From contig CAYNYK010000009.1 in assembly GCA_964401335.1 (NCBI GenBank), positions 1,174 to 65,173 of the forward strand: a stretch of DNA of 64,000 nt, given 5' to 3'. This document shows positions 1 to 64,000 of this stretch, piece after piece. The stretch comes from an uncultured Planctomycetales bacterium (GTDB lineage Bacteria > Planctomycetota > Phycisphaerae > UBA1845 > PWPN01). A program made the translations under genes and the position numbers. Numbering within the stretch: position 1 is the first letter of the stretch; every line of letters starts with the position of its first letter. A model generated the notes under the pieces. The model saw nothing but the letters and a program-made list of their open reading frames with translations, did no database searches and was not told the origin of the DNA.

Positions 1-49
1 GGCCGAGGAGCGGATGTACCCCGAGCGGTATGCCGAGTACGAAGGCTGA
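1..49 (+). CDS. 3' end of a CDS entering from the left edge
   Basis: Frame from base 2 reads AEERMYPERYAEYEG-TGA with GC-rich codons; too short to identify. Confidence 0.4.
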   Translation, partial: AEERMYPERYAEYEG

Positions 50-503
50 CCGGACGCGAGGGTTGGGTTTATGGCTCCGCGAGTCCGTCTTATTGCACCA
101 CAACGCACAATTTTCCGATTCATGCCAACGCACGGCTGGCCATGTGTCCTATTACGATGTAGCTCCCGGGTGAGTGCGCAACAGTTTTGCGGGTAGGACC
201 GCCCTGGTTGGTGCCATTCGGGACAGCATACCTGTTGCTTTGCCTGTTTTGGGTTTTCTTCCTGGCCGCCTGGGAACCAGCGGCCGCGCCTGGACCGCCG
301 TGCCGAAGCGTACCGTCGAGGTGGCCGTACGTCACGTCAAACTCTGCGCGGCCCCGCTCTTCCCCCTCGAAAACCAGGTCGAAGACCGAATCTGGATGGG
401 TACTGATTTCTGAATGCTGTTCGCTGATTGCTTATTGAATGGTGTCCTCCGAATTCTGCACAGGGGTTGATAGGCGGCGTTATCCTTGGGGGCTAAAAGA
501 TAC

Positions 504-689
504 TCAACGTTTGTCTTCTTGGTGATTATCATTGGACGCCGGTGGTTTGTTTCTCGATTCATCGAGGGCGCGCAGAAAATCTCGGTCGGTCAGGCGCACA
601 TGGATATTATCCCGAGACTGGGGCATGCTAGAAAAGACCCATTTCCTTAAGTCGCCAACAGGCTTTTTAATTTCATCTGATGAACTCAT
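504..689 (-). CDS. Small hypothetical protein (61 aa, MSSSDEIKKP...)
   Basis: ATG at 689 preceded by AAGGAGAAGGAG and lying just after the stop of 692..1531; AT-rich. Confidence 0.5.
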   Translation of the reverse strand: MSSSDEIKKPVGDLRKWVFSSMPQSRDNIHVRLTDRDFLRALDESRNKPPASNDNHQEDKR

Positions 690-691
690 TT

Positions 692-1531
692 TCAGGTCTC
701 CTTCTCCTTTGGCCACAAAATCAAATGGAGAACCGATGATAACATATCGGCCAAAACCGCGCCCTGGTGCCATAAAACCGATTCGGTCAAGCGGTTATGA
801 TAGTCATGGAAGTCAGAGAATGCAAATATATCCGGCAAGCCGTCGAAGCCGTTTTTACGTGGCCGATCAAAAGTTAAACATCCGATAAACTCATATGTGC
901 CCGAAATTATATTCTCATACCGGAGGGGGAAGACCATAACCGATTGGTAATACCTATCGTAATCTGCGCGATCACATAGAAACTGGTCGCGATGACTGGG
1001 TAGATTATTGGAGGTGAAGCAGGAACAGGGCCGGTTAATAAATAATCCTTTATCTGTCCCATAAAGTGTCGCAAATACGGAGTTTTTTGCAATCTCGTGA
1101 GCATTTTCGAGACCGTAATCCGAAGGACGGTCGCCTCTTTTTGGGGATCGTCCCACGGTGACGGCAACGAGTTTTTGATCGGTATTATTCGTGAACAACT
1201 TGAGGCTGCAATGCAGGTCGTTGGGAGCTATCTGCATCAGGTTGGCAATCAAATCGCAACAAAGATCACAGATGCTATCCGCCGCGAAATTGAATCGCGA
1301 AAGCATCAAATCATCTACTTGGTAATCTTCTATATCGCAAAGACTTAATTTCCGAATAGCATGGGCCAGCAGGTGATGCTTAATCGTGTTGGCCGCTAAA
1401 ATTCTGGTTCGTACCTGAGCAACAACTCGGGGGAACCTTTTACCTAATTTGAAGGTTCTATATATCCCAAGCAGCGCGGATACATACCACTTGACCGGTA
1501 AGTCAATCTTGATTATTTCGCCTTCTTGCAT
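692..1531 (-). CDS. Hypothetical protein with a GAF-like domain (279 aa)
   Basis: Long ORF in AT-rich DNA; C-terminal pattern YYQSVMVFPLRY...IGCLTFD resembles the final GAF strands; has its own promoter. Confidence 0.6.
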   Translation of the reverse strand: MQEGEIIKIDLPVKWYVSALLGIYRTFKLGKRFPRVVAQVRTRILAANTIKHHLLAHAIRKLSLCDIEDYQVDDLMLSRFNFAADSICDLCCDLIANLMQIAPNDLHCSLKLFTNNTDQKLVAVTVGRSPKRGDRPSDYGLENAHEIAKNSVFATLYGTDKGLFINRPCSCFTSNNLPSHRDQFLCDRADYDRYYQSVMVFPLRYENIISGTYEFIGCLTFDRPRKNGFDGLPDIFAFSDFHDYHNRLTESVLWHQGAVLADMLSSVLHLILWPKEKET

Positions 1532-1541
1532 ATCAACTTGC

Positions 1542-1569
1542 AGAATAGCATTTACCTTTTTGTTGTCAA
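1542..1569 (-). promoter_or_regulatory. Sigma70-type promoter of the GAF-like gene
   Basis: Minus strand TTGACA (1569-1564), 16 nt, TATTCT (1547-1542), then 10 nt to the ATG at 1531 with no SD; short-leader or leaderless. Confidence 0.6.
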
Positions 1570-1739
1570 TAACTTTTTAAAGAAATTTTTCAGCAAGGGG
1601 GGGACGCGCGGATAGTGGGGTGGTAGTCTAATTGGGGGACACCATACACAATTAGCGATCAGCATTCAGTAATTCCAGGACGGCCTGCCCAGACCCGGCT
1701 TCGGTGGGCTCCGCCCAGCAGAGCGAGGTAATCTGTTGT

Positions 1740-1868
1740 GGGCTGGTAAAGATGTCCCTCGCTGACGTGTCGGGCTGGTGTTCCTTCGCACGCCCGAAGC
1801 AGTGGGTAAACTCCGTCGGGCAGATGTCCCTTGCTGGCATAAAGATTCTTGCTCGCGCGTCGGGCTGG
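1740..1868. repeat. REP-like family 1 cluster (CCCT(C/T)GC...TCGGGCTGGT)
   Basis: CCCTCGCTGACGTGTCGGGCTGGT at 1756-1779 and CTTGCTCGCGCGTCGGGCTGG at 1848-1868; GGGCTGGTAAAGAT is shared with the 5.5 kb cluster. Confidence 0.7.
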
Positions 1869-2010
1869 CGGGAGGTTCTTTACCCAATCTCTCCATCGCT
1901 CGGACCCGCCGTCCCCCCGTTTCCCCCTCGCTTCTTCGGAGTGAAAACCAAACCGTCCAAACCCGCCGTTTCCGTCACTGACCCATCCGGGGTTCGACGG
2001 ATCGGTTTCC

Positions 2011-2040
2011 TTGACGGCCGACCGTCGAGGACGGTAGCAT
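2011..2040 (+). promoter_or_regulatory. Putative sigma70 promoter of the TPR lipoprotein
   Basis: TTGACG-N18-TAGCAT about 40-55 nt upstream of the candidate starts. Confidence 0.4.
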
Positions 2041-2077
2041 TTTTACTGCCGCGAAGGGGTAAGTCCATCCAGCCACT

Positions 2078-4864
2078 ATGGAAAGCGGGTGCGTTATGAG
2101 GATAAGACCGGTTGGGCATGGCCCGGAGCATACGTTCCTGTTTCGCTTGCTGATTTCCTTGCCGTTGGGCTTGGTCGTTCTGACCGGCTGCGCGGGGGAT
2201 AAATATTACCGACAAGGCCGGGATTTTCAGGCGGCCGGGGATTACGACCAGGCCGTCGCTCATTACCGCAAGGCCCTGGAGCAGTCGCCGCGGAGCGGTC
2301 GTTATCAGGATGCTCTGGCCGAGGCGGAGGAACTGGCGGCGGAAGCCCATGTGACGCGGGCCAAAAAGCTGTTGGAGGAACATAAGCCCGGCCAGGCCAA
2401 AGCGGAACTGACGATGGCGTTGGACCAGATGCCGGCCCATCCGGAAGCCGTGTCCATGATACGGACCGCCGAGGAGCAGACTGCCCGTTGCGAGGATCTG
2501 CTGGCCCAGGCGCGCCAGGCGTTGACCGAAAAGGTCTGGCTGGAAGCCCTGCGGCGGGCCGGCGAGGCCCGGCAAGTTGACGTGGCCCATCCGGAGGTGG
2601 CCGAAATCGAGCGCCAGGCCCGGGCCGGCATCGTGGACAAACAGTTGGCTATTGCTGAGCAGGCGTTGAACGACAACGATTGGGAGGCATGTCTGGCGGC
2701 CTGTGCGCAGATCAAGGCCGTTGATCCCTCTCATGCACGGACGGTCGAGATCGAGCAGGAAGTGCTCCGGCGTCGGGAAGCGATGAAATTGCACGAAAGC
2801 GCCCGACCGCTGATGGAACAACAGGACCATCTGGCGGCGTTCCGGCTGTTGCGGCAGGCCCGGCAGCTTTGGCCGGCGAACGCCGCGATTAACGAGGATT
2901 ACGAACGCATCCAGCAGTCGGCCATCGATCAGTATACGTCGCAGGTGGGGACGCTGGTTCAGGAAGGCCGTTTCTCCAAGGCGGTCGCGATATTGGATGA
3001 AGCCCAGGCTTTGTGGCCTCAACAGGAAGCTTTGACCGCCCGGCGTCAGGAAGTGTTGCGCCAGTGGGCCCAGGCCGTGCAGGGCGAGTATGAGAAATAC
3101 GCCGCCGACGGCAAGTGGGAGCTGGCCTGGCCGATCGCCGTGCAGGCGTTGGCGATGGCCGGCGCGCAAGATGCCCAGGCCGCCGAGGCTTGTCAACGTG
3201 CCGAGCAGGCCCTGCGGGAAAAGATCGCCTACAACCTCAGCGCGTTGCCGTTGCGCTCGGACAGCGTGAGCATGGAGAATCGGCTCGCGGTCTGTCACAT
3301 GCTCACCGAGGCGCTGAACCGGAGCAAACCGAAACACATTCAACTGCTGGAGCGCACCGCTCTGGCCGCGCTGTTGGACGAGCAGGATCTTTCGCTGGCC
3401 AACATCACCGAGCCGGGGAAGCTCAAGGCCCTCGGCGGGCGCCTGGAAGGCGCGGATGTCTTGCTCCTGGTCGAGGTGACGGCCAGGGAGAGCAACGACC
3501 GGCGCACGGACAAACAGGCGACGGGGAAATACGTGGCCGGCAAGAAGTGGATACCGAATCCGGATTACGCCGCCGCGGAAGAGGAATTGGCCGCCGCGAA
3601 AAAAGCTTACGACCAAGCCCGGCAGCGGGCGCAAATGACCCAGGTATTTCAGGACGCCATGAGCGGGGCGGGTCAACACTCGGACGCGGATATCCTGCGG
3701 AATGCCTTGAGCGGGATGTTCGGGAGCAAGGTCCAGCAGGCGGCGGACAATTACCGGGCGGCCTTGAGCAAGCGGGACAACACGCCGCAGCGGTTGCAGG
3801 TGGATGACTGGCAGGAGTTCCGTTACCCGGTTTACAAACTGGAGCGGCGGGTACGGGTGACGGTACGCATGAGGCTGGTGGAGGCGGCCACGGGGCGGAT
3901 TTTGTGGGGTAACAACGGGACGATCGGTGAGGCGGTTTCGGCCGACACGCAGATCGAGCCCGACCGGCTGCGGGGCGTGACCGGCAAGACGGCGCAGCTT
4001 CGCGACCCGGCCGAGCTGGCGGCCGAGGCCATCGAGGGCTTGCGTTCCGAACTGGCCGCCCGGGCGATGGAAATGCTTTCGCAACAGGCCCTTTCCTATT
4101 GGCAGAACGCGCAGAAGAGCACCGGTGAGGCGGCGACGGCGGATTATGTCCGCTTTTTGTTTGAATGTCCGGCGAATCCGGGATTGGCCGCGCTGTCCTC
4201 GGCTTTGGAGCAGATATTCAGCCCGAGGGTGAACGGCCGATTGATTGAGCAGTGCAAGCAGATGGCCTTGGAACGGCTGGCATTGGGCGTGGATCAGGAT
4301 GCCGCGGCAATGCGTTCCGCGGTGGTCGTTGAAAGCGCGCCGCCGGCGCCCGCGGCCTCGAAGCCGGCACCGCCGATCGCGGCCGCACCCGTTAGTCCGC
4401 CGCCGGCCGTCGCCGAACGCTCGGCCGATGTGGACGATCTGATTCGGGCGGGCCTGCTTGATCCGGCACAGGCTGCGGCGCCTTCAAAGGCCGGTGTGGC
4501 CGCACCGGCTCCCTTGCCGGCGCAACCGACGCAGGCGCAGCCCGAACCGCCCCCGGCGGCCGAACCCGCCCCGCCGCAGGACCGTCGCGTTTTTCAGGGT
4601 ACACTCAGCCGGAAAGATTCGCGCTACGCCCGGGAAATCGAGACCGTCGACGGCATTGTCGTACGGCTGAAAAGCACCGACAACAAACCGGACCGGGCGG
4701 ATCTCGAAATTCGCGTGGGCAAGGCCAAGAAGGAATACAAGGACCTGCGCCCGGGCGCGCGCATCAACGGCCGAGGCCAGTCCCGCCGGGCGTACCAGGT
4801 GGTCATCCTCGACGTCGACGACCGGACCCGAACGGTCGTCTTCGCGATCGAATCGGCCGAGTAA
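2078..4864 (+). CDS. TPR-repeat lipoprotein with CsgG/HfaB-like domain and Pro/Ala-rich linker
   Basis: Lipobox LTGC, TPR-like helices, LLERTALAALLDEQDL and VRMRLVEAATGRILW (CsgG-like), PAP-rich linker and small C-terminal beta domain. Start may be 2096. Confidence 0.7.
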   Translation: MESGCVMRIRPVGHGPEHTFLFRLLISLPLGLVVLTGCAGDKYYRQGRDFQAAGDYDQAVAHYRKALEQSPRSGRYQDALAEAEELAAEAHVTRAKKLLEEHKPGQAKAELTMALDQMPAHPEAVSMIRTAEEQTARCEDLLAQARQALTEKVWLEALRRAGEARQVDVAHPEVAEIERQARAGIVDKQLAIAEQALNDNDWEACLAACAQIKAVDPSHARTVEIEQEVLRRREAMKLHESARPLMEQQDHLAAFRLLRQARQLWPANAAINEDYERIQQSAIDQYTSQVGTLVQEGRFSKAVAILDEAQALWPQQEALTARRQEVLRQWAQAVQGEYEKYAADGKWELAWPIAVQALAMAGAQDAQAAEACQRAEQALREKIAYNLSALPLRSDSVSMENRLAVCHMLTEALNRSKPKHIQLLERTALAALLDEQDLSLANITEPGKLKALGGRLEGADVLLLVEVTARESNDRRTDKQATGKYVAGKKWIPNPDYAAAEEELAAAKKAYDQARQRAQMTQVFQDAMSGAGQHSDADILRNALSGMFGSKVQQAADNYRAALSKRDNTPQRLQVDDWQEFRYPVYKLERRVRVTVRMRLVEAATGRILWGNNGTIGEAVSADTQIEPDRLRGVTGKTAQLRDPAELAAEAIEGLRSELAARAMEMLSQQALSYWQNAQKSTGEAATADYVRFLFECPANPGLAALSSALEQIFSPRVNGRLIEQCKQMALERLALGVDQDAAAMRSAVVVESAPPAPAASKPAPPIAAAPVSPPPAVAERSADVDDLIRAGLLDPAQAAAPSKAGVAAPAPLPAQPTQAQPEPPPAAEPAPPQDRRVFQGTLSRKDSRYAREIETVDGIVVRLKSTDNKPDRADLEIRVGKAKKEYKDLRPGARINGRGQSRRAYQVVILDVDDRTRTVVFAIESAE

Positions 4865-4972
4865 GGCGATGGAGCTACGGGCTCGCCGCGTCGAAGCCGG
4901 AGGCAAAGACGGGAGAGAGGGGGAGATGCGGGGATGGGGAGACTGAGAGAGGGAGGGATAGAGAGACTTCGA

Positions 4973-5363
4973 CCGCTGTATCGAGATTCTCTATGTGTTG
5001 AGCGACCCCCGCAATCTGAACCCCGAACGGGAGTGAGGGGCCAATGTAGTAAAGCCCATCGAGTACCGGAAAATTCCGCTGTATCGAGATTCCTATCTCG
5101 ATACTACGTCAGCGGGATTCCCATCCCGCGAATTCCGGTGGGTGCGAAACGGGGACGCAGCTATTTTTATATACAAGGATCCATTCTCGCTTCCACGGAT
5201 AGACGAATTCTTTCGCGGGCCGGCATGCGGGGGATGGGAATTCCCGCAAAGAGGGAGGTCGAGGTGGGATTCTTGACCCGGCGACTTCAGCGACTTGTCC
5301 AAGGAGCGACCGGTTTTTTCGTAACGTCGTATCTTGGCCTGATGGATGATACCCGTTCGGGGT
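4973..5363. other. Intergenic element with nested inverted repeats (candidate structured RNA or MITE-like element)
   Basis: 12-bp IR 5020-5031/5352-5363; hairpin GTATCGAGAT-tcct-ATCTCGATAC 5081-5104; IR 5112-5127/5231-5247; 17-bp direct repeat 4973-4989/5076-5092. Confidence 0.45.
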
Positions 5364-5442
5364 AAATCCGTATGGCCTATCCCTCTGTCACGCCGTCCCT
5401 GCGTCTCTCCTTCTCCCTTGCCCGTCCCCTTCCCAGATCATT

Positions 5443-5547
5443 CCCTTGCTCGCGTGCCATGAGCGGATCGGGCTGGCTTCCCTTGCTCTCCCGCCAGAGG
5501 TGGGTCGGGCTGGTAAAGATAAACCCTTGCTTGCGCGTCGGGCTGGT
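5443..5547. repeat. REP-like family 1 cluster (three units)
   Basis: Three CCCTTGCT...TCGGGCTGG units; the third, CCCTTGCTTGCGCGTCGGGCTGGT (5524-5547), is closest to consensus. Confidence 0.75.
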
Positions 5548-5829
5548 AAGTGTTCCCTTACTGACTCGCCGGCTCAGCCGGCGCACAGTGTAACTCACTC
5601 AATCAGCGTCGCCGGCTCGTTTCTCTTGCTTCTTTCTCCGAACTTGCCTAGATGGGTCCTCGGTTCATACCTTGGTGAATTATCCGAGCCAAACACGGGT
5701 CGTCCCATTGTGACACAAATCATTATATTGCAAATGGTTATGTGCGGAACTGTCAATTGTTGACCGTGTACTTTCGGGGTAGGGGGGAGAATATGCCCCG
5801 CGTTGGAGCCTCAAGGCCGCGACACTTAT

Positions 5830-5857
5830 TTGAAATCATCTTCATAACGGGTATACT
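5830..5857 (+). promoter_or_regulatory. Putative rpmE promoter
   Basis: TTGAAA-N16-TATACT about 55 nt upstream of the rpmE ATG. Confidence 0.45.
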
Positions 5858-5911
5858 TACATGACTCGATATAGATAAGACCGGAAAGTAACAACGCCAA
5901 AGGATTCGACC

Positions 5912-6160
5912 ATGAAAGAGAAAATTCATCCCGCTTATCATGATTGCACCGTGACCTGCGGTTGTGGACATTCGTTCAAGACCCGCTCGACCAAACCGGA
6001 GTTGAAGATCGAAATCTGCTCCAACTGTCACCCATTCTTCACCGGACAGCAGAAGTTCATCGACTCCGCCGGCCGAGTGGAGAAATTCAATAAGAAATAC
6101 GGCGGCGACTATTTCACCAAAGCGACCAAGCCCGGCAAGAAGCCGGCGGCCAAAGCTTAG
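5912..6160 (+). CDS. rpmE: 50S ribosomal protein L31 (Zn-binding type)
   Basis: MKEKIHP, CxC and [24 protein letters not shown] signature. Confidence 0.97.
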
Positions 6161-6242
6161 CGCCCGTCTCTGGCCGCCCCGGCACGGTCCCGGACCACAT
6201 GCCGGCGCGACGGCCAAGAGGTTTGGCGCTGCCGATAATTAA

Positions 6243-6301
6243 AACCACGTCGGATCGGCGGCGAAATCCCAACGAAACCGATCCGGCGTGGTTCTTCTTT
6301 T
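6243..6301 (+). terminator. Stem-loop with U-rich tail between rpmE and prfA
   Basis: AACCACGTCGGATCGG (6243-58) pairs with CCGATCCGGCGTGGTT (6278-93), followed by CTTCTTTT. Confidence 0.5.
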
Positions 6302-6316
6302 AACGCACGTGAAACC

Positions 6317-7417
6317 ATGACGCCATCCGTCTCCATCGATGACCCGGTCATTCGCAAGCTCGAGGAAATCAGCGCCCGCTTCGCCTTCGTGGCCGAGGAG
6401 ATGAACCGCCCGGAAAATGCCGGCCACCCCGTCCGTATCGTGGAGTTGTCCAAGGAGCACGGTCGATTGCGGCGTATCGTCGAACCGTATCAGGAATACC
6501 GCAAGGCCCTTCATGCCGTTGAGGAAAGCAAGGCCCTCCTGGCCGATCCGGCAAGTGACGCCGAACTCAAGGCCCTGGCCGAGGAGGAAGGGGAGCTCAA
6601 TCGTCGAAAAGCGGATGAACTATTGGAGGGTATCAAAAAAGCCTTGGTCAGCAGCGACGACGCGGCCATCGAGTCGATCATTCTGGAAATCCGGGCGGGA
6701 ACCGGCGGCGAGGAGGCCGCCCTGTTCGCCGGCAATCTCTACGATATGTACCTGCGCTACTGCGACCGCCAATCGTTCAAGGTGGAAGTCATGGACGCCT
6801 CGCCTTCCGACCTCGGCGGGTACCGGGAAATCATTCTGAACATCCGCGGTCCGGGCGTCTATCAGCACCTTGGCTACGAAGGCGGCGGGCATCGGGTGCA
6901 GCGTGTCCCCGAAACCGAAACCCAGGGCCGTATTCATACCTCCGCCGCCACCGTGGCCGTTCTGCCCGAACCGGAAGAGGTGGATGTGCAGATCGACTGG
7001 GAAAAAGATGTCATCGAGCATGTGAGCCGTGCCGGCGGGCCCGGCGGACAGAACGTCAACAAAGTGTCGTCGGCCATCCGGCTCGAGCACGTACCCACCG
7101 GTATCACCGTCTCCATGCGCGACGAAAAAAGCCAGCACAAGAACCGGGCGAAGGCCCGCCGTATCCTGGTTTCGCGCATTTATGATCATTTCATGCAGAG
7201 TCAACGGGCCGAACGAGACGCCAGTCGGCGCGGCATGATCGGTTCGGGCGACCGCAGCCAGCGGATCCGCACCTATAATTTCCCCCAGAACCGCTGCACC
7301 GACCATCGCATCAATCTGGACCTCTACAGTCTCGACAAGATCATGCAGGGTGACCTCGACGTGCTCGTCGCGGCCTTGCAGGAATACGATTATCAGCAAC
7401 GTTTGCGCCACTTGTAA
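6317..7417 (+). CDS. prfA: Peptide chain release factor 1
   Basis: EIRAGTGGEEAALF, HRVQRVPETE (PxT motif of RF1), GGPGGQNVNK, RIRTYNFPQNR. Confidence 0.97.
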   Translation: MTPSVSIDDPVIRKLEEISARFAFVAEEMNRPENAGHPVRIVELSKEHGRLRRIVEPYQEYRKALHAVEESKALLADPASDAELKALAEEEGELNRRKADELLEGIKKALVSSDDAAIESIILEIRAGTGGEEAALFAGNLYDMYLRYCDRQSFKVEVMDASPSDLGGYREIILNIRGPGVYQHLGYEGGGHRVQRVPETETQGRIHTSAATVAVLPEPEEVDVQIDWEKDVIEHVSRAGGPGGQNVNKVSSAIRLEHVPTGITVSMRDEKSQHKNRAKARRILVSRIYDHFMQSQRAERDASRRGMIGSGDRSQRIRTYNFPQNRCTDHRINLDLYSLDKIMQGDLDVLVAALQEYDYQQRLRHL

Positions 7418-7580
7418 CCGCCGGGCGCGATCGGCCCCTTGCGCCTCTACACGGCCTGTAAATTTCCAACAATTTTCGGGGGGGCTGGACGTTTACGAGC
7501 GGCTGGTCTATCCTTTTACCGGATAGCGGGTCTTTCCAGGTATCGGAACGCATAAACCCATGACAACGGGAGGATCGATT

Positions 7581-8762
7581 ATGTCCAAGCCAAAGAGTGT
7601 GTTAGCGGTCGTCGTCTGCGCGGCGATTCTTAACGGAATGATCTTCGCGGGAACGGCGGCCCTGGCCGCCGAGGACAAACCGGCCGTCGCCCCCAAGGAC
7701 GATGTGATCATCGTCCAGGCCGAAGGCGAGGGGTTGGACAAGGAGCAGGCGATCAAGGCCGCCCTTCGCGCCGCCCTCGAAAAAGGCGGCAAGCAGGAAA
7801 TCTTTTCCGATACCAAGGTCGAGAACTACCAGTTGATTCATGACACGATCATCTCCCGCGCCCAGGGTATCGTGAAGGATTACAAAATCACCAAGGGTCC
7901 GGACACGGTCATCGGCGGCACGGTCAAGGTCTGGATCGAGGCCGAGGTTTCCAAGAGCGTTTTGGCCCAGAGCTGGGGCGAGGTGCAGAACCTGCTCAAT
8001 CAGATCGGGCGACCGAAAATCCTGGTCTGGATCAACGAGCGCATCGACGGGCGGCTGGAAGAGGGCAGCGCTCTGGAAAGCGAGATCGAGGCGCGCCTGC
8101 TGAAAAGCGGGTTCGATCTGGTGGCCCGCAAGGGCATGGAGGCCATCCGCCAGAAAGAGATGGACGATGCCGCGGCGGAAAACAACACCGCCAAGTTGCA
8201 GGCCATCGCCAAGGACTTCGAGGCCCATTTCTTCATCGCCGGGACGGCCAACGCCAATCAGGCCGGCGTTGAGGAAAAATACAACGTGCCCATTTCCTTT
8301 TACAACTGCGATGTGCAGGTGAAAGCCTTCTATACGGATACCGCCAAGTTGATTGCCAGTAAAACTATCCCCAGCACCCGCGGCGGGGCCCGCGGTTATA
8401 AGGAGTTCAGCCCGCAGGCCGGTAAGATGGCCATCGTCAACGTCAGCCAGCCGCTGATCGATGCCCTTTACGAGCAGATGATGGAGCAATGGGCGACGGC
8501 CATCAGTGCCGGCGGCGAACTCGTTCTCGAAGTTGAGGGTCTGAACTTCGCCGCCGCCAACCGGCTCAAGAAAGCCCTGGCCGACATCAAAAAGGTCGAA
8601 CACGTCAACATGACTTTCTCCAAGGGACTGGCCACCTACCGGATCAACGCCAAGCTCGGCGCCGATGAACTCGCCTCGCTCATCAGCGAAGGGGATTTCG
8701 AGAAGATGTTGGAGGTCGTCGATCTGAAACTCAATCGCATTCAGGCCAAGGGGAAGGAATGA
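7581..8762 (+). CDS. Secreted protein with FlgT-N/LPP20-like N-terminus and CsgG-like middle domain
   Basis: Signal peptide; EGEG..KEQAIKAALRAALE...DTKVENYQLI.DTI (FlgT-N-like); GGGAGG RBS before ATG 7581. Confidence 0.6.
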   Translation: MSKPKSVLAVVVCAAILNGMIFAGTAALAAEDKPAVAPKDDVIIVQAEGEGLDKEQAIKAALRAALEKGGKQEIFSDTKVENYQLIHDTIISRAQGIVKDYKITKGPDTVIGGTVKVWIEAEVSKSVLAQSWGEVQNLLNQIGRPKILVWINERIDGRLEEGSALESEIEARLLKSGFDLVARKGMEAIRQKEMDDAAAENNTAKLQAIAKDFEAHFFIAGTANANQAGVEEKYNVPISFYNCDVQVKAFYTDTAKLIASKTIPSTRGGARGYKEFSPQAGKMAIVNVSQPLIDALYEQMMEQWATAISAGGELVLEVEGLNFAAANRLKKALADIKKVEHVNMTFSKGLATYRINAKLGADELASLISEGDFEKMLEVVDLKLNRIQAKGKE

Positions 8763-8911
8763 GGGAGCGAGGCGAGGGAGAGAAAGAGCGAAGGAGGGAC
8801 GGAGAGAACATGAGTCTGGAGATGCTCTCTACCGCTCAGTCTCTCTGTCATTTACATAACCTGACAACTATGGTTGTATCAATAATTTCCCTGTTGGAGA
8901 ACTAATGGACC

Positions 8912-9634
8912 ATGGACATCCTGCCGGCTATCGATCTTCGCGGCGGTAAATGTGTTCGGTTGTTGCAGGGCGATTATAGCCGGCAGATCGATTATGCCGA
9001 CGATCCCGTCGCGGTGGCGAAACAGTTTGAACAGGCCGGGGCCCGCTGGCTGCACCTGGTCGATCTCGACGGGGCCAAGGAAGGGCACCCGTGCAATCTG
9101 CCCACCGTGGAGGCCGTTCTCAAGGCCACCCAACTGAAAGTGGAGATCGGCGGAGGCCTGCGCCACACCGCCGATATCGAGTCGCTCATCGCTCACGGCG
9201 CTTCCCGTTGCGTCGTCGGTACGCGAGCTCTCGAGGATTGGGCCTGGTTCGAGCAACTCGTGCATCGGCCGGCCTGTCGAGGCAAGATCGCCCTGGGCCT
9301 CGACGCTCGCGAAGGAATACTGGCCGTCCGTGGCTGGACCGCAAAGACCGAGGAGACGGCCGTCCAGATCGCCCAACGGGTCAGCACCTGGCCGCTGGCG
9401 GCCATCATTTACACGGATATCAGTTGCGACGGCATGCTGGCCGGCCCGAATATCGAGGCCACCGGAAGTCTGGCGGCCAACTGCTCCATCCCGGTCATCG
9501 CCTCCGGCGGCGTAACCACCATCGAGGACGTTCGGCGTCTGGCGGCCCTTCCCCTTGGCGGGATCATCATCGGCCGGGCCATCTACGAAAAACGCATCGA
9601 TCTGGCCCAAGCCATCCGCGAGGCGGTCAAGTAA
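8912..9634 (+). CDS. hisA: ProFAR isomerase HisA
   Basis: ILPAIDLRGGKCVRLLQGD, LHLVDLDGA, EIGGGLR, IIYTDI..DGML.GPN, IASGG. Confidence 0.96.
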   Translation: MDILPAIDLRGGKCVRLLQGDYSRQIDYADDPVAVAKQFEQAGARWLHLVDLDGAKEGHPCNLPTVEAVLKATQLKVEIGGGLRHTADIESLIAHGASRCVVGTRALEDWAWFEQLVHRPACRGKIALGLDAREGILAVRGWTAKTEETAVQIAQRVSTWPLAAIIYTDISCDGMLAGPNIEATGSLAANCSIPVIASGGVTTIEDVRRLAALPLGGIIIGRAIYEKRIDLAQAIREAVK

Positions 9635-9660
9635 CGACTTGGTTTTCGACGGCAAAGGGC

Positions 9661-10707
9661 TCAGGGCTGGGCATTGTCGATCGGCAGGGCCTCGCGCAGC
9701 TCTTTTAATACCCGCTGCACGGCTTCGCCGCGTCCTGACCAGCCGCCCACGCAATAAACCCCCTGCGGCTCGAGCAGAAGAGTGTATCTATCATCGGTAT
9801 CGTCCAGTGCCTTGCGATACCGCGCGTGAGCCGCTTTCGCGGAGGCGGTGTCGGGATATTGCGCCAGCCAAATCAGATCGTCGAGTTTGTTTTCCTCCTG
9901 CCGAACGCGGGCCAGGGAGAACCGCACGTCGCCGGTGAGGCCCAGGTGTTTGTTGACCGCTTGCGGGTCGATCGTGCCGAAGGAATCGGGATAATGCTCC
10001 CGCAACGTCTGCAAATCCCGCACCAGCCAGACGTGACTTTGGGCCCGATTGGCCGGCGGAATCGCCTGGGCCAACAAGGGGGCATCCGTCGCCGGTATGT
10101 AAAAGATTATTTGTGCCAGGAGGCCCTCCAGGGCCTTCTCCGTTTGTGGGTTGATTCGTCCTTCACCGCGCACCCGAACAAAACAGCGGCCTTGCCAGCC
10201 GAACCAGACCGGCGCCGCGGTCTCCATTTTTGCGCGGATGCTGTGATCGCCGCCCCAAATCCAAGGGGCATTTGCAAGCAAACTGAAGATTCCGAACGCG
10301 TCGTCCGGGGTCAGCGCCTCGACGGCCAGTACCTCCGCCTTCAATTCCGGCTGCTCATAGGTGCATGTTGAAATCCGCTCGATCTTGAATGTCGTGAGGA
10401 TTCTCGCGTCAGCCGCCTCGGTCATCTGGTCGGCGATATTCGCCGGACCGGTTTGCACCGCCCGGGTTTTGATCCAGTCGCGAAGCGTATCCGTCCGCGG
10501 CAGAAAGAACGGAGCATCCTCGGCGTCCTGCTCGTCCGCGGCGATGAAGCGCGGAGCGGAATCCTCGATGATTTCCGAATCACCCGCCGGCACGGTATGC
10601 GCGGTCGTATCCTCTTCCGGTTCTTTCTGGCGACAGCCTTCTCCGATGACCAGGATCAACCCGACCAGAACCGCCATCCATTTCCCGGCAATCTTATTTC
10701 GTAACAT
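9661..10707 (-). CDS. Lipoprotein, DUF6599-like
   Basis: Lipobox-like GEGC; EVLAVEALTPDDAFGIFS pattern. Confidence 0.55.
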   Translation of the reverse strand: MLRNKIAGKWMAVLVGLILVIGEGCRQKEPEEDTTAHTVPAGDSEIIEDSAPRFIAADEQDAEDAPFFLPRTDTLRDWIKTRAVQTGPANIADQMTEAADARILTTFKIERISTCTYEQPELKAEVLAVEALTPDDAFGIFSLLANAPWIWGGDHSIRAKMETAAPVWFGWQGRCFVRVRGEGRINPQTEKALEGLLAQIIFYIPATDAPLLAQAIPPANRAQSHVWLVRDLQTLREHYPDSFGTIDPQAVNKHLGLTGDVRFSLARVRQEENKLDDLIWLAQYPDTASAKAAHARYRKALDDTDDRYTLLLEPQGVYCVGGWSGRGEAVQRVLKELREALPIDNAQP

Positions 10708-10802
10708 CGATTCACCCTTATCTTCCGATTTCCCCGACCACCGCCCCGATGCGCCAATGATTCTATACCTTCAAGTCTCGGCCGGAAAGCACGTTTATCC
10801 TG

Positions 10803-13184
10803 TCACGGACCCGGACGGCCACTTCCCTGCGGAGTAAGCATATACGTCTTGCCCCCGGCGGTCATAAACTCAATATGGGTGGCTACAGTGTCTCCCGCGG
10901 CGTGAAAACTACCGTCGGTTGCGGCTACCTCGACCGCTTGGCCTGGCCACGGATTGGCGACCCGGCACCGGCCGCCCAGGGTGCTTTCAATGCGGACATC
11001 GCGAACCTCTCCCTGGGCCGTGCGCTCGGCGGAAACCAGAAACCCTCCTTGAGCCCGGAAATGCTCCATGACGATCTCGGCGTTTTCGGGCACGGCGGGG
11101 AATAGCCGTATGCTCTGATAGGAAAGCAAAAGGTTCTCCGGGCCGACCGTCGCGCCGGACCGATAGATACCCAAACGCGGACGCACATAAGTATCAAGAT
11201 AGAAACGATGGGGCGGCCAAACATTGACTTGTTCAAGCGTCCGTTTGGCCAGTTCCAGAACCTCCGACGGGGAATCCAAACCCACATCATCACCCCAGAA
11301 GACAGGGGACAACGGCACGCACACGTTGTATTCGATCGGAGGTGCGCCGGCCACATCGACCCAGACGAGGCCGTCCGGTGTTGCATGGGTCGGATACGCG
11401 GCCAGTCGCTCGGCGGCGGCTTTCCATTGCCGACTTTCCTCACGATCGACGTCGAGAATTTCCGCTGCTTCGGCCGCTGCCCGTAGTAAATAGCGGGTAA
11501 GCGTCAAGGCCGAGGTGCCGTCGCGGTTGCGCTCGAATCCCGGGGTCAGGCCCCAGTGTTCCGGCGAGACCGTGGGCACGATGTGTAAACGGCCGTCCGG
11601 CCCCTCCGACAGATACGCCCGGCTGAAACGCGCACACTCGCGCAACACGGGGTAGGCCGTCTCGCGAAGGAAATCCACATCACCGGTATAGCGGTAATAG
11701 AGCCAGAGCGGTTTGCTGACCAATCCGTTGATGCCCATATCTTGTTCCCAGGTGACGTTGGTATGGGCGATACCCCGGCAACGCAGGGGGAAATGGGCAA
11801 GGGGATACATGGCGCCGGGCAGATCATACACATCCCGGGCGTTTTCCATGGCCTGAGGCAGGAGCGTATGAATCATCCGGGCATAGGTGTACACCTCCTC
11901 GAAATGCCCCAGGGTCAAGGAGGATTCGGCCCGGATTTCATTCAAGTGGAAATCATTATGCCACAGGCCGGCGTCCTGAAAGCAGAACTTGGTGCTGCCC
12001 ACGCTGCACAGGGGCACGTCGCCGTAAAAACCATCCGGCCGGCGCAGGTTTGGCAGGATGACCGGGCGAGCAGAATGAATGATTTCGCCGTTCAGGCGGG
12101 CAACGGCGGGCTTGGGGCGATTATGCTGTTCGAGGTTCCTGGCCTGCTCCTGCCGCAGCGCGTCAATGCCCATCTTGGCCGCCTCATCAAGGATCTCCAC
12201 CGCAGCGGCAAGCGGATCGTCATTATCCTGGGTTGTGGCGATGGTCGTTAGGATCGTAAATGACGGGGGTAAGGAGGTAAACGTCGCGGTGGCGGCCGCG
12301 CCGGCTGCTTTGTTGATTGGCCGATAGCGCTTGATGATGCCGTGGTCGAGGCGTCCTTCCTGGGGAGCCCATAAGGGAGTCCCCAGTTCTTGCTCGTTTT
12401 GACGGCATTCAACCGTAGGGGTCATCTCGACCGCCCGGGCACTTGTTACCGCACGAAAACCTTTCGGGAAAGTCATCTCCGCGGGGAAATCCTGAAAAAC
12501 ACCCCAATACGAATCGGCATGATAAGCGGTTGGGGGCGGCAGCGGGTCGAAATCGCGTGGGCTGGTTTGGCCGCCGAGCGTGGGACTCACTTCCGCTCCT
12601 GGCAGAATCGTGTCCTGGTGTCGATAGATCCGCACGCGCAAATCGTTTGGGGTCAAGCCTTCACCCTGACCTTCAGTCACGACGAGATGTCGCGTCAAGG
12701 ACACCCAAATCCGAAGAGTCAGGTTTTTCCCCGCACCCTCCAAAACGATCTTCGCGCTCTGGAAGCCGTCGGGTTCCACGCGGGCCTCGGTCGCAAAGGG
12801 GGCAAAGAATATCAACTGCGCGCCCGGCTTGGGGCATGGAAAGTCATAGAGATCGTAAAGCTTGTATTTGCGAGGGAAATACTTGTCCGCGTCCTCCCGG
12901 GGATCGGCCAACGCCCATTCCCGAATCTGTTGCATCGTGATAAGCGGCTGACGCTCGGCGAACCAGCGCCGATCCCAGATATCCGCTTTCCCGAGCGACA
13001 GGGTCAGTTGCGCGGGCGGTCCCCAGAGGCGTACTCCAAGAACATCATTCTGCAACAGCAGGCCGTCCATCGGATCACGGGCCGGTTCCTTTCGGGTCTG
13101 GTTGCCGGCCGCCAGCGCAGAGGGCATCCCCAGCGATAGACCGGCCACTATCAATGCAATATAGGCTAAAGGTTGATATTTCAT
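10803..13184 (-). CDS. Secreted glycoside hydrolase, GH95/GH65-like
   Basis: Signal peptide; AYPVLRECARF, IVPTVSPEH, IRLFPAVP...FRAQGGFLVSAE typical of GH95-like (alpha/alpha)6 catalytic and C-terminal domains. Confidence 0.75.
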   Translation of the reverse strand: MKYQPLAYIALIVAGLSLGMPSALAAGNQTRKEPARDPMDGLLLQNDVLGVRLWGPPAQLTLSLGKADIWDRRWFAERQPLITMQQIREWALADPREDADKYFPRKYKLYDLYDFPCPKPGAQLIFFAPFATEARVEPDGFQSAKIVLEGAGKNLTLRIWVSLTRHLVVTEGQGEGLTPNDLRVRIYRHQDTILPGAEVSPTLGGQTSPRDFDPLPPPTAYHADSYWGVFQDFPAEMTFPKGFRAVTSARAVEMTPTVECRQNEQELGTPLWAPQEGRLDHGIIKRYRPINKAAGAAATATFTSLPPSFTILTTIATTQDNDDPLAAAVEILDEAAKMGIDALRQEQARNLEQHNRPKPAVARLNGEIIHSARPVILPNLRRPDGFYGDVPLCSVGSTKFCFQDAGLWHNDFHLNEIRAESSLTLGHFEEVYTYARMIHTLLPQAMENARDVYDLPGAMYPLAHFPLRCRGIAHTNVTWEQDMGINGLVSKPLWLYYRYTGDVDFLRETAYPVLRECARFSRAYLSEGPDGRLHIVPTVSPEHWGLTPGFERNRDGTSALTLTRYLLRAAAEAAEILDVDREESRQWKAAAERLAAYPTHATPDGLVWVDVAGAPPIEYNVCVPLSPVFWGDDVGLDSPSEVLELAKRTLEQVNVWPPHRFYLDTYVRPRLGIYRSGATVGPENLLLSYQSIRLFPAVPENAEIVMEHFRAQGGFLVSAERTAQGEVRDVRIESTLGGRCRVANPWPGQAVEVAATDGSFHAAGDTVATHIEFMTAGGKTYMLTPQGSGRPGP

Positions 13185-13519
13185 CCGTCGCCGTTCTCCT
13201 GACGGGCCATCAGCGATTGCGTAAGGACGTCGTTGAGCCTCGATGAAACGATTACGACGAAGTCATACTATATGAAGCCTTGGAACGGCCGTCGAGGCGG
13301 ATCAGGGGCTTTCATGGAGGATTCAGCAAGGCCATCAAGCCATTGCGACTCATGGGTATTGCCCTCCTTGACGGTTTGTTACCCCCCGGTATTTTCCACG
13401 TCCGATATTCGCTGGGGCTTGATTTTACCTCGCACGGCGGCCGATTTTATCGTCACTTGACATGAATTGTATAGTTAAGGACGGTGAATACTTCGTAATC
13501 CAGCCTAGAGGGAAAGTGG

Positions 13520-13807
13520 ATGCCGCAGTGCCCCTACATTGTTCATTGCCCGTATTTCAGTAAGCAGGTCCGCACCATTCCGGGTGTCGGTGCGCCCTAT
13601 CGAGGGCATGAACCGCCTGGCATGCGTTCTTTGTCGCCGGTTCAGCAACTCAAATATTGTGCTTCCACCTGCTATTACTGTGCCCGTTACCGCGCGGCCG
13701 AGGTGTTGGGGGAAAAGAACGTACCTGCCGACCTGCGTCCGGATCAAGTCGCTTACGCCAAGGAGATCATCGAGAAACATACGGCTCAAAGCCTGCCTGC
13801 CGGATAA
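13520..13807 (+). CDS. Small Cys-rich hypothetical protein
   Basis: C-x5-CPYF...KYC-x6-CARY...VPADLRPDQ pattern; GAGGGA RBS. Confidence 0.7.
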   Translation: MPQCPYIVHCPYFSKQVRTIPGVGAPYRGHEPPGMRSLSPVQQLKYCASTCYYCARYRAAEVLGEKNVPADLRPDQVAYAKEIIEKHTAQSLPAG

Positions 13808-14007
13808 CTCCCTGCCCCCCTTATTCACGTGAAACTATGCCCTGCCCCCGCCTTTCATTCTCGATCCACCGGATATTTACGTTATCCATCGACTGTGCTA
13901 ACCTGCCTTTGGTGTGGTTGTGGCCGTGAAGGTGGCCCCGTCCATCGGCATCGGACGGCGCAAACCCTGAACATCGTCTCAGGCAAACATGAGGAGGTTA
14001 TCTCGCC

Positions 14008-15555
14008 ATGAAGCTCGCCAATCGTCTCAGCGTTGCGTTACTGATTCCGGCGTTATGGGGTTGCGTGGCCATGGCGGCCGATCGGCAGCCGGAAGTGAAG
14101 ATCAATCCCAAGGAGCCGGCCCTGCCCGAATTGCTGGCCCGACTGTGGAAGCTGCATGTGCATCACGATCTGCATAATCCGTTAACCGATACGGGTGAGC
14201 CGGCGGCTCTGTTTCGGCGGGTAGACCCGAAAAAACCGGTGGTCTATCGGCCGATCATTGCGTTGGGCATGGAGACCCGCACGTGTGGCGGCTGGTATGC
14301 GGCCGAAAAGAAAGCTGCGCTGCTGCCCCCCGACAAACCGCCGACCAGACATGAGGTGTGGAGTATTCGCTATAAGCAGCCGGAAAGCGAGCATGAAAAT
14401 ATGCAGTTCAGTTTGCCACCGCTGGAAGCGGGCAAGACGGAGTTCGATCCCGGCGAGCAGGTTTTTGGTTTGTGGGTCGGTAACGAGAGCTTTCCGGGCG
14501 AATCTATTTTCACCGAGCCCGAATGGGTGACGCACGTATCCCCCCGCCTCAAGGAACAGCCTTACAAGGCGATGATTTATCCCGCGGTGGACGAGAAGAC
14601 GGGTTCATTGGTCCCGAACAGTTATATCGTGACCTGGGAATATTCGACCAACGACGATTTTCAGGATGTGATGACCCGCATCGACAATGTCCGGTTGATC
14701 CCCGCCGACGGGGCAATGTCGGGAATTCTCGCGAAGGGCGCGGCGGCGAGGAAACTGGCGGACGGTTTCAAGTTTACCGAGGGACCGGCCTGGGATTCGC
14801 GGAATGGCGTGCTGTATTTCAGCGATATCCCGGCGAACCAGATCATTCGCTGGGACGGCCGCCACGCATCGGTCGCTCGGGAGAACACCGGCGGCTCGAA
14901 TGGATTGATGTTTGACCGCCAGGGGCGGCTGATCGCCTGTTGCGGCACCGCGCGTCGTCTGGTGCGCGACATCTTGCGGGACGAGCCGGAAGTGCTGGCG
15001 GAGAAATATAAGGATGCACGGTTGAACGCTCCGAACGATTTGTGGCTGGATGCCGAGGAAGGAATTTATTTCACCGATCCACGTTATCGCAAAGACGAGG
15101 CGTCCGACATGAAGGAGGAAGCCGTCTATTACCGGGACACGGCCGGCCAGGTCCATCAGGTGATCGCCGATCTGGTCAAGCCGAACGGGATCGCCCTTTC
15201 GCCCGACGGCAAATGGCTTTATGTACTCGATAATGGAGCGGATAAGCTGCATCGTTATCCGATCGAAGCTCCGGGCAAGCTGGGCGAGGGGACGCTGATC
15301 GCCCGGGTCGAGTATCCCGACGGTATGACCGTGGATGAGCAAGGGCGGTTGTACGTGACCTGCCGTGGCGGCGTGTGGGTACTGAACGGCGAAGGCAAGT
15401 GGATCGGCCGTATCGATATGCCGGAGCATCCGAGCAATTGCACCTTCGGGGGCCCAAAGGGCAACATCCTGTTTGTCACCGCTCGCGGGACTTTGTATGC
15501 CGTGGATACCCAAACGCGCGGTTGGCACGTGCATCTCGATGGCCCGAAGAAATGA
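14008..15555 (+). CDS. SMP-30/gluconolactonase family protein with N-terminal DUF4114-like domain
   Basis: Signal peptide; FTEGPAW, PNDLW, PNGIALSPDG, PDGMTVD, SNCTFGG; N-domain ends PNSYIVTWEYSTNDDFQD. Confidence 0.85.
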   Translation: MKLANRLSVALLIPALWGCVAMAADRQPEVKINPKEPALPELLARLWKLHVHHDLHNPLTDTGEPAALFRRVDPKKPVVYRPIIALGMETRTCGGWYAAEKKAALLPPDKPPTRHEVWSIRYKQPESEHENMQFSLPPLEAGKTEFDPGEQVFGLWVGNESFPGESIFTEPEWVTHVSPRLKEQPYKAMIYPAVDEKTGSLVPNSYIVTWEYSTNDDFQDVMTRIDNVRLIPADGAMSGILAKGAAARKLADGFKFTEGPAWDSRNGVLYFSDIPANQIIRWDGRHASVARENTGGSNGLMFDRQGRLIACCGTARRLVRDILRDEPEVLAEKYKDARLNAPNDLWLDAEEGIYFTDPRYRKDEASDMKEEAVYYRDTAGQVHQVIADLVKPNGIALSPDGKWLYVLDNGADKLHRYPIEAPGKLGEGTLIARVEYPDGMTVDEQGRLYVTCRGGVWVLNGEGKWIGRIDMPEHPSNCTFGGPKGNILFVTARGTLYAVDTQTRGWHVHLDGPKK

Positions 15556-15622
15556 TACGGCATTTGATGAGGTGCGGAGTGAGTTTCGACTGACCCAATT
15601 GATGTTGCCCTCCGTGGACGAA

Positions 15623-15668
15623 AAAGCACGGGCAGATTCCGGAGTGCCGGAACCTGCTCATGCCACCC
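15623..15668. repeat. REP-like family 2 palindrome
   Basis: AAAGCACGGGCAG-ATTCCGG-agtg-CCGGAAC-CTGCTCATGCCACCC; same ends as the 35.6 kb element. Confidence 0.6.
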
Positions 15669-15744
15669 GATACGGACAAGCGATAACCAGTTGTCCATGC
15701 CATTATGTTTTGCAGTTATTTTCGGTTAGCGCGTTGGTGGTTTT

Positions 15745-16857
15745 TCAGGCGGGGCTCGGGGTTTTCTGCACTGTCGGGTGGGGTATACCCTTGGGCAGCG
15801 CGGCCGGTGTTTCCACTTCCACGGCCGCCGATAGTTCGATATGAAAACAGGTACCACGGCCCAGCTCGCTGGTGACCTCGATTTTGCCTTGATGCGCGTC
15901 GATGATCCTTTTGACCACCGAAAGACCCAGCCCTGAACCCAAGCCCATGTCCTTGGTCGTGTAGAAAGGATCGAAGATATTTGGTAATACGTTCGGTTCG
16001 ATGCCGACGCCCGTATCGATCACGTCCAACAGGACGGTTCGTCCCTCTTCTCCGGTCCGACCGACGAATTCCAGCCGACCTCCGTTGAGCATGGAGTCGG
16101 CCGCGTTGATCGCCAGGTTGATCAACACCTGGGCCATCTGGACCCGATCGACCATGGCCAACAACGGTTTGTCCGGAAACCTGCGGACAAGCTCAATATG
16201 GTGACGATCCAACCGCGGCTGCACGAATAACACGGCGTCGTTGACCACGTCGTCCAGCCGCGTCGGGGTCAGATGCACCGGTTCGTCCCGCGACATCGAC
16301 AACAAGCGGCGCACGATCATCTCGATGCGATACAGGCCGGCGTCCATGAGATCCAGTAGTTGCATCATCTGTTCGGGGTTGTCGCGATTCCGGCGGATGA
16401 TCCGCGTACAGTTCTGCAGGCCGTCAAGCGGGTTATTGATTTCGTGGGCCACCACGGCGGCCAGTTCGCCGATCAAGGCCAGCTTCTCGCTGCGGGTCAG
16501 TTGCCGCCGCAGGCGGTCCTCTTCCCGGCACTTGGCCTTGAGTTGTTCGGTGATGCGATCGAGCGATTCGGCCAGCTTGATAAAATCATCTTTCGGAGCG
16601 CAGGTGATGTGGCGGCTCAGTTCCCCCCGGGCCAGGGCGTCGGCTTCCTCGCGCAAACGATGCAGCCGGCGGCGCAGGCTTCGTTCACCCAGCAAGGCCA
16701 CGAGCCATGCCGATGCCAGACCGGCGGCTAACATCGCCACGATCCCCCAGCAATAATGCGGAAGAGTCAGCAACAGAATCAGCCCAACCCCGCCGAACAA
16801 CAAGGTAAAAACCAGCAGGTAGCGATGCCGGGGGCTTAGATGGGGGTTCGCGAGCAT
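15745..16857 (-). CDS. Sensor histidine kinase (2 TM, HAMP, HisKA, HATPase)
   Basis: AHEINNPL H-box, NLAINAADSM N-box, DTGVG, FYTTK, GSGLGL. Confidence 0.92.
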   Translation of the reverse strand: MLANPHLSPRHRYLLVFTLLFGGVGLILLLTLPHYCWGIVAMLAAGLASAWLVALLGERSLRRRLHRLREEADALARGELSRHITCAPKDDFIKLAESLDRITEQLKAKCREEDRLRRQLTRSEKLALIGELAAVVAHEINNPLDGLQNCTRIIRRNRDNPEQMMQLLDLMDAGLYRIEMIVRRLLSMSRDEPVHLTPTRLDDVVNDAVLFVQPRLDRHHIELVRRFPDKPLLAMVDRVQMAQVLINLAINAADSMLNGGRLEFVGRTGEEGRTVLLDVIDTGVGIEPNVLPNIFDPFYTTKDMGLGSGLGLSVVKRIIDAHQGKIEVTSELGRGTCFHIELSAAVEVETPAALPKGIPHPTVQKTPSPA

Positions 16858-16912
16858 GGTGCTATTGTAATATGCTTTGGCCTCGGCGTCTCGCAAAAAA
16901 TCTGTCTCCTGG

Positions 16913-18379
16913 TCAACCGCCGCTCAACCTGATCTGGATATAGGCGGCCGCTAGCAAGGCGTATGCCATTACCGCCCCGGCAATACCCAGCCACGACCAA
17001 CGTCCGGGCCGCAGGGCTACCGGAAGCCGACGGGGTAAGACCAAGTGGTTCCAGATCAAGAGGCAGGTGGTGAACATGACCGTACCGGCGAAACCGACCA
17101 CGCTGCTGAACAAGATCAGCCGGCCGGGTTGATCTATAGGTAACGTCAAGACTGAAATGGTGCCCGCCAACAGCACAAAAAACCAATACCAGGTGTTATG
17201 TGCCCGGCGACGGGCCTTTGGAAAATAGGCAATGACCACGTCGGTATGCACCCGACTTACCGCATCGATGGTGGTCATCCAGGTATCCGACAAAAATGCC
17301 GTGGCCAGTACAAGAAAAAGCACACCGCCGGCCACCCCCCACGCGGCGCGAAAAAATTCCGCCTGGGCGGCCACCGGCTGGTCCTCGGTGGGCAGTTTTT
17401 GTTCGGGAAAAAGAAGGGCATACGCAAGCAGGCAAGTCAATAACGTGGTAAAAAGATTACCCAAAACCCCGATGCAGTTGTCCGTCCAGAGAAAACGTCG
17501 CCACTTTTTCCATCGGCTGAGATCGGTTTCCGTTCCCTCGGGCAAAAACCCCACCTGGGGTATGACCTGCGGCTTGCCCGTGATCGGACTGGTAATCCGC
17601 CCGATATGGGCGGCCATGCCCGCGCCCTTCTCCCGAAGCCAGTAGGAATAAAACAATGTCCAGAACCCGCCCAGCCCGGCAAAGGTGATGGCCGTCAGCA
17701 GTTTCGTCGCGTCCGCGTCGTCCCATACCCGATCCGCGGGCCACCGAGGGACCACCAACCCGGAGAGAAACTCTCCGAGCCGAGACAATACCGCTCCCTG
17801 CGCACAAGCCAGGATCAATCCCACGATGGTTACCACCGCGATAACCATCATCAACCGCTCGATAAACCGGTACACCACTTTCGACAGCAGCAGGGCGACC
17901 AAAAACACCGCGATAAACACATACCCCCAGAACAACCGTTGGGCCTCGTTATTCCAGCCGTGGGGGAAATCGGTCAGCTCATCCATCCCGCCGGCGGTTA
18001 CGAACCCGCCCAGCCACATGAACGACACGGTCATCAGCAGCCACATGAACAAGGCCAGCCATCGGTTGAGCCGAATGAATCCCTGCCAGATACTTTCGCC
18101 GGTCAGCAGCGTGTAGCGGCCGATCTCGAAATTCACCGGCAATTGCAGCAGGCACGCCGGTGCGAGCAGAAAGAGAAATCCCAATCCATATTTGGCCACA
18201 ATGTAAGGCCACCAGACCAGTTCCCCCGAACCCTGAGCTAATGCCATCCATACAATACCCGGCCCGATGGCCTTTAACATCCCCGGAAACACGGGCATTT
18301 CTTTGCGCCCCCATGTTGGGAGTATGCCGAAACGAGGATGGACGGGAGTAGTGGAAGCTGGCACATCCTGTTCGATCAT
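16913..18379 (-). CDS. Nramp-like/YcsG family membrane transporter
   Basis: GPGIVW...GSGELV.WP, EIGRYTL.TGES, about 11 hydrophobic segments. Confidence 0.8.
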   Translation of the reverse strand: MIEQDVPASTTPVHPRFGILPTWGRKEMPVFPGMLKAIGPGIVWMALAQGSGELVWWPYIVAKYGLGFLFLLAPACLLQLPVNFEIGRYTLLTGESIWQGFIRLNRWLALFMWLLMTVSFMWLGGFVTAGGMDELTDFPHGWNNEAQRLFWGYVFIAVFLVALLLSKVVYRFIERLMMVIAVVTIVGLILACAQGAVLSRLGEFLSGLVVPRWPADRVWDDADATKLLTAITFAGLGGFWTLFYSYWLREKGAGMAAHIGRITSPITGKPQVIPQVGFLPEGTETDLSRWKKWRRFLWTDNCIGVLGNLFTTLLTCLLAYALLFPEQKLPTEDQPVAAQAEFFRAAWGVAGGVLFLVLATAFLSDTWMTTIDAVSRVHTDVVIAYFPKARRRAHNTWYWFFVLLAGTISVLTLPIDQPGRLILFSSVVGFAGTVMFTTCLLIWNHLVLPRRLPVALRPGRWSWLGIAGAVMAYALLAAAYIQIRLSGG

Positions 18380-18425
18380 AATCGGGGATTATAAGACAAA
18401 CGAAACACGGTACAATGATTCGATA

Positions 18426-19679
18426 ATGAAATCTCATCAACAAACCCAGGGGCAATGGGTCCGCGAGGAACATTGCTGGACACCGCAAGAGCTAAACTGG
18501 CTGCAATCGCCGCAAGGTTGCGAGGTATGTGCCGCTATGCTCGACGCCGAGCCCGCCGATACACCGGCGGCCATCGCCCGCTGGCGGCAGCGGATCGAGC
18601 CGTGGCAGGTGACGGCGGCCTGGACTCAGGTGTTGCTTCGCCGTGCAGCCCGGGCCAAGTTTACCCGCGCCGATGAAATGCTTTTCGAGCGGATCGCCCT
18701 GGAACAGGCGACCGACGAAACCGTCGCCCGATACAAAGCCACGCGTTTTGCCGCGAAATTCGCCGGGCGAACCGTTGCTGATTTGTGTTGTGGGATCGGC
18801 GGCGACGCCATCGCCTTGGCCGAGCATACTCGGGTTCTTGCCGTCGACTGGTCCGCCATGCGCGTGGCGATGGCCGAACACAATGCGCGCGTTTACGGCC
18901 GGCGAGTGGCCGGTCTGGTGGCGGACGTAACCATGCAACTACCCGACGCCGATGCGGCGCATATCGATCCCGACCGTCGCGTGGCCGGGGACCGCCGCCA
19001 CCAACCCGAGGAAAGCTCGCCCGGTATCGACGTGCTGGCCCGTATCGTGCATCATTATCGAGATGTGGCCGTCAAACTGTCGCCCGGCGTGGACATCGAC
19101 GCCACGCTTCCGGAGGGTGAAATCGAACTCATCAGTCACCACGGCCAATGCAAGCAGGCCGTCATCTGGACCGGGGAGCTTGCCACCGCTTGTCGCCGGG
19201 CGACCGTCTTGCCGGAAAAGGAATCCATCGCGGCCGACACGCATGACGATCTGACCTGGCCGCAGTCGCGTATCCCTGTTGAGGGCGATTATCTTTACGA
19301 GCCGGACCCGGCGGTTATTCGTGCGAATCTCGTGGGCGTGCTGGCTCGCAAGCATGCGCTGCGGCCTGTCGATCCGCAAATCGTGTATCTGGTCGGTACG
19401 CAACCCGTGGCCAGCGCTTTGCTGGCCGCTTTCCGGGTGATCGACGTCACCGAATGGGCCGGCCGCAAGGCCCGCGCCTGGCTGAACCGGCACGATATCG
19501 GCAAACTCGAAATCAAGACCCGCGGGTTCGCCGCCCGGCCGGAGGAAATCCAACATCAGCTTCGCCTCAAAGGCCACCGCCAAGCGATTTTGTTCCTGAC
19601 CCGCATCGGCCCCAAACCGATGGCCATTCTGGCTGAACGAATCTTGCTTCCGGCGGACCACTCGCGGCATCACCTGTAA
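18426..19679 (+). CDS. Class I SAM-dependent methyltransferase with THUMP-like domain
   Basis: EQAT, ADLCCGIGGDA, IDPDRR, VKLSPG, YLYEPDPAVIRA. Confidence 0.85.
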   Translation: MKSHQQTQGQWVREEHCWTPQELNWLQSPQGCEVCAAMLDAEPADTPAAIARWRQRIEPWQVTAAWTQVLLRRAARAKFTRADEMLFERIALEQATDETVARYKATRFAAKFAGRTVADLCCGIGGDAIALAEHTRVLAVDWSAMRVAMAEHNARVYGRRVAGLVADVTMQLPDADAAHIDPDRRVAGDRRHQPEESSPGIDVLARIVHHYRDVAVKLSPGVDIDATLPEGEIELISHHGQCKQAVIWTGELATACRRATVLPEKESIAADTHDDLTWPQSRIPVEGDYLYEPDPAVIRANLVGVLARKHALRPVDPQIVYLVGTQPVASALLAAFRVIDVTEWAGRKARAWLNRHDIGKLEIKTRGFAARPEEIQHQLRLKGHRQAILFLTRIGPKPMAILAERILLPADHSRHHL

Positions 19680-19786
19680 GATGATTGCCGGTCCAACTCA
19701 ATACCGCTAAGGTAAACAATCAAAAGCCCGGCCCGAGTTCTCCAATGTGGGTTGACGGGTACACCAGGGATGGAGTGAAGAAAGTC

Positions 19787-21166
19787 ATGAATGTCGATCG
19801 AGGGCATGTGGGTGTCTGGTATGTCGTGCTGATTTCCTTGGTGGCCGCGCTCGGCGGTCTGCTGTTCGGCTATGATACCGCGGTGATCTCCGGAGCGATT
19901 GGCTACGTCCAGCAGCGTTTCGAGCTAAACATCGATCAAAAAAGCTGGGCGGCCGCCTGCGCGCTGGTAGGCTGCATCGTTGGGGCGGCTCTGACCGGCC
20001 AATTGGCTGACCGGTTTGGCCGTAAGAAAGTCCTTCTGCTCTCGGCGGTGCTGTTCACCGTATCCGCCTGGTATTCGGCGGTGGCCAATGACCTGACGCA
20101 ACTGGTATGGGCCCGGATTCTCGGCGGTCTGGCGATTGGCATGGCTTCGATGACGTCGCCGCTTTATATCGCCGAGGTAGCCCCGCCGGCCATACGCGGC
20201 CGATTGGTTTCCTTGAATCAATTTGGCATTATCTTCGGTATGTTGGCGGTTTATTTTGCGAATGCCTGGATAGCATCATGGGGGAACGATGCCTGGAACG
20301 TCGCGACCGGTTGGCGGTGGATGTTCGGTTCCGAACTCATCCCGGCCGTCTTATTTTTAGTCCTGTTGTTTATGGTCCCCGAAAGTCCGCGGTGGCTGGC
20401 CAAGCAGGGGCGGGATGCGGAGGCACGGGCGGTGCTCGGGAAAGTGGGCGGAGCGGAGCATGCGGCCGCGGAAATGGAGGAAATCCGCGCTGCGTTGCTG
20501 CAGGAAGAAGGCACCTTGAGGCAACTGTTTTTCCCCGGAATCCGCAAGGCGCTGCTGGTGGGTGTAGGCCTGGCCATTCTTCAACAGGTTACGGGAATTA
20601 ATATCGTTCTGTACTTTGCCCCGGAGATTTTTAAAAAGACCGGCGTACTGTCCAGACAAGCCATCAGCGATACCGTATTTATCGGGATCGTCAATCTGGT
20701 TTTCACGGTGGTGGCAATCTGGGTGGTGGATAAAATCGGTCGTAAACCTCTGCTGATGATTGCATCGGCCGGGATGGGGATTTCGCTTTTCCTTTTGGGG
20801 ACGGCGTTTGTCTTCAAGCAATTCACGGGACCATGGATTCTGGTTTTTGTATTACTTTATGTCGCGTCCTTCGCGGTGGCCATGGGCCCGGTGGTCTGGG
20901 TGGTGATGTCCGAGATCTTCCCCACGAAAATACGCGGGCGGGCGATGTCCATCGCCACGGTTTGCCTGTGGATTGCCTGTTTTCTCGTATCCCGATATTT
21001 TCTGGTGCTTCTGGAACGACTGGGTGGTTATACGTTTTTCATCTACGCCGGCATGTGCGTGGTGTCTTTTATCTTCGTAGGTCTGGTGGTTCCCGAAACC
21101 AAAGGTAAATCGCTTGAAGAAATCGAAAGAAGTTGGCTGATCGGGCACAAGGGGATGAATGTATGA
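19787..21166 (+). CDS. Sugar porter family MFS transporter
   Basis: GGLLFGYDTAVISGA, DRFGRKK, PESPRWL, QQVTGIN, PETKGKSLEEIE. Confidence 0.95.
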   Translation: MNVDRGHVGVWYVVLISLVAALGGLLFGYDTAVISGAIGYVQQRFELNIDQKSWAAACALVGCIVGAALTGQLADRFGRKKVLLLSAVLFTVSAWYSAVANDLTQLVWARILGGLAIGMASMTSPLYIAEVAPPAIRGRLVSLNQFGIIFGMLAVYFANAWIASWGNDAWNVATGWRWMFGSELIPAVLFLVLLFMVPESPRWLAKQGRDAEARAVLGKVGGAEHAAAEMEEIRAALLQEEGTLRQLFFPGIRKALLVGVGLAILQQVTGINIVLYFAPEIFKKTGVLSRQAISDTVFIGIVNLVFTVVAIWVVDKIGRKPLLMIASAGMGISLFLLGTAFVFKQFTGPWILVFVLLYVASFAVAMGPVVWVVMSEIFPTKIRGRAMSIATVCLWIACFLVSRYFLVLLERLGGYTFFIYAGMCVVSFIFVGLVVPETKGKSLEEIERSWLIGHKGMNV

Positions 21167-22425
21167 ACAGCAAAGAACGCGTGATGGCCGCCCTCGAACA
21201 TCGTCAGGGCGATGCCGTACCGATGGATTTCGGCAGCACGGCGGTTACGGGCATGCACGTTCGATGTGTTGCCGCACTACGGAAACATTACGGGTTGCCG
21301 TCTCAGCCTGTCAAAGTCATTGAACCGTATCAGATGCTCGGCGAAGTGGATGAGGATTTGAAGCGGGCGATGGGCGTGGACACCGACAGCGTTTCACCGC
21401 TCACGACGCTCTTCGGCTTTGCCAACGAAAACTGGAAAACCTGGAAAGCACCTTTCGGCCTGGAAGTGCTCGTTCCCGATAAGTTCGTGACCACGGTCGA
21501 TGCCGCGAAGCGCACTTATATTTATCCGCAAGGCGATAAGAACGCGCCGCCCAGCGGGATGATGCCCGAGGGCGGGTACTTCTTCGATACCCTTGTGCGC
21601 CAAGAGCCGATCGACGAAAGCAAACTCGACCCGCGGGACAATCTCGAGGAATTCGGGCCGCTATCCGATGGCGAGCTTGCTTATTTTCGGGACCAGGCCC
21701 GCCGGCTTGCATCATCCGAAAGAGCGGTGGTGGCCACCTTCGGCGGTCTGGCGTTCGGGGATATCGCCTTGGTCCCCGCGCCCTTCCTCAAATATCCCAA
21801 GGGGATTCGCGACATTACCGAATGGTATATCACCACGGCCAGTCGGAAAGAGTACGTCCATGCGATTTTCTCCGGACAATGCGAAATCGCCCTGGCCAAT
21901 CTGCCCCGCATTTACGAGGCGGTCGGCGATACGGTGAACGTGGTCTTTATCTGCGGGACCGATTTCGGCACGCAGACATCCGCCTTCTGCTCCGTGGAAA
22001 CATACCGCGAGTTGTATCACCCTTATTACAAGCGAATTAATGACTGGATCCATCAGCACACGCCCTGGAAGACTTTCAAGCATTCCTGCGGCGCCGTCGA
22101 GAAGTTTATCGAGCCATTCATCGAGTCCGGTTTCGATATCCTCAATCCGGTGCAATGTTCCGCGACCGGCATGGACCCCCGGCACCTCAAGAAAACCTAC
22201 GGCGACCGGATCGTCTTCTGGGGGGGAGGGGTGGACACGCAAAAGACGCTTCCCTTCGGAACGCCCGCCGAGGTCCGTGAGCAGGTTCTGGAACGCTGCG
22301 ATATATTGGCCCGCGACGGCGGCTTTGTATTCAATGCGATTCACAACGTGCAGGCCAATACCCCGTTGCAAAACATCGTGGCTATGATCGAAGCGGTCAA
22401 GGAATTCAACGGCCGGAAATCCTGA
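21163..22425 (+). CDS. URO-D / MtaA-like cobalamin methyltransferase family protein
   Basis: MNSKERVMAALEH, DFGTQ, FKHSCG, FWGGGVDTQ..LPFGTPAEVRE; ATGA overlap with the porter stop. Confidence 0.85.
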   Translation: MNSKERVMAALEHRQGDAVPMDFGSTAVTGMHVRCVAALRKHYGLPSQPVKVIEPYQMLGEVDEDLKRAMGVDTDSVSPLTTLFGFANENWKTWKAPFGLEVLVPDKFVTTVDAAKRTYIYPQGDKNAPPSGMMPEGGYFFDTLVRQEPIDESKLDPRDNLEEFGPLSDGELAYFRDQARRLASSERAVVATFGGLAFGDIALVPAPFLKYPKGIRDITEWYITTASRKEYVHAIFSGQCEIALANLPRIYEAVGDTVNVVFICGTDFGTQTSAFCSVETYRELYHPYYKRINDWIHQHTPWKTFKHSCGAVEKFIEPFIESGFDILNPVQCSATGMDPRHLKKTYGDRIVFWGGGVDTQKTLPFGTPAEVREQVLERCDILARDGGFVFNAIHNVQANTPLQNIVAMIEAVKEFNGRKS

Positions 22426-22519
22426 AGGCACAGGCATAAGGAAGTTGTTCCGTTTTCATGAATACGATAAGCTGTAAGTGATTGGTTTGCGGCCCTTTTC
22501 ATGGAACGGACGATTGCTC

Positions 22520-22834
22520 ATGACCAGAGATGAACTGCTGAAGGAGGTCAAACTTCGCCTTATGGCCAGGCACGGCGGTCGTCTGCGCGGGGTAATCCTT
22601 TATGGGTCCGAGGCCCGTGGGGAATCGGGACCGGACAGTGATATTGATCTGCTTGTGTTGCTGGACGATCAGGTCGATTACGGCCGTGATTTGGAAGCCA
22701 ATCTTGAGGCCCTCTATCCTCTGGCCTTGCGCATTGGTCGGCGAATCAGTGCCAAACCGGCCAGTGCACGGCAATATGAAACGACAGAATGTCCCCTTTA
22801 CCGGATCGTTCATCGACAGGGGGTGCTCGTATGA
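22520..22834 (+). CDS. Minimal nucleotidyltransferase (MNT) antitoxin
   Basis: VILYGSEARGE...DSDIDLLV motif, ~104 aa. Confidence 0.9.
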   Translation: MTRDELLKEVKLRLMARHGGRLRGVILYGSEARGESGPDSDIDLLVLLDDQVDYGRDLEANLEALYPLALRIGRRISAKPASARQYETTECPLYRIVHRQGVLV

Positions 22835-22902
22835 ACGAATTCGCGGCGGTCGAATGGCAGCGGGCCGAACTTGCGTGGGAGTCCGCACGACTGTTGGCAA
22901 TG
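22831..22902 (+). pseudogene. Truncated HEPN-domain toxin (first helix only)
   Basis: ATG overlaps the MNT stop (ATGA); MNEFAAVEWQRAELAWESARLL resembles a HEPN first helix; then runs into a REP and the convergent RND gene with no Rx4-6H motif. Confidence 0.6.
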
Positions 22903-22908
22903 GCGTAC

Positions 22909-22928
22909 CGTGCAATAGCACGCCCTAC
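22909..22928 (-). repeat. GTAG-type REP-like hairpin
   Basis: Minus strand GTAGGG-CGTGC-TATT-GCACG; its TAG is the stop codon of the RND permease. Confidence 0.5.
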
Positions 22929-25900
22929 GGTTGTGGGCTTTTCCGCGAGGCGCGCCAATCCGCGAGGGCTTGCAGGACGTAGTAGAAGACCGGGGTCAGG
23001 AAGATGCCGCAAAAGGTGACGCCCAACATGCCCGCGAAGACGGCCGTACCCAGTGTGCGGCGCATTTCCGCGCCCGCGCCGGAGGTCAGCACCAGCGGCA
23101 GGACGCCGAGGATGAAGGCGAACGAAGTCATCATGATCGGACGCAGCCGAAGCTTGGAGGCCTCCACCGCCGCCTGGAAACGCGGCAGGCCGTGATCCTG
23201 TTGCTGCTGTTTGGCGAACTCGACGATCAGTACCGCGTTCTTGCAGGCCAGACCGATCAGCACCACGAAACCGATCTGGGTGAAGAGGTTATTCTCCATC
23301 CCGCCGAGCCAGACCCCCAGCAGGGCGAACGAAATACTCAGCGGGGCGATCAGGATAATCGCCAGCGGCAGCAGCCAGCTCTCGTATTCCGCCGAGTGGA
23401 CCAGAAAAACGAACAACACGCACAACGGGAAAATATACAGGGCGGTATTGCCCGCCAGCTTTTGCATGAAGGTCAGTTCCGTCCATTCGGCGGCCATCGA
23501 CGACGGTAATTCCTTCGCGGCGAGATCTTCCATGATGCTGATGGCCTGACCGGAGCTTACGCCCGGCGCGGTGTTGCCGTTGATCGCCGCCGCCGGATAC
23601 ATGTTGTAACGGTTGATCATCACCGGCCCGCTGATTTCCTCGACCTTGGCGACCGATCCGAGCGGGACCATGTCGCCGTTCGCATTGCGGACCTGCAAGC
23701 GCCGAACATCCTCCGGATGGCCGCGGAACGCGGAGTCGGCCTGCACGTTCACCTGCCAGGTGCGCCCGAATTGATTGAAATCGTTGACGTAGTAGCTGCC
23801 CAGGTTCGCCTGTAACGTGTTGAACACGCTGTTAAGAGCGACGCCCATCGTCTTGCACTTGGTCCGATCGATATCCACGTAGAGTTGCGGAGTGTTCGCC
23901 CGGAAGAGGGTGAACACGCCGACGAGGTCCGGTTGCGCGTTGGCCTTGGCCGCCAGATTCTCCGTCTGGCCTTGCAGCATGACCAGGCCGTTATCGCCCC
24001 GATCCTCAACCATGATCTTGAAACCACCGGCGTTGCCCAGGCCGTCCACCGGCGGGGCGCCGAAAACCGCTACGGCCGCCTCCTGCACCTCCTGGTAAAA
24101 CGTCCGCCTCAGCTTCATGGCGATCACATCGGCGTACAGGTTCGCATCATGCCTTTCCTCAAAGCTGTCCAGAATCACGAACATCGAGCCGAAATTCGAG
24201 CCATTGGCGTTCATCAGGAACGACTGGCCGGCGATGGTCACGGTATGGGCCACGCCGGGTTTTAACCCCCGGGCCATCCGCTCCACGCGGGCCATCACTT
24301 CCTGAGTGCGCTCCAGAGAGGCCGAATCAGGCAATTGCACATTGACCACCAGGTAACCCTTGTCTTGCGACGGGACAAAACCGGTCGGCACCGTGATCAA
24401 TCCGTAATACGTGGCGTAAAGCAGTCCGCCAAACACCAGCAAGGCCACCACCGAGCCGCGGATACACAGTCGTACCACCGCGCCGTACCCGTGAATGGTC
24501 CAGCCGAACACCTTGTTAAACCCCTTGAAGAACCAGCCGAGAATCACGTCGAGTAAGCGGGTAAGCAAATCTTTCTTTTCGCTATGCGGCTTGAGCAGCA
24601 GGGCGGCTAGGGCCGGGCTAAGGGTCAGTGAATTGAAGGCCGAGATCAGCGTGGCCGTGGCGATGGTCAGTGCGAATTGGCGGAAGAATTGTCCGGTGAT
24701 CCCGGAGATGAACGCCGTCGGAATGAAAACCGCGCTGAGTCCGAAAGCGATGGCGATGACCGCGACGGTTACTTCCTCCATCGACTTGTAAGCGGCCTCA
24801 CGGGGTGTCAACCCCTGGGCGATCCAGCGTTCGACATTCTCCACAACCACGATGGCATCATCGACCACGATGCCGATAGCCAAGACCAGGCCGAACAGCG
24901 ACAGGTTGTTGAGGCTGAAACCCAGCAAGGCCATCACCGCGAAGGTGCCGACCAGCGAAACAGGGACGGCGATCAGCGGGATCAACGTTGAACGCCAGTT
25001 CTGCAGAAAGACCAACACCACGATCGCCACGAGAATAAAAGCGTCTCGTAGGGCCTTAACCACCTCGATTATCGATTCATGGATGAACGGCGTCGTGTCA
25101 TACACGATCGCGTAATCGATTCCTTCGGGAAATCGTTGACGCAACTCTTTCATCTTGTTCTGGACGCGCTCCGAAGTATCCAGGGCGTTGGAGCCCGGTA
25201 ACTGGAAAATCGCCAGACCGGCGCTGGGTTGGCCGTCGAGCCAGCAGCTCTGGTCCTGGCTCTTGGCCCCCAGTTCGATGCGGGCCACGTCGCGCAGCCG
25301 GGCGATCTGACCGGCCGAACCCGTCTTGATAATGATGTCCGCGAATTGTTCCGGGTCCGTCAAGCGCCCGAGGGTGCTCATGGTGTACTGAAAATCCTGG
25401 CCACGCCGCATCGGCGGCTGGCCGATCTGACCGGCCGCCACCTGCACGTTCTGTTCGCGCAGGGCGGACACCACGTCGTCGGAGGTCAGGTTGCGCGAGG
25501 CCAGTTTCTCCGGGTCCAGCCAGACGCGCATGCTGTAATCCTGCTGGCCGAGGAAGGACACGTCTCCCACGCCCTCCAGCCGGGCCAGTTCATCCTTGAT
25601 CTGGATCGTCGCGTAGTTGCTCAGGTAAAGCTGGTCGTACCGGTTGTCCGGCGAAAAAAGATTGACCACCAGCATGATGTTGGGTGATTTCTTTTTGGTG
25701 GTGACGCCGGTCTGCTTGACCACGTCGGGCAGCGTCGGCGTAGCCATCGCGACCCGGTTCTGCACGAGCACCTGGGCCATGTCCAGGTTGGTGCCGAGCT
25801 TGAAAGTCACGGTCAGGTTATACGCGCCGTCGTTCGTGCATTGCGACGACATGTACAGCATGTTTTCCACGCCGTTGACTTGCTGCTCGATCGGGGCGGC

Positions 25901-26086
25901 CACGGTCTCGGCCACGACTTTCGCGCTGGCCCCGGGATAATTGCAGAAAACCTGGACGGTCGGCGGGGTGATCTCCGGGTACTGGGCCACCGGCAGCGTC
26001 AGCAACGCCGTGCCGCCGGCAATGGTCAGCACGATCGAGAGGACCGCGGCGAAAATCGGCCGATCGATAAAGAAACGTGAAATCAC
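22925..26086 (-). CDS. RND efflux permease (HAE1/AcrB family)
   Basis: FFIDRPIFA, QYPEITPP, GIVVDDAIVVVENV, RLRPIMMTS. Confidence 0.97.
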   Translation of the reverse strand: MISRFFIDRPIFAAVLSIVLTIAGGTALLTLPVAQYPEITPPTVQVFCNYPGASAKVVAETVAAPIEQQVNGVENMLYMSSQCTNDGAYNLTVTFKLGTNLDMAQVLVQNRVAMATPTLPDVVKQTGVTTKKKSPNIMLVVNLFSPDNRYDQLYLSNYATIQIKDELARLEGVGDVSFLGQQDYSMRVWLDPEKLASRNLTSDDVVSALREQNVQVAAGQIGQPPMRRGQDFQYTMSTLGRLTDPEQFADIIIKTGSAGQIARLRDVARIELGAKSQDQSCWLDGQPSAGLAIFQLPGSNALDTSERVQNKMKELRQRFPEGIDYAIVYDTTPFIHESIIEVVKALRDAFILVAIVVLVFLQNWRSTLIPLIAVPVSLVGTFAVMALLGFSLNNLSLFGLVLAIGIVVDDAIVVVENVERWIAQGLTPREAAYKSMEEVTVAVIAIAFGLSAVFIPTAFISGITGQFFRQFALTIATATLISAFNSLTLSPALAALLLKPHSEKKDLLTRLLDVILGWFFKGFNKVFGWTIHGYGAVVRLCIRGSVVALLVFGGLLYATYYGLITVPTGFVPSQDKGYLVVNVQLPDSASLERTQEVMARVERMARGLKPGVAHTVTIAGQSFLMNANGSNFGSMFVILDSFEERHDANLYADVIAMKLRRTFYQEVQEAAVAVFGAPPVDGLGNAGGFKIMVEDRGDNGLVMLQGQTENLAAKANAQPDLVGVFTLFRANTPQLYVDIDRTKCKTMGVALNSVFNTLQANLGSYYVNDFNQFGRTWQVNVQADSAFRGHPEDVRRLQVRNANGDMVPLGSVAKVEEISGPVMINRYNMYPAAAINGNTAPGVSSGQAISIMEDLAAKELPSSMAAEWTELTFMQKLAGNTALYIFPLCVLFVFLVHSAEYESWLLPLAIILIAPLSISFALLGVWLGGMENNLFTQIGFVVLIGLACKNAVLIVEFAKQQQQDHGLPRFQAAVEASKLRLRPIMMTSFAFILGVLPLVLTSGAGAEMRRTLGTAVFAGMLGVTFCGIFLTPVFYYVLQALADWRASRKSPQP

Positions 26087-26099
26087 AAAGCGACCCCCC

Positions 26100-27287
26100 T
26101 CAATGTCCGGGCCGGGTGGCCGACGCTGCCGCCGTCCCGGTCGCTTTGAAGGTATTCATGTCCACCCGCTGCGGCGAAACCTTGACCCCCGGACGCACGC
26201 GCTGCAAGCCGTTGACGATTACCTGTTCGTTCGCATTCAGTCCGTTGACGATGACCCGCAACCCTTGCTCCAGCGCACCGGTCTGTACCCGGCGATATTC
26301 CACCACCTGCTGCTCATTGACGACCAAAACGTATCTTTGCCCCTGATCCAGCCCCAGGGCCCGTTCCGAAACCATTAACGCCTTGCGTGGCTGGCTGACA
26401 GGCACGCGAATCCGCGCGAACAGCCCCGGCGTCAGCAACCCATCCGGGTTGGGAAAGACCGCTCGGGCCTGCAAAGTACCCGTACTTGGATCCAGTTGCG
26501 GATCGGAAGAATCAACGACACCTTGATGGGCATATTCCTTTTCGTCGGCCAGGGCGAGGAAAACCGGCGGTTTCTGCACATTCGGCTGGGTTGTGGTAGG
26601 ACGACGCGGATACTGACGCAGTAAGGCCAACAGATCTAATTCGCTGACCGTGAAATAGGCGTAAACCGAATCGTCGTTCACGATGGTGGCCAGCAGCGTG
26701 CTATCCCCGGCCCCGACGAGATTGCCAACGTCCACCAGATTCCGGCTGATCCGACCGCTGGTCGGCGCTTTCACCTGGGTATAATCCAGGTTTAATTGGG
26801 CCTCTACGACCGCCGCCTCGGCCCCGGCGACGCCGGCCAATGCCGAGTTACGGTTGGCGACGGCCGAGTTGTATTCGTATTCGGCCGCGTCACCTTGCTC
26901 GTACAACTTTTTCAGTCGGTTATAGTCGAATTCCGCCAATTGCAGGGCCGCCTGCCGGCTCTTGAGCTCAGCCTTGGCCCTGTCCAGCGATGCCTGGAAT
27001 GGCTTTGGATCAATGACAAACAGCAGATCGTCCTTGTTCACCCGGGCTCCGGCCGTAAAGTGGATGCTCTCCAGAAAACCCTTCACCCGGGCGCGAAGCT
27101 GCACGGACTCCAAAGCGGCCGTGTTCCCCGTAAAATCAAGGTAATCCGTAATCTCTTGTTCCAAAGGGACGGCCACACTGACCACCGGCGGCGGCGGTTC
27201 CGCGACCCTCGGCGGTGGAGGTTTGCACCCTTCGAGGAAGCACCCACTCACCAGAACGATCACCCCAAAACGATTGATCGATGACAT
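26100..27287 (-). CDS. RND efflux periplasmic adaptor (MFP)
   Basis: Lipobox LEGC, LRARVKGFL, IDPKPF, LDYTQVKAPTSGRISR, NGLQRVRPG. Confidence 0.95.
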   Translation of the reverse strand: MSSINRFGVIVLVSGCFLEGCKPPPPRVAEPPPPVVSVAVPLEQEITDYLDFTGNTAALESVQLRARVKGFLESIHFTAGARVNKDDLLFVIDPKPFQASLDRAKAELKSRQAALQLAEFDYNRLKKLYEQGDAAEYEYNSAVANRNSALAGVAGAEAAVVEAQLNLDYTQVKAPTSGRISRNLVDVGNLVGAGDSTLLATIVNDDSVYAYFTVSELDLLALLRQYPRRPTTTQPNVQKPPVFLALADEKEYAHQGVVDSSDPQLDPSTGTLQARAVFPNPDGLLTPGLFARIRVPVSQPRKALMVSERALGLDQGQRYVLVVNEQQVVEYRRVQTGALEQGLRVIVNGLNANEQVIVNGLQRVRPGVKVSPQRVDMNTFKATGTAAASATRPGH

Positions 27288-27399
27288 GTACTCATCCTCT
27301 ATAGACATTCCTGAAGGTGGATATCATAGCCGGGAGACTTTCGCCAGACAATCACCCATGTGGATTGCGCCTATGATTGATGGTTAACCAAATTTTTCG

Positions 27400-30336
27400 T
27401 TAATGGTGATTGGTTACATCGATCTCCCGCGCCGGAGTGTTACCGATGGCAACCTGGTGCTTGCCGAAAATATACATTGGGTCGGATTCGACCAGCCACA
27501 AGGCGATTTTGATATCATGCGGGATGAGCGTGAATTCAACCGTTTTTCGCTCGCCCGGGGCCAGGCGGACCCATTGAGTATACGGTTCGTGACCGTCAAA
27601 AAGCAGACCCACGCGGGCCGGTCCGTTTCGTTGGCCGGTGTTCGTGACGGTGGCCGAGATGATGCACTTCTCGAACAAGCCGACTTGCGTTCGCGTTACC
27701 TGTAAGTCGCCGAACTGCAAGTCCTCCATCGGAATGGGGTATTCGATCCGAAAATCGCGCCACTCGCTCCGGCTTGTTATCTGTTCGTTGTTATACGCAT
27801 ACGCGAAGAGACCCACGTCCTGGGCCGGGGCCGCGGACGCAATTCGGAAAGTGCCTCCGCCGGCCAGCTCGAAATCGCCGTGCCCGTGCAGGGCGCGGTG
27901 CCACAACCAACCGTTCATGCTCGTATAACCGGTGAATTGATCGCCGCGCTTTTCGATCATAAACCACATGGGGTAGCCGCCATAGGCGGCCCTTTCGAGG
28001 TCACACCGTCCGTCGCCATCGGAGTCGGCGTTCCAGGACGGCGCTCCGCCGTAGATCGGCCGCACGAACAGGATGGCCAACCCCGGCGATAGACTGTCCG
28101 GCTTGGCGATATCGTTACGAACAATCAGACCGGCGGCGGCCAGCCGATGGGTCTTCTCCTGGCGGAGCAGATGGGCATGTACGACGAAATCGCCTTGCAC
28201 GTCCCGCACGAACATGGCGCTGTGATCACCGTTGCAGAACCGGTCCCCCTCGCGGCCGCCCGCTTCCAGGATGATCGTCTCACCCGACCGTGTAAAGGTG
28301 GCCGTATTGTTGGTAAACGTGGCGAAAGGCCAGGGCGCAAGATCGCCGACCTCGAGCGTGCGCTGGCCGACCTCGGTAAAACAGTGTTCGAGCGTGACGC
28401 GCTGCTCCTCACCGGGGTCCAGCGTTATCCGCTTTGATGTGACCGGCCGATCGTTCGCCAGCAGGCGCACTTCCTCTTCGCCACGTTGCCCCCCGACGTT
28501 TTTTACCGTCACCGTTACCGTCGTCCGCTCGCCGGGGACGGCCGGGGCCTGCACTTCCATAGGCTCGCTATACGCAAATTGTGCCGGCCCGGTCTGGACG
28601 ACGGCTTTCTGCTTCAACGTCCCGATCCGTAAGTTATATTCCTTCGGCACGTGGCACGGCGCGGAAGCCAGGGTGATGGTGCGGCTTTCGTCGGATTCCA
28701 GCCAGAGCCATTGGGCATCGTCGAGCCGCTCATCGACTTGCATATCCGCGCGATAAAACCCCGGTCCACCCTCGTTGGTTACGGTCATCTTTGCCTCAAA
28801 GCGTTCGTTGGGGCGTATCGTGTCGGACACGGACAACTCGGCGCAACGGACTTTGTCGGCTGATGGGTACACTTCCGTCCTGGCCATCTCCTTCGGGGCG
28901 ATCAGCGGCGTTTGGGCCTGCCGCACATCACAGTTGAGCATCCGGACACCGTTCGTTTGTTCGCCGGTCGCCTGAACGTATGTATCAACCGGCGGGGCAA
29001 TGGAGTTGATGATCGACAAGCCTTGCAGGTCATGGGCAGAAATCGCCGCCGCTTTCCCGCTCAACCCTTCGAGTTCGAGCATCGTGCAGGTCAGTTTTTC
29101 TCCCGCCGTGCAGGCTATGGCGGTATCCACCGCTCCAGAAAAATCCATCCGAACATCATTCAACGTGACCCCGTCCACATGCCGCAGATCCAGCCAGTAA
29201 GGTCGCGGCTCGCCGGTGTAACGGATGCGAACATTGTTGAGGCTGACGTTTCGCACCGGGGCGTTCGGCAGCCCGTGGATAAACGAAGGTTGATACACAT
29301 CGTCGGCCACCATGTGGTTGATGAACAGGTTACGGATGGTCGGTTCCAGCACATCCATGGACGTGATGTCGAAAACCTTGCCCACGTTGCGGGTCACGAT
29401 GTTGGACATGAAGACGTTCTCGATCTGTCGATAATTCTCGCCCGGTTTGTTCGGACGCATGAGCTGGATGGCGAACATCGTCCCTACGTTTTCAAAAACG
29501 CAGTTGTCAACCAGGATGTTGCTGAACACGCCGGCCGTCCCCGTGCCGAACTTGATCGCCGGGTGCGAGGTGTTGCGCACGATCGTGTTGGTGATCCGGA
29601 TGTCCCGGGTCAGGTATTCACCTTCCGTGACTGTCCCCTCAAGATCTTCATTTTTCAGGGTAATCGCGTCATCGCCCGATCCCTCAATGAGCACTCCGTC
29701 GTACAGCACGTCCTGGCAGCAGACCGGATTGATCCCGTCGGCGAAACTGTCGATGCAGGCCACGCGGATGAGGTCCACATTGCGGCATTTGAAGAAAGTG
29801 ATCGACCAGCTCGGCGAGTTGGCCACGGTGATATCCCGCAGCATGACCTCCCGCGAATGTTCAAAAAGCACGGAGAACGGACCGCGGCTGCCCTGGTTAA
29901 GCGCCAGGTTCCCGTCTATTTTTCCCCCGCCGGTAAGGGTTACATTCTCGACGCGATGTCCATAGAGGAAAACCAGGCTTCGTCGCGCATTGGACTGTCC
30001 CGCCGGAACCGTCGGCCGCGCGTAATCCTCCATCCGCTTGCTTTGCAGCAACGTCGCTCCCGGCTCCACGTTTAGCGTGATATGGCTTTTCAGGAAAATC
30101 GTGCCGGCCAGATAGCTTCCCGGTGACAGGTTGACCGTCCCCCCGCCCGCCGCGGCGGCCGCATCGATGGCTTTTTGAATCGCCGTTGTGTCCAACGTCT
30201 CACCGTCGCCGACGGCACCGTATTGCCGAACGTCGTAGACCTGCTTCTCGGTTTGAGCCAGAGTTGACGTGGATAACCCGACCCACAAACCGAGCACCAT
30301 CGCCACTTGTATTCGGATTAATCGTTGCATTCGCAT
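27400..30336 (-). CDS. Secreted GH28-like beta-helix protein with CARDB-like and ConA-like modules
   Basis: DVRQYGAVGDG..LDT.AIQKAID, TIFLKSHITL, DGINP, GDDAITLK; repeated VTVKNVG..G.EEV.L (CARDB-like); AAAGLIVR (ConA-like). Confidence 0.8.
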   Translation of the reverse strand: MRMQRLIRIQVAMVLGLWVGLSTSTLAQTEKQVYDVRQYGAVGDGETLDTTAIQKAIDAAAAAGGGTVNLSPGSYLAGTIFLKSHITLNVEPGATLLQSKRMEDYARPTVPAGQSNARRSLVFLYGHRVENVTLTGGGKIDGNLALNQGSRGPFSVLFEHSREVMLRDITVANSPSWSITFFKCRNVDLIRVACIDSFADGINPVCCQDVLYDGVLIEGSGDDAITLKNEDLEGTVTEGEYLTRDIRITNTIVRNTSHPAIKFGTGTAGVFSNILVDNCVFENVGTMFAIQLMRPNKPGENYRQIENVFMSNIVTRNVGKVFDITSMDVLEPTIRNLFINHMVADDVYQPSFIHGLPNAPVRNVSLNNVRIRYTGEPRPYWLDLRHVDGVTLNDVRMDFSGAVDTAIACTAGEKLTCTMLELEGLSGKAAAISAHDLQGLSIINSIAPPVDTYVQATGEQTNGVRMLNCDVRQAQTPLIAPKEMARTEVYPSADKVRCAELSVSDTIRPNERFEAKMTVTNEGGPGFYRADMQVDERLDDAQWLWLESDESRTITLASAPCHVPKEYNLRIGTLKQKAVVQTGPAQFAYSEPMEVQAPAVPGERTTVTVTVKNVGGQRGEEEVRLLANDRPVTSKRITLDPGEEQRVTLEHCFTEVGQRTLEVGDLAPWPFATFTNNTATFTRSGETIILEAGGREGDRFCNGDHSAMFVRDVQGDFVVHAHLLRQEKTHRLAAAGLIVRNDIAKPDSLSPGLAILFVRPIYGGAPSWNADSDGDGRCDLERAAYGGYPMWFMIEKRGDQFTGYTSMNGWLWHRALHGHGDFELAGGGTFRIASAAPAQDVGLFAYAYNNEQITSRSEWRDFRIEYPIPMEDLQFGDLQVTRTQVGLFEKCIISATVTNTGQRNGPARVGLLFDGHEPYTQWVRLAPGERKTVEFTLIPHDIKIALWLVESDPMYIFGKHQVAIGNTPAREIDVTNHH

Positions 30337-30485
30337 TACACCTCGCGTCTGTTTCCAAGGAGTCCGCCTTGGGGTCATTTGACGAACTTCGCGCCCCTGC
30401 TTTGCCGGTAGATTACCGCTTAAATATATTCCGAACCAGCGTGGGGCCGCGGTATTGCTGGCTTAGAGGGCATACTAAAACCGGT

Positions 30486-30509
30486 GTGGCACCGGCGTCT
30501 CGCCGGTGC
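30486..30509. repeat. GTGG-type REP-like hairpin
   Basis: GTG-GCACCGGCG-TCT-CGCCGGTGC, 9-bp perfect stem. Confidence 0.5.
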
Positions 30510-30555
30510 TGGTCGGCCCGGCGGTGTCGACGTTATCGGGTTTTAGGACGCACTC

Positions 30556-30813
30556 TTACTCGTTTTGCCTTGCCTTTTCGATCAACTCCAATAATGTGGC
30601 CATTTTGGGTTTGGGCGGGGCTAAAAAGGCGTCGATCTGTTCCTCGGTGAAATGCTCGGAAAGAAACGACCGGATATCGAATTTCTCGAACCAGCAATCG
30701 AGGATCTTTCGGCATGGGCGGCCGTCGGCCTGGGCACGACAGTAGGAGAACGGTACATGGTGGCCGAGCATCCGGCAGTAACCTTCACGCTGGTCATGTT
30801 CTTCAATCGGCAT
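30556..30813 (-). CDS. Small Cys-containing hypothetical protein
   Basis: YCRMLGHHVPFSYC...PCRKILDCW...PPKPKMATLLELIEKA; protein-like composition and GC-rich codons. Confidence 0.8.
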   Translation of the reverse strand: MPIEEHDQREGYCRMLGHHVPFSYCRAQADGRPCRKILDCWFEKFDIRSFLSEHFTEEQIDAFLAPPKPKMATLLELIEKARQNE

Positions 30814-30888
30814 CAGTTATTATTAGACCAGAAATCCCGTCTTATGTGCAAGGGGAAAATACCGGTGGGCCAGCGAGGGTAAAAACAT

Positions 30889-30947
30889 ACCAGCCCGAAG
30901 CGCTAGCGAGGGGCAAACTCTGCCTTTCGTTCACGCTTCGGGCTGGT
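30889..30947. repeat. REP-like family 1 inverted doublet
   Basis: ACCAGCCCGAAGCGCTAGCGAGGGG (30889-913) facing CCTTTCGTTCACGCTTCGGGCTGGT (30923-947), downstream of trpB2. Confidence 0.75.
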
Positions 30948-31009
30948 GGGATTTTCGATTCGTGGCAATTGAAGCCCGTTTTTTGTTTGCGCCGCGATGT
31001 CGGCGTTTC

Positions 31010-32398
31010 TCACCACTTTCCGGTCTTGACCACCTGAGGCTTCGGCAGCTTGCTGATCGAGGCCAGCGATTCCTGGAGCATTTCCTCCGGCAACGGAAAG
31101 TCTTCCAATTTACCGGACAGGAATTTCTCGTAGCCGGTCAGGTCCATCAGGCCGTGCCCGCTCCAGTTCATCAGGATGACTTTTTCCTTGCCTTCTTCCT
31201 TGGCTTTGTTGGCCTCGTCGATCGTGCAGGCGATGGCGTGGCTGGTCTCCGGCGCGGAAATAAACCCTTCCGTCCGGGCCCAGAGCAGGGCGGCTTTGTA
31301 GCACTCGGTCTGGTGGTACGCCCGCGGCGTAATCAGGCCTTCGACGATGGCCTGGCTGACCAGGGGCGCGATACCGTGATAACGCAGCCCGCCCGCGTGA
31401 ATCGCCGGGGGCACGAATTTATGCCCCAGCGTATGCATCGGCAGCAACGGGGTCATCTCGGCCGTGTCCCCGAAATCATAGGAGAACGGTCCGCGGGTCA
31501 TGGTCGGGCAACTCGAGGGCTCGACCGGGTAAATCGCGATATCCGCGCCGGCGATCTTGTCGGCCACGAACGGGAAGGCCAGTCCGGCGAAATTACTTCC
31601 GCCGCCCGCACAGCCGATAATCACGTCCACTTTCTTTTCGTTGACCTTGGCCAACTGTTTCTTGGCTTCCAACCCGATAATGGTCTGATGCAACATGACG
31701 TGATTGAGCACGCTACCGAGCGAATAACGGGTCTTGCCGGACTTGTCGGTGACCGCGTCCTCGACCGCCTCGCTGATCGCGATGCCCAGGCTACCCGGGG
31801 TGTCGGGACTTTCGGCCAGAATCTTACGGCCGGCTTGGGTGTCATGGCTCGGGCTGGCCACGCATTTGGCCCCCCACGTTTCCATCATCAGTCGCCGAAA
31901 CGGCTTCTGATCGAAACTGATCCGAACCATGTAAACCTTGCATTCCAAACCCAGCAAGGCGCAGGCAAATGACAACGCGCTGCCCCACTGGCCCGCCCCT
32001 GTTTCCGTGGTGATCCGTTTGATGCCGAATTGCTTGTTGTACCAGGCTTGGGGAATCGCAGTATTCGGCTTGTGGCTGCCAGCCGGGCTCACGCCTTCAT
32101 TCTTGTAATAAATCCGAGCCGGGGTCCCCAGAGCTTTTTCCAGGGCCCGGGCGCGGTAAAGAGGCGAAGGCCGCCAGAGATAAAGCATCTGGAGCACTTC
32201 CTCGGGGATGTCGATCCATCGCTGCTGGCTTACTTCCTGTTCGATAATGTTCATGGGAAACACAGGCGCCAGCATATCCGGCGAAATCGGCTTGCCCCCC
32301 GGCCCCAATGGCGGCTGCATCGGGGATGGAAGATCGGCGGCCAGATTGTACCACTGACGCGGAATTTCGCTCTCGTCCAGAAAAACTTTCACTTGCAT
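31010..32398 (-). CDS. trpB2: Tryptophan synthase beta chain, type 2 (TrpB-like)
   Basis: [50 protein letters not shown]. Confidence 0.95.
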
Positions 32399-32944
32399 GA
32401 TTTGACCTTTCCAACATTTGGCCTGGTCGCATTGGCAAATGTCCCGTTTGCTCCATGCGACCGGTATTTTTTCCAAATTCGTCGTATAACCCGGGAACCG
32501 CTTTCCAGCGGATATGCAGATCGTTCCCTCTCCTGCGTCCCTGGTTTTGCCGACCAGTACGACAAAAACGTAATTCTAATAAATTCACAGGCCCGTGTCG
32601 ATACTTTTTGCGGCCACTCCATTTATAGGCCCATGAAAAACAAACACTTTACGACATGTACATTGCCGGCCTTATCGAATGACTGAACAGATGAGTGCCT
32701 GCCAGCAGACGGTTTCCCGTCAAGCCATGTTACATTTTTTAATGGAGACTCTTGTCTTTATCTTCTATTTTGGTCAAAATGTGGACTCGTAAGGCCTTTC
32801 TGGCCGTTGATAATAGCAACACGAAGCAGGTGTTCCCGTGAATGTTGGTTTTTCGGGCCTGAACAGTGAACGCAAGTTTCTTCCAATCAGCAGGAAGAGT
32901 ACTGAGCATTTTCGCTCTAGCCTACACATAAAGGGAGACACAAC

Positions 32945-34315
32945 ATGACAGGATTAAGGTTTTTACTCATTCTCGCCCTGTTGATGGTTTTGCCCTCGGC
33001 GGTGGCCCAGCAGGAAGCCAGTCAGGAAACGACAACGGAGGCTACGACCACCGTCGAGAAGGCCTCCCCCTATTCCGGAAGCTGGTGGGAATGGCCGAAA
33101 ATGACTGGCGACTGGGGCGGGGCCCGCACCACGCTGGCGGATAAGGGTATTACCCTGGATATCGACGTGACCCAGGTAATGCAGCACAACTGGCATGGCG
33201 GGGTGAGCACCAAGAACGGCCTGCGTTACAGCGGATCGGGCGATATCAGTTTGACCCTGGACACCGGTAAGATGGGCTTGTGGCCGGGCGGCACCATTGT
33301 GCTGAAGGCCGAGCCCAGATGGGGCGACGGCGTATGGCAATCGAAAGTCGGTTCCCTGTTGCCGACCAATTTTGACGCGGTCGTTCCCGGTTACGGCGAA
33401 GGCTGCATGTTCACCCTGTCCGAATGGTTCCTGCAACAGGTGTTGTTCGAAGGCAAGGTGGTGTTGATCGCCGGCAAGCTCTTCGGGGCCCGGGCGTTCG
33501 ACCGTAACGTCTTCGCCAACGACGAAGAAACCCAGTTCATGAACGTGGCCTTCCGCAACATACCCATGATTCCATCGTTTTTACCTTATACGACCCTCGG
33601 CGTCGGGGTGGTTTTAAACCCGACGGAATGGTTATCGATCATTTCCGCCGTGGCGGAGTCGGATAACAAGGCCAAAACCATCGGTTTCAGCGAAGGCTGG
33701 CACGGCAAGGGGAACACGACGGTCATTCACGAATGGGCGGTGAAGGTCAAACCGTTCGACAAGCCCGGTAACCAGCGGGTGGGTTTCGTATGGAGTTCCA
33801 TGGATTTTCCCACCGTGGCCCCGAACGAGCCGTTCAAATCGACGGCCGATATGGCCATCAAGATGCTGGGGCAAAAATGGGCCAACAAGGTGGTCAATAC
33901 GCTGGCCACGTTCCAGAACGGCAAGGATAACGTCATGGTCTATTACAACTTTGACCAGTATCTGTATACTGAGGCGGACGATCCGACCCAGGGTATCGGG
34001 ATGTTCGGGCGGTTCGGCTGGGCCCGCCAGGATGTGAACGCCGCCTGTCACTTCTACAGCATCGGTATGGGCGGCAAGGGCATCCTTCCCGAGCGGGATA
34101 ACGACACTTTCGGCATCGGCTACTACTTCCTCGATCTGAGCAATCAATTGCCGTCAATGTTCCATTCGGAACAGGGTATCGAGGCCTACTACAATGTGCA
34201 GATCACACCCTGGCTCCATATTTCGCCCGACTTGCAGATTATTGTTGATCCGGGCGGCAGCAATCAGAATGATGTAGCCGTGGTCGGCGGTATCCGGTTC
34301 CAGATGAATCTATAG
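32945..34315 (+). CDS. Carbohydrate-selective porin, OprB family
   Basis: Signal peptide; MTGDWGGARTTLADKGI, EAYYNVQITPWLHISPDLQ, C-terminal GIRFQMNL. Confidence 0.9.
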   Translation: MTGLRFLLILALLMVLPSAVAQQEASQETTTEATTTVEKASPYSGSWWEWPKMTGDWGGARTTLADKGITLDIDVTQVMQHNWHGGVSTKNGLRYSGSGDISLTLDTGKMGLWPGGTIVLKAEPRWGDGVWQSKVGSLLPTNFDAVVPGYGEGCMFTLSEWFLQQVLFEGKVVLIAGKLFGARAFDRNVFANDEETQFMNVAFRNIPMIPSFLPYTTLGVGVVLNPTEWLSIISAVAESDNKAKTIGFSEGWHGKGNTTVIHEWAVKVKPFDKPGNQRVGFVWSSMDFPTVAPNEPFKSTADMAIKMLGQKWANKVVNTLATFQNGKDNVMVYYNFDQYLYTEADDPTQGIGMFGRFGWARQDVNAACHFYSIGMGGKGILPERDNDTFGIGYYFLDLSNQLPSMFHSEQGIEAYYNVQITPWLHISPDLQIIVDPGGSNQNDVAVVGGIRFQMNL

Positions 34316-34325
34316 CAATTAGTGG

Positions 34326-34440
34326 TCAGTAGTCAGCGATCAGCGATCAGCTTTCAGGTTTCAGCAAACAGCCCCCCCTTGTCCGGATGATTTCCGAGCA
34401 GGGCGGGGCTGTTTGCTGAATACGGATTACTGACGGCTGA
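34326..34440. terminator. Bidirectional terminator-like hairpin flanked by TCAG heptamer repeats
   Basis: 16-bp perfect stem TTCAGCAAACAGCCCC (34360-75)/GGGGCTGTTTGCTGAA (34405-20) between convergent genes; six TCAGnnn heptamers 34326-34367. Confidence 0.7.
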
Positions 34441-34450
34441 GTACTTTCTC

Positions 34451-34753
34451 TCACAGTGGCGCGGCGCAGATGAGCATAATCGCGATAGTGATAGGGAAGC
34501 CGGCGTTATGGGCGACGGTCCAGAAGTCGTCGGAAGCTCGGATCAGGTCGTGTTCTTTTTCGCGTTGCGACTTATAGCTGGCCTTAACGTCAAGGACCAC
34601 AAGGTGATCGGCCTGGGTCTGAATCTGCTGCAAGGCGGCGTACTGAGCGGCCGTAAAGGGTAGCGGCCGTACCGGAGGATTTTCCGCCCGAGCTAGGACG
34701 GGAGCGGTCAACAGGATCCCGAGTAACGCGGCTACGACTATTGACTTACGCAT
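34451..34753 (-). CDS. Small secreted protein with hydrophobic C-terminus
   Basis: Signal peptide ending ARA; C-terminal AGFPITIAIMLICAAPL; start 3 nt after the C39 gene stop. Confidence 0.7.
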   Translation of the reverse strand: MRKSIVVAALLGILLTAPVLARAENPPVRPLPFTAAQYAALQQIQTQADHLVVLDVKASYKSQREKEHDLIRASDDFWTVAHNAGFPITIAIMLICAAPL

Positions 34754-34756
34754 GGG

Positions 34757-35563
34757 TTATTTCTCCTCGCTCTGGCCGGCGGCGCCGGAAGGCGGCCGGG
34801 TTACGAACATCATCGCGTGCTGGCAATAGCCCCACATCAGCTCGAAGGCCAGGGCGTCGGCCGAGGCCAACTGCTTGGGCGACGATGGATCGAAATAATA
34901 TATAGTATCGGCCGCCGGGCCGTTTGGGTTCTCGGAAATTCCGATGACAACCACCGCATGGTTAAATTCCGGTCCCTGCCCCGCCCGGTTTATCACGCAA
35001 ATCACGGGATAGCCACGCTGTTTGACAAGATAGCGAAGCCCCAAAGGCGGCTGATCGTCCAGCCGACCACGAAAAGCCCCCATGTACAGACCCTGACGAG
35101 ATAAATACAGTTGCAGATCGCCCACGCGAGTGGGATCGAGCTTCATCTGCTTGAGCTCCTCGCTGATTAATTTTTCACTGTATTTATGTTCGCCCATTAG
35201 ATAATTTGCGGCCATAGCCACGCTGGCGACAAGGCAGGTGGAATGGTCGGAGGCCTCCTCGTAGGGTACCTGCAAAGCTCCCGGCGGGTAGCGCATCACC
35301 GGCTTGCCCGGTTCCTCGCAGCCGGCGGTGACTATTAGCATCGCCGGTATCAATCCGAACATGATCCATGTGCGGGTGTCATGGAAAGGTTCGGGCCGCC
35401 TGTTTCTCCTCTGTCCTGCAAGAGATCGCTGAGGGAGGCGGCCAGAAAACGAACCCAATGGATCAAAGATGTTCGATAGCATGTTCATATAGCGGGGCAT
35501 CATCGAACCGGGAAAATACTTTGTCAATGCTGACCTGTTGAATGCCTTGCCGAATAGGTGCAT
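34757..35563 (-). CDS. C39-like cysteine peptidase lipoprotein (true start uncertain, possibly 35362)
   Basis: QVPY...STCLVASVAM (Cys), NHAVVVIG (His), YYFDPS (Asp); lipobox TAGC. Confidence 0.8.
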   Translation of the reverse strand: MHLFGKAFNRSALTKYFPGSMMPRYMNMLSNIFDPLGSFSGRLPQRSLAGQRRNRRPEPFHDTRTWIMFGLIPAMLIVTAGCEEPGKPVMRYPPGALQVPYEEASDHSTCLVASVAMAANYLMGEHKYSEKLISEELKQMKLDPTRVGDLQLYLSRQGLYMGAFRGRLDDQPPLGLRYLVKQRGYPVICVINRAGQGPEFNHAVVVIGISENPNGPAADTIYYFDPSSPKQLASADALAFELMWGYCQHAMMFVTRPPSGAAGQSEEK

Positions 35564-35628
35564 CCGAGGAAAGGTCGCACTGGGGATGCGGTTGCATGGA
35601 AATGTTCGTAATATACTCTATGGTGGCG

Positions 35629-35782
35629 AAAGCACGGGCAAACCCTTGTCCCGCTGCTGCGTGACAAGGGCCTGCCCATGCCACCCAGCCGCGTGACAAG
35701 GGCCTGCCCATGCCACCCAGCCGCGCGACAAGGGCCTGCCCATGCCACCCAGCCGTGTGACAAGGGCCTGCCCATGCCACCC
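35629..35782. repeat. REP-like family 2 palindrome extended into four tandem 32-bp units
   Basis: GACAAGGGCCTGCCCATGCCACCC at 35663, 35695, 35727 and 35759 with near-identical 8-bp linkers; preceded by inverted half CACGGGCAAACCCTTGTC. Confidence 0.9.
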
Positions 35783-35829
35783 TGCTGAGGGTGACTAAAC
35801 GTTACAGAAGGATAAATGGGGCGTTTAAC

Positions 35830-37056
35830 ATGCGGATGAGCGTGAAGCGGTTTAATCAACAAAGAACATCTTGCCGGTTCGTGGTCGCGTTGCTTTTTAC
35901 GTATGGAACGGCCTCTTTTGCTTGCTCGGCGGCGGAAAAAGATGAATGGGTTGATCCGCAAACCGGCCATCGCGTGATCCGGCTTTGCCGCCGTGAGGGA
36001 TCAAACTCCAGTTTTTACTTTCATCAGAACGCATTCACGGCCAACGGCGACAAAATGGCCTTCGCGGGGACCACGCCCCAGGGCCGACGGATTTTTACGG
36101 TGGACCTCAAAACCCTCGATATTGCCCCGGTCACTGATCGCGATTCGTCAGGCGAAATCGTGGCGGCCAAGTGCCGGGAGCTATTCTATTTCAACGGCGC
36201 GGAAGTCTGCGCCACCCATCTGGATACGCGGCAAACGCGGAAGATCGCCGAGCTTGACCCCGCTTGGCCGCGCGGCGGCCATCTGGCCGTCAATGCCGAT
36301 GAGACCTTGTTGATGGGCTTTTTCGCCGAGGGGATCGCCGAATATTTCAAGAAACCGCGTTCGGAGTGGTTCACCGAGATTCACAAGGCCAGGTTACCCA
36401 ACGCCCTATATACGATCGATATTCGCACCGGCGAAACCAAGATCATCCATCGGGAAAACAACTGGCTCGGCCACGTGCAGTTTTCGCCGACCGATCCGAA
36501 GCTGGTTTCATTCTGCCATGAGGGGCCTTGGAATCTGGTCGACCGCATCTGGACGATCCGAACCGACGGGACGGATCGACGGCTGGTGCATCGCCGTACG
36601 ATGGAGAATGAAATCGCCGGGCACGAGTTCTGGGGTCCGGACGGCAAACGGATATGGTTCGATCTGCAGATGCCGATGGGAGAGAACTTTTTCCTGGCGA
36701 ATGTCGCTCTGGCCGACGGCAAGCTGACCCGCTACCGCCTGGAACGCGACCAATGGTGCGTTCATTACAATATCTCCGCCGATGGCTCGATGTGCTGCGG
36801 AGACGGCGGAGCCTCATCCAGCGTGGCCCGGAGCGAGGGCGGCAAGTGGATCTACCTGTTCCGTCCGCGCGGCGAGCAACTGCAAGTCGAGCGTTTATGC
36901 AGTATGGCCAACCACGATTACCGCACGGAACCGAACGTGCGTTTCACTCCGGACGGCCGTTGGGTAGTCTTCAATTCGGACATCAACGATTCGCGCCAGA
37001 TTTACGCGGTTGAAGTGGCTCGCGCATGCCCGGCAACCGCCAAGCATGGTCAATGA
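35830..37056 (+). CDS. Oligogalacturonate lyase family beta-propeller protein
   Basis: DPQTGHRVIRL, YFHQNAF, WLGHVQFSP, FCHEGPW, GHEFW, EPNVRFTPDG. Confidence 0.88.
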   Translation: MRMSVKRFNQQRTSCRFVVALLFTYGTASFACSAAEKDEWVDPQTGHRVIRLCRREGSNSSFYFHQNAFTANGDKMAFAGTTPQGRRIFTVDLKTLDIAPVTDRDSSGEIVAAKCRELFYFNGAEVCATHLDTRQTRKIAELDPAWPRGGHLAVNADETLLMGFFAEGIAEYFKKPRSEWFTEIHKARLPNALYTIDIRTGETKIIHRENNWLGHVQFSPTDPKLVSFCHEGPWNLVDRIWTIRTDGTDRRLVHRRTMENEIAGHEFWGPDGKRIWFDLQMPMGENFFLANVALADGKLTRYRLERDQWCVHYNISADGSMCCGDGGASSSVARSEGGKWIYLFRPRGEQLQVERLCSMANHDYRTEPNVRFTPDGRWVVFNSDINDSRQIYAVEVARACPATAKHGQ

Positions 37057-37823
37057 CAGCGGTCGCACAAGGCCTGCCGGTCGTCCTTCAGCAGTCCTCG
37101 CCGGGCGGTCGAGCCGTGGGGCTCATGGCACATCGCGCAGCGGCTTAGCGGGTCGAGCGGATGGTCGTGGACTTCCTCGAAGGCACGCTCGTCGTGGCAG
37201 GTCCAGCAGCTTTGCGGTTCGGGAGCGCGGCCGAGTCCCCCGTTTTTCAGCACATGACACGCGGCGCAGGGGTTGGCCGGATTAAGCTGCTTGACCGGTG
37301 GGTGGGGTTTGAAGATCGGCCAATCCGAGGGCGGTGTATCGGTGATTTTCTTGCGGACGAAAAAAGTAAGCCGCTGTCCGTTGGCTTCGAGGACATGTTG
37401 TCCTGCAGGTATTTTGTCGGTCCAGAAAAGTACCCGCTGACCGGCTTGCAGCGGAGGGCGTACGGATACACTGCGCTCGTCCTGAGGCGCGGTGGATGGG
37501 TCTGGTTGGGTGGGCTTACGGCGCGTGTTGTTCCAGTCCTCGGCAAGTAACCATTCGACCGGTTGGATCGGCCGACCGTCGAGCATGAGCACGGGGGAGG
37601 GGGCTTGCCCATCGGCCAACAGGGCCATCTGTGCGGCCTGCCCCTTGAAAACAGATTCGTTCGGCGGCCAGAGAAACGGGGTATTATGGGCCTTGTCTCG
37701 CGACATTTGACGCCGGGTCCGTTGGTCCGGGGAGTGAACCGATGAAGTCTCCTGCGCGGGCTGTTGACATCCCGGCCCATAGGCCAGAAAGACGATGGCG
37801 AGATATTTTATCATTCGAAGCAT
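37050..37823 (-). CDS. Tetrahaem cytochrome c3-family lipoprotein
   Basis: Four CxxCH motifs (CAACH, CWTCH, CAMCH, CDRCH) with CHEPHGS doubled-CXXCH pattern; lipobox GPGC. Confidence 0.85.
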   Translation of the reverse strand: MLRMIKYLAIVFLAYGPGCQQPAQETSSVHSPDQRTRRQMSRDKAHNTPFLWPPNESVFKGQAAQMALLADGQAPSPVLMLDGRPIQPVEWLLAEDWNNTRRKPTQPDPSTAPQDERSVSVRPPLQAGQRVLFWTDKIPAGQHVLEANGQRLTFFVRKKITDTPPSDWPIFKPHPPVKQLNPANPCAACHVLKNGGLGRAPEPQSCWTCHDERAFEEVHDHPLDPLSRCAMCHEPHGSTARRGLLKDDRQALCDRCH

Positions 37824-37903
37824 GGTACAATGCTACCCGATTCACACAAATTACGATACCTTGTAGACGGATCAAGTGATGATTATTTCGTGGTGGAAAT
37901 AAC

Positions 37904-39001
37904 GTGAAAAATTCTCCGCGACAACGTTTATTGGATTTTATTCGGAGCAAATCGCCGGGAGTGATTTTTTCCCCGCTGGCCGGCGGGAATTGGGCGGCCT
38001 CGGTTTGTGGGCGCGAATGGATTCCGGACAGCTTCGGCCCGGACACGGTGGAGGATATGCTTTCGGCGGCCGCGCGCTGCGGCTTCGATCTGATACTGGG
38101 GACGGGGTGGTGGGACAACGAATTTTTACCCTGGCCGAAACTCCGTGAAGAGATAGACGAAAATACTTATCGATTCCGCCAGCATATCGACACCCCGCAC
38201 GGTCCAGTCGAACAGGTGATGTCCAACGCGAAACGCTTGGGCAACCGGATGGAAACGCCGGCGTTCAGGAAAATTGACGGACGGCTGTTCGACTTACTGG
38301 AGATGATCGCTAGCCGGCGCGACGAGCCGCTGGCGAGCATCCGGCGGGCGGTGGAACTGGTCGGCGAACGCGGGTTGTTGTACCTGGGGACCAGTTGTCC
38401 GCACACTTTGTTCGGCCTGTTGGACGGGATGAGTGTCATTTATGCCTGGGACGAGGATCGCGACCTGTTCCGGTCGGCCTGCGAATGCGCTTTCGCCGCG
38501 ACCATGAACGTGATCGAGGTCGCCTTGCAGGCGGGCATCGAATGTGTTTTCCTGGCGACTTACGGATTGAGTCTTTTCTCGCCGCGCATCCTCGAGGAAT
38601 TCGCCTTGCCCTATCTCAAGAAAATCGCCGAGTATCTGCACGCCCGGGGCAAGCTGCTGTACATTCACGAATGCGGCCGCATGAAAATCGGTATCGAACG
38701 CGGCTGGTGGAACGAAGTGTTGCCCGACATTTTGGAGGGTTTTGAAAGCCCGCCGGTGGGTGACATCGACGATCTGGCCTGGGCCCGGCGGAAACTCGAT
38801 CCGCGAATTATCATTAAGGGTAACGTCAGCATCGCCGATCTGCTGAACGCCGAGCCGGACACGATTCGCGTGCAGTCCCGGCACGTGCGGGCGGCGGTCG
38901 AAGGTTACCCGCACATTCTCGGCAGCGCCTGCTCCATTCTCTATGGTACGCCCGTCGAAAACGTCCGGGCCATGGCGGAAAACGCTACGGCAGACGGTTA
39001 G
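37904..39001 (+). CDS. URO-D / MtaA-like family protein
   Basis: YIHECG, IKGNVS, ILGSACS..YGTPVENVRAM; GTG start. Confidence 0.8.
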   Translation: MKNSPRQRLLDFIRSKSPGVIFSPLAGGNWAASVCGREWIPDSFGPDTVEDMLSAAARCGFDLILGTGWWDNEFLPWPKLREEIDENTYRFRQHIDTPHGPVEQVMSNAKRLGNRMETPAFRKIDGRLFDLLEMIASRRDEPLASIRRAVELVGERGLLYLGTSCPHTLFGLLDGMSVIYAWDEDRDLFRSACECAFAATMNVIEVALQAGIECVFLATYGLSLFSPRILEEFALPYLKKIAEYLHARGKLLYIHECGRMKIGIERGWWNEVLPDILEGFESPPVGDIDDLAWARRKLDPRIIIKGNVSIADLLNAEPDTIRVQSRHVRAAVEGYPHILGSACSILYGTPVENVRAMAENATADG

Positions 39002-39016
39002 TGATTCTCCACTCAG

Positions 39017-40831
39017 TCACTTCGGCAACGGGTAGTTAAGCACGCCGAACTGCCAGAAGAAATCGGCCAGGGTCTTTTCGCTGCGCAGAAGGAAATCCTT
39101 GCGAAAGAGGGCGGCCTCTTTGGCGATGATCCGTTTGCGCTCCGCGTCATCTTTAATATGCAGCTCATGGGTGCCGTACCCCTCCTCGTCGGAGAGTTTA
39201 AGAAGCTCTTGAAAACGCTGGGCGTAGGCCTTGGCCATATAGTCCCGCTTGATGCCCTTTTCATGGCATTCGGCGGCGCTCATCAGCTTGCCGTCAGGGC
39301 CGGGCATGACACAGAACCAGCTTGCGTCGGCCAGGGCCCAGTGCTGATCGGCCCAGAATTCGGTCACGACATGACCATGTTTGCGGTTGGAATACTGCAG
39401 GAAGATCAGCCGGGCCGGGATTCCCGCCACCTGGCAAAGCCGGACATAAAGCCGAGCCTGCTCGTTGCACCAGCCGGTGCCGCTTTTCGCCAGCGATTCC
39501 TCGTCCATCGCCCGGTTCGCGATGACATGACAGGCCCGCGGCGGGAAAGCCGGGTGCAGCACCAGATCGGGCATCGCCTTGGTGAGCAGGGCGACGGCCT
39601 TGTCCGTGTCCGTTTTCAGGCCGGCCGTGTATTTGGCCACGATCTGTTCCAGGTAAGGATACGTCCCCTTCTTATACTCGACGGTGGTCGGCGAATAATC
39701 CTTGTACAGATAATCTGCCGTCTCCGGACGATAGACGATAAAACGATTGGCCTGCCACAGATCGACGCCGTCGCACGACGGGCCGATGGGTTTTTCCATG
39801 TTGGTGAACGGCTCGTCGAGACCGTGGCGACTGAGGTACGGCATGACCCATTCCGGTAAAGTTTCCTTGGCCCAGGGCGGAACCGGCACCCATCCGTAGA
39901 CGTTTCGCTCCGCGTCGAAGATAGTCTCACGGGTTTGCAAATGGTCTTTCGGCTTCAGTAAGCCGAGGTTCTTTTCCTTCACATAGCGATCGAGGGCCAT
40001 GTCCGGATCGTTGGTCATGAAATAGATGCGCCCGATCATCTCGCGGTCTTCGTTGGGTGCGATCATGTCGAAAACCACGCTGATATTCATGCTCCCCTTG
40101 CCGCCGTTTTCCACATGCATGACTTCGGCGGCCTTGGTCCAGCCGATAGCCACCAGGCTCTTGCCCGACTTCGACGCACAGGCCAACCAGGGCTTTTCCG
40201 CGATGGTTGGGAGTATCGAACGCTTGTAGGCCCCCATGCTGAGTGCGGGATTGGGTTGTCCCTCGGCCACCAGGAAAGGCGGCTGGAACTGGGTAAGCAG
40301 CTCTACCAGAGGCGTGGGTTTGCCGTCATGCACGACAAAGGTCCGCTCCAGGTTGGGATCGGCGTAGCTGTCGGCCGCTTCGCCCTGATCGGGATAGAGG
40401 CCGATCCGGGCCTCGACCTGCCAGAGCGGCCATTCCCAATGGTTGGTAAGGCGAAGATGGATCTGAAGGACATCCTCCGCTACCGGTTTGACATGTACCG
40501 CGATGGCCAGATTGCGGTCAGCCGTGGCCGCGTAATGACAACCGTTGCACGCCTGCGACTGCCATTTGGAATTCGTCTTGTGATCGGCGGCGGCCAGCAG
40601 GGTTCCGGTTGGTTCGGAAATGATGGCTTCCGGCACGCGCAGACGCCAGGTGCCTCCGACGCCGGGGACACGGACGATCAGGTCGCGTTGATCCTGAGCC
40701 TTCAATTGAATGGCGTCGTTGCTGACGGGAGTCGTCCGCATGGTGAACTCCTGGGCACGCAGGGACGAGGAGACGAAGATCATCCCGGCAAGAATGACGA
40801 CAACGATTGACAAGAAACGCAGATATGGCAT
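39017..40831 (-). CDS. Secreted protein: N-terminal beta-sandwich plus transglutaminase-like domain
   Basis: Signal peptide; triad WCNEQAR (Cys), HGHVVTE (His), LADASW (Asp). Confidence 0.8.
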   Translation of the reverse strand: MPYLRFLSIVVVILAGMIFVSSSLRAQEFTMRTTPVSNDAIQLKAQDQRDLIVRVPGVGGTWRLRVPEAIISEPTGTLLAAADHKTNSKWQSQACNGCHYAATADRNLAIAVHVKPVAEDVLQIHLRLTNHWEWPLWQVEARIGLYPDQGEAADSYADPNLERTFVVHDGKPTPLVELLTQFQPPFLVAEGQPNPALSMGAYKRSILPTIAEKPWLACASKSGKSLVAIGWTKAAEVMHVENGGKGSMNISVVFDMIAPNEDREMIGRIYFMTNDPDMALDRYVKEKNLGLLKPKDHLQTRETIFDAERNVYGWVPVPPWAKETLPEWVMPYLSRHGLDEPFTNMEKPIGPSCDGVDLWQANRFIVYRPETADYLYKDYSPTTVEYKKGTYPYLEQIVAKYTAGLKTDTDKAVALLTKAMPDLVLHPAFPPRACHVIANRAMDEESLAKSGTGWCNEQARLYVRLCQVAGIPARLIFLQYSNRKHGHVVTEFWADQHWALADASWFCVMPGPDGKLMSAAECHEKGIKRDYMAKAYAQRFQELLKLSDEEGYGTHELHIKDDAERKRIIAKEAALFRKDFLLRSEKTLADFFWQFGVLNYPLPK

Positions 40832-40864
40832 GACGATTCTCTCCACAAGAATAACATTATCCGA

Positions 40865-43060
40865 TCAGTTCGAACGGCCGAGTTCCTTCAACACCTTCTC
40901 ATAAAAGCGGATGCATTCCTTGACGTCGGGTATATTGTTGTCCCAATTTTTTTCGTATTCGATGGTGATCGGGCCGGTGAAATTCTGCCGATGCAGCTCG
41001 GCCAGTACTCCGCGAATATTCGACGCCCCCTGTCCCCAGAAAACATCCTCGGCCTCCTTGGTGGCCGTATTCGCCCCCTCGACATCTTTCATGTGTACGC
41101 ACAGGATACGGCCGGCGAGCAGCTTAAGACCCTCAACCGTATCCAATCCTGTCCTCCCCCAGTGCCCCACGTCCGGACAAGCCCCGATCCGCGGATTGCA
41201 CTTGCCGATATGTTCCATCACGATTTTGGGGTCCCAGTAGCGACTGGGCTTGGCGTGATTGTGGACGGCCACGTTTATGCTGAACTCCTGGGTCAGACGA
41301 TCCAGGCTGGGAAACGATTCGAACTCCGGCTCGGAGACGATGGTTTCGATCCCCATGGCCTTGGCATATTCGAAGATACGCCGGTTTTTCGCTTCATCGA
41401 CGGTAAACGTGCCCATGTACATGGTCGGCATTTGCAAGTCGGCTTCCAACAGCAGGCGTTTGATCTGGTCCATGACCTCGATGGAGGGGTTTTCCGGATC
41501 GATCTTGAGCTTGGGTTGGGCCGGACTCAACGGTTGTCCCGCGAAAGCCTCGATATATTTAAGCCCGAGCGTTTTGGCCTTTTCCACCGCCTCGGTGAAG
41601 GTGAATTTATGGAACGTCCAGAGCTGAATGCCCAGACGCCAATCTTGTGGAAACATGGGCGTAATCTCCTTGACGGCGACTTTGCGGAACTGCACCCAGC
41701 CGTAGGAGTGGGCATCCTGCAGGCCGATATAGCCGACCAGCGGCCGAGCGTATAGAGCCGGCACCCGCCGGGCATCCACGTCGATAACCGGAATGTTGTC
41801 CACGAACACCTTGTAACTTGGCCCGCGACATTGAATCTCGAAATTGTGCCATTCGAAGGAACGGATTTCCGGCCGGGGCTCGACGGGCACCACGCCGTAG
41901 AGCGCGCCGGACCAGTGGATATTGTCCTGCACGGTGTCCCGGTTCGTGATCTGGACCTCGCTGCCGGTGTGCCACGGATAACCCGCGTTTTCCTCCTTGG
42001 CGCGCACGAACACGCCGGAGTTGCCGTTCTCGCTGAGTCTCCACTCGGCGCGCAGGATGAAATCGCCGTAAATACGCCGCGAGCGTAACCAATCGCCGCC
42101 CAAGCCGCTGAGGCTGGTCAACAGGCCGTCATGCACCATATAGGCTTCGGGTTTGCCGACAATGTGCCAGTTATCCAGGTTCTTGCCGTTGAATAATTCG
42201 ACAAAACCCTCGTCCGATGGATCGGGCAAGCGGCCGGCCAGATGGCGAATCGACTGAAGGACCAAACGGCGATAGTTTGGATCGTGAAATGTGGCAGGGC
42301 CGTGGCCCGGACGAAGGTAAACGATCGGGCTTTTGGCGTAGGTATGGATCCAGCCGATGATCCTGTCGCTGGCCGGATGATCCACGGTTAGGAGCGGATG
42401 TACCCCGGGCAATACTTCGGTATGCAGATAACACTCGTCCACGACATCAAAATCCTTCATGTTCCGGGTGATGGGATGATCGGTATCGGCAATATGCACC
42501 TGCAAGGGAACGGCGGGCTTATAGGTGCTGGCCGGTTGACCGTTCCAAGGGTCACGATGATATCGCCCGCCGATGATTTTGATTCCCTCCGGCCAGTTGT
42601 GCCAGGTATCCAGCATGTGGTGGAGGGCCAAAATCGGACGGCCGCGCTTCAAGGCATCGAGCACGAGTTGCTGGTCCGTCGGACTGATTTCCAGCGGCCG
42701 GTCGTACCAGACCAATACGTCGTATTCCGCGTCTTTTTCGGGCAGCAGCCACTTGTAAGCGTCGGGGTGGGACACTTCCCGCCAGGTGATATCCGGCTGA
42801 TCATTGAAGACCGCGAAGAACTCCTTGCGGTCGAAAGCGTGTCCGCCGGTGAAGATCAGCACACGGATCATGTTTTCCCGCGCGGGGGGCGGCGGATATT
42901 GTCGTGGCCGTTCGGTGGACAGGAGCAAGGGATAGGGATTGCTTGGCGGCAAAGGTTCGGTGAACAGTTGTTGGGCGGGGGCGGTTTCCGCGGCGCGACA
43001 GACGTGCAGACCAACTGTTGTCAGCAGGATTGTCAGGAAAGTGAATTTCAATTGTCGCAT
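40865..43060 (-). CDS. ThuA-like + DUF1080 + sugar-phosphate isomerase/epimerase TIM-barrel fusion
   Basis: VLIFTGGHAFD...PGHG (ThuA); LFNGKNLDNW, NSGVFVR, IGLQD (DUF1080); LGIQLWTF, VAVHNH, DVGHW, HMKD, TIEYE (AP_endonuc_2-like). Confidence 0.9.
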   Translation of the reverse strand: MRQLKFTFLTILLTTVGLHVCRAAETAPAQQLFTEPLPPSNPYPLLLSTERPRQYPPPPARENMIRVLIFTGGHAFDRKEFFAVFNDQPDITWREVSHPDAYKWLLPEKDAEYDVLVWYDRPLEISPTDQQLVLDALKRGRPILALHHMLDTWHNWPEGIKIIGGRYHRDPWNGQPASTYKPAVPLQVHIADTDHPITRNMKDFDVVDECYLHTEVLPGVHPLLTVDHPASDRIIGWIHTYAKSPIVYLRPGHGPATFHDPNYRRLVLQSIRHLAGRLPDPSDEGFVELFNGKNLDNWHIVGKPEAYMVHDGLLTSLSGLGGDWLRSRRIYGDFILRAEWRLSENGNSGVFVRAKEENAGYPWHTGSEVQITNRDTVQDNIHWSGALYGVVPVEPRPEIRSFEWHNFEIQCRGPSYKVFVDNIPVIDVDARRVPALYARPLVGYIGLQDAHSYGWVQFRKVAVKEITPMFPQDWRLGIQLWTFHKFTFTEAVEKAKTLGLKYIEAFAGQPLSPAQPKLKIDPENPSIEVMDQIKRLLLEADLQMPTMYMGTFTVDEAKNRRIFEYAKAMGIETIVSEPEFESFPSLDRLTQEFSINVAVHNHAKPSRYWDPKIVMEHIGKCNPRIGACPDVGHWGRTGLDTVEGLKLLAGRILCVHMKDVEGANTATKEAEDVFWGQGASNIRGVLAELHRQNFTGPITIEYEKNWDNNIPDVKECIRFYEKVLKELGRSN

Positions 43061-43267
43061 GACTGGTTCCTTTGGGCCAAGCGCGAGACGATGGTCGCGT
43101 TTGACGAAAGCTTCGGCTTCCTTATATAGTCAACCCGCACGGCCGACTCCACCGCGACCCGGCCGATCGAAATATGCAAAGCCGCGGCGACGGCCGCGAT
43201 TATCCCTGTGTTTAATTGCGCATGCAAATCGTGATAGGTTGTGGTTACTCAAAAGGAGGTATCCCTC

Positions 43268-44368
43268 ATGCACCGATTGCATCTCAGTCGGACCGTGACC
43301 TTGGTGGGCGTTTTGTTTTTCAGTTGCCCCTTGATCGCCGCCGATCCTCAACCGCCGGTGAAGTACACCGAGCCCAAGGGAACGGTGGTTCCCCGATACC
43401 GCTACGTCGGCAAGGACGCCGTCGGGAAAATTCCTTTCTACATGGAATATAGCAGTCAGGAGGATAATCGGCATCTATATCGCGGCAACAAGGAGGCCTG
43501 GTTTGAAAATCTGGAGACGATCACCGAATATTCGACCCTGTTTCCCATCCGTCTGTTCCAGGCCGATGATCCCGAAATCTTCGAATGGATCATCGAACTG
43601 ACCCAGGCCGCCTATAAAAAGAAACAACTGATCGTTTTCTTCGGTTATGATTACAAGGGCGTGGATCGGCTCGGCAGGGTACTGGATCGGCTGGAAAAAT
43701 TGCCCGAGGGTCAGGATATCATCCGCAATATCATAGCGAACCATCTGGCGGATGAGCCTTATCTCGGCGGCCAAACGGCCGAGCAGGTGGAGGAGCTGAT
43801 TGCCTATTTCGATGACAAGATCAAGTCGCGTTATCCCCACATTCAATCCTGGATCAATTTCGCGGTCTCGACCGAGCAATTGAAAACCTGGGGCACGGGC
43901 AAGGAGGGCGACGGGCGCCGGCGATTGCCCAAGGGGTTGGATATCGTCGGGATCGACTGGTACGCCTTTCTCGGCAACGGGACGCGGAATAACTGGGGGC
44001 ATAAGGATTTCCGCGTGGCGGAAAAACAAATCCTCGACACGGTTTTTCCCAAATACATGGATGACCAGACCAAACGTATGAAGGAGGCGATCGCGGCCTG
44101 CTATCCGCCCGGTAAGGAGCCGATGATGTGGTTTGTCGGTTGCTCCTCGTATCCGTTTGGCATTGCCCATCCGACACCACCCTCGGTCCAGGACGCTTAT
44201 TTCGAGTATATCAAGAATTCCGAATGGGCCGGCCTGTGCTGGTGGATTTTCGAGGACTTCAAGGAGGGTGGCGAGCATGGGAATACCTTTCTCGGTGGAC
44301 GTAATTACGAGGTCATCCGTTGCCACCAGCGGCACGGCCAGCGGATTCGTGATGAACGTTTGTATTAG
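43268..44368 (+). CDS. Secreted hypothetical protein, possible GH-like TIM barrel
   Basis: AGGAGG RBS, signal peptide; HLADEP, DIVGIDWY and GLCWW motifs resemble clan GH-A-like barrels. Confidence 0.55.
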   Translation: MHRLHLSRTVTLVGVLFFSCPLIAADPQPPVKYTEPKGTVVPRYRYVGKDAVGKIPFYMEYSSQEDNRHLYRGNKEAWFENLETITEYSTLFPIRLFQADDPEIFEWIIELTQAAYKKKQLIVFFGYDYKGVDRLGRVLDRLEKLPEGQDIIRNIIANHLADEPYLGGQTAEQVEELIAYFDDKIKSRYPHIQSWINFAVSTEQLKTWGTGKEGDGRRRLPKGLDIVGIDWYAFLGNGTRNNWGHKDFRVAEKQILDTVFPKYMDDQTKRMKEAIAACYPPGKEPMMWFVGCSSYPFGIAHPTPPSVQDAYFEYIKNSEWAGLCWWIFEDFKEGGEHGNTFLGGRNYEVIRCHQRHGQRIRDERLY

Positions 44369-44411
44369 CGTGTGGGTATCGTATCTTGCATGATGACCGG
44401 TAAGCGAATCG

Positions 44412-47400
44412 ATGACAATGAGCAAAACGATGTTTTCTCGCCACCGACGGATACTGTTGATCATCTTTTCGGTTGTCAGCAGGGCGCAAGCCGCTCCCAC
44501 GGTGTTATATGCCCCTTCCGAGGTGGTCGAAGGCCGACGCTTTCGCCTCGTGCTCGAAGTCCCGGCCGGCGAATCGGAACCAAAGCTCCTGTTTGCCCAA
44601 GAAGCTCTGGAACTTTTTGATCAATCGCGTCCCGCGGCCGGGCAAACGAAGCGCTATTATTATTTTCGGGCGTTAAAACCACGCGAGGAAACGGTTATCG
44701 AGTACGAGGCTGGCGCCGGTCGCCAACTCCTCTGCAAAATGAAAATCTGGTCCGAGCGGGACAACATGACCGTCCTGCGCAAGCAGGGTGATATCCAGTT
44801 GCCGCGGCGCTGGCCGTTGGGTGAGCCGGATTTCGCGGAATACAAAACCGGCATGACCATGCGTTCGGCCGAGGAGGTTGAGCGCATTCGTGCCGAATAC
44901 CGGGCCGGGTTGAAGGCCGGTCAAGAGCAATCGATTTATCCCCCCGCCGAGGAAATCGCCAACCGCTCGGACGATGATTTGTATGATTGGTTGCCACCGG
45001 CGGACATTCCCCGCGGAATCTTCGTGGGCCTGGAATCGGGCTGCCCCGTGCATGGCCGGGAAATCTTCAAACACGGCGGGCATTATCCGTGGAAATTTGA
45101 TCTGTTAAGCAAACCCTGGAAAGCCCAGTGTCCCGTGGGTGGAGAGCTGTATCCTTCCAATGATTTCGCCCAAGGCGACATGACCGGCGGTCCCTATCCC
45201 GACGACGGTTACGGCCAGATTCACGAGGGCAAAATCAACGCCTTCATCGCCGTTTATTGTTCGTACCGTTCGCATGATGCGGCCCAATGCATGACCACGC
45301 TGGCCGACGGTTATCTCAAGACGGGCAATCCCCGTTACGCCTACAAAGCGGGCATTCTCTTGGCCCGGATGGCCCGCGAGTGGGGCTACCTCGCCGGCCA
45401 GTTGCACCACCGGTATATGTTCCACAGCGAAGTGATCGGCGGTTTGAGTTGGTATAAATCTTTGCCATCCGAAAAGGATCGGTTGTACGGCCCGCGCGCA
45501 CCGCAACGGGTTTACGAACTGAACGGCGTGGGCATGACCAACTATCGCCTGAACATCGCTCCAAGTACGCCGGCCTGGGCCCGGGCTTACGATGTGTTGT
45601 TCGAGGCCCTGTCCAACGATCAAACCTTGGCCGACTATTTGAAAAGCAAGGGCCTACCGGTGCGCACGCCCGCCGACGTGACCCGCTATATCGAGGACCA
45701 TTTCTGGCGCGTGTTGGCTCAGGCGATCATGGACCGCTGCGCCGCCTCCAACGCTCCGGAAGAGCAGATGGCCATGCAGTCGGTCGCCCTGTGCCTGAAT
45801 TATCCCCGTTGTCGTGAGCTGGTGGCGTGGAACTATTTTGGCGATATCGGCATGCAGTCGTTTCTGGTCAACGGGTATTACCGGGACGGGTCGGCCACCG
45901 AATCCACCGGCGGCTATAACGGGATTCATGTGGCCAAGCTCTGGCCTATCGAGGAGATGATGGATCGCCTGCGGGCCTTGCGGCCGGATATCTATACAAA
46001 GGAAGCTTTTCCACCGCTGGCGGATAATCCGAAATACAAATCCGTTTTCGATATCCCGGTGGATATCATGAGCGTCGACGGGATGTATCCTTGGATCGGA
46101 GATACCGGCGGCGTACCGGACAATAAAATCTCCGGGCCGGTCTATTACCCCAATATGCATGATGCCCGGGAAACCTACGAATATGCCTGGAGAACCTTCA
46201 AAGATCCCAAGTATGCACAGGTTCTCTGGCAGGGTAAAGGATACGAACCAGGTCCGGACAGCGGTATTACCCGGGAGGAAATCGAGCAAGCTATCACCCG
46301 GATTGGTCCGGAGTTCCGGCGGGAAAGCGCTTTATTCGACGGCTATCGGCTGGCCCTGTTACGCAGCGAAACCCCACCGCCATCGATGGCCGATCTTGCC
46401 AAGGAATGGGAACCACGGGCCGTCTGGATGTTCTACGGCGACGTGCCCGACCATCGCCGCGACGAGTCGATGAGCGTGGGCCTGTTCGCCAATCACATGA
46501 GCCATATCCGCCACCTCGGCTATCCGGCCGGCGCCAAGCGTGATCTTTGGGAAGGCAACTGGGCGACCACCTTCAACGCCCGGATCATCAAGGATTATTA
46601 CCATCTTTTGTACAAAGGGTCGGCCATCGCTTTTGCCCAGTTGGATGGGGTGAGCTTGTTCGCTGCCGACGGCGACGCCTACACGCCGCCCGAGCCTCCG
46701 GATGGTTTCTATAAGCGCTACCCCGATATGCTGGTCCGCCGCACTCTTTCGTTGGTCGATCTCGGCCCGAGGGATTTTTATTTCGTGGACATCTTCCGGC
46801 TCAAGGGCGGCGAGGAGCAGTATTGGAGCTTCCACGCCAATCCGTCGCGATTAACCATTACCGGCGCGGGCGAATTCGTGAAGCAGGCAGGCGGGACGGC
46901 CGCCGGAGCGGACGTACCCTATGGATCCATCGAGGAACTGCCGCGTCCGACCAATCCGCCGGGTACCAATCCGCCCGGGCCGTATCGCTCTATTGGAACG
47001 CTGGCACATCTTTATGATGTTGAACGGGCCCGGCCTGGCGGACCATGGCAGGCGGACTGGGCCTTGCAGGATACCGATGATCTTCATTTGCGGATGAATA
47101 TCCTGACGCCGCGTGAAGTGGAAATCATCACCGCGACCGGCCATCACCCCATGGCGCCCAAGGAGGCCGCCCCCTATTCCGTGCGGTTCCTGCTCCAGCA
47201 TGCCAAGGGCCCCGAACCACTGGCCAAGCAATTCGTGAGCGTGGTCCATACATATCAAGGTTGCTCGCCGATCACATCCGTACAATGCCTGGCTGACGCC
47301 CCGGAACAGGATTTCGTGGCCTGTAAAGTCGAGACCGACCAGCGCACGGATTATATTCTCAGCGACGAGGCTCCCGCCGACCCCTCCGATCCATCAATTT

Positions 47401-48293
47401 CGGCCGCGGTGAGGAACGTGGGCGATAGCATTGTATTCAGCGGGCAATACGGCCTATTTCGTGAGGACCAAGGCCGGTTTTCCTCAGTTGCGTTGATTCG
47501 CGGGACGCAATTATTGAAGAATGGGATCGGTATCCAGGCGGCCGCCCCGGCGTACTTTGGTACGATCATCGGCCTGGACCGTCCGGCCCGAAAAATCATC
47601 ATCACTCCGGTTCCTACTCTGCCTCGGGCCTGGCTGAACAAGTACATTTATATCGGCGACGATATACGACGCAGCGCATACCGGGTAACCGATTGTCGCA
47701 AACTGGATGAACAGCGGTGCGAGCTGACCTTGAACTGGCCTTCGCTGCTTCTGGAAGGGCGGATCACCGATTTCGAGGACGGTAAGATTCATACGAATAC
47801 TTCGTTACCGATCATCGGCTGGCATTTTTATTCGCGCTACGCTCATCACGCCCGGCTGACCGATGTGAGACAAACCCACGAGTTTCTGCTCGATCACATC
47901 AAAACGATCGACTGGACGAGCAAGCTCTATGGACCCTTGGTAATAGCCGCGCAAGACGCCGGGCGGGCCGACGCCGAAACCTTGGAGAGGATTTTCGGCA
48001 AGAACGGTAAGTTCCACATCTATGATTACGGGACGGGAGACCGGGTGACGTTTCCGTCGGCCACGCAACTGCGGGTCATCGGCCCGGATACCTATGCCTT
48101 GCATCTCGATCAGGATGTGACCGTCAGCCTGCCGCGGCCTCGGGCCGGAGGGGTATCGAAAGTCTTATGTCGAGTACGCGGCGCTGCGGAGTGGCGAGAA
48201 CTTTCCTACCGCCTTGAAACGGGGCAAATCCTCGTGTCACCGCCTGCGGCATTGTTGGAAGACACCGAGTTGGAGCTCAGGATTGCACCATGA
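44412..48293 (+). CDS. Large secreted heparinase II/III-like protein (1293 aa)
   Basis: Signal peptide; CPVHG, YYRDGSATESTGGYN, HRRDESMSVGLFA, YFVDIFRLKGGEEQYWSFH. Confidence 0.7.
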   Translation: MTMSKTMFSRHRRILLIIFSVVSRAQAAPTVLYAPSEVVEGRRFRLVLEVPAGESEPKLLFAQEALELFDQSRPAAGQTKRYYYFRALKPREETVIEYEAGAGRQLLCKMKIWSERDNMTVLRKQGDIQLPRRWPLGEPDFAEYKTGMTMRSAEEVERIRAEYRAGLKAGQEQSIYPPAEEIANRSDDDLYDWLPPADIPRGIFVGLESGCPVHGREIFKHGGHYPWKFDLLSKPWKAQCPVGGELYPSNDFAQGDMTGGPYPDDGYGQIHEGKINAFIAVYCSYRSHDAAQCMTTLADGYLKTGNPRYAYKAGILLARMAREWGYLAGQLHHRYMFHSEVIGGLSWYKSLPSEKDRLYGPRAPQRVYELNGVGMTNYRLNIAPSTPAWARAYDVLFEALSNDQTLADYLKSKGLPVRTPADVTRYIEDHFWRVLAQAIMDRCAASNAPEEQMAMQSVALCLNYPRCRELVAWNYFGDIGMQSFLVNGYYRDGSATESTGGYNGIHVAKLWPIEEMMDRLRALRPDIYTKEAFPPLADNPKYKSVFDIPVDIMSVDGMYPWIGDTGGVPDNKISGPVYYPNMHDARETYEYAWRTFKDPKYAQVLWQGKGYEPGPDSGITREEIEQAITRIGPEFRRESALFDGYRLALLRSETPPPSMADLAKEWEPRAVWMFYGDVPDHRRDESMSVGLFANHMSHIRHLGYPAGAKRDLWEGNWATTFNARIIKDYYHLLYKGSAIAFAQLDGVSLFAADGDAYTPPEPPDGFYKRYPDMLVRRTLSLVDLGPRDFYFVDIFRLKGGEEQYWSFHANPSRLTITGAGEFVKQAGGTAAGADVPYGSIEELPRPTNPPGTNPPGPYRSIGTLAHLYDVERARPGGPWQADWALQDTDDLHLRMNILTPREVEIITATGHHPMAPKEAAPYSVRFLLQHAKGPEPLAKQFVSVVHTYQGCSPITSVQCLADAPEQDFVACKVETDQRTDYILSDEAPADPSDPSISAAVRNVGDSIVFSGQYGLFREDQGRFSSVALIRGTQLLKNGIGIQAAAPAYFGTIIGLDRPARKIIITPVPTLPRAWLNKYIYIGDDIRRSAYRVTDCRKLDEQRCELTLNWPSLLLEGRITDFEDGKIHTNTSLPIIGWHFYSRYAHHARLTDVRQTHEFLLDHIKTIDWTSKLYGPLVIAAQDAGRADAETLERIFGKNGKFHIYDYGTGDRVTFPSATQLRVIGPDTYALHLDQDVTVSLPRPRAGGVSKVLCRVRGAAEWRELSYRLETGQILVSPPAALLEDTELELRIAP

Positions 48294-48646
48294 CCTTGGA
48301 GTACTCGATACGACCTGGCCGTGGCCGTGGAACGTGGCCCTGAACGCTATTCCGAGGGTGGGCGAAAAAAGGAAAATTAGGGTAAAAACAACAGATGACG
48401 CGATCCCGCCGGCAAGCATATAGGTTGCCATCAGCTGTCAAATCGGTCTTTGGTAAGAGCTGTTGATGACCATAAGGGTATGAGGCGAATAAAACTTTTA
48501 TTTGCAATGGTTTGCACGCTCATTATCGGGGCTTGTCCGGCCTTGTCGAGATGGATTTAGATAGGCTGAGTTTAAGCTTAAAAAGAAATTTAGTACTATT
48601 ATTGATTAAATAATAAATATACGCCATTTGGTTCCTATCTATATAG

Positions 48647-48676
48647 TTGACAAGGCTACTTAAACGCCGATATTAT
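48647..48676 (+). promoter_or_regulatory. Sigma70 promoter of the DUF1559-type gene
   Basis: TTGACA-N18-TATTAT downstream of a very AT-rich tract (48560-48645). Confidence 0.6.
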
Positions 48677-48823
48677 CTTGGGGAAAGGGGTAGGAGGTGT
48701 GAAAAGCCGCCGTGCGTTCAGTTTTTTCAGCGGAACGCAGGGAGGATGAGGCGAAAGTTTTTTTTTCAAACAATGAGTATTAGTTGCGGCCGCTGGCGGG
48801 GTTCAATAAAGAGGTATTATGCA

Positions 48824-49804
48824 ATGAAACAAACAGGCGTCAGACTGAATCGCGGTAAAAACACGCGGGGCTTTACTTTGATCGAAGTGCTGGTCGTGGT
48901 CGCGATCATCGCTCTGCTGATTGCTATTCTTTTACCCTCTTTAAAACGAGCCCGGGAAAACGCGCGGAGTTCCGTTTGTCGTACGAACCTGCACGATCTT
49001 GGTACTTCTTTGTACATGTATGCAAACACATATAAAGATTGGTTTCCCCCTACGCCCTATGTCGGCTCGAAATGGCGGGGAAGCACGGTGGGGGCGGCCG
49101 TCGTTAATGACGACAATTTATTTATCCTTTGGTATAGTAAATTCGCCACTAATGTGAAGATTTTTAATTGCCCATCGACCAATTATATTCTGCGCGAGCC
49201 GTCAAGACAGCATACCACCCGCGTGGATAGTGATCAGGGCATTTACCCCGGAGGATACTATTTGGAAGTTCGCACCGTCATTGACGGCGTGCCTCAGCTT
49301 CGTAATGATTTCGCCCGGGCAGCTCAGCTTAAAGGAAGAGAGGGGTTTGGCTCCAGTTATGAGTATGGTAATTGGATATCCAGCTATAAACCCGAAAGTT
49401 CCCGAGTTGATTGGTTTCATAGCCGGATTAACCGGATAACTCCTCAGAGTACCGCCCTTGATGAATATGATGGTGACTTCCAAGCACCCTGGACGATACC
49501 TTTTGAAACAGATACCGATAGCGCTAGTATCTATCGTGGCAAACAATTTGGCCGGGTCGTCAAGAGGCCTACTTCAAAGTTTCCACAAGCGTCCATTTCC
49601 ATGTTGATGCATGATGCGGACGAGAGCGGCGAAATCATCGGCGGTCCACCTGATCCGCCAGGCGCTAAAAACAATACACCGGAAGACTGGGATAACCACG
49701 GTAAGGCAGGGTTGAATATTCTTTTTGTTGACGGCCATGTAGACTTTGCCAACGCAAAAACTGCTAAGCGTATCTGGAGACAACAGGTGATTCCTCCCAA
49801 TTAG
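48824..49804 (+). CDS. Prepilin-type N-terminal cleavage/methylation and H-X9-DG domain protein (DUF1559-type)
   Basis: RG|[30 protein letters not shown]...C..NL and C-terminal [15 protein letters not shown]; GAGGT RBS. Confidence 0.92.
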
Positions 49805-49839
49805 TGCTACCCGTACGGCAGTACGGCAATATCGTCTGA

Positions 49840-50037
49840 CGTTTAGGGATACGCCAATATTGGGAACCTTGGCCTCATGCTTGCCCGAAATGCGGAAAGG
49901 AAAAGCTATATCTTGTAGTCCGACGATACATGTATTGCCGAAAACCCGTCCCCGCAAAAGATCCTCAGGCCGAGCAATATGGCAAACCCGAGCGGTGCCC
50001 TTGGTGTAAGAAGCCATATCAGGGACGTCAGCAGTAG
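49840..50037 (+). pseudogene. Start-less zinc-ribbon ORF (CPKC...CPWC)
   Basis: Manual translation RLGIRQYWEPWPHACPKCGKEKLYLVVRRYMYCRKPVPAKDPQAEQYGKPERCPWCKKPYQGRQQ*, bounded upstream by TGA 49837-39. Confidence 0.4.
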
Positions 50038-50142
50038 TCACGAAATCCCACGCATAAGTGATAAGCTATTATTACATTGGTAATAATTCCTTTTTTGTCC
50101 TTGGGCTCAATCCGCACAAAAACCAGGGAGAACCTTACGCAA

Positions 50143-50176
50143 GCCTGTTTACCCTGCCTGTTTGAACCTTTATAAT
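50143..50176 (+). promoter_or_regulatory. Putative promoter with direct-repeat operator upstream of paralogue 1
   Basis: TTTACC (50148-53)-N17-TATAAT (50171-76); GCCTGTTT repeated at 50143 and 50156. Confidence 0.4.
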
Positions 50177-50270
50177 GCCGATGCTTCAGCAGACCCGCTG
50201 TTGGATGAATTGGTGACGGCATAACCCATGAAGAACTCGGTTCCGGTGAGTCCCTTATTACGGGAGTATA

Positions 50271-52931
50271 ATGATGTATCGCCCCATACGATTCGTGCTA
50301 ATGGTCATTGGTTTTGTGCATTGTGCCTATGTTGCTTTTGCGGTTGAACCTCCGGAATGGGCCGTGGTTGAATGTAAAGGCCTCAAGGCTTTATCCGAGG
50401 TGGTTGACTACTGGATTGATCGGCAAGCGCCGGACGGGAGTTTTGGGTTTGGGCTGGACGACGATTGCGAGTTTTATACCGGCTGGCCCATTCTGGTCTA
50501 TGCGGCCGACGATCAGCGCGTACTCGAAGCCCTGCGCAAAAATCTGGACTGGGTTTGGTATAACGATGAGGTACAGGACGGTTATCAGGCCCACGTCGGC
50601 GACGCCGAGCACAGTTCCGAGGTGACCTCGTACACGCAGCCGCTGCTTTCCCACGCTGATTACGGCAACCCGGTCCTGATCGAGCGGCTCATGGAAACAA
50701 GCAAAAATATGGAGTGTTGGACGGCGACAAATAAGGCCGGGCATCGTCATTTCCGCGGGCACTGGCTCGGTTCGCAGGGCATGCGCGATTATTCCTACTT
50801 TGGGGCTGACGCCACCATTGTCGCCCGGGCGACGATTCCCATGATGCATCTGCTTCTGTACAACCGCGATCCCTACCTGGCCAGAATATGCACCGAGTGG
50901 GGCCGGGCCTGGGTCGATCATGCGAAGGAAACCAGGTGGAACAAACCCTACGGCCTGTTGCCCGCCGAGGTCGTATTCCACACCGACGAGGCCGGCGGGT
51001 TCACCCGGCAATGGTGGAGTTCGGCCTCTTCGGGTTACGACATTTACAAATCACCCTGGTACATGAACCGCCTGCATCAGATGTTGCTGGTCAACTACAT
51101 GATTACCGGCGATACCGATTTTCTTGTCCCCATGCAGGAGACACTCAAGTTTTTTGCCCAAGCCACGCCGGAGAATACGCCGGCCGGTGTCATGTGGCCG
51201 GCATGGTATACGGATCGGGTTTCGCCGCCGACCTATGGCCGCACGCCGGAGCAGATGCCTCTGATCTGGCAGGATTACCGAGGACGCATCGCCGGTTATT
51301 TTCCCATGTTCTACCGTTACGCGACGGGCGATACCCAGTTTGATTCTTTATGGGGGACAGTGCCATCGATGCCGACACCCCAAGAGGCCAGGGCTTCGGC
51401 CCGGAGCAACGGCCAGTCCGCCATCGACGGGGCGAAGGCGGCTCTCGAAGCGGCCAAGACCATCAACGTAAAAAACTCCGTCGACAACTACCGAGCCAAC
51501 CTCAACGTGGGCGGTTTCCCCGCTCTTTATCACGGCGGCAACAACTGGGTTGACCTTCCCCGGCCGGCCTGCCGCTGGCTCAAGGGGAATTACGAGCTGG
51601 CCGTCGTTCTGCTTGAACACTCCGGGAAACATTTCAAAGCCCTCTGCTGTAATGTCGGGGCGAACCAACGTGAATTCGGCGTTCAACTTTTCGAGCTTAA
51701 ACCGGGCACTTACCGTATAACGCTCGGCATCGACACCTCCGCCAACAACCGGCCGGATAAAATCGTTCGCGAGGAGACGATCAAGGTCGAGCGGGGTACG
51801 ATCCTGCCGCTCGATCTGGAGCGCGGGCACGAATATATCATTGAACTGGAACAGTTGGCGACCGGTCCGGAATGGGCTTCGCGAGCCGATGTGGCCGTCT
51901 GCGACCGTGATCTCTACGCGGTTCCCGCCGCCCCAGCTCCCGGTACCGCCGCCGTCCTGAAAGTACGGGTGCATAACATCGGTACCGAAGATGCCCGGAA
52001 TGTAGGCGTCCGGGCCGAGGAGATGCCCTCCGGCCGGTTCATCGGCGAGCGGACCATTGACCTGCTGGCGGCGCCGATCAATCTTGTGCCCAGTCAAGTC
52101 ATGGTCGAAATGCCTTGGACTATCGGGGCCGACGCCGAAGGCGTGCGCGTAGTGGTGGATCAAGGCGGTTTTGTTGAGGAGATTTACGAAGGAAATAATT
52201 CTGCGGAAATCCGCTTGGCGGACATGCCCGACGGCCCGCCGCGTAAGCGAAAAATCTTTATCCCCGGTTGGTACGAGATGCAGAAATTGGGCCCTGTGAC
52301 GACCTATACGGCAGCCTACGTGAAAAACATCAAAATGGACGGGAAGTTGGATGATTCCGAATGGGGCAAGGTCGAGAAGCACAGTGCGCGAATCGACATG
52401 GATGGCCGCAAGACGGAGAAGGAAACCATCCTGCGAATCGCTTACGGCGACGAGGCCATCTATATCGCCGTTGAATGTCCCGAACCGGACATGGATTTGT
52501 TGCATGAAAGCGCTACGCAGCGCGATGCTTACGAGGTGTTCGGTGACGACGGCGTCGAAATCTTCATCGACACCAATCTGGATCGGACTACGTATCTACA
52601 GTTCGCTTTTACTGTTGGCAATATCCAGGCCGAGGGGCAATACTACAATTTCAGTATCTTCAACGAACCGTGGGAATCGGTCGTGCATAAGGGCAAGGAT
52701 TTCTGGTCCGCCGAGGTACGCATTCCCTACAGTACGCTCGGGGCCGTGGCTCGGCCGGGGCAAACCTGGGGGATCAATATCTATCGTAATGTGAAAACCT
52801 TCCCCGTGCCTGAAACCGAGGCGGAGCGGCAAAAGGGTTGGAAGACCAGCGAGCAACACCTGTTTTCGCCGACTCATGATTACCACGAACCCAGCCGCTT
52901 CGCCGAGGTGACTTTCGGCCCCAAACCGTGA
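50271..52931 (+). CDS. Secreted uncharacterised protein, paralogue 1 (alpha/alpha toroid-like + CARDB-like + CBM9-like)
   Basis: Signal peptide; YWIDRQAPDGSFG; VRVHNIGTEDA (CARDB-like); MDGKLDDSEW...DDGVEIFID...WSAEVRIPY...TWGINIYR (CBM9-like). Confidence 0.8.
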   Translation: MMYRPIRFVLMVIGFVHCAYVAFAVEPPEWAVVECKGLKALSEVVDYWIDRQAPDGSFGFGLDDDCEFYTGWPILVYAADDQRVLEALRKNLDWVWYNDEVQDGYQAHVGDAEHSSEVTSYTQPLLSHADYGNPVLIERLMETSKNMECWTATNKAGHRHFRGHWLGSQGMRDYSYFGADATIVARATIPMMHLLLYNRDPYLARICTEWGRAWVDHAKETRWNKPYGLLPAEVVFHTDEAGGFTRQWWSSASSGYDIYKSPWYMNRLHQMLLVNYMITGDTDFLVPMQETLKFFAQATPENTPAGVMWPAWYTDRVSPPTYGRTPEQMPLIWQDYRGRIAGYFPMFYRYATGDTQFDSLWGTVPSMPTPQEARASARSNGQSAIDGAKAALEAAKTINVKNSVDNYRANLNVGGFPALYHGGNNWVDLPRPACRWLKGNYELAVVLLEHSGKHFKALCCNVGANQREFGVQLFELKPGTYRITLGIDTSANNRPDKIVREETIKVERGTILPLDLERGHEYIIELEQLATGPEWASRADVAVCDRDLYAVPAAPAPGTAAVLKVRVHNIGTEDARNVGVRAEEMPSGRFIGERTIDLLAAPINLVPSQVMVEMPWTIGADAEGVRVVVDQGGFVEEIYEGNNSAEIRLADMPDGPPRKRKIFIPGWYEMQKLGPVTTYTAAYVKNIKMDGKLDDSEWGKVEKHSARIDMDGRKTEKETILRIAYGDEAIYIAVECPEPDMDLLHESATQRDAYEVFGDDGVEIFIDTNLDRTTYLQFAFTVGNIQAEGQYYNFSIFNEPWESVVHKGKDFWSAEVRIPYSTLGAVARPGQTWGINIYRNVKTFPVPETEAERQKGWKTSEQHLFSPTHDYHEPSRFAEVTFGPKP

Positions 52932-53372
52932 GCGCGTGAGCGCTGCCAAGGGTGGCTCACGTCTTCATACGTGGGGGAGCGATGATCGATAGCGGATGAC
53001 TCATGCATCGATTCGTCATTTTCCCGCCTCGACCATGTGCATCTGGAGACAGGCGGCCCGCTCGATCGAAGACTGGTCACGAACAAGCACCCACAAACGG
53101 AGGCCCGGCTTGGCACCGGGTCTCCGTTTGAAGGTGCCACCCAATCGTATCGGAGAGCTACCCGATTACATCAGAAGACTGGTGGCTACGTTGCATCCCC
53201 AATGACTAACTTTCTTTTTTAGAAAGACCAGCTATTGACGGGCACCGGCCGATTCGAGCATGATATCAACCCGCGGAGCGGGTGGTCCTCGATGAATCCC
53301 CCGTCGGATCGCGAGTTGCTGCTTGGCATAGTCCTGTTGCGAGAATCTCTCCCGAGCATAAGGAGTACCGTC

Positions 53373-56015
53373 GTGCATGTCACACAGAGAATCGCGTCGC
53401 TGAGTTTGCTTATAATGCCGATCATCGCGTACGCCGCCGACCCGCCGGAGTGGGCGGTGATGGAATGTCGCGGCCTGCAGGCCCTGTGCGAGGCGGTGCA
53501 TTATTGGGTCGACCGGCAGGACGCCGACGGCAGCTTTGGTTTCGGCGGAATGGACCGAGACTGTGAACTCTACAAGAATTGGGCGATTTTTCTATACGCG
53601 GCCGACGATCAGCGCATACGCGAAGCCTTGCACAAGGCCGTCGACTGTGTCTGGTACGACGAGCGGGTGCAGGATGGTTTTCCCGCTGCGCCGGCGGATG
53701 CGATGCATGCCGGCCAGGTGATCTCTTATACGCAACCGATCCTGGCCATCGCCGATTACGGCCATCCGATTCTTATTGAGCGTTGGATGATTACCTCGCA
53801 AAACCTGCCGCGCTGGACGGCCATCAACCGCGCCGGGCATCGGCATTTTCGCGGCCATTGGCTGGGCTCTCAGGAAATACGCGAATATTCCTACTTCGGC
53901 GCTGATGCCACCATTAATGCTCGGACGGTTCTGCCCGCGCTGCATCTGCTTTGGTACAACCGCGATCCCGATCTCGCGCGTTACTGTATCGAATGGGGTC
54001 AGGCCTGGTTGGATCATGCCCGGGAGACCCATGGCGGCAAACCTTATGGATTGCTGCCCAGCGAGGTGGTTTTTGAAACGGACGAAGCGGGTGGCTTCAC
54101 GAAAACCTGGTACGATTCAGCCGCTTCCGGATCCTCGATGCATAAGAACCCAACCTGGATGAGCCGGCTCATGCAATTGTTGATGATGAATCACCAGCTC
54201 ACCGGCAATCCCGACTTCTTGATACCGCTCCGGGAAACGCTCAAATTCTACGCCACCGCCCGGCCGGACAACCTCCCCGATAATGTGCAAATGTGGCCGG
54301 AGTGGTACACGGACCGCGTGCCCCCGCGCGACGGCAAAAAACCGGAGGAAATGCCTTTTGTATGGGCGGACTACAAAGCGCGCATAGGCGGCAAGTTTCT
54401 GCCGATCTATTGGGGCTTCACGAACGATCATTCCTTCGATGCCTGGTACGGGATGTCCCCGCCGAAACCCACCCGTCAAACAGCGATGGAGGCCGGCCAA
54501 TGGGGACTGCAAGAGGCCGCCCGAGCGATGGAGACCGCCAAGACCATTAACGTAAAAGGCAGCCTCGAATTTTACCGGGCCAGAGTCCACGAGGGAGTGT
54601 ACCCCCTGCTCTATCACGGCGGCGACAATGAAGTGGACTGGCCTCGACCGGCGTGCCGATGGCTTAAGGGGTATGGCGAATTGGGCGTCGTGCTGCTGGA
54701 GCATTCTCAGAAAAATTTCAAAGCGCTTTGCTGCAACGTGGGTAAGGAAAAACGCGCGTTCGGCGTGCAGTTGTTCGAGTTGGAACCGGGCATGTATCGG
54801 ATGACGCTGGGCATCGATAAAAACGGTGACGATCAGGCGGATACTCTTTTACGCGATGAAAATGTCATGATCGAGCGGGGCACGCGGGTGTTCTTTGATC
54901 TGGAACGAGGCCATGAGTACTTCGTGGAATTTCAACAGATGGCCAAAGGCCCGGCCTGGTGGTCGCGAGCGGATGTGGCCGTGTGCGAGCGCGACCTGTT
55001 TGTCGTCCCGGCCGGCCCAGCCGCGGGAACCCAGGCGACGCTGCGGGTACGCGTGCATAACCTCGGCACGGAAGACGCTCGACAAGTGACGGTTTGGGCG
55101 GAGGAATTGCCGGCCGGCACGTTTATCGGCATGAAAACGATCGAGATGTTGGCCCGCCCGCGGAACATGACGCCCAGCAACGTCATCGTCGAGCTTCCCT
55201 GGTCGATCAGCGCGGAGGCAAAGGGTGTTCGCGTCATCGTGGACAAGATGAACGTGATCGAGGAGCTTTACGAGGGCAACAATACCGCCGAAATCATGCT
55301 GGCGGACATGCCCGAGGGGCCGCGCATCAAGCGGAAGCTCTATGTGCCGGCCTGGTATGAACGGCAGAAAATGGGACCGGTGGCCCAATACACCGCGCCC
55401 TATGTCCAGGGGATCGTCATTGACGGAAAAGTAAACGAGCCGGCGTGGCAGAAAGCCGAGCGGCGCGGTCCGCTGGGCGATCTGGAAGGCAAGCCTAATG
55501 ATAAACAGACTTTCGTGCGTATGGCGTATGACGACGCCGCTCTTTACGTAGCCTTCGAGTGTCCCGAGCCGTACATGAATCTGATCCAATCGCTGACCAC
55601 CGTGCATGACGGCCACATGTTCAACGACGAATGCGCGGAAATATTCGTGGACACCAACCTGGACAAACAAACGTATCTGCAATTCGCTTTCAACACGCTC
55701 AATGTTCAGGCCGAGGGGCAATATTTCAATTTCAGCATTTTCAACGAGCCGTGGGAATCGGCGGTGCATCTGGATAAGGATTTCTGGTCGGCCGAGGCCA
55801 GAATACCGTTTACCACCTTACAGGCCGTGGCCCGACCCGGACAGACATGGGGGATCAACCTGTATCGGAACGTGCGGACCTTCCCGGCGCCGGAATCCGA
55901 GGAGGAGCGACGCAAGGGCTGGAAGGGCACCGAGCGTCATGTCTTGTCCCCGACTTACGACGATTTTCATCAGCCGGATCGCTTCGCGGAGGTGACCTTT
56001 GCTCGTAAGCCGTAA
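53373..56015 (+). CDS. Paralogue 2 of the same family
   Basis: AAGGAG then GTG 53373; signal peptide then DPPEWAVMEC; colinear with paralogues 1 and 3. Confidence 0.8.
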   Translation: MHVTQRIASLSLLIMPIIAYAADPPEWAVMECRGLQALCEAVHYWVDRQDADGSFGFGGMDRDCELYKNWAIFLYAADDQRIREALHKAVDCVWYDERVQDGFPAAPADAMHAGQVISYTQPILAIADYGHPILIERWMITSQNLPRWTAINRAGHRHFRGHWLGSQEIREYSYFGADATINARTVLPALHLLWYNRDPDLARYCIEWGQAWLDHARETHGGKPYGLLPSEVVFETDEAGGFTKTWYDSAASGSSMHKNPTWMSRLMQLLMMNHQLTGNPDFLIPLRETLKFYATARPDNLPDNVQMWPEWYTDRVPPRDGKKPEEMPFVWADYKARIGGKFLPIYWGFTNDHSFDAWYGMSPPKPTRQTAMEAGQWGLQEAARAMETAKTINVKGSLEFYRARVHEGVYPLLYHGGDNEVDWPRPACRWLKGYGELGVVLLEHSQKNFKALCCNVGKEKRAFGVQLFELEPGMYRMTLGIDKNGDDQADTLLRDENVMIERGTRVFFDLERGHEYFVEFQQMAKGPAWWSRADVAVCERDLFVVPAGPAAGTQATLRVRVHNLGTEDARQVTVWAEELPAGTFIGMKTIEMLARPRNMTPSNVIVELPWSISAEAKGVRVIVDKMNVIEELYEGNNTAEIMLADMPEGPRIKRKLYVPAWYERQKMGPVAQYTAPYVQGIVIDGKVNEPAWQKAERRGPLGDLEGKPNDKQTFVRMAYDDAALYVAFECPEPYMNLIQSLTTVHDGHMFNDECAEIFVDTNLDKQTYLQFAFNTLNVQAEGQYFNFSIFNEPWESAVHLDKDFWSAEARIPFTTLQAVARPGQTWGINLYRNVRTFPAPESEEERRKGWKGTERHVLSPTYDDFHQPDRFAEVTFARKP

Positions 56016-56181
56016 TGGATTTATTATTTTTAGACCGCAGGGCATTTGACGTCCGACTCCCTTTCGGGTCACGATGTTCATTTGCGGTGTAAGCCATCCT
56101 GTGTACAGCCGTTGAAACGCCGTACGTCGGATCGGTTCCATGAGTATCTATTTTGTCGGCTAGACGCAGAGGAGCAAGACA

Positions 56182-58824
56182 ATGCACAAGGCATGGATGA
56201 TTTGGCTGCTCGGGTGGGTGATGACTTCGTCGGTGGTATCGGCCGTGGAACCGCCGGAGTGGGCGGTGCTCGAATGCCGGGGCCTCCAGGATCTGGCCCA
56301 AGTCGCTCATTATTGGGTGGATCGACAAAGTCCGGAAGGGAGCTTCGGCTTCGGAGGACTGGACCGCGATTGTGAATTTTTCAACTCATGGATTGTTTTC
56401 ATTTATACCGCTGATGATCAGCGCATTCTCGAAGCCCTGCGCAAGGGTTTGGATTATGTCTGGTACCACGATCATGTTCAGGATGGATACGGGGCTTCGC
56501 CGACCGACGCTCAGCATGGCGGCGAGGTGATGTCCTATACCCAACCGTTGTTGGCCGTGGCCGACTACGGCAATCCCATCCTTATCGAGCGCTGGATGAT
56601 CACCGCCCAGAACATGAATCGCTGGACGGCCATCAACCGTGCCGGGCATCGCCATTTTCGCGGGCATTGGCTCGGCTCACAGGAAACGCGGGACTATTCC
56701 TACTTTGGTGCCGACGCAACCATTATCGGCCGAGTTACTCTGCCCATGATGCATCTGCTCTGGTACAACCGCGATCCCGATCTGGCCCGCCTTTGTACGG
56801 AGTGGGGTCAAGCCTGGGTGGATCATGCCAAAGAGACCCGATGGGGCAAGCCTTATGGCCTGTTGCCCGGCGAGGTCGTTTTTGAGAGTGATGAGGCCGG
56901 AGGATTCACGAAGAACTGGTATGACTCCGCTTCGTCCGGTTTTCCATTGTACAAAAGCCCCTGGTTCATGACCCGTCTGCTGCAAATGTTGATGATGAAC
57001 TACCAGATCACCGGCAACCCGGATTTTCTACTGCCCATTCGCGAGACGCTTAGATTTTATGCCACCGCCCGGCCGGATAACCTGCCCCAGGGCGTCACCA
57101 TGTGGCCCGCCTGGTACAAGGATCGTATCCCTCCGCGGGATGGCAAGAAGCCGGAAGACATGCCTTATGTCTGGGAACACTACAAAAACCAGTTGGGCGA
57201 TCGTGCTCTTAAAATGTATCGGGGGTTTACCGGCGATTGTTCGTTTGATGCCTGGTATGGTCATAAAACGCAGCCGCCCTCGCGCCAGATGGCCTTGGAG
57301 ACCGGTAAATGGGCGAGCCGTGAAGCCACAAAACTCCTACAGATTGCACGGACCATCAATGTACAAGGTAATCTTGAGCATTATCGGGCGAAAATAAGCG
57401 AAGGAGATTTTCCTGCCCTTTATCACGGGGGGAACAACTGGGTGGACTGGCCACGACCGGCCTGCCGGTGGATCAACGGTCGTTATGAACTCGGCGTGGT
57501 TCTGCTGAATCACTCTCCCACTCGATTCAAGGCCTTGTGCTGCAACATAGGCAAGGATAAACGAAACTTCGGTTTACAGTTGTTTGAATTGGAGCCGGGA
57601 ATCTATCGTCTATCCTTGGGCATCGACACCAACGGCGATGACCGAGCGGATAAACAAGTGCGCGAGGAAGACATCTCGATGGAACGGGGTACCGAATTGG
57701 CCTTGGAATTGGAACAAGGCCATGAATACCTTGTCGAATTGCAGCAGATGGCGAAAGGGCCGGCATGGCAATCACGGGCGGACGTAGCCGTGTGTGGACA
57801 GGATCTGTTTGCGATACCGGCGGCTCCCGTTGCCGGAAGCCAGGCGACGCTGAAAGTTCGAGTGCATAATATAGGCTCGGAGGATGCCCGGCAGGTTACG
57901 GTATGGGCGGAGGAACTGCCGAGTGGTCGATTTATCGGCATGGATACGATTAACATACTGGCCCGGCCGCGGAACATGATCCCGAGCAGCGTGATGGTCG
58001 AGATGCCCTGGTCGATCAGCGCGGAAGCCACGGGGGTACGCGTTATCGCGGACAAGATGAACGTGGTCGAGGAGCTTTACGAGGGGAACAACGTTGCGGA
58101 AATAAAACTGGCGGAACTGCCGGAGGGGCCGCGAATCAAGCGCAAGATCTACTTGCCAGCCTGGTACGAACGCCAGAAAGAGGGTCCGGTGGCCGACTAT
58201 ACGGCACCTTATGTCCAGGGTATCAAGATTGACGGAAAAATCGACGAGCCTGCCTGGCAGAAGGCCGAGCGTCGCGGACCACTGACCGATATGGAGGGTC
58301 AACCTACCGAAAAGCAGACTTACGTGCGAATGGCCTATGGCGAGGATGCCCTCTACGTTGCTTTTGAGTGCCCTGAGCCCAATATGGATCTGATCCATGA
58401 TCTGGCTACCCTGCATGATGATTACGCCATTTTCGGCGATGAAAGCGCGGAAATCTTCATCGACACCAATCTCGACAAACGGACGTATCTGCAGTTCGCG
58501 TTTAACACCGCGAATGTTCAGGCCGAGGGGCAATATTATAACTTCACCATTTATAACGAGCCTTGGGAATCGGCGGTATTCAAGGGCAAGGATTACTGGT
58601 CGGCCGAGGCGAAAATACCATTTGCTTCCTTAAAAGCGGTTGCCAAGGCCGGGCAGATCTGGGGCATCAACCTGTATCGCACCGTTCGGACCTTCAAAAT
58701 TCCGGAATCCGAGGCGGAGCGACGTAAAGGCTGGAAGGGCACCGAACGCCATGTCTTCTCGGTGACCGACGATTTTCATGCGCCGGATCGTTTTGGCGAG
58801 GTGACCTTTGGACCGAAGAACTGA
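56182..58824 (+). CDS. Paralogue 3 of the same family
   Basis: GAGGAG RBS; signal peptide then VEPPEWAVLEC; colinear with paralogues 1 and 2. Confidence 0.8.
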   Translation: MHKAWMIWLLGWVMTSSVVSAVEPPEWAVLECRGLQDLAQVAHYWVDRQSPEGSFGFGGLDRDCEFFNSWIVFIYTADDQRILEALRKGLDYVWYHDHVQDGYGASPTDAQHGGEVMSYTQPLLAVADYGNPILIERWMITAQNMNRWTAINRAGHRHFRGHWLGSQETRDYSYFGADATIIGRVTLPMMHLLWYNRDPDLARLCTEWGQAWVDHAKETRWGKPYGLLPGEVVFESDEAGGFTKNWYDSASSGFPLYKSPWFMTRLLQMLMMNYQITGNPDFLLPIRETLRFYATARPDNLPQGVTMWPAWYKDRIPPRDGKKPEDMPYVWEHYKNQLGDRALKMYRGFTGDCSFDAWYGHKTQPPSRQMALETGKWASREATKLLQIARTINVQGNLEHYRAKISEGDFPALYHGGNNWVDWPRPACRWINGRYELGVVLLNHSPTRFKALCCNIGKDKRNFGLQLFELEPGIYRLSLGIDTNGDDRADKQVREEDISMERGTELALELEQGHEYLVELQQMAKGPAWQSRADVAVCGQDLFAIPAAPVAGSQATLKVRVHNIGSEDARQVTVWAEELPSGRFIGMDTINILARPRNMIPSSVMVEMPWSISAEATGVRVIADKMNVVEELYEGNNVAEIKLAELPEGPRIKRKIYLPAWYERQKEGPVADYTAPYVQGIKIDGKIDEPAWQKAERRGPLTDMEGQPTEKQTYVRMAYGEDALYVAFECPEPNMDLIHDLATLHDDYAIFGDESAEIFIDTNLDKRTYLQFAFNTANVQAEGQYYNFTIYNEPWESAVFKGKDYWSAEAKIPFASLKAVAKAGQIWGINLYRTVRTFKIPESEAERRKGWKGTERHVFSVTDDFHAPDRFGEVTFGPKN

Positions 58825-58832
58825 GCGGCATT

Positions 58833-58871
58833 AAAGAAAAACGAGGCCGGGATTTTTACGTCCCGGCCTCG
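58833..58871. terminator. Intrinsic terminator between paralogue 3 and argG
   Basis: CGAGGCCGGGA/TCCCGGCCTCG stem with an A-run on the left (U-tail for argG). Confidence 0.75.
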
Positions 58872-58890
58872 GTCAAAAGGTTTCAATAGA

Positions 58891-60147
58891 TCATGCCTTC
58901 CCGCGGTGTTTACCTTTCACCGGTTTACGCGAGGCGGTCTGTCGCTGCACGATGCCGTTGACCTTCATGGGCAGTCCGAACAAGCGGATGAATCCGATCG
59001 CGTCGGTGGAATCGTATTCGGCCCCCATCGTGAAGCTGGCCAGGGCCGGCATGTACATGGAGTATTGGCTCTTGACCCCGACGGCCCGACAGTTGCCCTT
59101 GTACAGCTTGATTCTGGCCGTACCGGTCATCGGCTTGGCCAGCCGGGCGAAGAAGGCGTCCAACGCCTCGCGTAACGGCGTGTACCATTGGCCGTAATAG
59201 ACCAACTCCGCGTAGCGCAGCATAATCTGTTGTTTGTAGTGCAACGTTTCCCGGTCCAGGCAGACCGTTTCCAAGGCCCGATGCCCTTCATAAATGATCG
59301 TGCCGCCCGGCGTCTCATACACCCCGCGTGATTTCATGCCTACCAACCGGTTTTCCACCAGGTCCACTTGGCCGATCGCGTGTTTGCCGCCCAGGGCGTT
59401 AAGCGTTTGGATCAGCTTTACCCCATCCATCTTCTTGCCGTTGATCCCTACCGGTACGCCCGCCTCGAAATCAACCTCCACATACGCGGGGCGGTTGGGG
59501 GCTTTTTCGATGGGCACGCTGAGAACCAGCATCCGGTCTTTCGGCTCGTTCCAGGTGCTTTCCAATTCCGCCCCTTCATGCGAAATATGCCAGAGATTGC
59601 GGTCACGCGAGTAAATACTTTTCTTGGATTGTTCGATGGGAATGCCGCGGGCCATCGCGTAATCAATCGCCGCCTCCCGACTGCGCAGCTCAAAGCGCGG
59701 GTCTTTCCACGGCGCGATGATCTTCAGCGACGGGTCGAGGGCCATATAGGTCAACTCGAAACGCACCTGGTCGTTGCCCTTGCCCGTCGCCCCGTGAGCC
59801 ACGGCGTCCGCCCCGAACTCGTGGGCGACCCGCACCTGCTCCTTGGCGATCAGTGGCCTGGCGATCGACGTTCCCAGCATGTATTTCCGTTCGTAAATTG
59901 CTCCGCTGCGGACCATCGGCCACAGAAAATCGTTCACGAATTCGCTCCGCAGATCGCGGACCACGCACTCGCTCGCCCCGCTGTTCAGGGCTTTCTTGCG
60001 GATCGCCTTCAACTCATCGCCCTGCCCCAGCTCGGCCGCATAGGCAATGACTTCGCAATCGTAAGTTTCGCGAATCCACGGCAGGATGACGCTGGTGTCC
60101 AGTCCGCCGGAGTAGGCCAATACCACTTTTTTCACATTCGTCGCCAT
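58891..60147 (-). CDS. argG: Argininosuccinate synthase
   Basis: VVLAYSGGLDTS, GTSIARPLIA, HGATGKGNDQVRFE, SRDRNLWHISHEG, ENRLVGMKSRGVYETPG. Confidence 0.98.
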   Translation of the reverse strand: MATNVKKVVLAYSGGLDTSVILPWIRETYDCEVIAYAAELGQGDELKAIRKKALNSGASECVVRDLRSEFVNDFLWPMVRSGAIYERKYMLGTSIARPLIAKEQVRVAHEFGADAVAHGATGKGNDQVRFELTYMALDPSLKIIAPWKDPRFELRSREAAIDYAMARGIPIEQSKKSIYSRDRNLWHISHEGAELESTWNEPKDRMLVLSVPIEKAPNRPAYVEVDFEAGVPVGINGKKMDGVKLIQTLNALGGKHAIGQVDLVENRLVGMKSRGVYETPGGTIIYEGHRALETVCLDRETLHYKQQIMLRYAELVYYGQWYTPLREALDAFFARLAKPMTGTARIKLYKGNCRAVGVKSQYSMYMPALASFTMGAEYDSTDAIGFIRLFGLPMKVNGIVQRQTASRKPVKGKHRGKA

Positions 60148-60207
60148 TATGCGATTCCTCTATATGCTCCAAACTCATTTTCCCTCGTCGGCTCAAGCAC
60201 AAACAAG

Positions 60208-60337
60208 GGACAATCTAACCAGCCCGCAGCGCGAGCAAGGGTCCACCAGCCCGAAGCAGTTTACCAAGCTTGCCTCGCTCGCCACGGCGGAGCCCTGCGG
60301 AGCCGGGCCTGGGCGGGCCGCAGCGGGCGAGCGAGGG
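60208..60337. repeat. REP-like family 1 cluster between aroE and argG
   Basis: ACCAGCCCGCAGCGCGAGCAAGGGTCCACCAGCCCGA plus the inverted pair CCTCGCTCGCC (60273)/GGCGAGCGAGG (60326). Confidence 0.75.
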
Positions 60338-60367
60338 AAACTCAACAAAACAGGACGACCATGATAC

Positions 60368-61468
60368 TCATTGGCGGGGTTTCGACAACTGTTCGAGGAC
60401 GATATTCCGCATGATCTGGACCGGCGCGGGCCGTTCCGTCCAACGCTCAAACTGTCCGACGGCCTGGTTGACGAACATGGTTACGCCGTCGATCGTCCGG
60501 CAGCCGGCCGCCTTGGCCTCGCGCAACAGGCGGGTTTCCACGGGGTTGTACACGGTATCGAACACCGCCGGCCGGTGGCGCAGCCCCTCTTTCGGTAGGG
60601 GCGTGGCGTCCACCTCCGGCCACATGCCGATGCTCGTGCAATTGATGATTGCGTCGCCCGTGTTCTGTATCCTTTGCTCATTCGGCAGGGCGGTGGCTCC
60701 GAACTCGGCCGCCAAAGCGTCAGCTTTTTCCTTTGTCCGGTTGTAGATGGTGACCTTGGCGCCGCAATCCCGCAGGCCGGCCACGATTGCCCGACTTACT
60801 CCGCCGGCACCGAGGACGGCTACCGAAAGGTTTTTCAACTCCATCGGCTTAATGCCCATGCCGACACATAAAGCATCCAGGGCACCGCGATAATCAGTGT
60901 TGTAGGCACTGATCCGGGCGTCGGAGCCATCGGCCTCGCGTCCCGGCTCGATGCACAACGTGTTGGCCACCCCGATCCGCCGGGCCAACGGCTCGATGAA
61001 GCCGCCGCGCTCCTGCACGTAGCGGAGCAGGTTTTCCTTGTGCGGGATGGTTACGCTGCAGCCGTGCAGGTTCAGCCACGGCCGGGTAATGCAGAAATCC
61101 ACGAAGGCCTTGAACGAGGCGTAATCCGGCTCGACGCGAAACGGCAGATACACACCGTTGTAGTCCGTTTCCGCAAAGGCCGCGTTATGAATCGCCGGGC
61201 TCATCGAATGGGCGATCGGACAGCCGATCACGCCGTACACGCGCGTATCCGGCCGTAGCGCGAGTCGGGCTGGTAGACCCTTGCTCGCGCTGCGGTCTGG
61301 AAGTCCTGCTCCCTTCGAGGTGAATGGGATATCCAAGCCGAGAATCCTGCCCCATACGCAGGCTACGACGACGTTCTCCACCGTGGTTAATGTCGCAACA
61401 GGCGCGGAGGTTCCCCCTTTCCAAAGCCCTTCCACCATACGCAGGATATCCAATATCGTCTCCGCCAT
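60368..61468 (-). CDS. aroE: Shikimate dehydrogenase with non-homologous N-terminal extension
   Basis: VYGVIG.PIAHSMSP.IHN, SVTIPHKE, NTDY, VLGAGGVSRA, INCTSIGM, FDTVYNP, GVTMFVNQA; homology begins about 61257. Confidence 0.88.
   Translation of the reverse strand: MAETILDILRMVEGLWKGGTSAPVATLTTVENVVVACVWGRILGLDIPFTSKGAGLPDRSASKGLPARLALRPDTRVYGVIGCPIAHSMSPAIHNAAFAETDYNGVYLPFRVEPDYASFKAFVDFCITRPWLNLHGCSVTIPHKENLLRYVQERGGFIEPLARRIGVANTLCIEPGREADGSDARISAYNTDYRGALDALCVGMGIKPMELKNLSVAVLGAGGVSRAIVAGLRDCGAKVTIYNRTKEKADALAAEFGATALPNEQRIQNTGDAIINCTSIGMWPEVDATPLPKEGLRHRPAVFDTVYNPVETRLLREAKAAGCRTIDGVTMFVNQAVGQFERWTERPAPVQIMRNIVLEQLSKPRQ
61265..61300. repeat. REP-like family 1 copy inside the aroE reading frame
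   Basis: TCGGGCTGGTAGACCCTTGCTCGCGCTGCGGTCTGG, near-exact reverse complement of the 60.2 kb copy. Confidence 0.75.
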
Positions 61469-61612
61469 GGTCATTCGCCGAACAATAAACAAAAAAATCG
61501 GGATTCAACAAAACTATTGCATAATTGTGCCCTATTGCGATAGAAATCCAACTCCAAGCATTTTCTGACATCGAGCAAATCGGGACCAAACCCGTCAACC
61601 GCATGATACGGT

Positions 61613-61930
61613 CTATTGTTCAAACCGATGTGGTTGACGCCGTTTCCCGTGACGGATGGTGATAACGTCGACCACCCCTTGTGCATCGTTGACGCGGTAG
61701 TAGAGGATGAACGGGACTACCGGCATTCGTCTTACCGTCTCACTGATTGAATGTCGTCCTTGATACACTTCGTTTCGATAGGGGAAATGTTCCAAGCTAT
61801 CGATTGCCGACATCAGTCGACGGAGAGCGGCTCGCGCGTTCTGTGGAGAATCGCTTTCGATGTATCGGAAAATATCTTCAATATCAGACAACGCTCGGGG
61901 CGAAATAATCACTCGGAAGCGATCGGGCAT
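61613..61930 (-). CDS. Type II TA toxin, RelE/ParE family
   Basis: VIISPRALSDIEDIFRYI...AIDSLEHFP...ILYYRV..V.VITIRHGKR. Confidence 0.9.
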   Translation of the reverse strand: MPDRFRVIISPRALSDIEDIFRYIESDSPQNARAALRRLMSAIDSLEHFPYRNEVYQGRHSISETVRRMPVVPFILYYRVNDAQGVVDVITIRHGKRRQPHRFEQ

Positions 61931-61936
61931 ATACGT

Positions 61937-62191
61937 TTACTCGCTCAGGTAACGATCCCGCAGGTCTGCTCGGGCCTTTTCCCAGGCACGGCCTTCGCCG
62001 CGATTCAGTTGGGCCAGACCCTCTTCGATTGCGGACAGATCATCATCATCGAGTTCCTGATGGAGAAGCTCGTCTTCAACTCGCAACCGGGAAACGGCCT
62101 CATTGATGGCCTCATCGACCGAATCGTAGCGACCGATTTTCACCTGGTTCTCTATGAATTGCTTAATGTCGGGTTTCAATTGCACGTCCAT
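61937..62191 (-). CDS. Type II TA antitoxin, ParD-like RHH
   Basis: QFIENQVKIGRYDSVDEAINEAV; acidic C-terminus; directly upstream of the toxin. Confidence 0.88.
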   Translation of the reverse strand: MDVQLKPDIKQFIENQVKIGRYDSVDEAINEAVSRLRVEDELLHQELDDDDLSAIEEGLAQLNRGEGRAWEKARADLRDRYLSE

Positions 62192-62269
62192 CGGTTTTCT
62201 CCGGATGCTTTGGCACCACTATTATTGTAGCCTTTTCATGCTTTTACCCGCAAGTATGACGGATCGTTC

Positions 62270-63862
62270 TCACGGCGAAGCCGTTTTCTCCTTCCGGGCG
62301 CTGCTTTGCATGCCGACGATGGCCCGATTGATCGCGGTCAGGTATGCCAGGGCGCTGGCCTCGATGATGTCCGTGGAGCGCCCGCGGCCGCGATACACCT
62401 GTCCGCCGGCCTCCAGTTCGAGATGCACTTCGCCTTGCGCGTCCCGTCCGCCGGTCACCGCCCGAAGGTCGTACTCCTTCAATTCGACCTCCATGTTCGT
62501 CAGTTGCATGATGCAGGAAAAAGCGGCGTCGATCGGCCCGTCGCCGGTGGCCGCGCCCGTAACCGTCGTCTGGTCATGCAGGTTCCGCAGACAGACGGTG
62601 GCCGTCGGTACCACGCCCGTCCCGCCGATGGTTTGCAGGCTGACCAGTTCCCACGAACGCTGATCGGCCTTACCCTCCAACACGTTGCCGACCAGGGCTT
62701 CAAGGTCCTCGTCGAAAATTTCCTTCTTCCGGTCGGCCAGTTGCTTGAACTGCTCGAACACCTGGTCGAGGATGGCGTCATCCAGTTCGTAGCCCAGTTT
62801 CTCCAAACGCTCGCGCAAAGCATGGCGGCCGCTATGCTTGCCCAGCACCAGCTTCGATGCGGGAATGCCCACGTCCTCGGGATTCATGATCTCGTAGGTC
62901 TCCCGGTGAGCCAGCACCCCGTGCTGATGGATACCCGCTTCATGGGCGAACGCGTTTTCGCCCACGATGGCCTTGTTCCGCTGCACGTGGATGCCGGTCA
63001 GCGTGCTGACCAGACGCGAGACCGGATAGATACGGCGGGTGTTGATCCGCGTGCGGCACTTGTATACATCATGCCGCGTATGCAAGGCCATCACGACCTC
63101 TTCGAGACTCGCGTTGCCCGCTCGCTCGCCTAAACCGTTGATCGTGCATTCCACCTGGCGGGCGCCGGCTTGCACGGCCGCCAGCGAGTTGGCCACGGCC
63201 AGGCCCAGATCGTTGTGACAATGCACGCTGATCACCGCCCGGTCGATGTTTTTCACCGTCGCGAACAGATGCTCGATGATGCGCGTGAAATGTCCCGGCG
63301 TCGAATAGCCTACCGTGTCGGGGATATTCACCGTGGTTGCCCCCGCGTCGATCACCGCCTCGACCACCTGGGTCAGGAAGGGCAGCTCCGTGCGCGAGGC
63401 GTCCTCCGGCGAGAATTCCACGTCCTGCACGTGACTTTTGGCCTGCTGCACCCCTTCCACGCTTAGCTTGATGATTTCCTCCTCGGCTCGCTTGAGCTTG
63501 TACTGCCGATGAATGGCCGAGGTCGCGCAAAAAACGTGAATGCGCGGATGAGCCGCGTCCTTGACCGCCGCCGCCGCCCGCTCGATGTCCTTTTCCGTGC
63601 AGCGGGCCAGGGCCGCGACCGAGCAATGGTTGATCACGTCACTGATCGCCCGCACCGCGTCAAAATCGTCCGGCGAACTGATTGGGAAACCCGCCTCGAT
63701 GATATCCACGTTGAGTAATTCGAGCTGACGGGCGATCTCCAGTTTTTCGGAAGTATTCAACGATGCGCCGGGCGATTGTTCGCCGTCGCGCAGCGTGGTG
63801 TCAAAGATCCGGATCATACCGACCTCATCCCAAACTCCCGATTTTTCCGCCGTGCTCGTCAT
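62270..63862 (-). CDS. leuA: 2-isopropylmalate synthase
   Basis: IFDTTLRDGEQ, SVHCHNDLGLA, INGLGERAGNA, AFAHEAGIHQHG, LGKHSGRHA, regulatory domain GDGPIDAA. Confidence 0.97.
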   Translation of the reverse strand: MTSTAEKSGVWDEVGMIRIFDTTLRDGEQSPGASLNTSEKLEIARQLELLNVDIIEAGFPISSPDDFDAVRAISDVINHCSVAALARCTEKDIERAAAAVKDAAHPRIHVFCATSAIHRQYKLKRAEEEIIKLSVEGVQQAKSHVQDVEFSPEDASRTELPFLTQVVEAVIDAGATTVNIPDTVGYSTPGHFTRIIEHLFATVKNIDRAVISVHCHNDLGLAVANSLAAVQAGARQVECTINGLGERAGNASLEEVVMALHTRHDVYKCRTRINTRRIYPVSRLVSTLTGIHVQRNKAIVGENAFAHEAGIHQHGVLAHRETYEIMNPEDVGIPASKLVLGKHSGRHALRERLEKLGYELDDAILDQVFEQFKQLADRKKEIFDEDLEALVGNVLEGKADQRSWELVSLQTIGGTGVVPTATVCLRNLHDQTTVTGAATGDGPIDAAFSCIMQLTNMEVELKEYDLRAVTGGRDAQGEVHLELEAGGQVYRGRGRSTDIIEASALAYLTAINRAIVGMQSSARKEKTASP

Positions 63863-63952
63863 GACTCGATTCCTCCAGACTGCATACTTGCCGACACGTT
63901 AGCCGACCGGCGGTCCGCCCGCCAGTCGGTTTCCGTTGTCGAAGCGCCCAAT

Positions 63953-63985
63953 AAAAAAGGCCCCACGCTTTTCCGCGCGGGGCCT
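63953..63985 (-). terminator. Intrinsic terminator ~90 nt upstream of leuA
   Basis: Minus strand AGGCCCCGCGC-GGAAAA-GCGTGGGGCCT-TTTTT; the G-U pair forms only on the minus strand. Confidence 0.75.
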
Positions 63986-64000
63986 GGAATATCGAAACGG

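Follow-up and report, generated by a model that had tools for sequence, protein, structure and literature searches.

A loose 20-kb gene cluster for secreted carbohydrate-active proteins, most of them uncharacterised, in a wastewater-sludge planctomycete

In the SusC/SusD PULs of Bacteroidota, secreted glycan-degrading enzymes are encoded side by side, and the candidate surface binder evolves faster than the enzymes. The CAZyme clusters surveyed in Planctomycetota are loose groupings with many unclassified genes, and none of them has been functionally characterised (PMC11131199). In another PVC host, the verrucomicrobium Verruconatronum alginivorum, an alginate-induced cluster of (alpha/alpha)-toroid lyases (PL15, PL39) contains a pulG-like pseudopilin from a massively expanded family (67 copies), and a second pseudopilin was over-expressed on alginate (PMC13274419). 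The 3-keto-glycoside pathway (ThuAB; BT2156-BT2160 of B. thetaiotaomicron, PMC8121099) employs a DUF1080 hydrolase, a xylose-isomerase/IolE-like TIM protein and ThuA, all of them predicted to be periplasmic.

Here we describe a locus at positions 39017-58824 of a window of 64 kb (the whole stretch of DNA that was analysed) from a Planctomycetales bacterium of wastewater sludge. The locus is a real CAZyme cluster and not a Sus-type PUL. We lean towards the explanation that its envelope and extracellular proteins attack a uronic-acid polysaccharide, which most likely resembles pectin/rhamnogalacturonan or else is a related acidic polymer of bacteria or algae, and that a pilin-like protein probably takes part in the same process.

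Organisation of the locus and its surroundings

The nine ORFs of the locus are arranged in two divergent arms (Table 1). Sec-type signal peptides were recognised by eye in eight proteins, seven within the locus (the transglutaminase-like protein, the ThuA fusion, p375, the 1293-aa protein and the three paralogues) and the PL22 lyase just outside. With the prepilin-type signal of the pilin-like protein, all proteins of the locus carry export signals. The first-pass annotation had described two divergent arms of nearly all signal-peptide proteins, with no SusC/SusD, TonB receptor or ABC transporter in 39017-58824, and our analysis agreed with it in coordinates, signals and absences. Nor did we find a regulator, a transporter or a 3-keto dehydrogenase partner within the locus region. 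The genes that border the cluster directly are housekeeping genes.

By consensus scans, the genes would form four or more separate transcription units. Of the sigma70-like sites in the locus the best, TTGACA-18-TATTAT at 48647-48676, lies in the intergenic region before the pilin-like gene. The genes of the locus may be co-regulated; sequencing runs labelled RNA-Seq behaved like DNA. The adjacent stretch 32945..39001 may belong functionally to the locus, and the window also has a GH28-like gene upstream and a GH95-like gene.

Table 1. Features of the locus and of its surroundings in the window
Feature	Position	Strand	Basis
Sugar MFS transporter, outside the region	19685-21166		Within window
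OprB carbohydrate porin	32945-34315		Pfam
Secreted PL22 oligogalacturonate lyase	35791-37056		Pfam
Multihaem cytochrome c	37050-37823	-	Pfam
URO-D-like protein	37904-39001		Pfam
Secreted 609-aa transglutaminase-core protein	39017..40846	-	Pfam Transglut_core, 41 bits; motifs and signal peptide read directly
Secreted 731-aa ThuA + 3keto-disac_hyd (DUF1080) + AP_endonuc_2 fusion	40865..43060	-	Pfam, 76, 126 and 60 bits, all above cutoff
Divergent intergenic region between arms	43061..43267	.	Promoter-like site 43101-43130 (+), consensus scan 10/12 positions, weak
Secreted 366-aa protein, p375 family	43268..44368	+	Signal peptide by eye; very rare family
Secreted 1293-aa polysaccharide-lyase-fold protein	44412..48293	+	AF2 model, Foldseek, profile match
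Intergenic region before pilin-like gene	48294..48823	.	AT-rich, GC 0.45
Prepilin-type DUF1559-related protein, 326 aa	48824..49804	+	Pfam N_methyl + SBP_bac_10 (DUF1559); NCBIfam; alignment A3
Paralogue 1, 886 aa	50271..52931	+	Pfam; family alignment A1; L011 orthologue 90%
Paralogue 2, 880 aa from GTG 53373	53373..56015	+	Pfam; gene call and RBS; L011 orthologue 90%
Paralogue 3, 880 aa	56182..58824	+	AF2 pLDDT 83.6; Foldseek CBM9 6e-10 and CARDB

Lyase-fold protein, paralogues and accessory proteins

The 1293-aa protein had no match in Pfam or NCBIfam. Its AF2 model (pLDDT 86.6, pTM 0.89) showed an (alpha/alpha) toroid, an antiparallel beta-sandwich and extra beta domains. In the Foldseek search the model matched PL17, PL40, PL12, PL15 and PL21 lyases with E values from 1e-10 to 2.5e-19, and all of the best 30 PDB matches were polysaccharide lyases. 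Moreover, the profile matched the C-terminal domain of the PL40 lyase Uly1040 (E 2.4e-8). The model thus upholds the earlier label "heparinase II/III-like" at the level of fold only.

Toroid and antiparallel beta-sandwich are common to the 1293-aa protein and the known lyases of these families (e.g. Alg17c 4ok4, Uly1040 9vtk, heparinase III 4mmh), as is the spacing of Asn, Tyr and His-x-Q/H in their catalytic sets. For example, the family-invariant residues Asn447, Tyr502, Asp564 and His681 resemble in sequence spacing the catalytic N245/Y305/D358/H485 of Uly1040, and Asn, Tyr and His are the putative catalytic residues. On the other hand, identity to the known structures is only 9-14%, Pfam matches to Hepar_II_III and DUF4962 are absent, and about 400 residues are extra, i.e. 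an N-terminal beta domain, a Cys/His cluster (Cys211/His214/Cys240) and C-terminal beta domains. The protein likely represents a new polysaccharide-lyase family.

We observed members of this family at no fewer than 274 loci (at least that many in GTDB genomes). The nearest neighbours, 115 in number, fell into 112 different Pfam families, with no conserved partner; a pilin was the nearest neighbour in just 4 cases. In a related Planctomycetales MAG (GCA_964642815.1) the locus was colinear with 86-96% protein identity, except for the pilin-like protein (52%) and paralogue 3, which was absent. Conserved adjacency in relatives, the absence of which was earlier named as a refutation, was seen as gene order in one close relative and not as conserved partners of the lyase family. 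Since the order is conserved only in the close relative, it says little about selection on order.

Each of the three paralogues noted in the first-pass annotation has a signal peptide, an alpha-helical toroid-like domain, a beta-sandwich, CARDB and CBM9; Pfam detected CARDB and CBM9_1 in all three. Their mutual identity is 59-71%, and paralogue 3 has no orthologue in L011, the related genome. An upstream TTG was rejected as the start of paralogue 2 in favour of the GTG in Table 1. The family is very rare. A solitary member elsewhere lies between a GH78 rhamnosidase and a Pec_lyase protein, and none of the other members examined, except a distant one in L093, had a pilin neighbour.

In the left arm, Pfam confirmed the expected transglutaminase core and ThuA fusion. 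The N-terminal ~390 aa of the 609-aa protein carry no assignment, and the C-terminal part holds a core of the transglutaminase-like cysteine-protease type, with Cys460 in GWCNE, His in HGHVV and Asp in LADAS. The TIM module of the 731-aa fusion is xylose-isomerase-like, and the chain joins three modules of the 3-keto-glycoside route, with pathway roles assigned after PMC8121099. The p375 protein had no match in Pfam or among PDB sequences, so that the "GH-like TIM barrel" of the first-pass annotation is a candidate fold for it. Its family had 12 matches in 1.84 billion representatives, and in distant relatives the same domain is N-terminal in PKD, dockerin or T9SS-tagged multidomain proteins. 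The orthologues of the transglutaminase-like protein, the ThuA fusion and p375 in L012 were 86%, 89% and 90% identical, respectively.

The pilin-like gene

The pilin-like protein starts at ATG 48824 (an upstream TTG was rejected) and has the canonical prepilin signal RG|FTLIE. With the DUF1559/H-X9-DG proteins of PVC bacteria it shares a class III signal peptide, a DUF1559 N-terminal segment and a C-terminal H...DG. The DUF1559 match is confined, however, to positions 1-40 of the 268 in the profile, the central domain lies outside the Pfam model, and the C-terminal motif is H-X10-DG, which scored 13.6 bits against an NCBIfam cutoff of 19. The earlier assignment as a prepilin/H-X9-DG gene was thus right in its first half. 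Conserved in the subfamily alignment A3 are Cys52/Cys116, GFGSSYEY and WDNHG...DGH. By its sequence, the protein is an atypical DUF1559 relative of a distinct subfamily, mostly from Phycisphaerae.

The pilin-like gene is the least conserved of the locus, its GC3 of 0.49 is atypical and its codon composition is foreign, and it apparently has a promoter-like site of its own. This does not match the idea of a locus "built around" the pilin.

Proposed function, alternatives and known systems

As for the substrate, the lyase-fold enzyme, the three CBM9 paralogues, the 3-keto-glycoside module, the PL22 lyase and the GH28-like gene make the locus carbohydrate-directed, as first proposed, with uronate as the best guess. 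Of the suggested acidic or glycosaminoglycan-like polymer the acidic part was retained, since pectin/rhamnogalacturonan- or ulvan/alginate-like polymers fit the context better than glycosaminoglycans do; judging from that context, to which the GH95-like gene, the OprB porin, the sugar MFS transporter and the rhamnosidase and Pec_lyase neighbours of the solitary paralogue-family member also belong, the substrate is probably a pectin-like uronic-acid polymer. The 1293-aa enzyme would cleave it by beta-elimination, with an Asn/Tyr/His set like those of PL12, PL15, PL17 and PL40. The toroid-CARDB-CBM9 paralogues would attach to the glycan by their CBM9 modules and act on different linkages or side chains, with p375 and the transglutaminase-like protein as accessory secreted enzymes. 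Released glycosides could enter the 3-keto route in the periplasm via the ThuA-DUF1080-TIM fusion, and oligomers could be handled by the upstream PL22 lyase and the OprB porin. The pilin-like protein, from a subfamily that travels with secreted glycan-active genes, is probably active in this process too, at the cell surface or in the envelope; its candidate roles are binding, tethering or export. The glycan-capture role proposed in the first-pass annotation is plausible, though speculative.

The pilin-like gene could also be a bystander in a CAZyme-rich stretch that forms no functional unit, which we consider rather unlikely. Because 1-2% of planctomycete genes are of the DUF1559 type, a set of nine genes for secreted proteins should include one pilin fairly often; the single pilin-like gene of the 64-kb window fits this background rate. 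P. limnophila has 68 such paralogues (PMC10632474). The gene's own promoter-like site favours a bystander too, and foreign GC3 with 52% identity to the positional orthologue is consistent with a replaceable cassette. Pilins are seldom next to the lyase family, and neighbourhoods of generic DUF1559-like genes were heterogeneous: the CAZyme enrichment that the first-pass annotation proposed to look for was absent among 149 neighbours. Against this, the slot in the relative is filled by the same pilin subfamily, which adjoined secreted GH-like (glycosidase) genes in four of four sampled Phycisphaerae contexts and sugar-type GntR/Peripla_BP regulators in three. In L093 it adjoins the distant member of the very rare toroid family (E 8e-74), an adjacency hard to get by chance.

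Less probable still is an export or anchoring accessory, i.e. a specialised pseudopilin-like subunit that would assist a T2SS or type IV pilus machine in delivering or tethering the very large adjacent enzymes and would not itself bind glycan. The N-terminus does match GspG and type IV pilins, the neighbours are all large exported proteins, and T2SS export was suggested for the alginate lyases encoded beside the pulG-like pseudopilin with its 67 paralogues (PMC13274419). However, the window contains no secretion ATPase, platform protein, secretin or prepilin peptidase, and dozens of paralogues per genome fit a core machine part poorly. It is very unlikely that the cluster serves to remodel the envelope or exopolysaccharide of the cell itself (e.g. 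holdfast or biofilm matrix turnover) instead of feeding on an external polymer. In favour of this, uptake systems and cytoplasmic catabolic genes are missing from both arms, one of the proteins is transglutaminase-like, the host inhabits sludge flocs with much acidic EPS, and the direct flanks are housekeeping genes; but catabolic genes of the pectin type (PL22 and GH28-like) are nearby, together with a carbohydrate porin and a sugar transporter, and the window has no glycosyltransferase or polysaccharide export genes.

The locus shares traits with several known systems. Like Sus PULs, it has co-located secreted enzymes and a faster-evolving candidate binder; unlike them, it has no SusC/SusD pair, TonB-dependent receptor or dedicated regulator, has several apparent promoters, and its candidate binder is a prepilin-type protein. 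It resembles the Planctomycetota clusters in loose grouping and many unclassified genes, but Pfam misses most of its catalytic candidates, so that a standard CAZyme annotation would probably register nothing but the CBM9 modules. The Verruconatronum alginivorum cluster belongs to another phylum, has other lyase families and was shown by proteomics to be induced, whereas our locus is known from its genes; the two pilin-type proteins are likened by context and not by homology comparison. Finally, the GFO/IDH/MocA or ThuB dehydrogenase of the 3-keto-glycoside pathway is absent from the locus, and ThuA, DUF1080 and TIM modules, separate in that pathway, are fused here in one secreted chain.

Layout of the locus and its left arm

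The segment 39017-58824 contains nine long ORFs in two divergent arms; the features of the locus and of its surroundings are collected in the table. The two arms had been described in the first-pass annotation as made almost exclusively of signal-peptide proteins, and a direct reading of the N-termini agreed: the non-pilin proteins each open on a short run of basic residues, followed by a hydrophobic core and a cleavage region rich in Ala, while the pilin carries instead a class III signal. Three long antisense ORFs are shadows, typical of a 58% GC genome. Mechanical calling overextended two genes, to TTG 48647 for the pilin and to TTG 53235 for par2, the second of the three paralogues; gene calls, ribosome-binding sites and homologues placed the starts at ATG 48824 and GTG 53373, respectively.

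Features of the locus and of the surrounding window (lengths in the right arm refer to corrected starts; identity is that of the protein to its counterpart in the related MAG GCA_964642815.1)
Feature	Coordinates	Strand	Length (aa)	Identity
GH95-like gene	10803-13184			
Sugar MFS transporter	19685-21166			
URO-D-like gene	21133-22425			
GH28/pectate-lyase-fold, OprB and PL22 genes	27400-37056			
Multihaem cytochrome c	37050-37823			
URO-D-like gene	37904-39001			
Transglutaminase-like protein (left arm)	39017-40846	-	609	86%
ThuA fusion (left arm)	40865-43060	-	731	89%
p375 (right arm)	43268-44368	+	366	90%
Antisense shadow ORF	43475-44500			
Lyase-fold protein (right arm)	44412-48293	+	1293	89-90%
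Cys/His cluster, residues 211-240	45042-45131			
AT-richer island	48294-50270			
Pilin (right arm)	48824-49804	+	326	52%
Part not colinear with the relative	49185-49862			
par1 (right arm)	50271-52931	+	886	90%
Antisense shadow ORF	51348-52505			
par2 (right arm)	53373-56015	+	880	90%
Antisense shadow ORF	54849-55769			
par3 (right arm)	56182-58824	+	880	
argG				95%
Site of 61-bp element	60219-60327			
leuA				96%

The right boundary of the locus is sharp, with argG, aroE and leuA coming next. Between argG and aroE we observed a 61-bp element that is 90% identical to the spacer between the two paralogues of the relative (L011:7239-7299, on one of its contigs); alternative joints at this site in the assemblies of several runs suggest a small mobile or repeated intergenic element. 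A search of the whole window with Rfam produced zero matches.

The locus is not a Sus-type PUL. As claimed earlier, there is no SusC/SusD, TonB-dependent receptor or ABC transporter in 39017-58824, and the Plug, TonB_dep_Rec and SusD families had no match in any ORF of the locus or the rest of the window. Farther left, the window encodes a carbohydrate porin (OprB) and an MFS transporter for sugars. On the other hand, a CAZyme gene cluster has been defined as at least one CAZyme with a second CAZyme, a regulator or a transporter within two genes (PMC11131199). On the basis of Pfam and fold, the locus is such a cluster, having CBM9_1 in three neighbouring genes and a lyase-fold gene two genes upstream.

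A consensus scan placed the best sigma70-like site of the locus 150 bp upstream of the pilin gene and further sites upstream of p375 and par1, with the caveat that planctomycete promoters may differ; par2 and par3 are both preceded by a conserved TTGACG...CATGAT. These sites suggest several transcription units, to the extent that the consensus holds in planctomycetes. Runs labelled RNA-Seq (X5-X7) were rejected as expression data, as their depth was flat across genes and spacers, like that of a DNA run (X1); a search for transcriptomic runs yielded none. The organism was present in sludge and wastewater metagenomes.

In the left arm, Pfam confirmed both fusions that had been proposed. The 609-aa protein has a Transglut_core domain in its C-terminal third (41 bits against a cutoff of 23), with the Cys-His-Asp triad seen as GWC460NE, H..H492VV and LAD507AS. 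The 731-aa secreted chain combines ThuA (76 bits), a 3-keto-disaccharide hydrolase/DUF1080 domain (126 bits) and a xylose-isomerase-like TIM barrel (60 bits). The DUF1080 protein BT2157 is a 3-keto-disaccharide hydrolase by experiment, with an IolE-like TIM protein and dehydrogenases as partners, and ThuAB is a rhizobial 3-keto-glycoside dehydrogenase (PMC8121099). The fusion thus joins three modules of one 3-keto-glycoside route. Compared with the known pathway, the hydrolase, ThuA and TIM domains are present here and the dehydrogenase partner is not: an oxidising dehydrogenase of the ThuB/GFO_IDH_MocA or LacABC type was found neither in the locus nor in the window.

The lyase-fold protein, the paralogues and p375

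The 1293-aa protein alone had no Pfam, NCBIfam or PDB sequence match; Hepar_II_III_C, Hepar_II_III_N and DUF4962 did not match it even at E<=10, and eight diverse members of its family had no Pfam match at E<=0.5. Its homologues number more than 179 at 31-36% identity, nearly all unnamed, and occur in Planctomycetota, Armatimonadota, Latescibacterota, Kiritimatiellae and other groups. Scanning the species genomes of GTDB confirmed 274 loci of the family, whose members run into the hundreds across Armatimonadota, Planctomycetota, Latescibacterota and Lentisphaerota. Often its genes are multi-copy per genome (Armatimonadota and others; compared loci L014, L028, L044, L045, L061 and L082), and sometimes they adjoin distant lyase-like paralogues, Hepar_II_III_C/DUF4962 proteins or CBM9-bearing giants.

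Profile and structure comparisons were more informative. A profile of 51 family members matched the PL40 ulvan lyase Uly1040 (9vtk) with E 2.4e-8, the alignment covering its C-terminal beta domain only (chain residues 549-849). For the AlphaFold model of residues 94-1293 (pLDDT 86.6, pTM 0.89), the thirty best PDB matches in Foldseek were all polysaccharide lyases, nearly all of them of the class with an (alpha/alpha) toroid and a beta-sandwich (PL17, PL40, PL12, PL15, PL21 and PL33). Structures of PL17, PL40, PL12, PL15 and PL21 matched with E 2.5e-19 to 2e-10, probability 1.0 and TM (target) 0.41-0.67, PL17 giving E 2.5e-19 and TM (target) 0.60-0.67. The first-pass call of a heparinase II/III-like protein is therefore right at the level of fold, a toroid with an antiparallel beta-sandwich, and not at the level of sequence, where Pfam heparinase models do not match.

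The family-invariant N447, Y502, D564 and H681 are spaced by 55, 62 and 117 residues, compared to 60, 53 and 127 in the reported catalytic set of Uly1040, N245, Y305, D358 and H485 (His487 also belongs to the PL40 set). Judging by spacing, the two sets may correspond. The spacing of N447, Y502 and H681 likewise matches that of the Asn/His neutraliser, catalytic Tyr and His of PL12/15/17/21 lyases, of which they may be counterparts. Ahead of the toroid domain we also observed a family-invariant GCPVHG...CPVGG cluster (Cys211/His214/Cys240), which resembles a small metal-binding knuckle and, so far as can be told, is absent from the matched lyase structures.

The three paralogues share 59-71% mutual identity and belong to a very rare family, with 16 close homologues and a few distant LamG-containing relatives (1250-1290 aa) among 5.8 billion proteins. 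The model (pLDDT 83.6) has four parts: helices, a beta-sandwich, CARDB and a C-terminal CBM9. All three paralogues match CBM9_1 in Pfam (34-38 bits against a cutoff of 23.4), and the domain shows both the sequence model and the beta-sandwich fold, with profile matches to 1i82 and 7nwn and a Foldseek match to 7nwn (E 6e-10, TM (target) 0.75). In the model, we read the approximately twelve helices of residues 25-415 as a putative (alpha/alpha) toroid. Its Asp, Glu, His and Arg residues that are invariant even in the distant relatives (DRQ..DGSFGFG, AGHRHFRG) form a pattern that looks more like an enzyme's than a scaffold's. No specific match to this domain was obtained, the whole-chain Foldseek search yielding mainly CBM9, CARDB and multi-domain complement C3. 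Kinship of the paralogue and lyase families was rejected (profile-profile probability 0.5%).

Neither the toroid domain of the paralogues nor p375, the first protein of the right arm and a putative GH-like TIM barrel in the first-pass annotation, had sequence relatives in Pfam (E<=10), NCBIfam or PDB (phmmer/hmmsearch). The p375 family is also very rare, with 12 matches in 1.84 billion representatives. In distant relatives the same domain precedes PKD, He_PIG, dockerin or T9SS sorting domains, an arrangement typical of secreted CAZymes.

The pilin-like gene and its neighbours

Reading the pilin directly, we found a class III signal (...NTRG followed across the cleavage site by [10 protein letters not shown]), with the cleavage/methylation motif and hydrophobic helix (RG, then [16 protein letters not shown]). 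The prepilin assignment is borne out by N_methyl (33 bits), TIGR02532 (28.5 bits) and profile matches to PilA and GspG structures at their N-termini. As for the more specific label of an H-X9-DG (DUF1559) protein, DUF1559 (PF07596, SBP_bac_10) scores 36-37 bits against a cutoff of 23.3 but aligns only at profile positions 2-40 of 268. TIGR04294 (H-X9-DG-CTERM) scores 13.6 bits, under the cutoff of 19, and at the C-terminus the motif reads H-X10-DG ([13 protein letters not shown]), the ten-residue spacing holding throughout the subfamily. Proteins of this subfamily (265-310 aa, mostly Phycisphaerae) conserve Cys52/Cys116, DDNLF, GFGTSYEY and NN.PE.WDNHG. The gene is the only pilin-like one in the 64 kb window, which has no assembly ATPase, platform protein, secretin or prepilin peptidase; such genes may be located in other parts of the genome.

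Two contigs of the related MAG GCA_964642815.1 ('uncultured Planctomycetales bacterium') jointly reproduce the locus. Gene order is kept, except that par3 is missing, so that the conserved adjacency on which the first-pass annotation had made its proposal depend does exist in a related genome; the relative is so close that this synteny tells little about selection for gene order. The DNA of the two is colinear at 82-87% except in the part of the pilin gene that encodes the C-terminal two thirds. Identity of the pilin proteins is 78% over the first 60 residues and declines to about 40% near the C-terminus; a 30-residue indel is also present. The pilin gene and both its spacers form an AT-richer island that diverges from the relative far more than the flanks.

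The GC3 of the window's pilin gene is 0.49, compared to 0.65-0.79 in every neighbour, while GC3 is native in the pilin of the relative and in the Phycisphaerae homologues. Since the pilin slot is kept and GC3 is odd only in the window allele, the allele of this lineage looks either replaced or very rapidly evolving; with native GC3 in the relative, it has the look of a horizontal replacement. This behaviour fits a surface-exposed protein, and it also fits a dispensable cassette.

The neighbours of the subfamily were sampled in four homologues (38-41% identity) picked only for long contigs. Three of the four lie directly downstream of a regulator with GntR and periplasmic-binding domains, and each of the four has secreted GH-like proteins within three genes: a cellulase/GH39-like protein 9 bp downstream, a GH140 apiosidase with dockerin, GH106 and GHL10. 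In one Phycisphaerae MAG (GCA_035384605.1, L093:2953-9794) the order is a GntR/periplasmic-binding regulator, a pilin of the same subfamily and a 1339-aa toroid-family protein. The last is a distant member of the paralogue family, matching positions 22-664 of its profile with E 8e-74. The pilin-toroid adjacency recurs across classes, and since the toroid family is so rare, this recurrence is the strongest sign of a real link. Except in the window and in its relative, no pilin neighbour was seen for members of the paralogue family (five close, two distant); one such solitary paralogue sits between a GH78 rhamnosidase and a Pec_lyase-domain protein, and another is beside GH43 and esterases.

Around the lyase family, a pilin-like gene occurs within 10 kb in 8 of 79 genome loci and is adjacent in 4. 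The 115 nearest neighbours fall into 112 Pfam families, with no conserved operon partner among them; DUF1559/N_methyl is nominally the commonest (4 of 115), not clearly above a background of 1-2%.

A metagenome scan with the pilin subfamily alignment yielded almost only generic prepilin N-termini, at 60-90 bits compared to more than 300 for true members, and so served only as a sample of generic DUF1559-like genes. Among the 149 neighbours of 93 such genes, the top families were sulfatase, GFO_IDH_MocA, xylose-isomerase TIM and aminotransferase, three each, with no GH or PL family in the top 25. The enrichment in CAZymes for which the first-pass annotation had proposed to check DUF1559 homologues was therefore not seen at large; instead, a subfamily-specific association of pilin and CAZymes is suggested by a small sample (n=4).

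Substrate and comparison with known systems

Upstream of the locus lie genes for a CARDB-bearing protein of 992 aa with a GH28/pectate-lyase fold, a carbohydrate-selective porin (OprB) and a secreted PL22 oligogalacturonate lyase. The multihaem cytochrome c gene (paired CXXCH) is on the strand opposite to PL22, whose stop it overlaps by 7 bases, and is followed by a URO-D-like (uroporphyrinogen decarboxylase/methyltransferase-like) gene; speculatively, the cytochrome may serve periplasmic sugar oxidation as a redox partner. URO-D-like genes recur beside carbohydrate genes, in the window and in a compared locus (L010:6264-7202): two are in the window, one is beside a solitary paralogue, and two are among the 115 nearest neighbours of the lyase family.

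An acidic or glycosaminoglycan-like polymer had been proposed as substrate, and we retain the acidic part of this proposal. The lyase fold, the PL22, GH28-like and GH95-like genes of the window, and the GH78 and Pec_lyase genes beside a solitary paralogue point to a uronic-acid polymer, probably of the pectin/rhamnogalacturonan or ulvan/alginate kind. Compared with pectin, rhamnogalacturonan or other uronate polymers, a glycosaminoglycan seemed less likely, as the window has no sulfatase and the context is one of PL22, GH28-like, GH78 and Pec_lyase genes.

To our knowledge, DUF1559-type pilin-like proteins, among the largest families of Planctomycetes and their relatives, have no known function, and we found no characterisation in the literature searched. 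The glycan capture by the pilin that the first-pass annotation had put forward is a minority but live possibility. A broader reading, which we consider rather improbable, is that the prepilin subfamily would be the PVC counterpart of SusD and surface glycan-binding proteins: substrate-specific modules displayed by pilus or secretion machinery, encoded beside and working with dedicated secreted enzymes, including two so far undescribed enzyme families (1293-aa lyase-fold and toroid-CARDB-CBM9). If this were true, the huge DUF1559-type expansions would gain a function. PVC bacteria are important degraders in sludge, in soils and on algae, and if the link holds they would have a non-Sus coupling of glycan recognition to degradation. 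New in the locus, and useful as handles, are a large lyase-fold family that Pfam models miss, three copies of a very rare toroid-CBM9 family, and a pilin subfamily whose neighbours, sugar regulators and secreted glycosidases, are suggestive.

Among known systems, the locus fits the loose clustering of Planctomycetota CAZyme gene clusters, none of which has been characterised functionally (PMC11131199). For a pseudopilin-like gene inside a lyase cluster there is one precedent, the alginate-induced lyase cluster of Verruconatronum alginivorum, which contains a pulG-like gene with 67 paralogues that the authors link to secretion (PMC13274419).

Follow-up and report, generated by a model that had tools for sequence, protein, structure and literature searches.

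Among described proteins, the closest structural neighbors of the barrel domain analyzed here are GH76 α-1,6-mannanases, in which an (α/α)6 barrel carries an adjacent Asp-Asp pair that serves as catalytic nucleophile and acid/base. An (α/α)n barrel followed by a β-sandwich occurs in several polysaccharide lyase families; (α/α)n lyases typically use a Tyr/His pair. Sugar epimerases of the AGE type (N-acylglucosamine 2-epimerase) have two catalytic His residues. Much of the breakdown of complex polysaccharides in the sea and in soil is due to Planctomycetota and related bacteria, yet a large part of the secreted proteome of these groups is without annotation.

Three adjacent genes in the window (the whole 64-kb stretch of DNA that was analyzed) encode proteins with a domain that, as judged from a structural model, has the barrel of sugar-cleaving enzymes and is a candidate for a new family. 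We favor, on a little better than even terms, the explanation that they are old tandem paralogs encoding secreted multi-module proteins, that their ~400-residue barrel founds an undescribed family, most likely glycan-cleaving, and that copy 1 is the canonical form, the other two being retuned or non-catalytic.

Tandem paralogs and their modules

Across the array, the three genes are on the same strand and their products are colinear over 893 alignment columns (table 1), in agreement with an earlier note on this DNA that described three co-oriented, colinear genes. Every motif quoted in that note is found in the translations. Each copy consists of a signal peptide, an N-terminal region of ~510 aa, a CARDB domain, and a CBM9-like module. 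PPEWAV sits directly behind an AxA/VxA signal-peptidase site, and the motifs YW[IV]DRQxxxGSFGFG, HRHFRGHWLGSQ...YFGADAT, and PRPACRW are present in the copies. Copies 2 and 3 are 60–63% identical to copy 1 and ~70% identical to each other. The longest nucleotide run identical between copies is at most 25 nt, which identifies them as old paralogs and excludes an assembly artefact or recent conversion; no gene conversion between the copies was found. Each copy is preceded by its own Shine-Dalgarno-like motif. The list of open reading frames extends copy 2 out to a TTG at 53235, but the GTG at 53373 is the better start because AAGGAG lies 9 nt upstream, the gene call in the database (P0002) begins there as well, and this start brings the signal peptide into line with those of copies 1 and 3.

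Table 1. Features of the array, in window coordinates (nt) or residues (aa)
Feature	Position	Strand	Remarks
Copy 1	50271..52931	+	886 aa; keeps 25/25 near-invariant superfamily positions
Copy 1 signal peptide	aa 1-24	+	
Copy 1 predicted (α/α)6 barrel	about aa 25-425	+	AlphaFold2 model
Copy 1 D63-D64-D65-C66-E67	50457..50471	+	N-terminal start of barrel helix 2
Copy 1 D111-A-E-H114-S-S-E117	50601..50621	+	N-terminal start of barrel helix 4
Copy 1 predicted β-sandwich	about aa 430-535	+	AlphaFold2 model
Copy 1 CARDB	aa 549-645, nt 51915-52205	+	Pfam
Copy 1 CBM9-like	aa 690-880, nt 52338-52910	+	Pfam
Copy 2	53373..56015	+	880 aa; GTG start; D64→R and E117→Q (copy-1 numbering)
Copy 2 D-R-D-C-E	53553..53567	+	Arg in place of near-invariant Asp64
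Copy 2 D-A-M-H-A-G-Q	53697..53717	+	Gln in place of near-invariant Glu117
Copy 2 CARDB	54999-55289	+	Pfam
Copy 2 CBM9-like	55419-55871	+	Pfam
Copy 3	56182..58824	+	880 aa; same architecture as copies 1 and 2; D64→R
Copy 3 D-R-D-C-E	56362..56376	+	Arg in place of near-invariant Asp64
Copy 3 D-A-Q-H-G-G-E	56506..56526	+	D, H, E kept
Copy 3 CARDB	57811-58098	+	Pfam
Copy 3 CBM9-like	58228-58806	+	Pfam
GC-rich hairpin	58842..58871	.	stem of 11 pairs with A and T runs on its flanks; separates the convergent genes copy 3 and argG

The CARDB-like and CBM9-like modules that had been proposed from the sequence exceed Pfam thresholds in all three copies (24.4, 27.5, and 27.8 bits for CARDB, cut-off of 22.7; 34–38 bits for CBM9_1, cut-off of 23.4). 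The Pfam CBM9_1 family includes non-CBM members too. The C-terminal ~190 residues also match CBM9 structures by sequence, at low similarity: CBM9-2 of Thermotoga maritima Xyn10A (1i82; E 7e-4) and a xylanase (7nwn; E 4e-3). In the low-similarity alignment to 1i82, one of the two sugar-stacking Trp residues seems to pair with a Phe that is invariant (F757 in copy 1), and the second stacking position falls beyond the aligned stretch.

Strong purifying selection acts on all three copies (dN/dS of about 0.1); measured against orthologs, the ratio comes to 0.08 in copy 1 and 0.10 in copy 2.

Barrel fold, superfamily, and conserved residues

The N-terminal region (residues 1–540) had no Pfam, NCBIfam, or PDB sequence match in searches with single sequences or profiles (Pfam at E≤0.1; PDB sequences with profiles A1 and A3 up to E=10), as expected of the uncharacterized family that the earlier note had suspected. 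Literature searches for the architecture or a recent characterization found nothing relevant. The domain belongs to a superfamily with 810 cluster representatives at E≤1e-3 (261 of them at E≤1e-30) from Planctomycetota, Verrucomicrobiota, Armatimonadota, Marinimicrobia, and candidate phyla; sources label its members "hypothetical". Within this multi-phylum superfamily, the family forms three clades with several copies per genome and reaches beyond the triplet and beyond Phycisphaerae, and some members are solitary (e.g., P0005). In most distant relatives, CARDB comes after the barrel, and lectin-like or GH modules are frequent fusion partners across the superfamily.

The AlphaFold2 model of the domain is an (α/α)6 barrel followed by a β-sandwich (pLDDT 90.3, pTM 0.90). 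Its input was 15 close homologs and 21 distant members, and pLDDT rose from 72 to 90; the first run, with the 15 close homologs (pLDDT 72), gave a meaningless top Foldseek match to an SSV19 phage tail protein (TM 0.2). The best matches of the final model are GH76 α-1,6-mannanases (prob 1.0, TM 0.47–0.51, about 355 columns), followed by other (α/α)6 enzymes, and all strong matches are enzymes. An (α/α) toroid had been guessed from the sequence, and both the model and its best PDB matches, (α/α)6 glycoside hydrolases, fit that guess. The β-sandwich matches the C-terminal sandwiches of GH44, GH30, GH39, GH97, and GH51.

With TM about 0.5, rmsd about 8 Å, and 10% identity, GH76 is a remote match, and catalysis does not follow from an (α/α)6 barrel alone. 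Copy 1 has the barrel in common with Salegentibacter GH76A (6shm) and Bacillus circulans Aman6 (5agd), and its adjacent D64-D65 may be the counterpart of the GH76 Asp pair. PDB titles of the GH76 matches name inactive variants D136/D137 and D125. Unlike in GH76, the Asp pair of copy 1 opens helix 2 and so lies very close to the N-terminus; the family has in addition a D-x-x-H-x-x-E motif, β-hairpin insertions, the β-sandwich, CARDB, and the CBM9-like module. The family matches neither Pfam Glyco_hydro_76 nor any GH76 sequence in the PDB.

A likeness to QW repeats had also been proposed, but the barrel has a single QW-like motif (Y-W-x-D-R-Q-x3-G-x-F) and is therefore not a QW-repeat protein. 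Fold class and this one motif are what it has in common with squalene-hopene cyclase and prenyltransferase β-subunits, whereas the copies are secreted and carry CBM-like modules. A terpene cyclase or prenyltransferase was rejected: the DxDD motif is not maintained (position 62 lacks Asp, and Gly or Asn predominates at position 63), there is no Pfam match, and these enzymes are absent from the best 50 Foldseek matches. The β-1,2-glucanase clan (GH144/162/189/192-194), defined by a Glu/Phe/Tyr triad (PMC12102758), is likewise unrelated, with no member among the best 50 Foldseek matches and no sequence match.

Conservation was counted over 134 distant members, and 25 positions conserved at ≥85% were considered near-invariant. 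Among them are D64 (Asp in 130/134; 97%), D65 (Asp in 127/134; 94%), E67 (Glu in 117/134; 87%), D111 (Asp in 129/134; 96%), H114 (His in 130/134; 97%), and E117 (Glu in 132/134; 98%), as well as R139 (Arg in 124/134), D180 (Asp in 124/134), and K225 (Lys in 126/134). The DSSP string places these conserved residues where helices 2, 4, and 6 begin and in the loop that follows helix 7. The helix topology of the model predicts that they share one face of the barrel.

Two of the conserved motifs differ among copies. The acidic motif is DDDCE in copy 1 and DRDCE in copies 2 and 3, and the polar motif is DAEHSSE, DAMHAGQ, and DAQHGGE in copies 1, 2, and 3, respectively. The earlier note had read such differences as a diversified candidate active site and emphasized position 113 (E/M/Q). 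That residues differ between copies under selection stands, but position 113 varies family-wide (E, M, Q, C, P, and A); the telling changes are D64→R, which copies 2 and 3 have in common, and E117→Q, which is confined to copy 2. All 25 near-invariant positions are kept in copy 1 and its ortholog, 24 in copy 3, 23 in copy 2, and 22 in the ortholog of copy 2, in which a third carboxylate is gone (E67D). Each loss is that of a carboxylate. Copies 2 and 3 keep D65, E67, D111, H114, and D180. Because two of three copies lost near-invariant acidic residues, the copies probably have different jobs. The triplet is in effect a built-in experiment, with one full set of residues and two sets with carboxylates lost, all under selection, and comparing the copies can reveal catalytic residues and how such families diversify.

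Candidate activities and substrates

Fused modules and neighboring genes support the proposal of the earlier note that the proteins are glycan-related. Laminin_G_3 is fused in 15 of 33 long family members; GH88, GH2, DUF2961 (listed as GH172), DUF1961, a λ-carrageenase propeller, and an Rha78A-type Ig domain are fused in one case each, so that every catalytic partner is a single case. The member P0043 carries a full GH88 domain (E 4e-66; named rhamnogalacturonyl hydrolase YesR in the source). Neighbors within the window include a GH28/rhamnogalacturonase-like protein with CARDB, a PL22 oligogalacturonate lyase, an OprB porin, and a ThuA/3-keto-disaccharide hydrolase. At other loci, neighbors include GH78, GH123, GHL15, a sulfatase, GH172, and a Pec_lyase/ulvan-lyase-like protein, the latter adjoining the member P0006 together with a GH78-like protein. 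Gene neighborhoods are heterogeneous, and several members are among housekeeping genes. From fusions and neighbors, the substrates may be polysaccharides that are acidic, contain rhamnose or uronate, or are sulfated. Homology of the family profile to the fused GH88 domain or to the Pec_lyase/ulvan-lyase-like neighbor was unsupported in hhalign comparisons (probabilities of 1% and 33%, respectively).

For the activity of the barrel, we put a glycoside hydrolase first and a lyase second. Following Sec export, cleavage by signal peptidase would leave PPEWAV as the mature N-terminus. The CBM9-like module would anchor the protein on a polysaccharide, with CARDB and the β-sandwich as spacers. The predicted substrate site is the barrel end formed by the N-termini of helices 2, 4, and 6, an end that would bear D64-D65-x-E67, D111-x-x-H114-x-x-E117, and D180, with R139 and K225 nearby. 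The carboxylates may act in acid/base catalysis in the manner of the adjacent Asp pair of GH76. With its complete set of residues, copy 1 would be the canonical enzyme. The residue swaps together with strong purifying selection suggest that copies 2 and 3 are functional, with altered chemistry or specificity or as non-catalytic binding partners; their Arg64 could, for instance, recognize a carboxylate or sulfate group of the substrate.

With more than 800 sequence clusters delimited, a confident fold, candidate catalytic residues, and links to carbohydrates, the superfamily is well suited as the starting point for a new family of glycoside hydrolases or lyases. A bolder form of this explanation, which we offer tentatively and hold to be doubtful, is that the barrel founds a CAZy family of its own, or perhaps even a new clan, whose catalytic constellation of Asp-Asp-x-Glu and Asp-x-x-His-x-x-Glu has not been seen before. 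The Asp64→Arg lineage would then have another chemistry or be an obligate non-catalytic partner, and the array would run from an enzyme through a retuned enzyme to a pseudoenzyme, its substrate being an acidic or sulfated polysaccharide that no known enzyme degrades.

It is unlikely, though conceivable, that the barrel is a polysaccharide lyase that acts by β-elimination on uronic-acid polysaccharides. H114 would be the base or acid, the substrate carboxylate would be neutralized by R139 and K225 or by a metal bound in the acidic cluster, and a hydrolase of the GH88/GH105 type would take the unsaturated products. Near-invariant His, Arg, and Lys, the GH88 domain of P0043, the PL22 and GH28/rhamnogalacturonase-like proteins in the window, and the neighbors of P0006 are consistent with such a role, and lyases of the PL8, PL15, PL17, and PL21 types likewise have a helical barrel followed by a β-sandwich, secretion, and uronate-related contexts. 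But despite the conserved H114, the signatures of (α/α)n lyases (PL5/8/15/17/21) are missing: the family has no Pfam lyase match, no polysaccharide lyase among its best 50 Foldseek matches, and no near-invariant Tyr (none reaches 80%), and the GH88 fusion occurs in 1 of 33 long members. Less probable still is an AGE-type epimerase or isomerase, which we consider very improbable. A glucose 2-epimerase (8h1l; prob 1.0, TM 0.38) is among the fold matches, yet it is weaker than GH76, there is no Pfam GlcNAc_2-epim match, and H114 is the only near-invariant His (H158 and H160 are His in 50–60% of members). Secretion and CBM-like modules also point to a polymeric extracellular substrate rather than free sugars.

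Two further explanations limit or deny catalysis. The first, which seems rather improbable, is that copy 1 is the sole catalyst and that copies 2 and 3 are pseudoenzymes retained to bind glycans or to regulate, perhaps in a hetero-oligomer together with copy 1. Within the triplet, deviations at the 25 near-invariant positions are confined to copies 2 and 3 and to carboxylates, the third loss in the copy 2 ortholog extends this trend, and purifying selection still acts on the N-terminal domain of copy 2 (ω 0.084); the genes are also adjacent, each with its own Shine-Dalgarno-like motif. However, the absence of copy 3 from a sister MAG indicates that a fixed three-subunit complex is not required, other family members are solitary, and the acidic residues and His that copies 2 and 3 retain fit retuned catalysis equally well. 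Alternatively, the barrel could be non-catalytic in all copies, which would then be secreted or surface proteins for glycan binding or adhesion, with the acidic cluster as a structural or ligand-bridging metal site (e.g., for Ca2+). The cluster with its His (D64, D65, E67, D111, H114, and E117) resembles a metal site as much as a catalytic one, the commonest partners are lectin-like or Ig-like (Laminin_G_3, CARDB, and CBM9-like), and many members are outside CAZyme loci. We regard this as quite improbable, given that every strong fold match is an enzyme and that about 25 near-invariant positions, kept across phyla in a barrel of ~400 residues, are more usual for an enzyme. Arg in place of a metal ligand would, moreover, abolish the site in copies 2 and 3, yet these copies are conserved.

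Locus and array boundary

The triplet adjoins argG, aroE, and leuA. Only DUF1559 pilin-like genes recur across loci as candidates for a conserved operon partner, and since these genes are very numerous in the phyla concerned, their adjacency to the family may be chance. The gene upstream, encoding 1293 aa, is common only to this locus and that of the sister MAG; homology of its product to the family profile was unsupported (hhalign probability of 0.4%). At its syntenic locus, the sister MAG has copies 1 and 2 but not copy 3. The second of these two genes resembles copy 2 along its whole length, and a chimera of copies 2 and 3 formed by unequal crossover was therefore rejected. The hairpin downstream of copy 3 is also conserved in the sister MAG, where one pair has changed from A·T to G·C in a compensatory manner, and is probably a bidirectional terminator that closes the array.

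Gene array and the N-terminal domain

Three neighboring genes (copies 1, 2, and 3) encode proteins that are colinear over their full length, with 60% (copy 2) and 63% (copy 3) identity to copy 1 and ∼70% between copies 2 and 3. An earlier note described co-oriented, colinear genes with a signal peptide and CARDB and CBM9-like modules, and the ORFs, alignment, and Pfam thresholds bear this out; all the motifs it quoted are present in the copies. At each N-terminus a basic n-region leads into a hydrophobic core and then, immediately before PPEWAV, an AxA or VxA site, an arrangement that by the usual rules would be a Sec signal peptide. A mechanical ORF list begins copy 2 at a TTG (53235), but the GTG at 53373 appears to be the better start because AAGGAG lies 9 nt upstream, it agrees with the database gene call (P0002), and the resulting signal peptide aligns with those of copies 1 and 3. 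All three copies exceed the curated Pfam thresholds for CARDB and CBM9_1, and the C-terminal module also matches xylanase CBM9 structures by sequence; the C-terminal parts are true members of these module families.

Features of the window and of other loci holding family members
Feature	Coordinates	Strand	Remarks
GH28/rhamnogalacturonase-A-like β-helix + CARDB	27400-30378	-	991 aa; second CARDB-bearing putative glycanase of window
OprB carbohydrate-selective porin	32945-34315
PL22 oligogalacturonate lyase	35791-37056
URO-D-like (uroporphyrinogen decarboxylase family)	37904-39001	+
ThuA + 3-keto-disaccharide hydrolase + xylose-isomerase-like TIM barrel	40865-43060	-	three-domain fusion
Putative coding ORF	43241-44368	+	375 aa; overlaps 341-aa ORF on opposite strand
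1293-aa protein	44412-48293	+	directly upstream of array; signal-peptide-like start
DUF1559/prepilin-type N-methylation pseudopilin-like	48647-49804	+	H-X9-DG-like motif at end
Copy 1	50271-52931	+	886 aa
Copy 2	53373-56015	+	880 aa; GTG start
Copy 3	56182-58824	+	880 aa
GC-rich hairpin	58842-58871		11 bp; between convergent copy 3 and argG
DUF1559-type gene, L010	2755-3798
DUF1559-type gene, L012	8897-9487
DUF1559-type gene(s), L022	11774-15303
DUF1559-type gene(s), L023	11994-13393
Second tandem pair, sister MAG, L001/L017	261-4578		clade B
Split family gene, L014 (Phycisphaerae Bin_018)	9812-12469		131-aa + 722-aa ORFs
URO-D-like gene, L030 (sister MAG)	6264-7202		beside family member P0006

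The N-terminal 510 residues have no match in Pfam, NCBIfam, or PDB sequences by single-sequence or profile searches, in line with the earlier suggestion of an uncharacterized family, though the breadth given to that family needs correction. An indexed search of 5.8 billion proteins returned just 16 close relatives, each of barrel-CARDB-CBM9 architecture, whereas an exhaustive HMM scan over 1.84 billion cluster representatives returned 810 relatives at E≤1e-3 (261 at E≤1e-30) from several phyla; the best 150 of these 810 formed our superfamily sample. Members occur in Planctomycetota, Verrucomicrobiota, Armatimonadota, Marinimicrobia, Candidatus Zipacnadia, and WS1, and in most the domain is mid-protein (∼1000-1500 aa in total) with CARDB next. 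Source names are "hypothetical protein" or are taken from accessory parts (TPR/YbgF; YesR, for a fused GH88/105 domain). On the basis of these relatives, taxa, and names, the domain is real, widespread, and undescribed.

Fold and conserved residues

AlphaFold2 with only 15 close homologues gave a pLDDT of 72 and uninformative fold matches; an alignment extended by 21 distant members (A3) gave a pLDDT of 90.3 and a pTM of 0.90. The model has twelve helices in hairpins, forming a barrel, and then an eight-strand β-sandwich (fragment residues 410-507). The best Foldseek matches in PDB are GH76 α-1,6-mannanases (E 5.6e-4, probability 1.00, ∼355 columns, TM 0.47-0.51 normalized to target), followed by glucose 2-epimerase, GH81, and GH127, all (α/α)6 barrels, so the initial guess of a toroid was largely right. 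Matched separately, the sandwich resembles C-terminal sandwiches of GH44, GH30, GH39, GH97, and GH51. The domain is a new family inside a known fold class. Likeness to GH76 is distant and in fold only (∼10% identity, rmsd ∼8 Å) with no sequence match, and membership in GH76 was rejected; barrel-plus-sandwich lyases resemble the copies in layout alone. Tests of membership in lyase families, QW-repeat cyclases, the β-1,2-glucanase clan, and AGE epimerases were each negative.

Across 134 distant members aligned to the family HMM (copy 1 numbering), conservation is high near the N-terminus (P28 in 133, W30 in 134, W48 in 132, and Q52 in 119), in an acidic cluster (D64 in 130, D65 in 127, and E67 in 117), in a second motif (D111 in 129, H114 in 130, and E117 in 132), and at R139 (124), D180 (124), W214 (126), and K225 (126). 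In the secondary structure of the model, the N-terminal starts of helices 2, 4, and 6 carry D64/D65/E67, D111/H114/E117, and D180, respectively, and K225 falls in the loop that follows helix 7. Because helices of α/α barrels alternate in direction, the topology predicts that these residues share one face, where (α/α)6 enzymes keep their active sites.

Among 148 other members, 25 positions are near-invariant (≥85% conservation), and none of these is changed in copy 1 or its orthologue. One is substituted in copy 3 (D64→R), two in copy 2 (D64→R and E117→Q), and three in the orthologue of copy 2 (D64→R, E67→D, and E117→Q); in each case a conserved carboxylate is lost or altered. The expectation that candidate active-site residues differ between copies therefore stands for conserved carboxylates 64 and 117, but position 113, which the earlier note had stressed, carries little weight because it varies inside the close family (E, M, Q, C, P, or A; Glu in 100 of the 134 distant members).

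Selection and duplication history

A sister MAG (GCA_964642815.1, labeled uncultured Planctomycetales) has a syntenic locus with a homologue of the 1293-aa gene, a DUF1559 pilin-like gene, orthologues of copies 1 and 2 (each 90% identical), argG, aroE, and leuA, from which copy 3 is absent. Its second family gene resembles copy 2 from end to end, and the sequence on the 3′ side of that gene matches the copy 3-argG spacer of the window, hairpin included; therefore, copy 3 appears to have undergone a clean loss in the sister MAG, a gain in the window genome being the less likely alternative. The hairpin, which has a compensatory A·T→G·C change in the sister MAG, is probably a bidirectional terminator.

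Pairwise dN/dS (Nei-Gojobori) against orthologues is 0.08 for copy 1, 0.10 for copy 2, and 0.084 for the N-terminal domain of copy 2. Copies 2 and 3 are predicted to be functional proteins because selection retains them despite Arg in place of Asp64. Between them dS is 1.36, above the between-genome values of 0.54-0.70, and the duplication is therefore older than the split of the two genomes; no conversion tracts were found between copies. A neighbor-joining tree (Kimura distances, 100 bootstraps) has three clades, several of which are represented in each MAG, and pairs copies 2 and 3 with 100% support inside a clade with copy 1 and two other members, P0003 and P0005. Together with at least six family genes in the sister MAG, another tandem pair among them, the tree shows that repeated duplication is a property of the family. 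Members of that second pair are 87.5% identical, and the pair shows that tandem duplication has happened more than once in the family. The split gene at L014 is a pseudogene, carries a frameshift, or results from misassembly.

Genomic context and proposed function

Among 33 long superfamily members, partner domains include Laminin_G_3 in 15, CARDB in 13, galactose-binding-like modules (two occurrences), and single cases of GH88, GH2, DUF2961 (listed as GH172), DUF1961, a λ-carrageenase-type propeller, a Rha78A-type Ig domain, and CBM9. Neighbors of family members elsewhere include GH78 rhamnosidases, GH123, GHL15, a β-helix/GH141-like protein, a sulfatase, GH172, and a Pec_lyase/ulvan-lyase-like protein; some members sit amid housekeeping genes, as does the triplet on its downstream side. 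These partners and neighbors, together with the GH28-like, OprB, PL22, and ThuA-fusion genes of the window, argue for involvement in carbohydrate degradation and hint loosely at glycans that contain rhamnose, uronate, or sulfate, and the glycan link drawn in the earlier note was, from fused domains and neighboring genes, largely right. In the window, 32945-37056 and 40865-43060 hold many genes of sugar-acid and oxidative sugar metabolism.

We propose that all three proteins would be exported by Sec and kept on a polysaccharide by the CBM9-like module, CARDB and the β-sandwich serving as spacers. The barrel would bind the chain in a pocket of conserved acidic and His residues, where carboxylates would cut the glycosidic bond by acid/base catalysis. 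Copy 1 would be the canonical catalyst; GH76 has a catalytic Asp pair, to which the adjacent D64-D65 are by resemblance a candidate counterpart. Copies 2 and 3 may have altered specificity or chemistry, their Arg being well placed for a substrate carboxylate or sulfate, or may be non-catalytic partners. The main rival to hydrolysis is a lyase mechanism, favored by the fusion to GH88, the conserved His, Arg, and Lys, and the uronate context; against it, the family has no conserved Tyr and its top 50 fold matches include no lyase. We regard the barrel family as a candidate for a new CAZy family built on a fold already known, and the copies add interest as a natural paralogue series in which candidate catalytic carboxylates are progressively lost.

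The 1293-aa protein, 89% identical to the same-position gene in the sister MAG, has no Pfam, NCBIfam, or PDB match and, by profile comparison, does not resemble the barrel family; the 375-aa ORF has neither a Pfam match nor a meaningful PDB match. DUF1559 pseudopilin-like genes stand beside family genes at 5 of 16 loci, and two or three lie directly downstream of distant relatives in Zipacnadia and Armatimonadia; this adjacency may be chance because such genes are very numerous. URO-D-like genes are near family members in both the window and the sister MAG.
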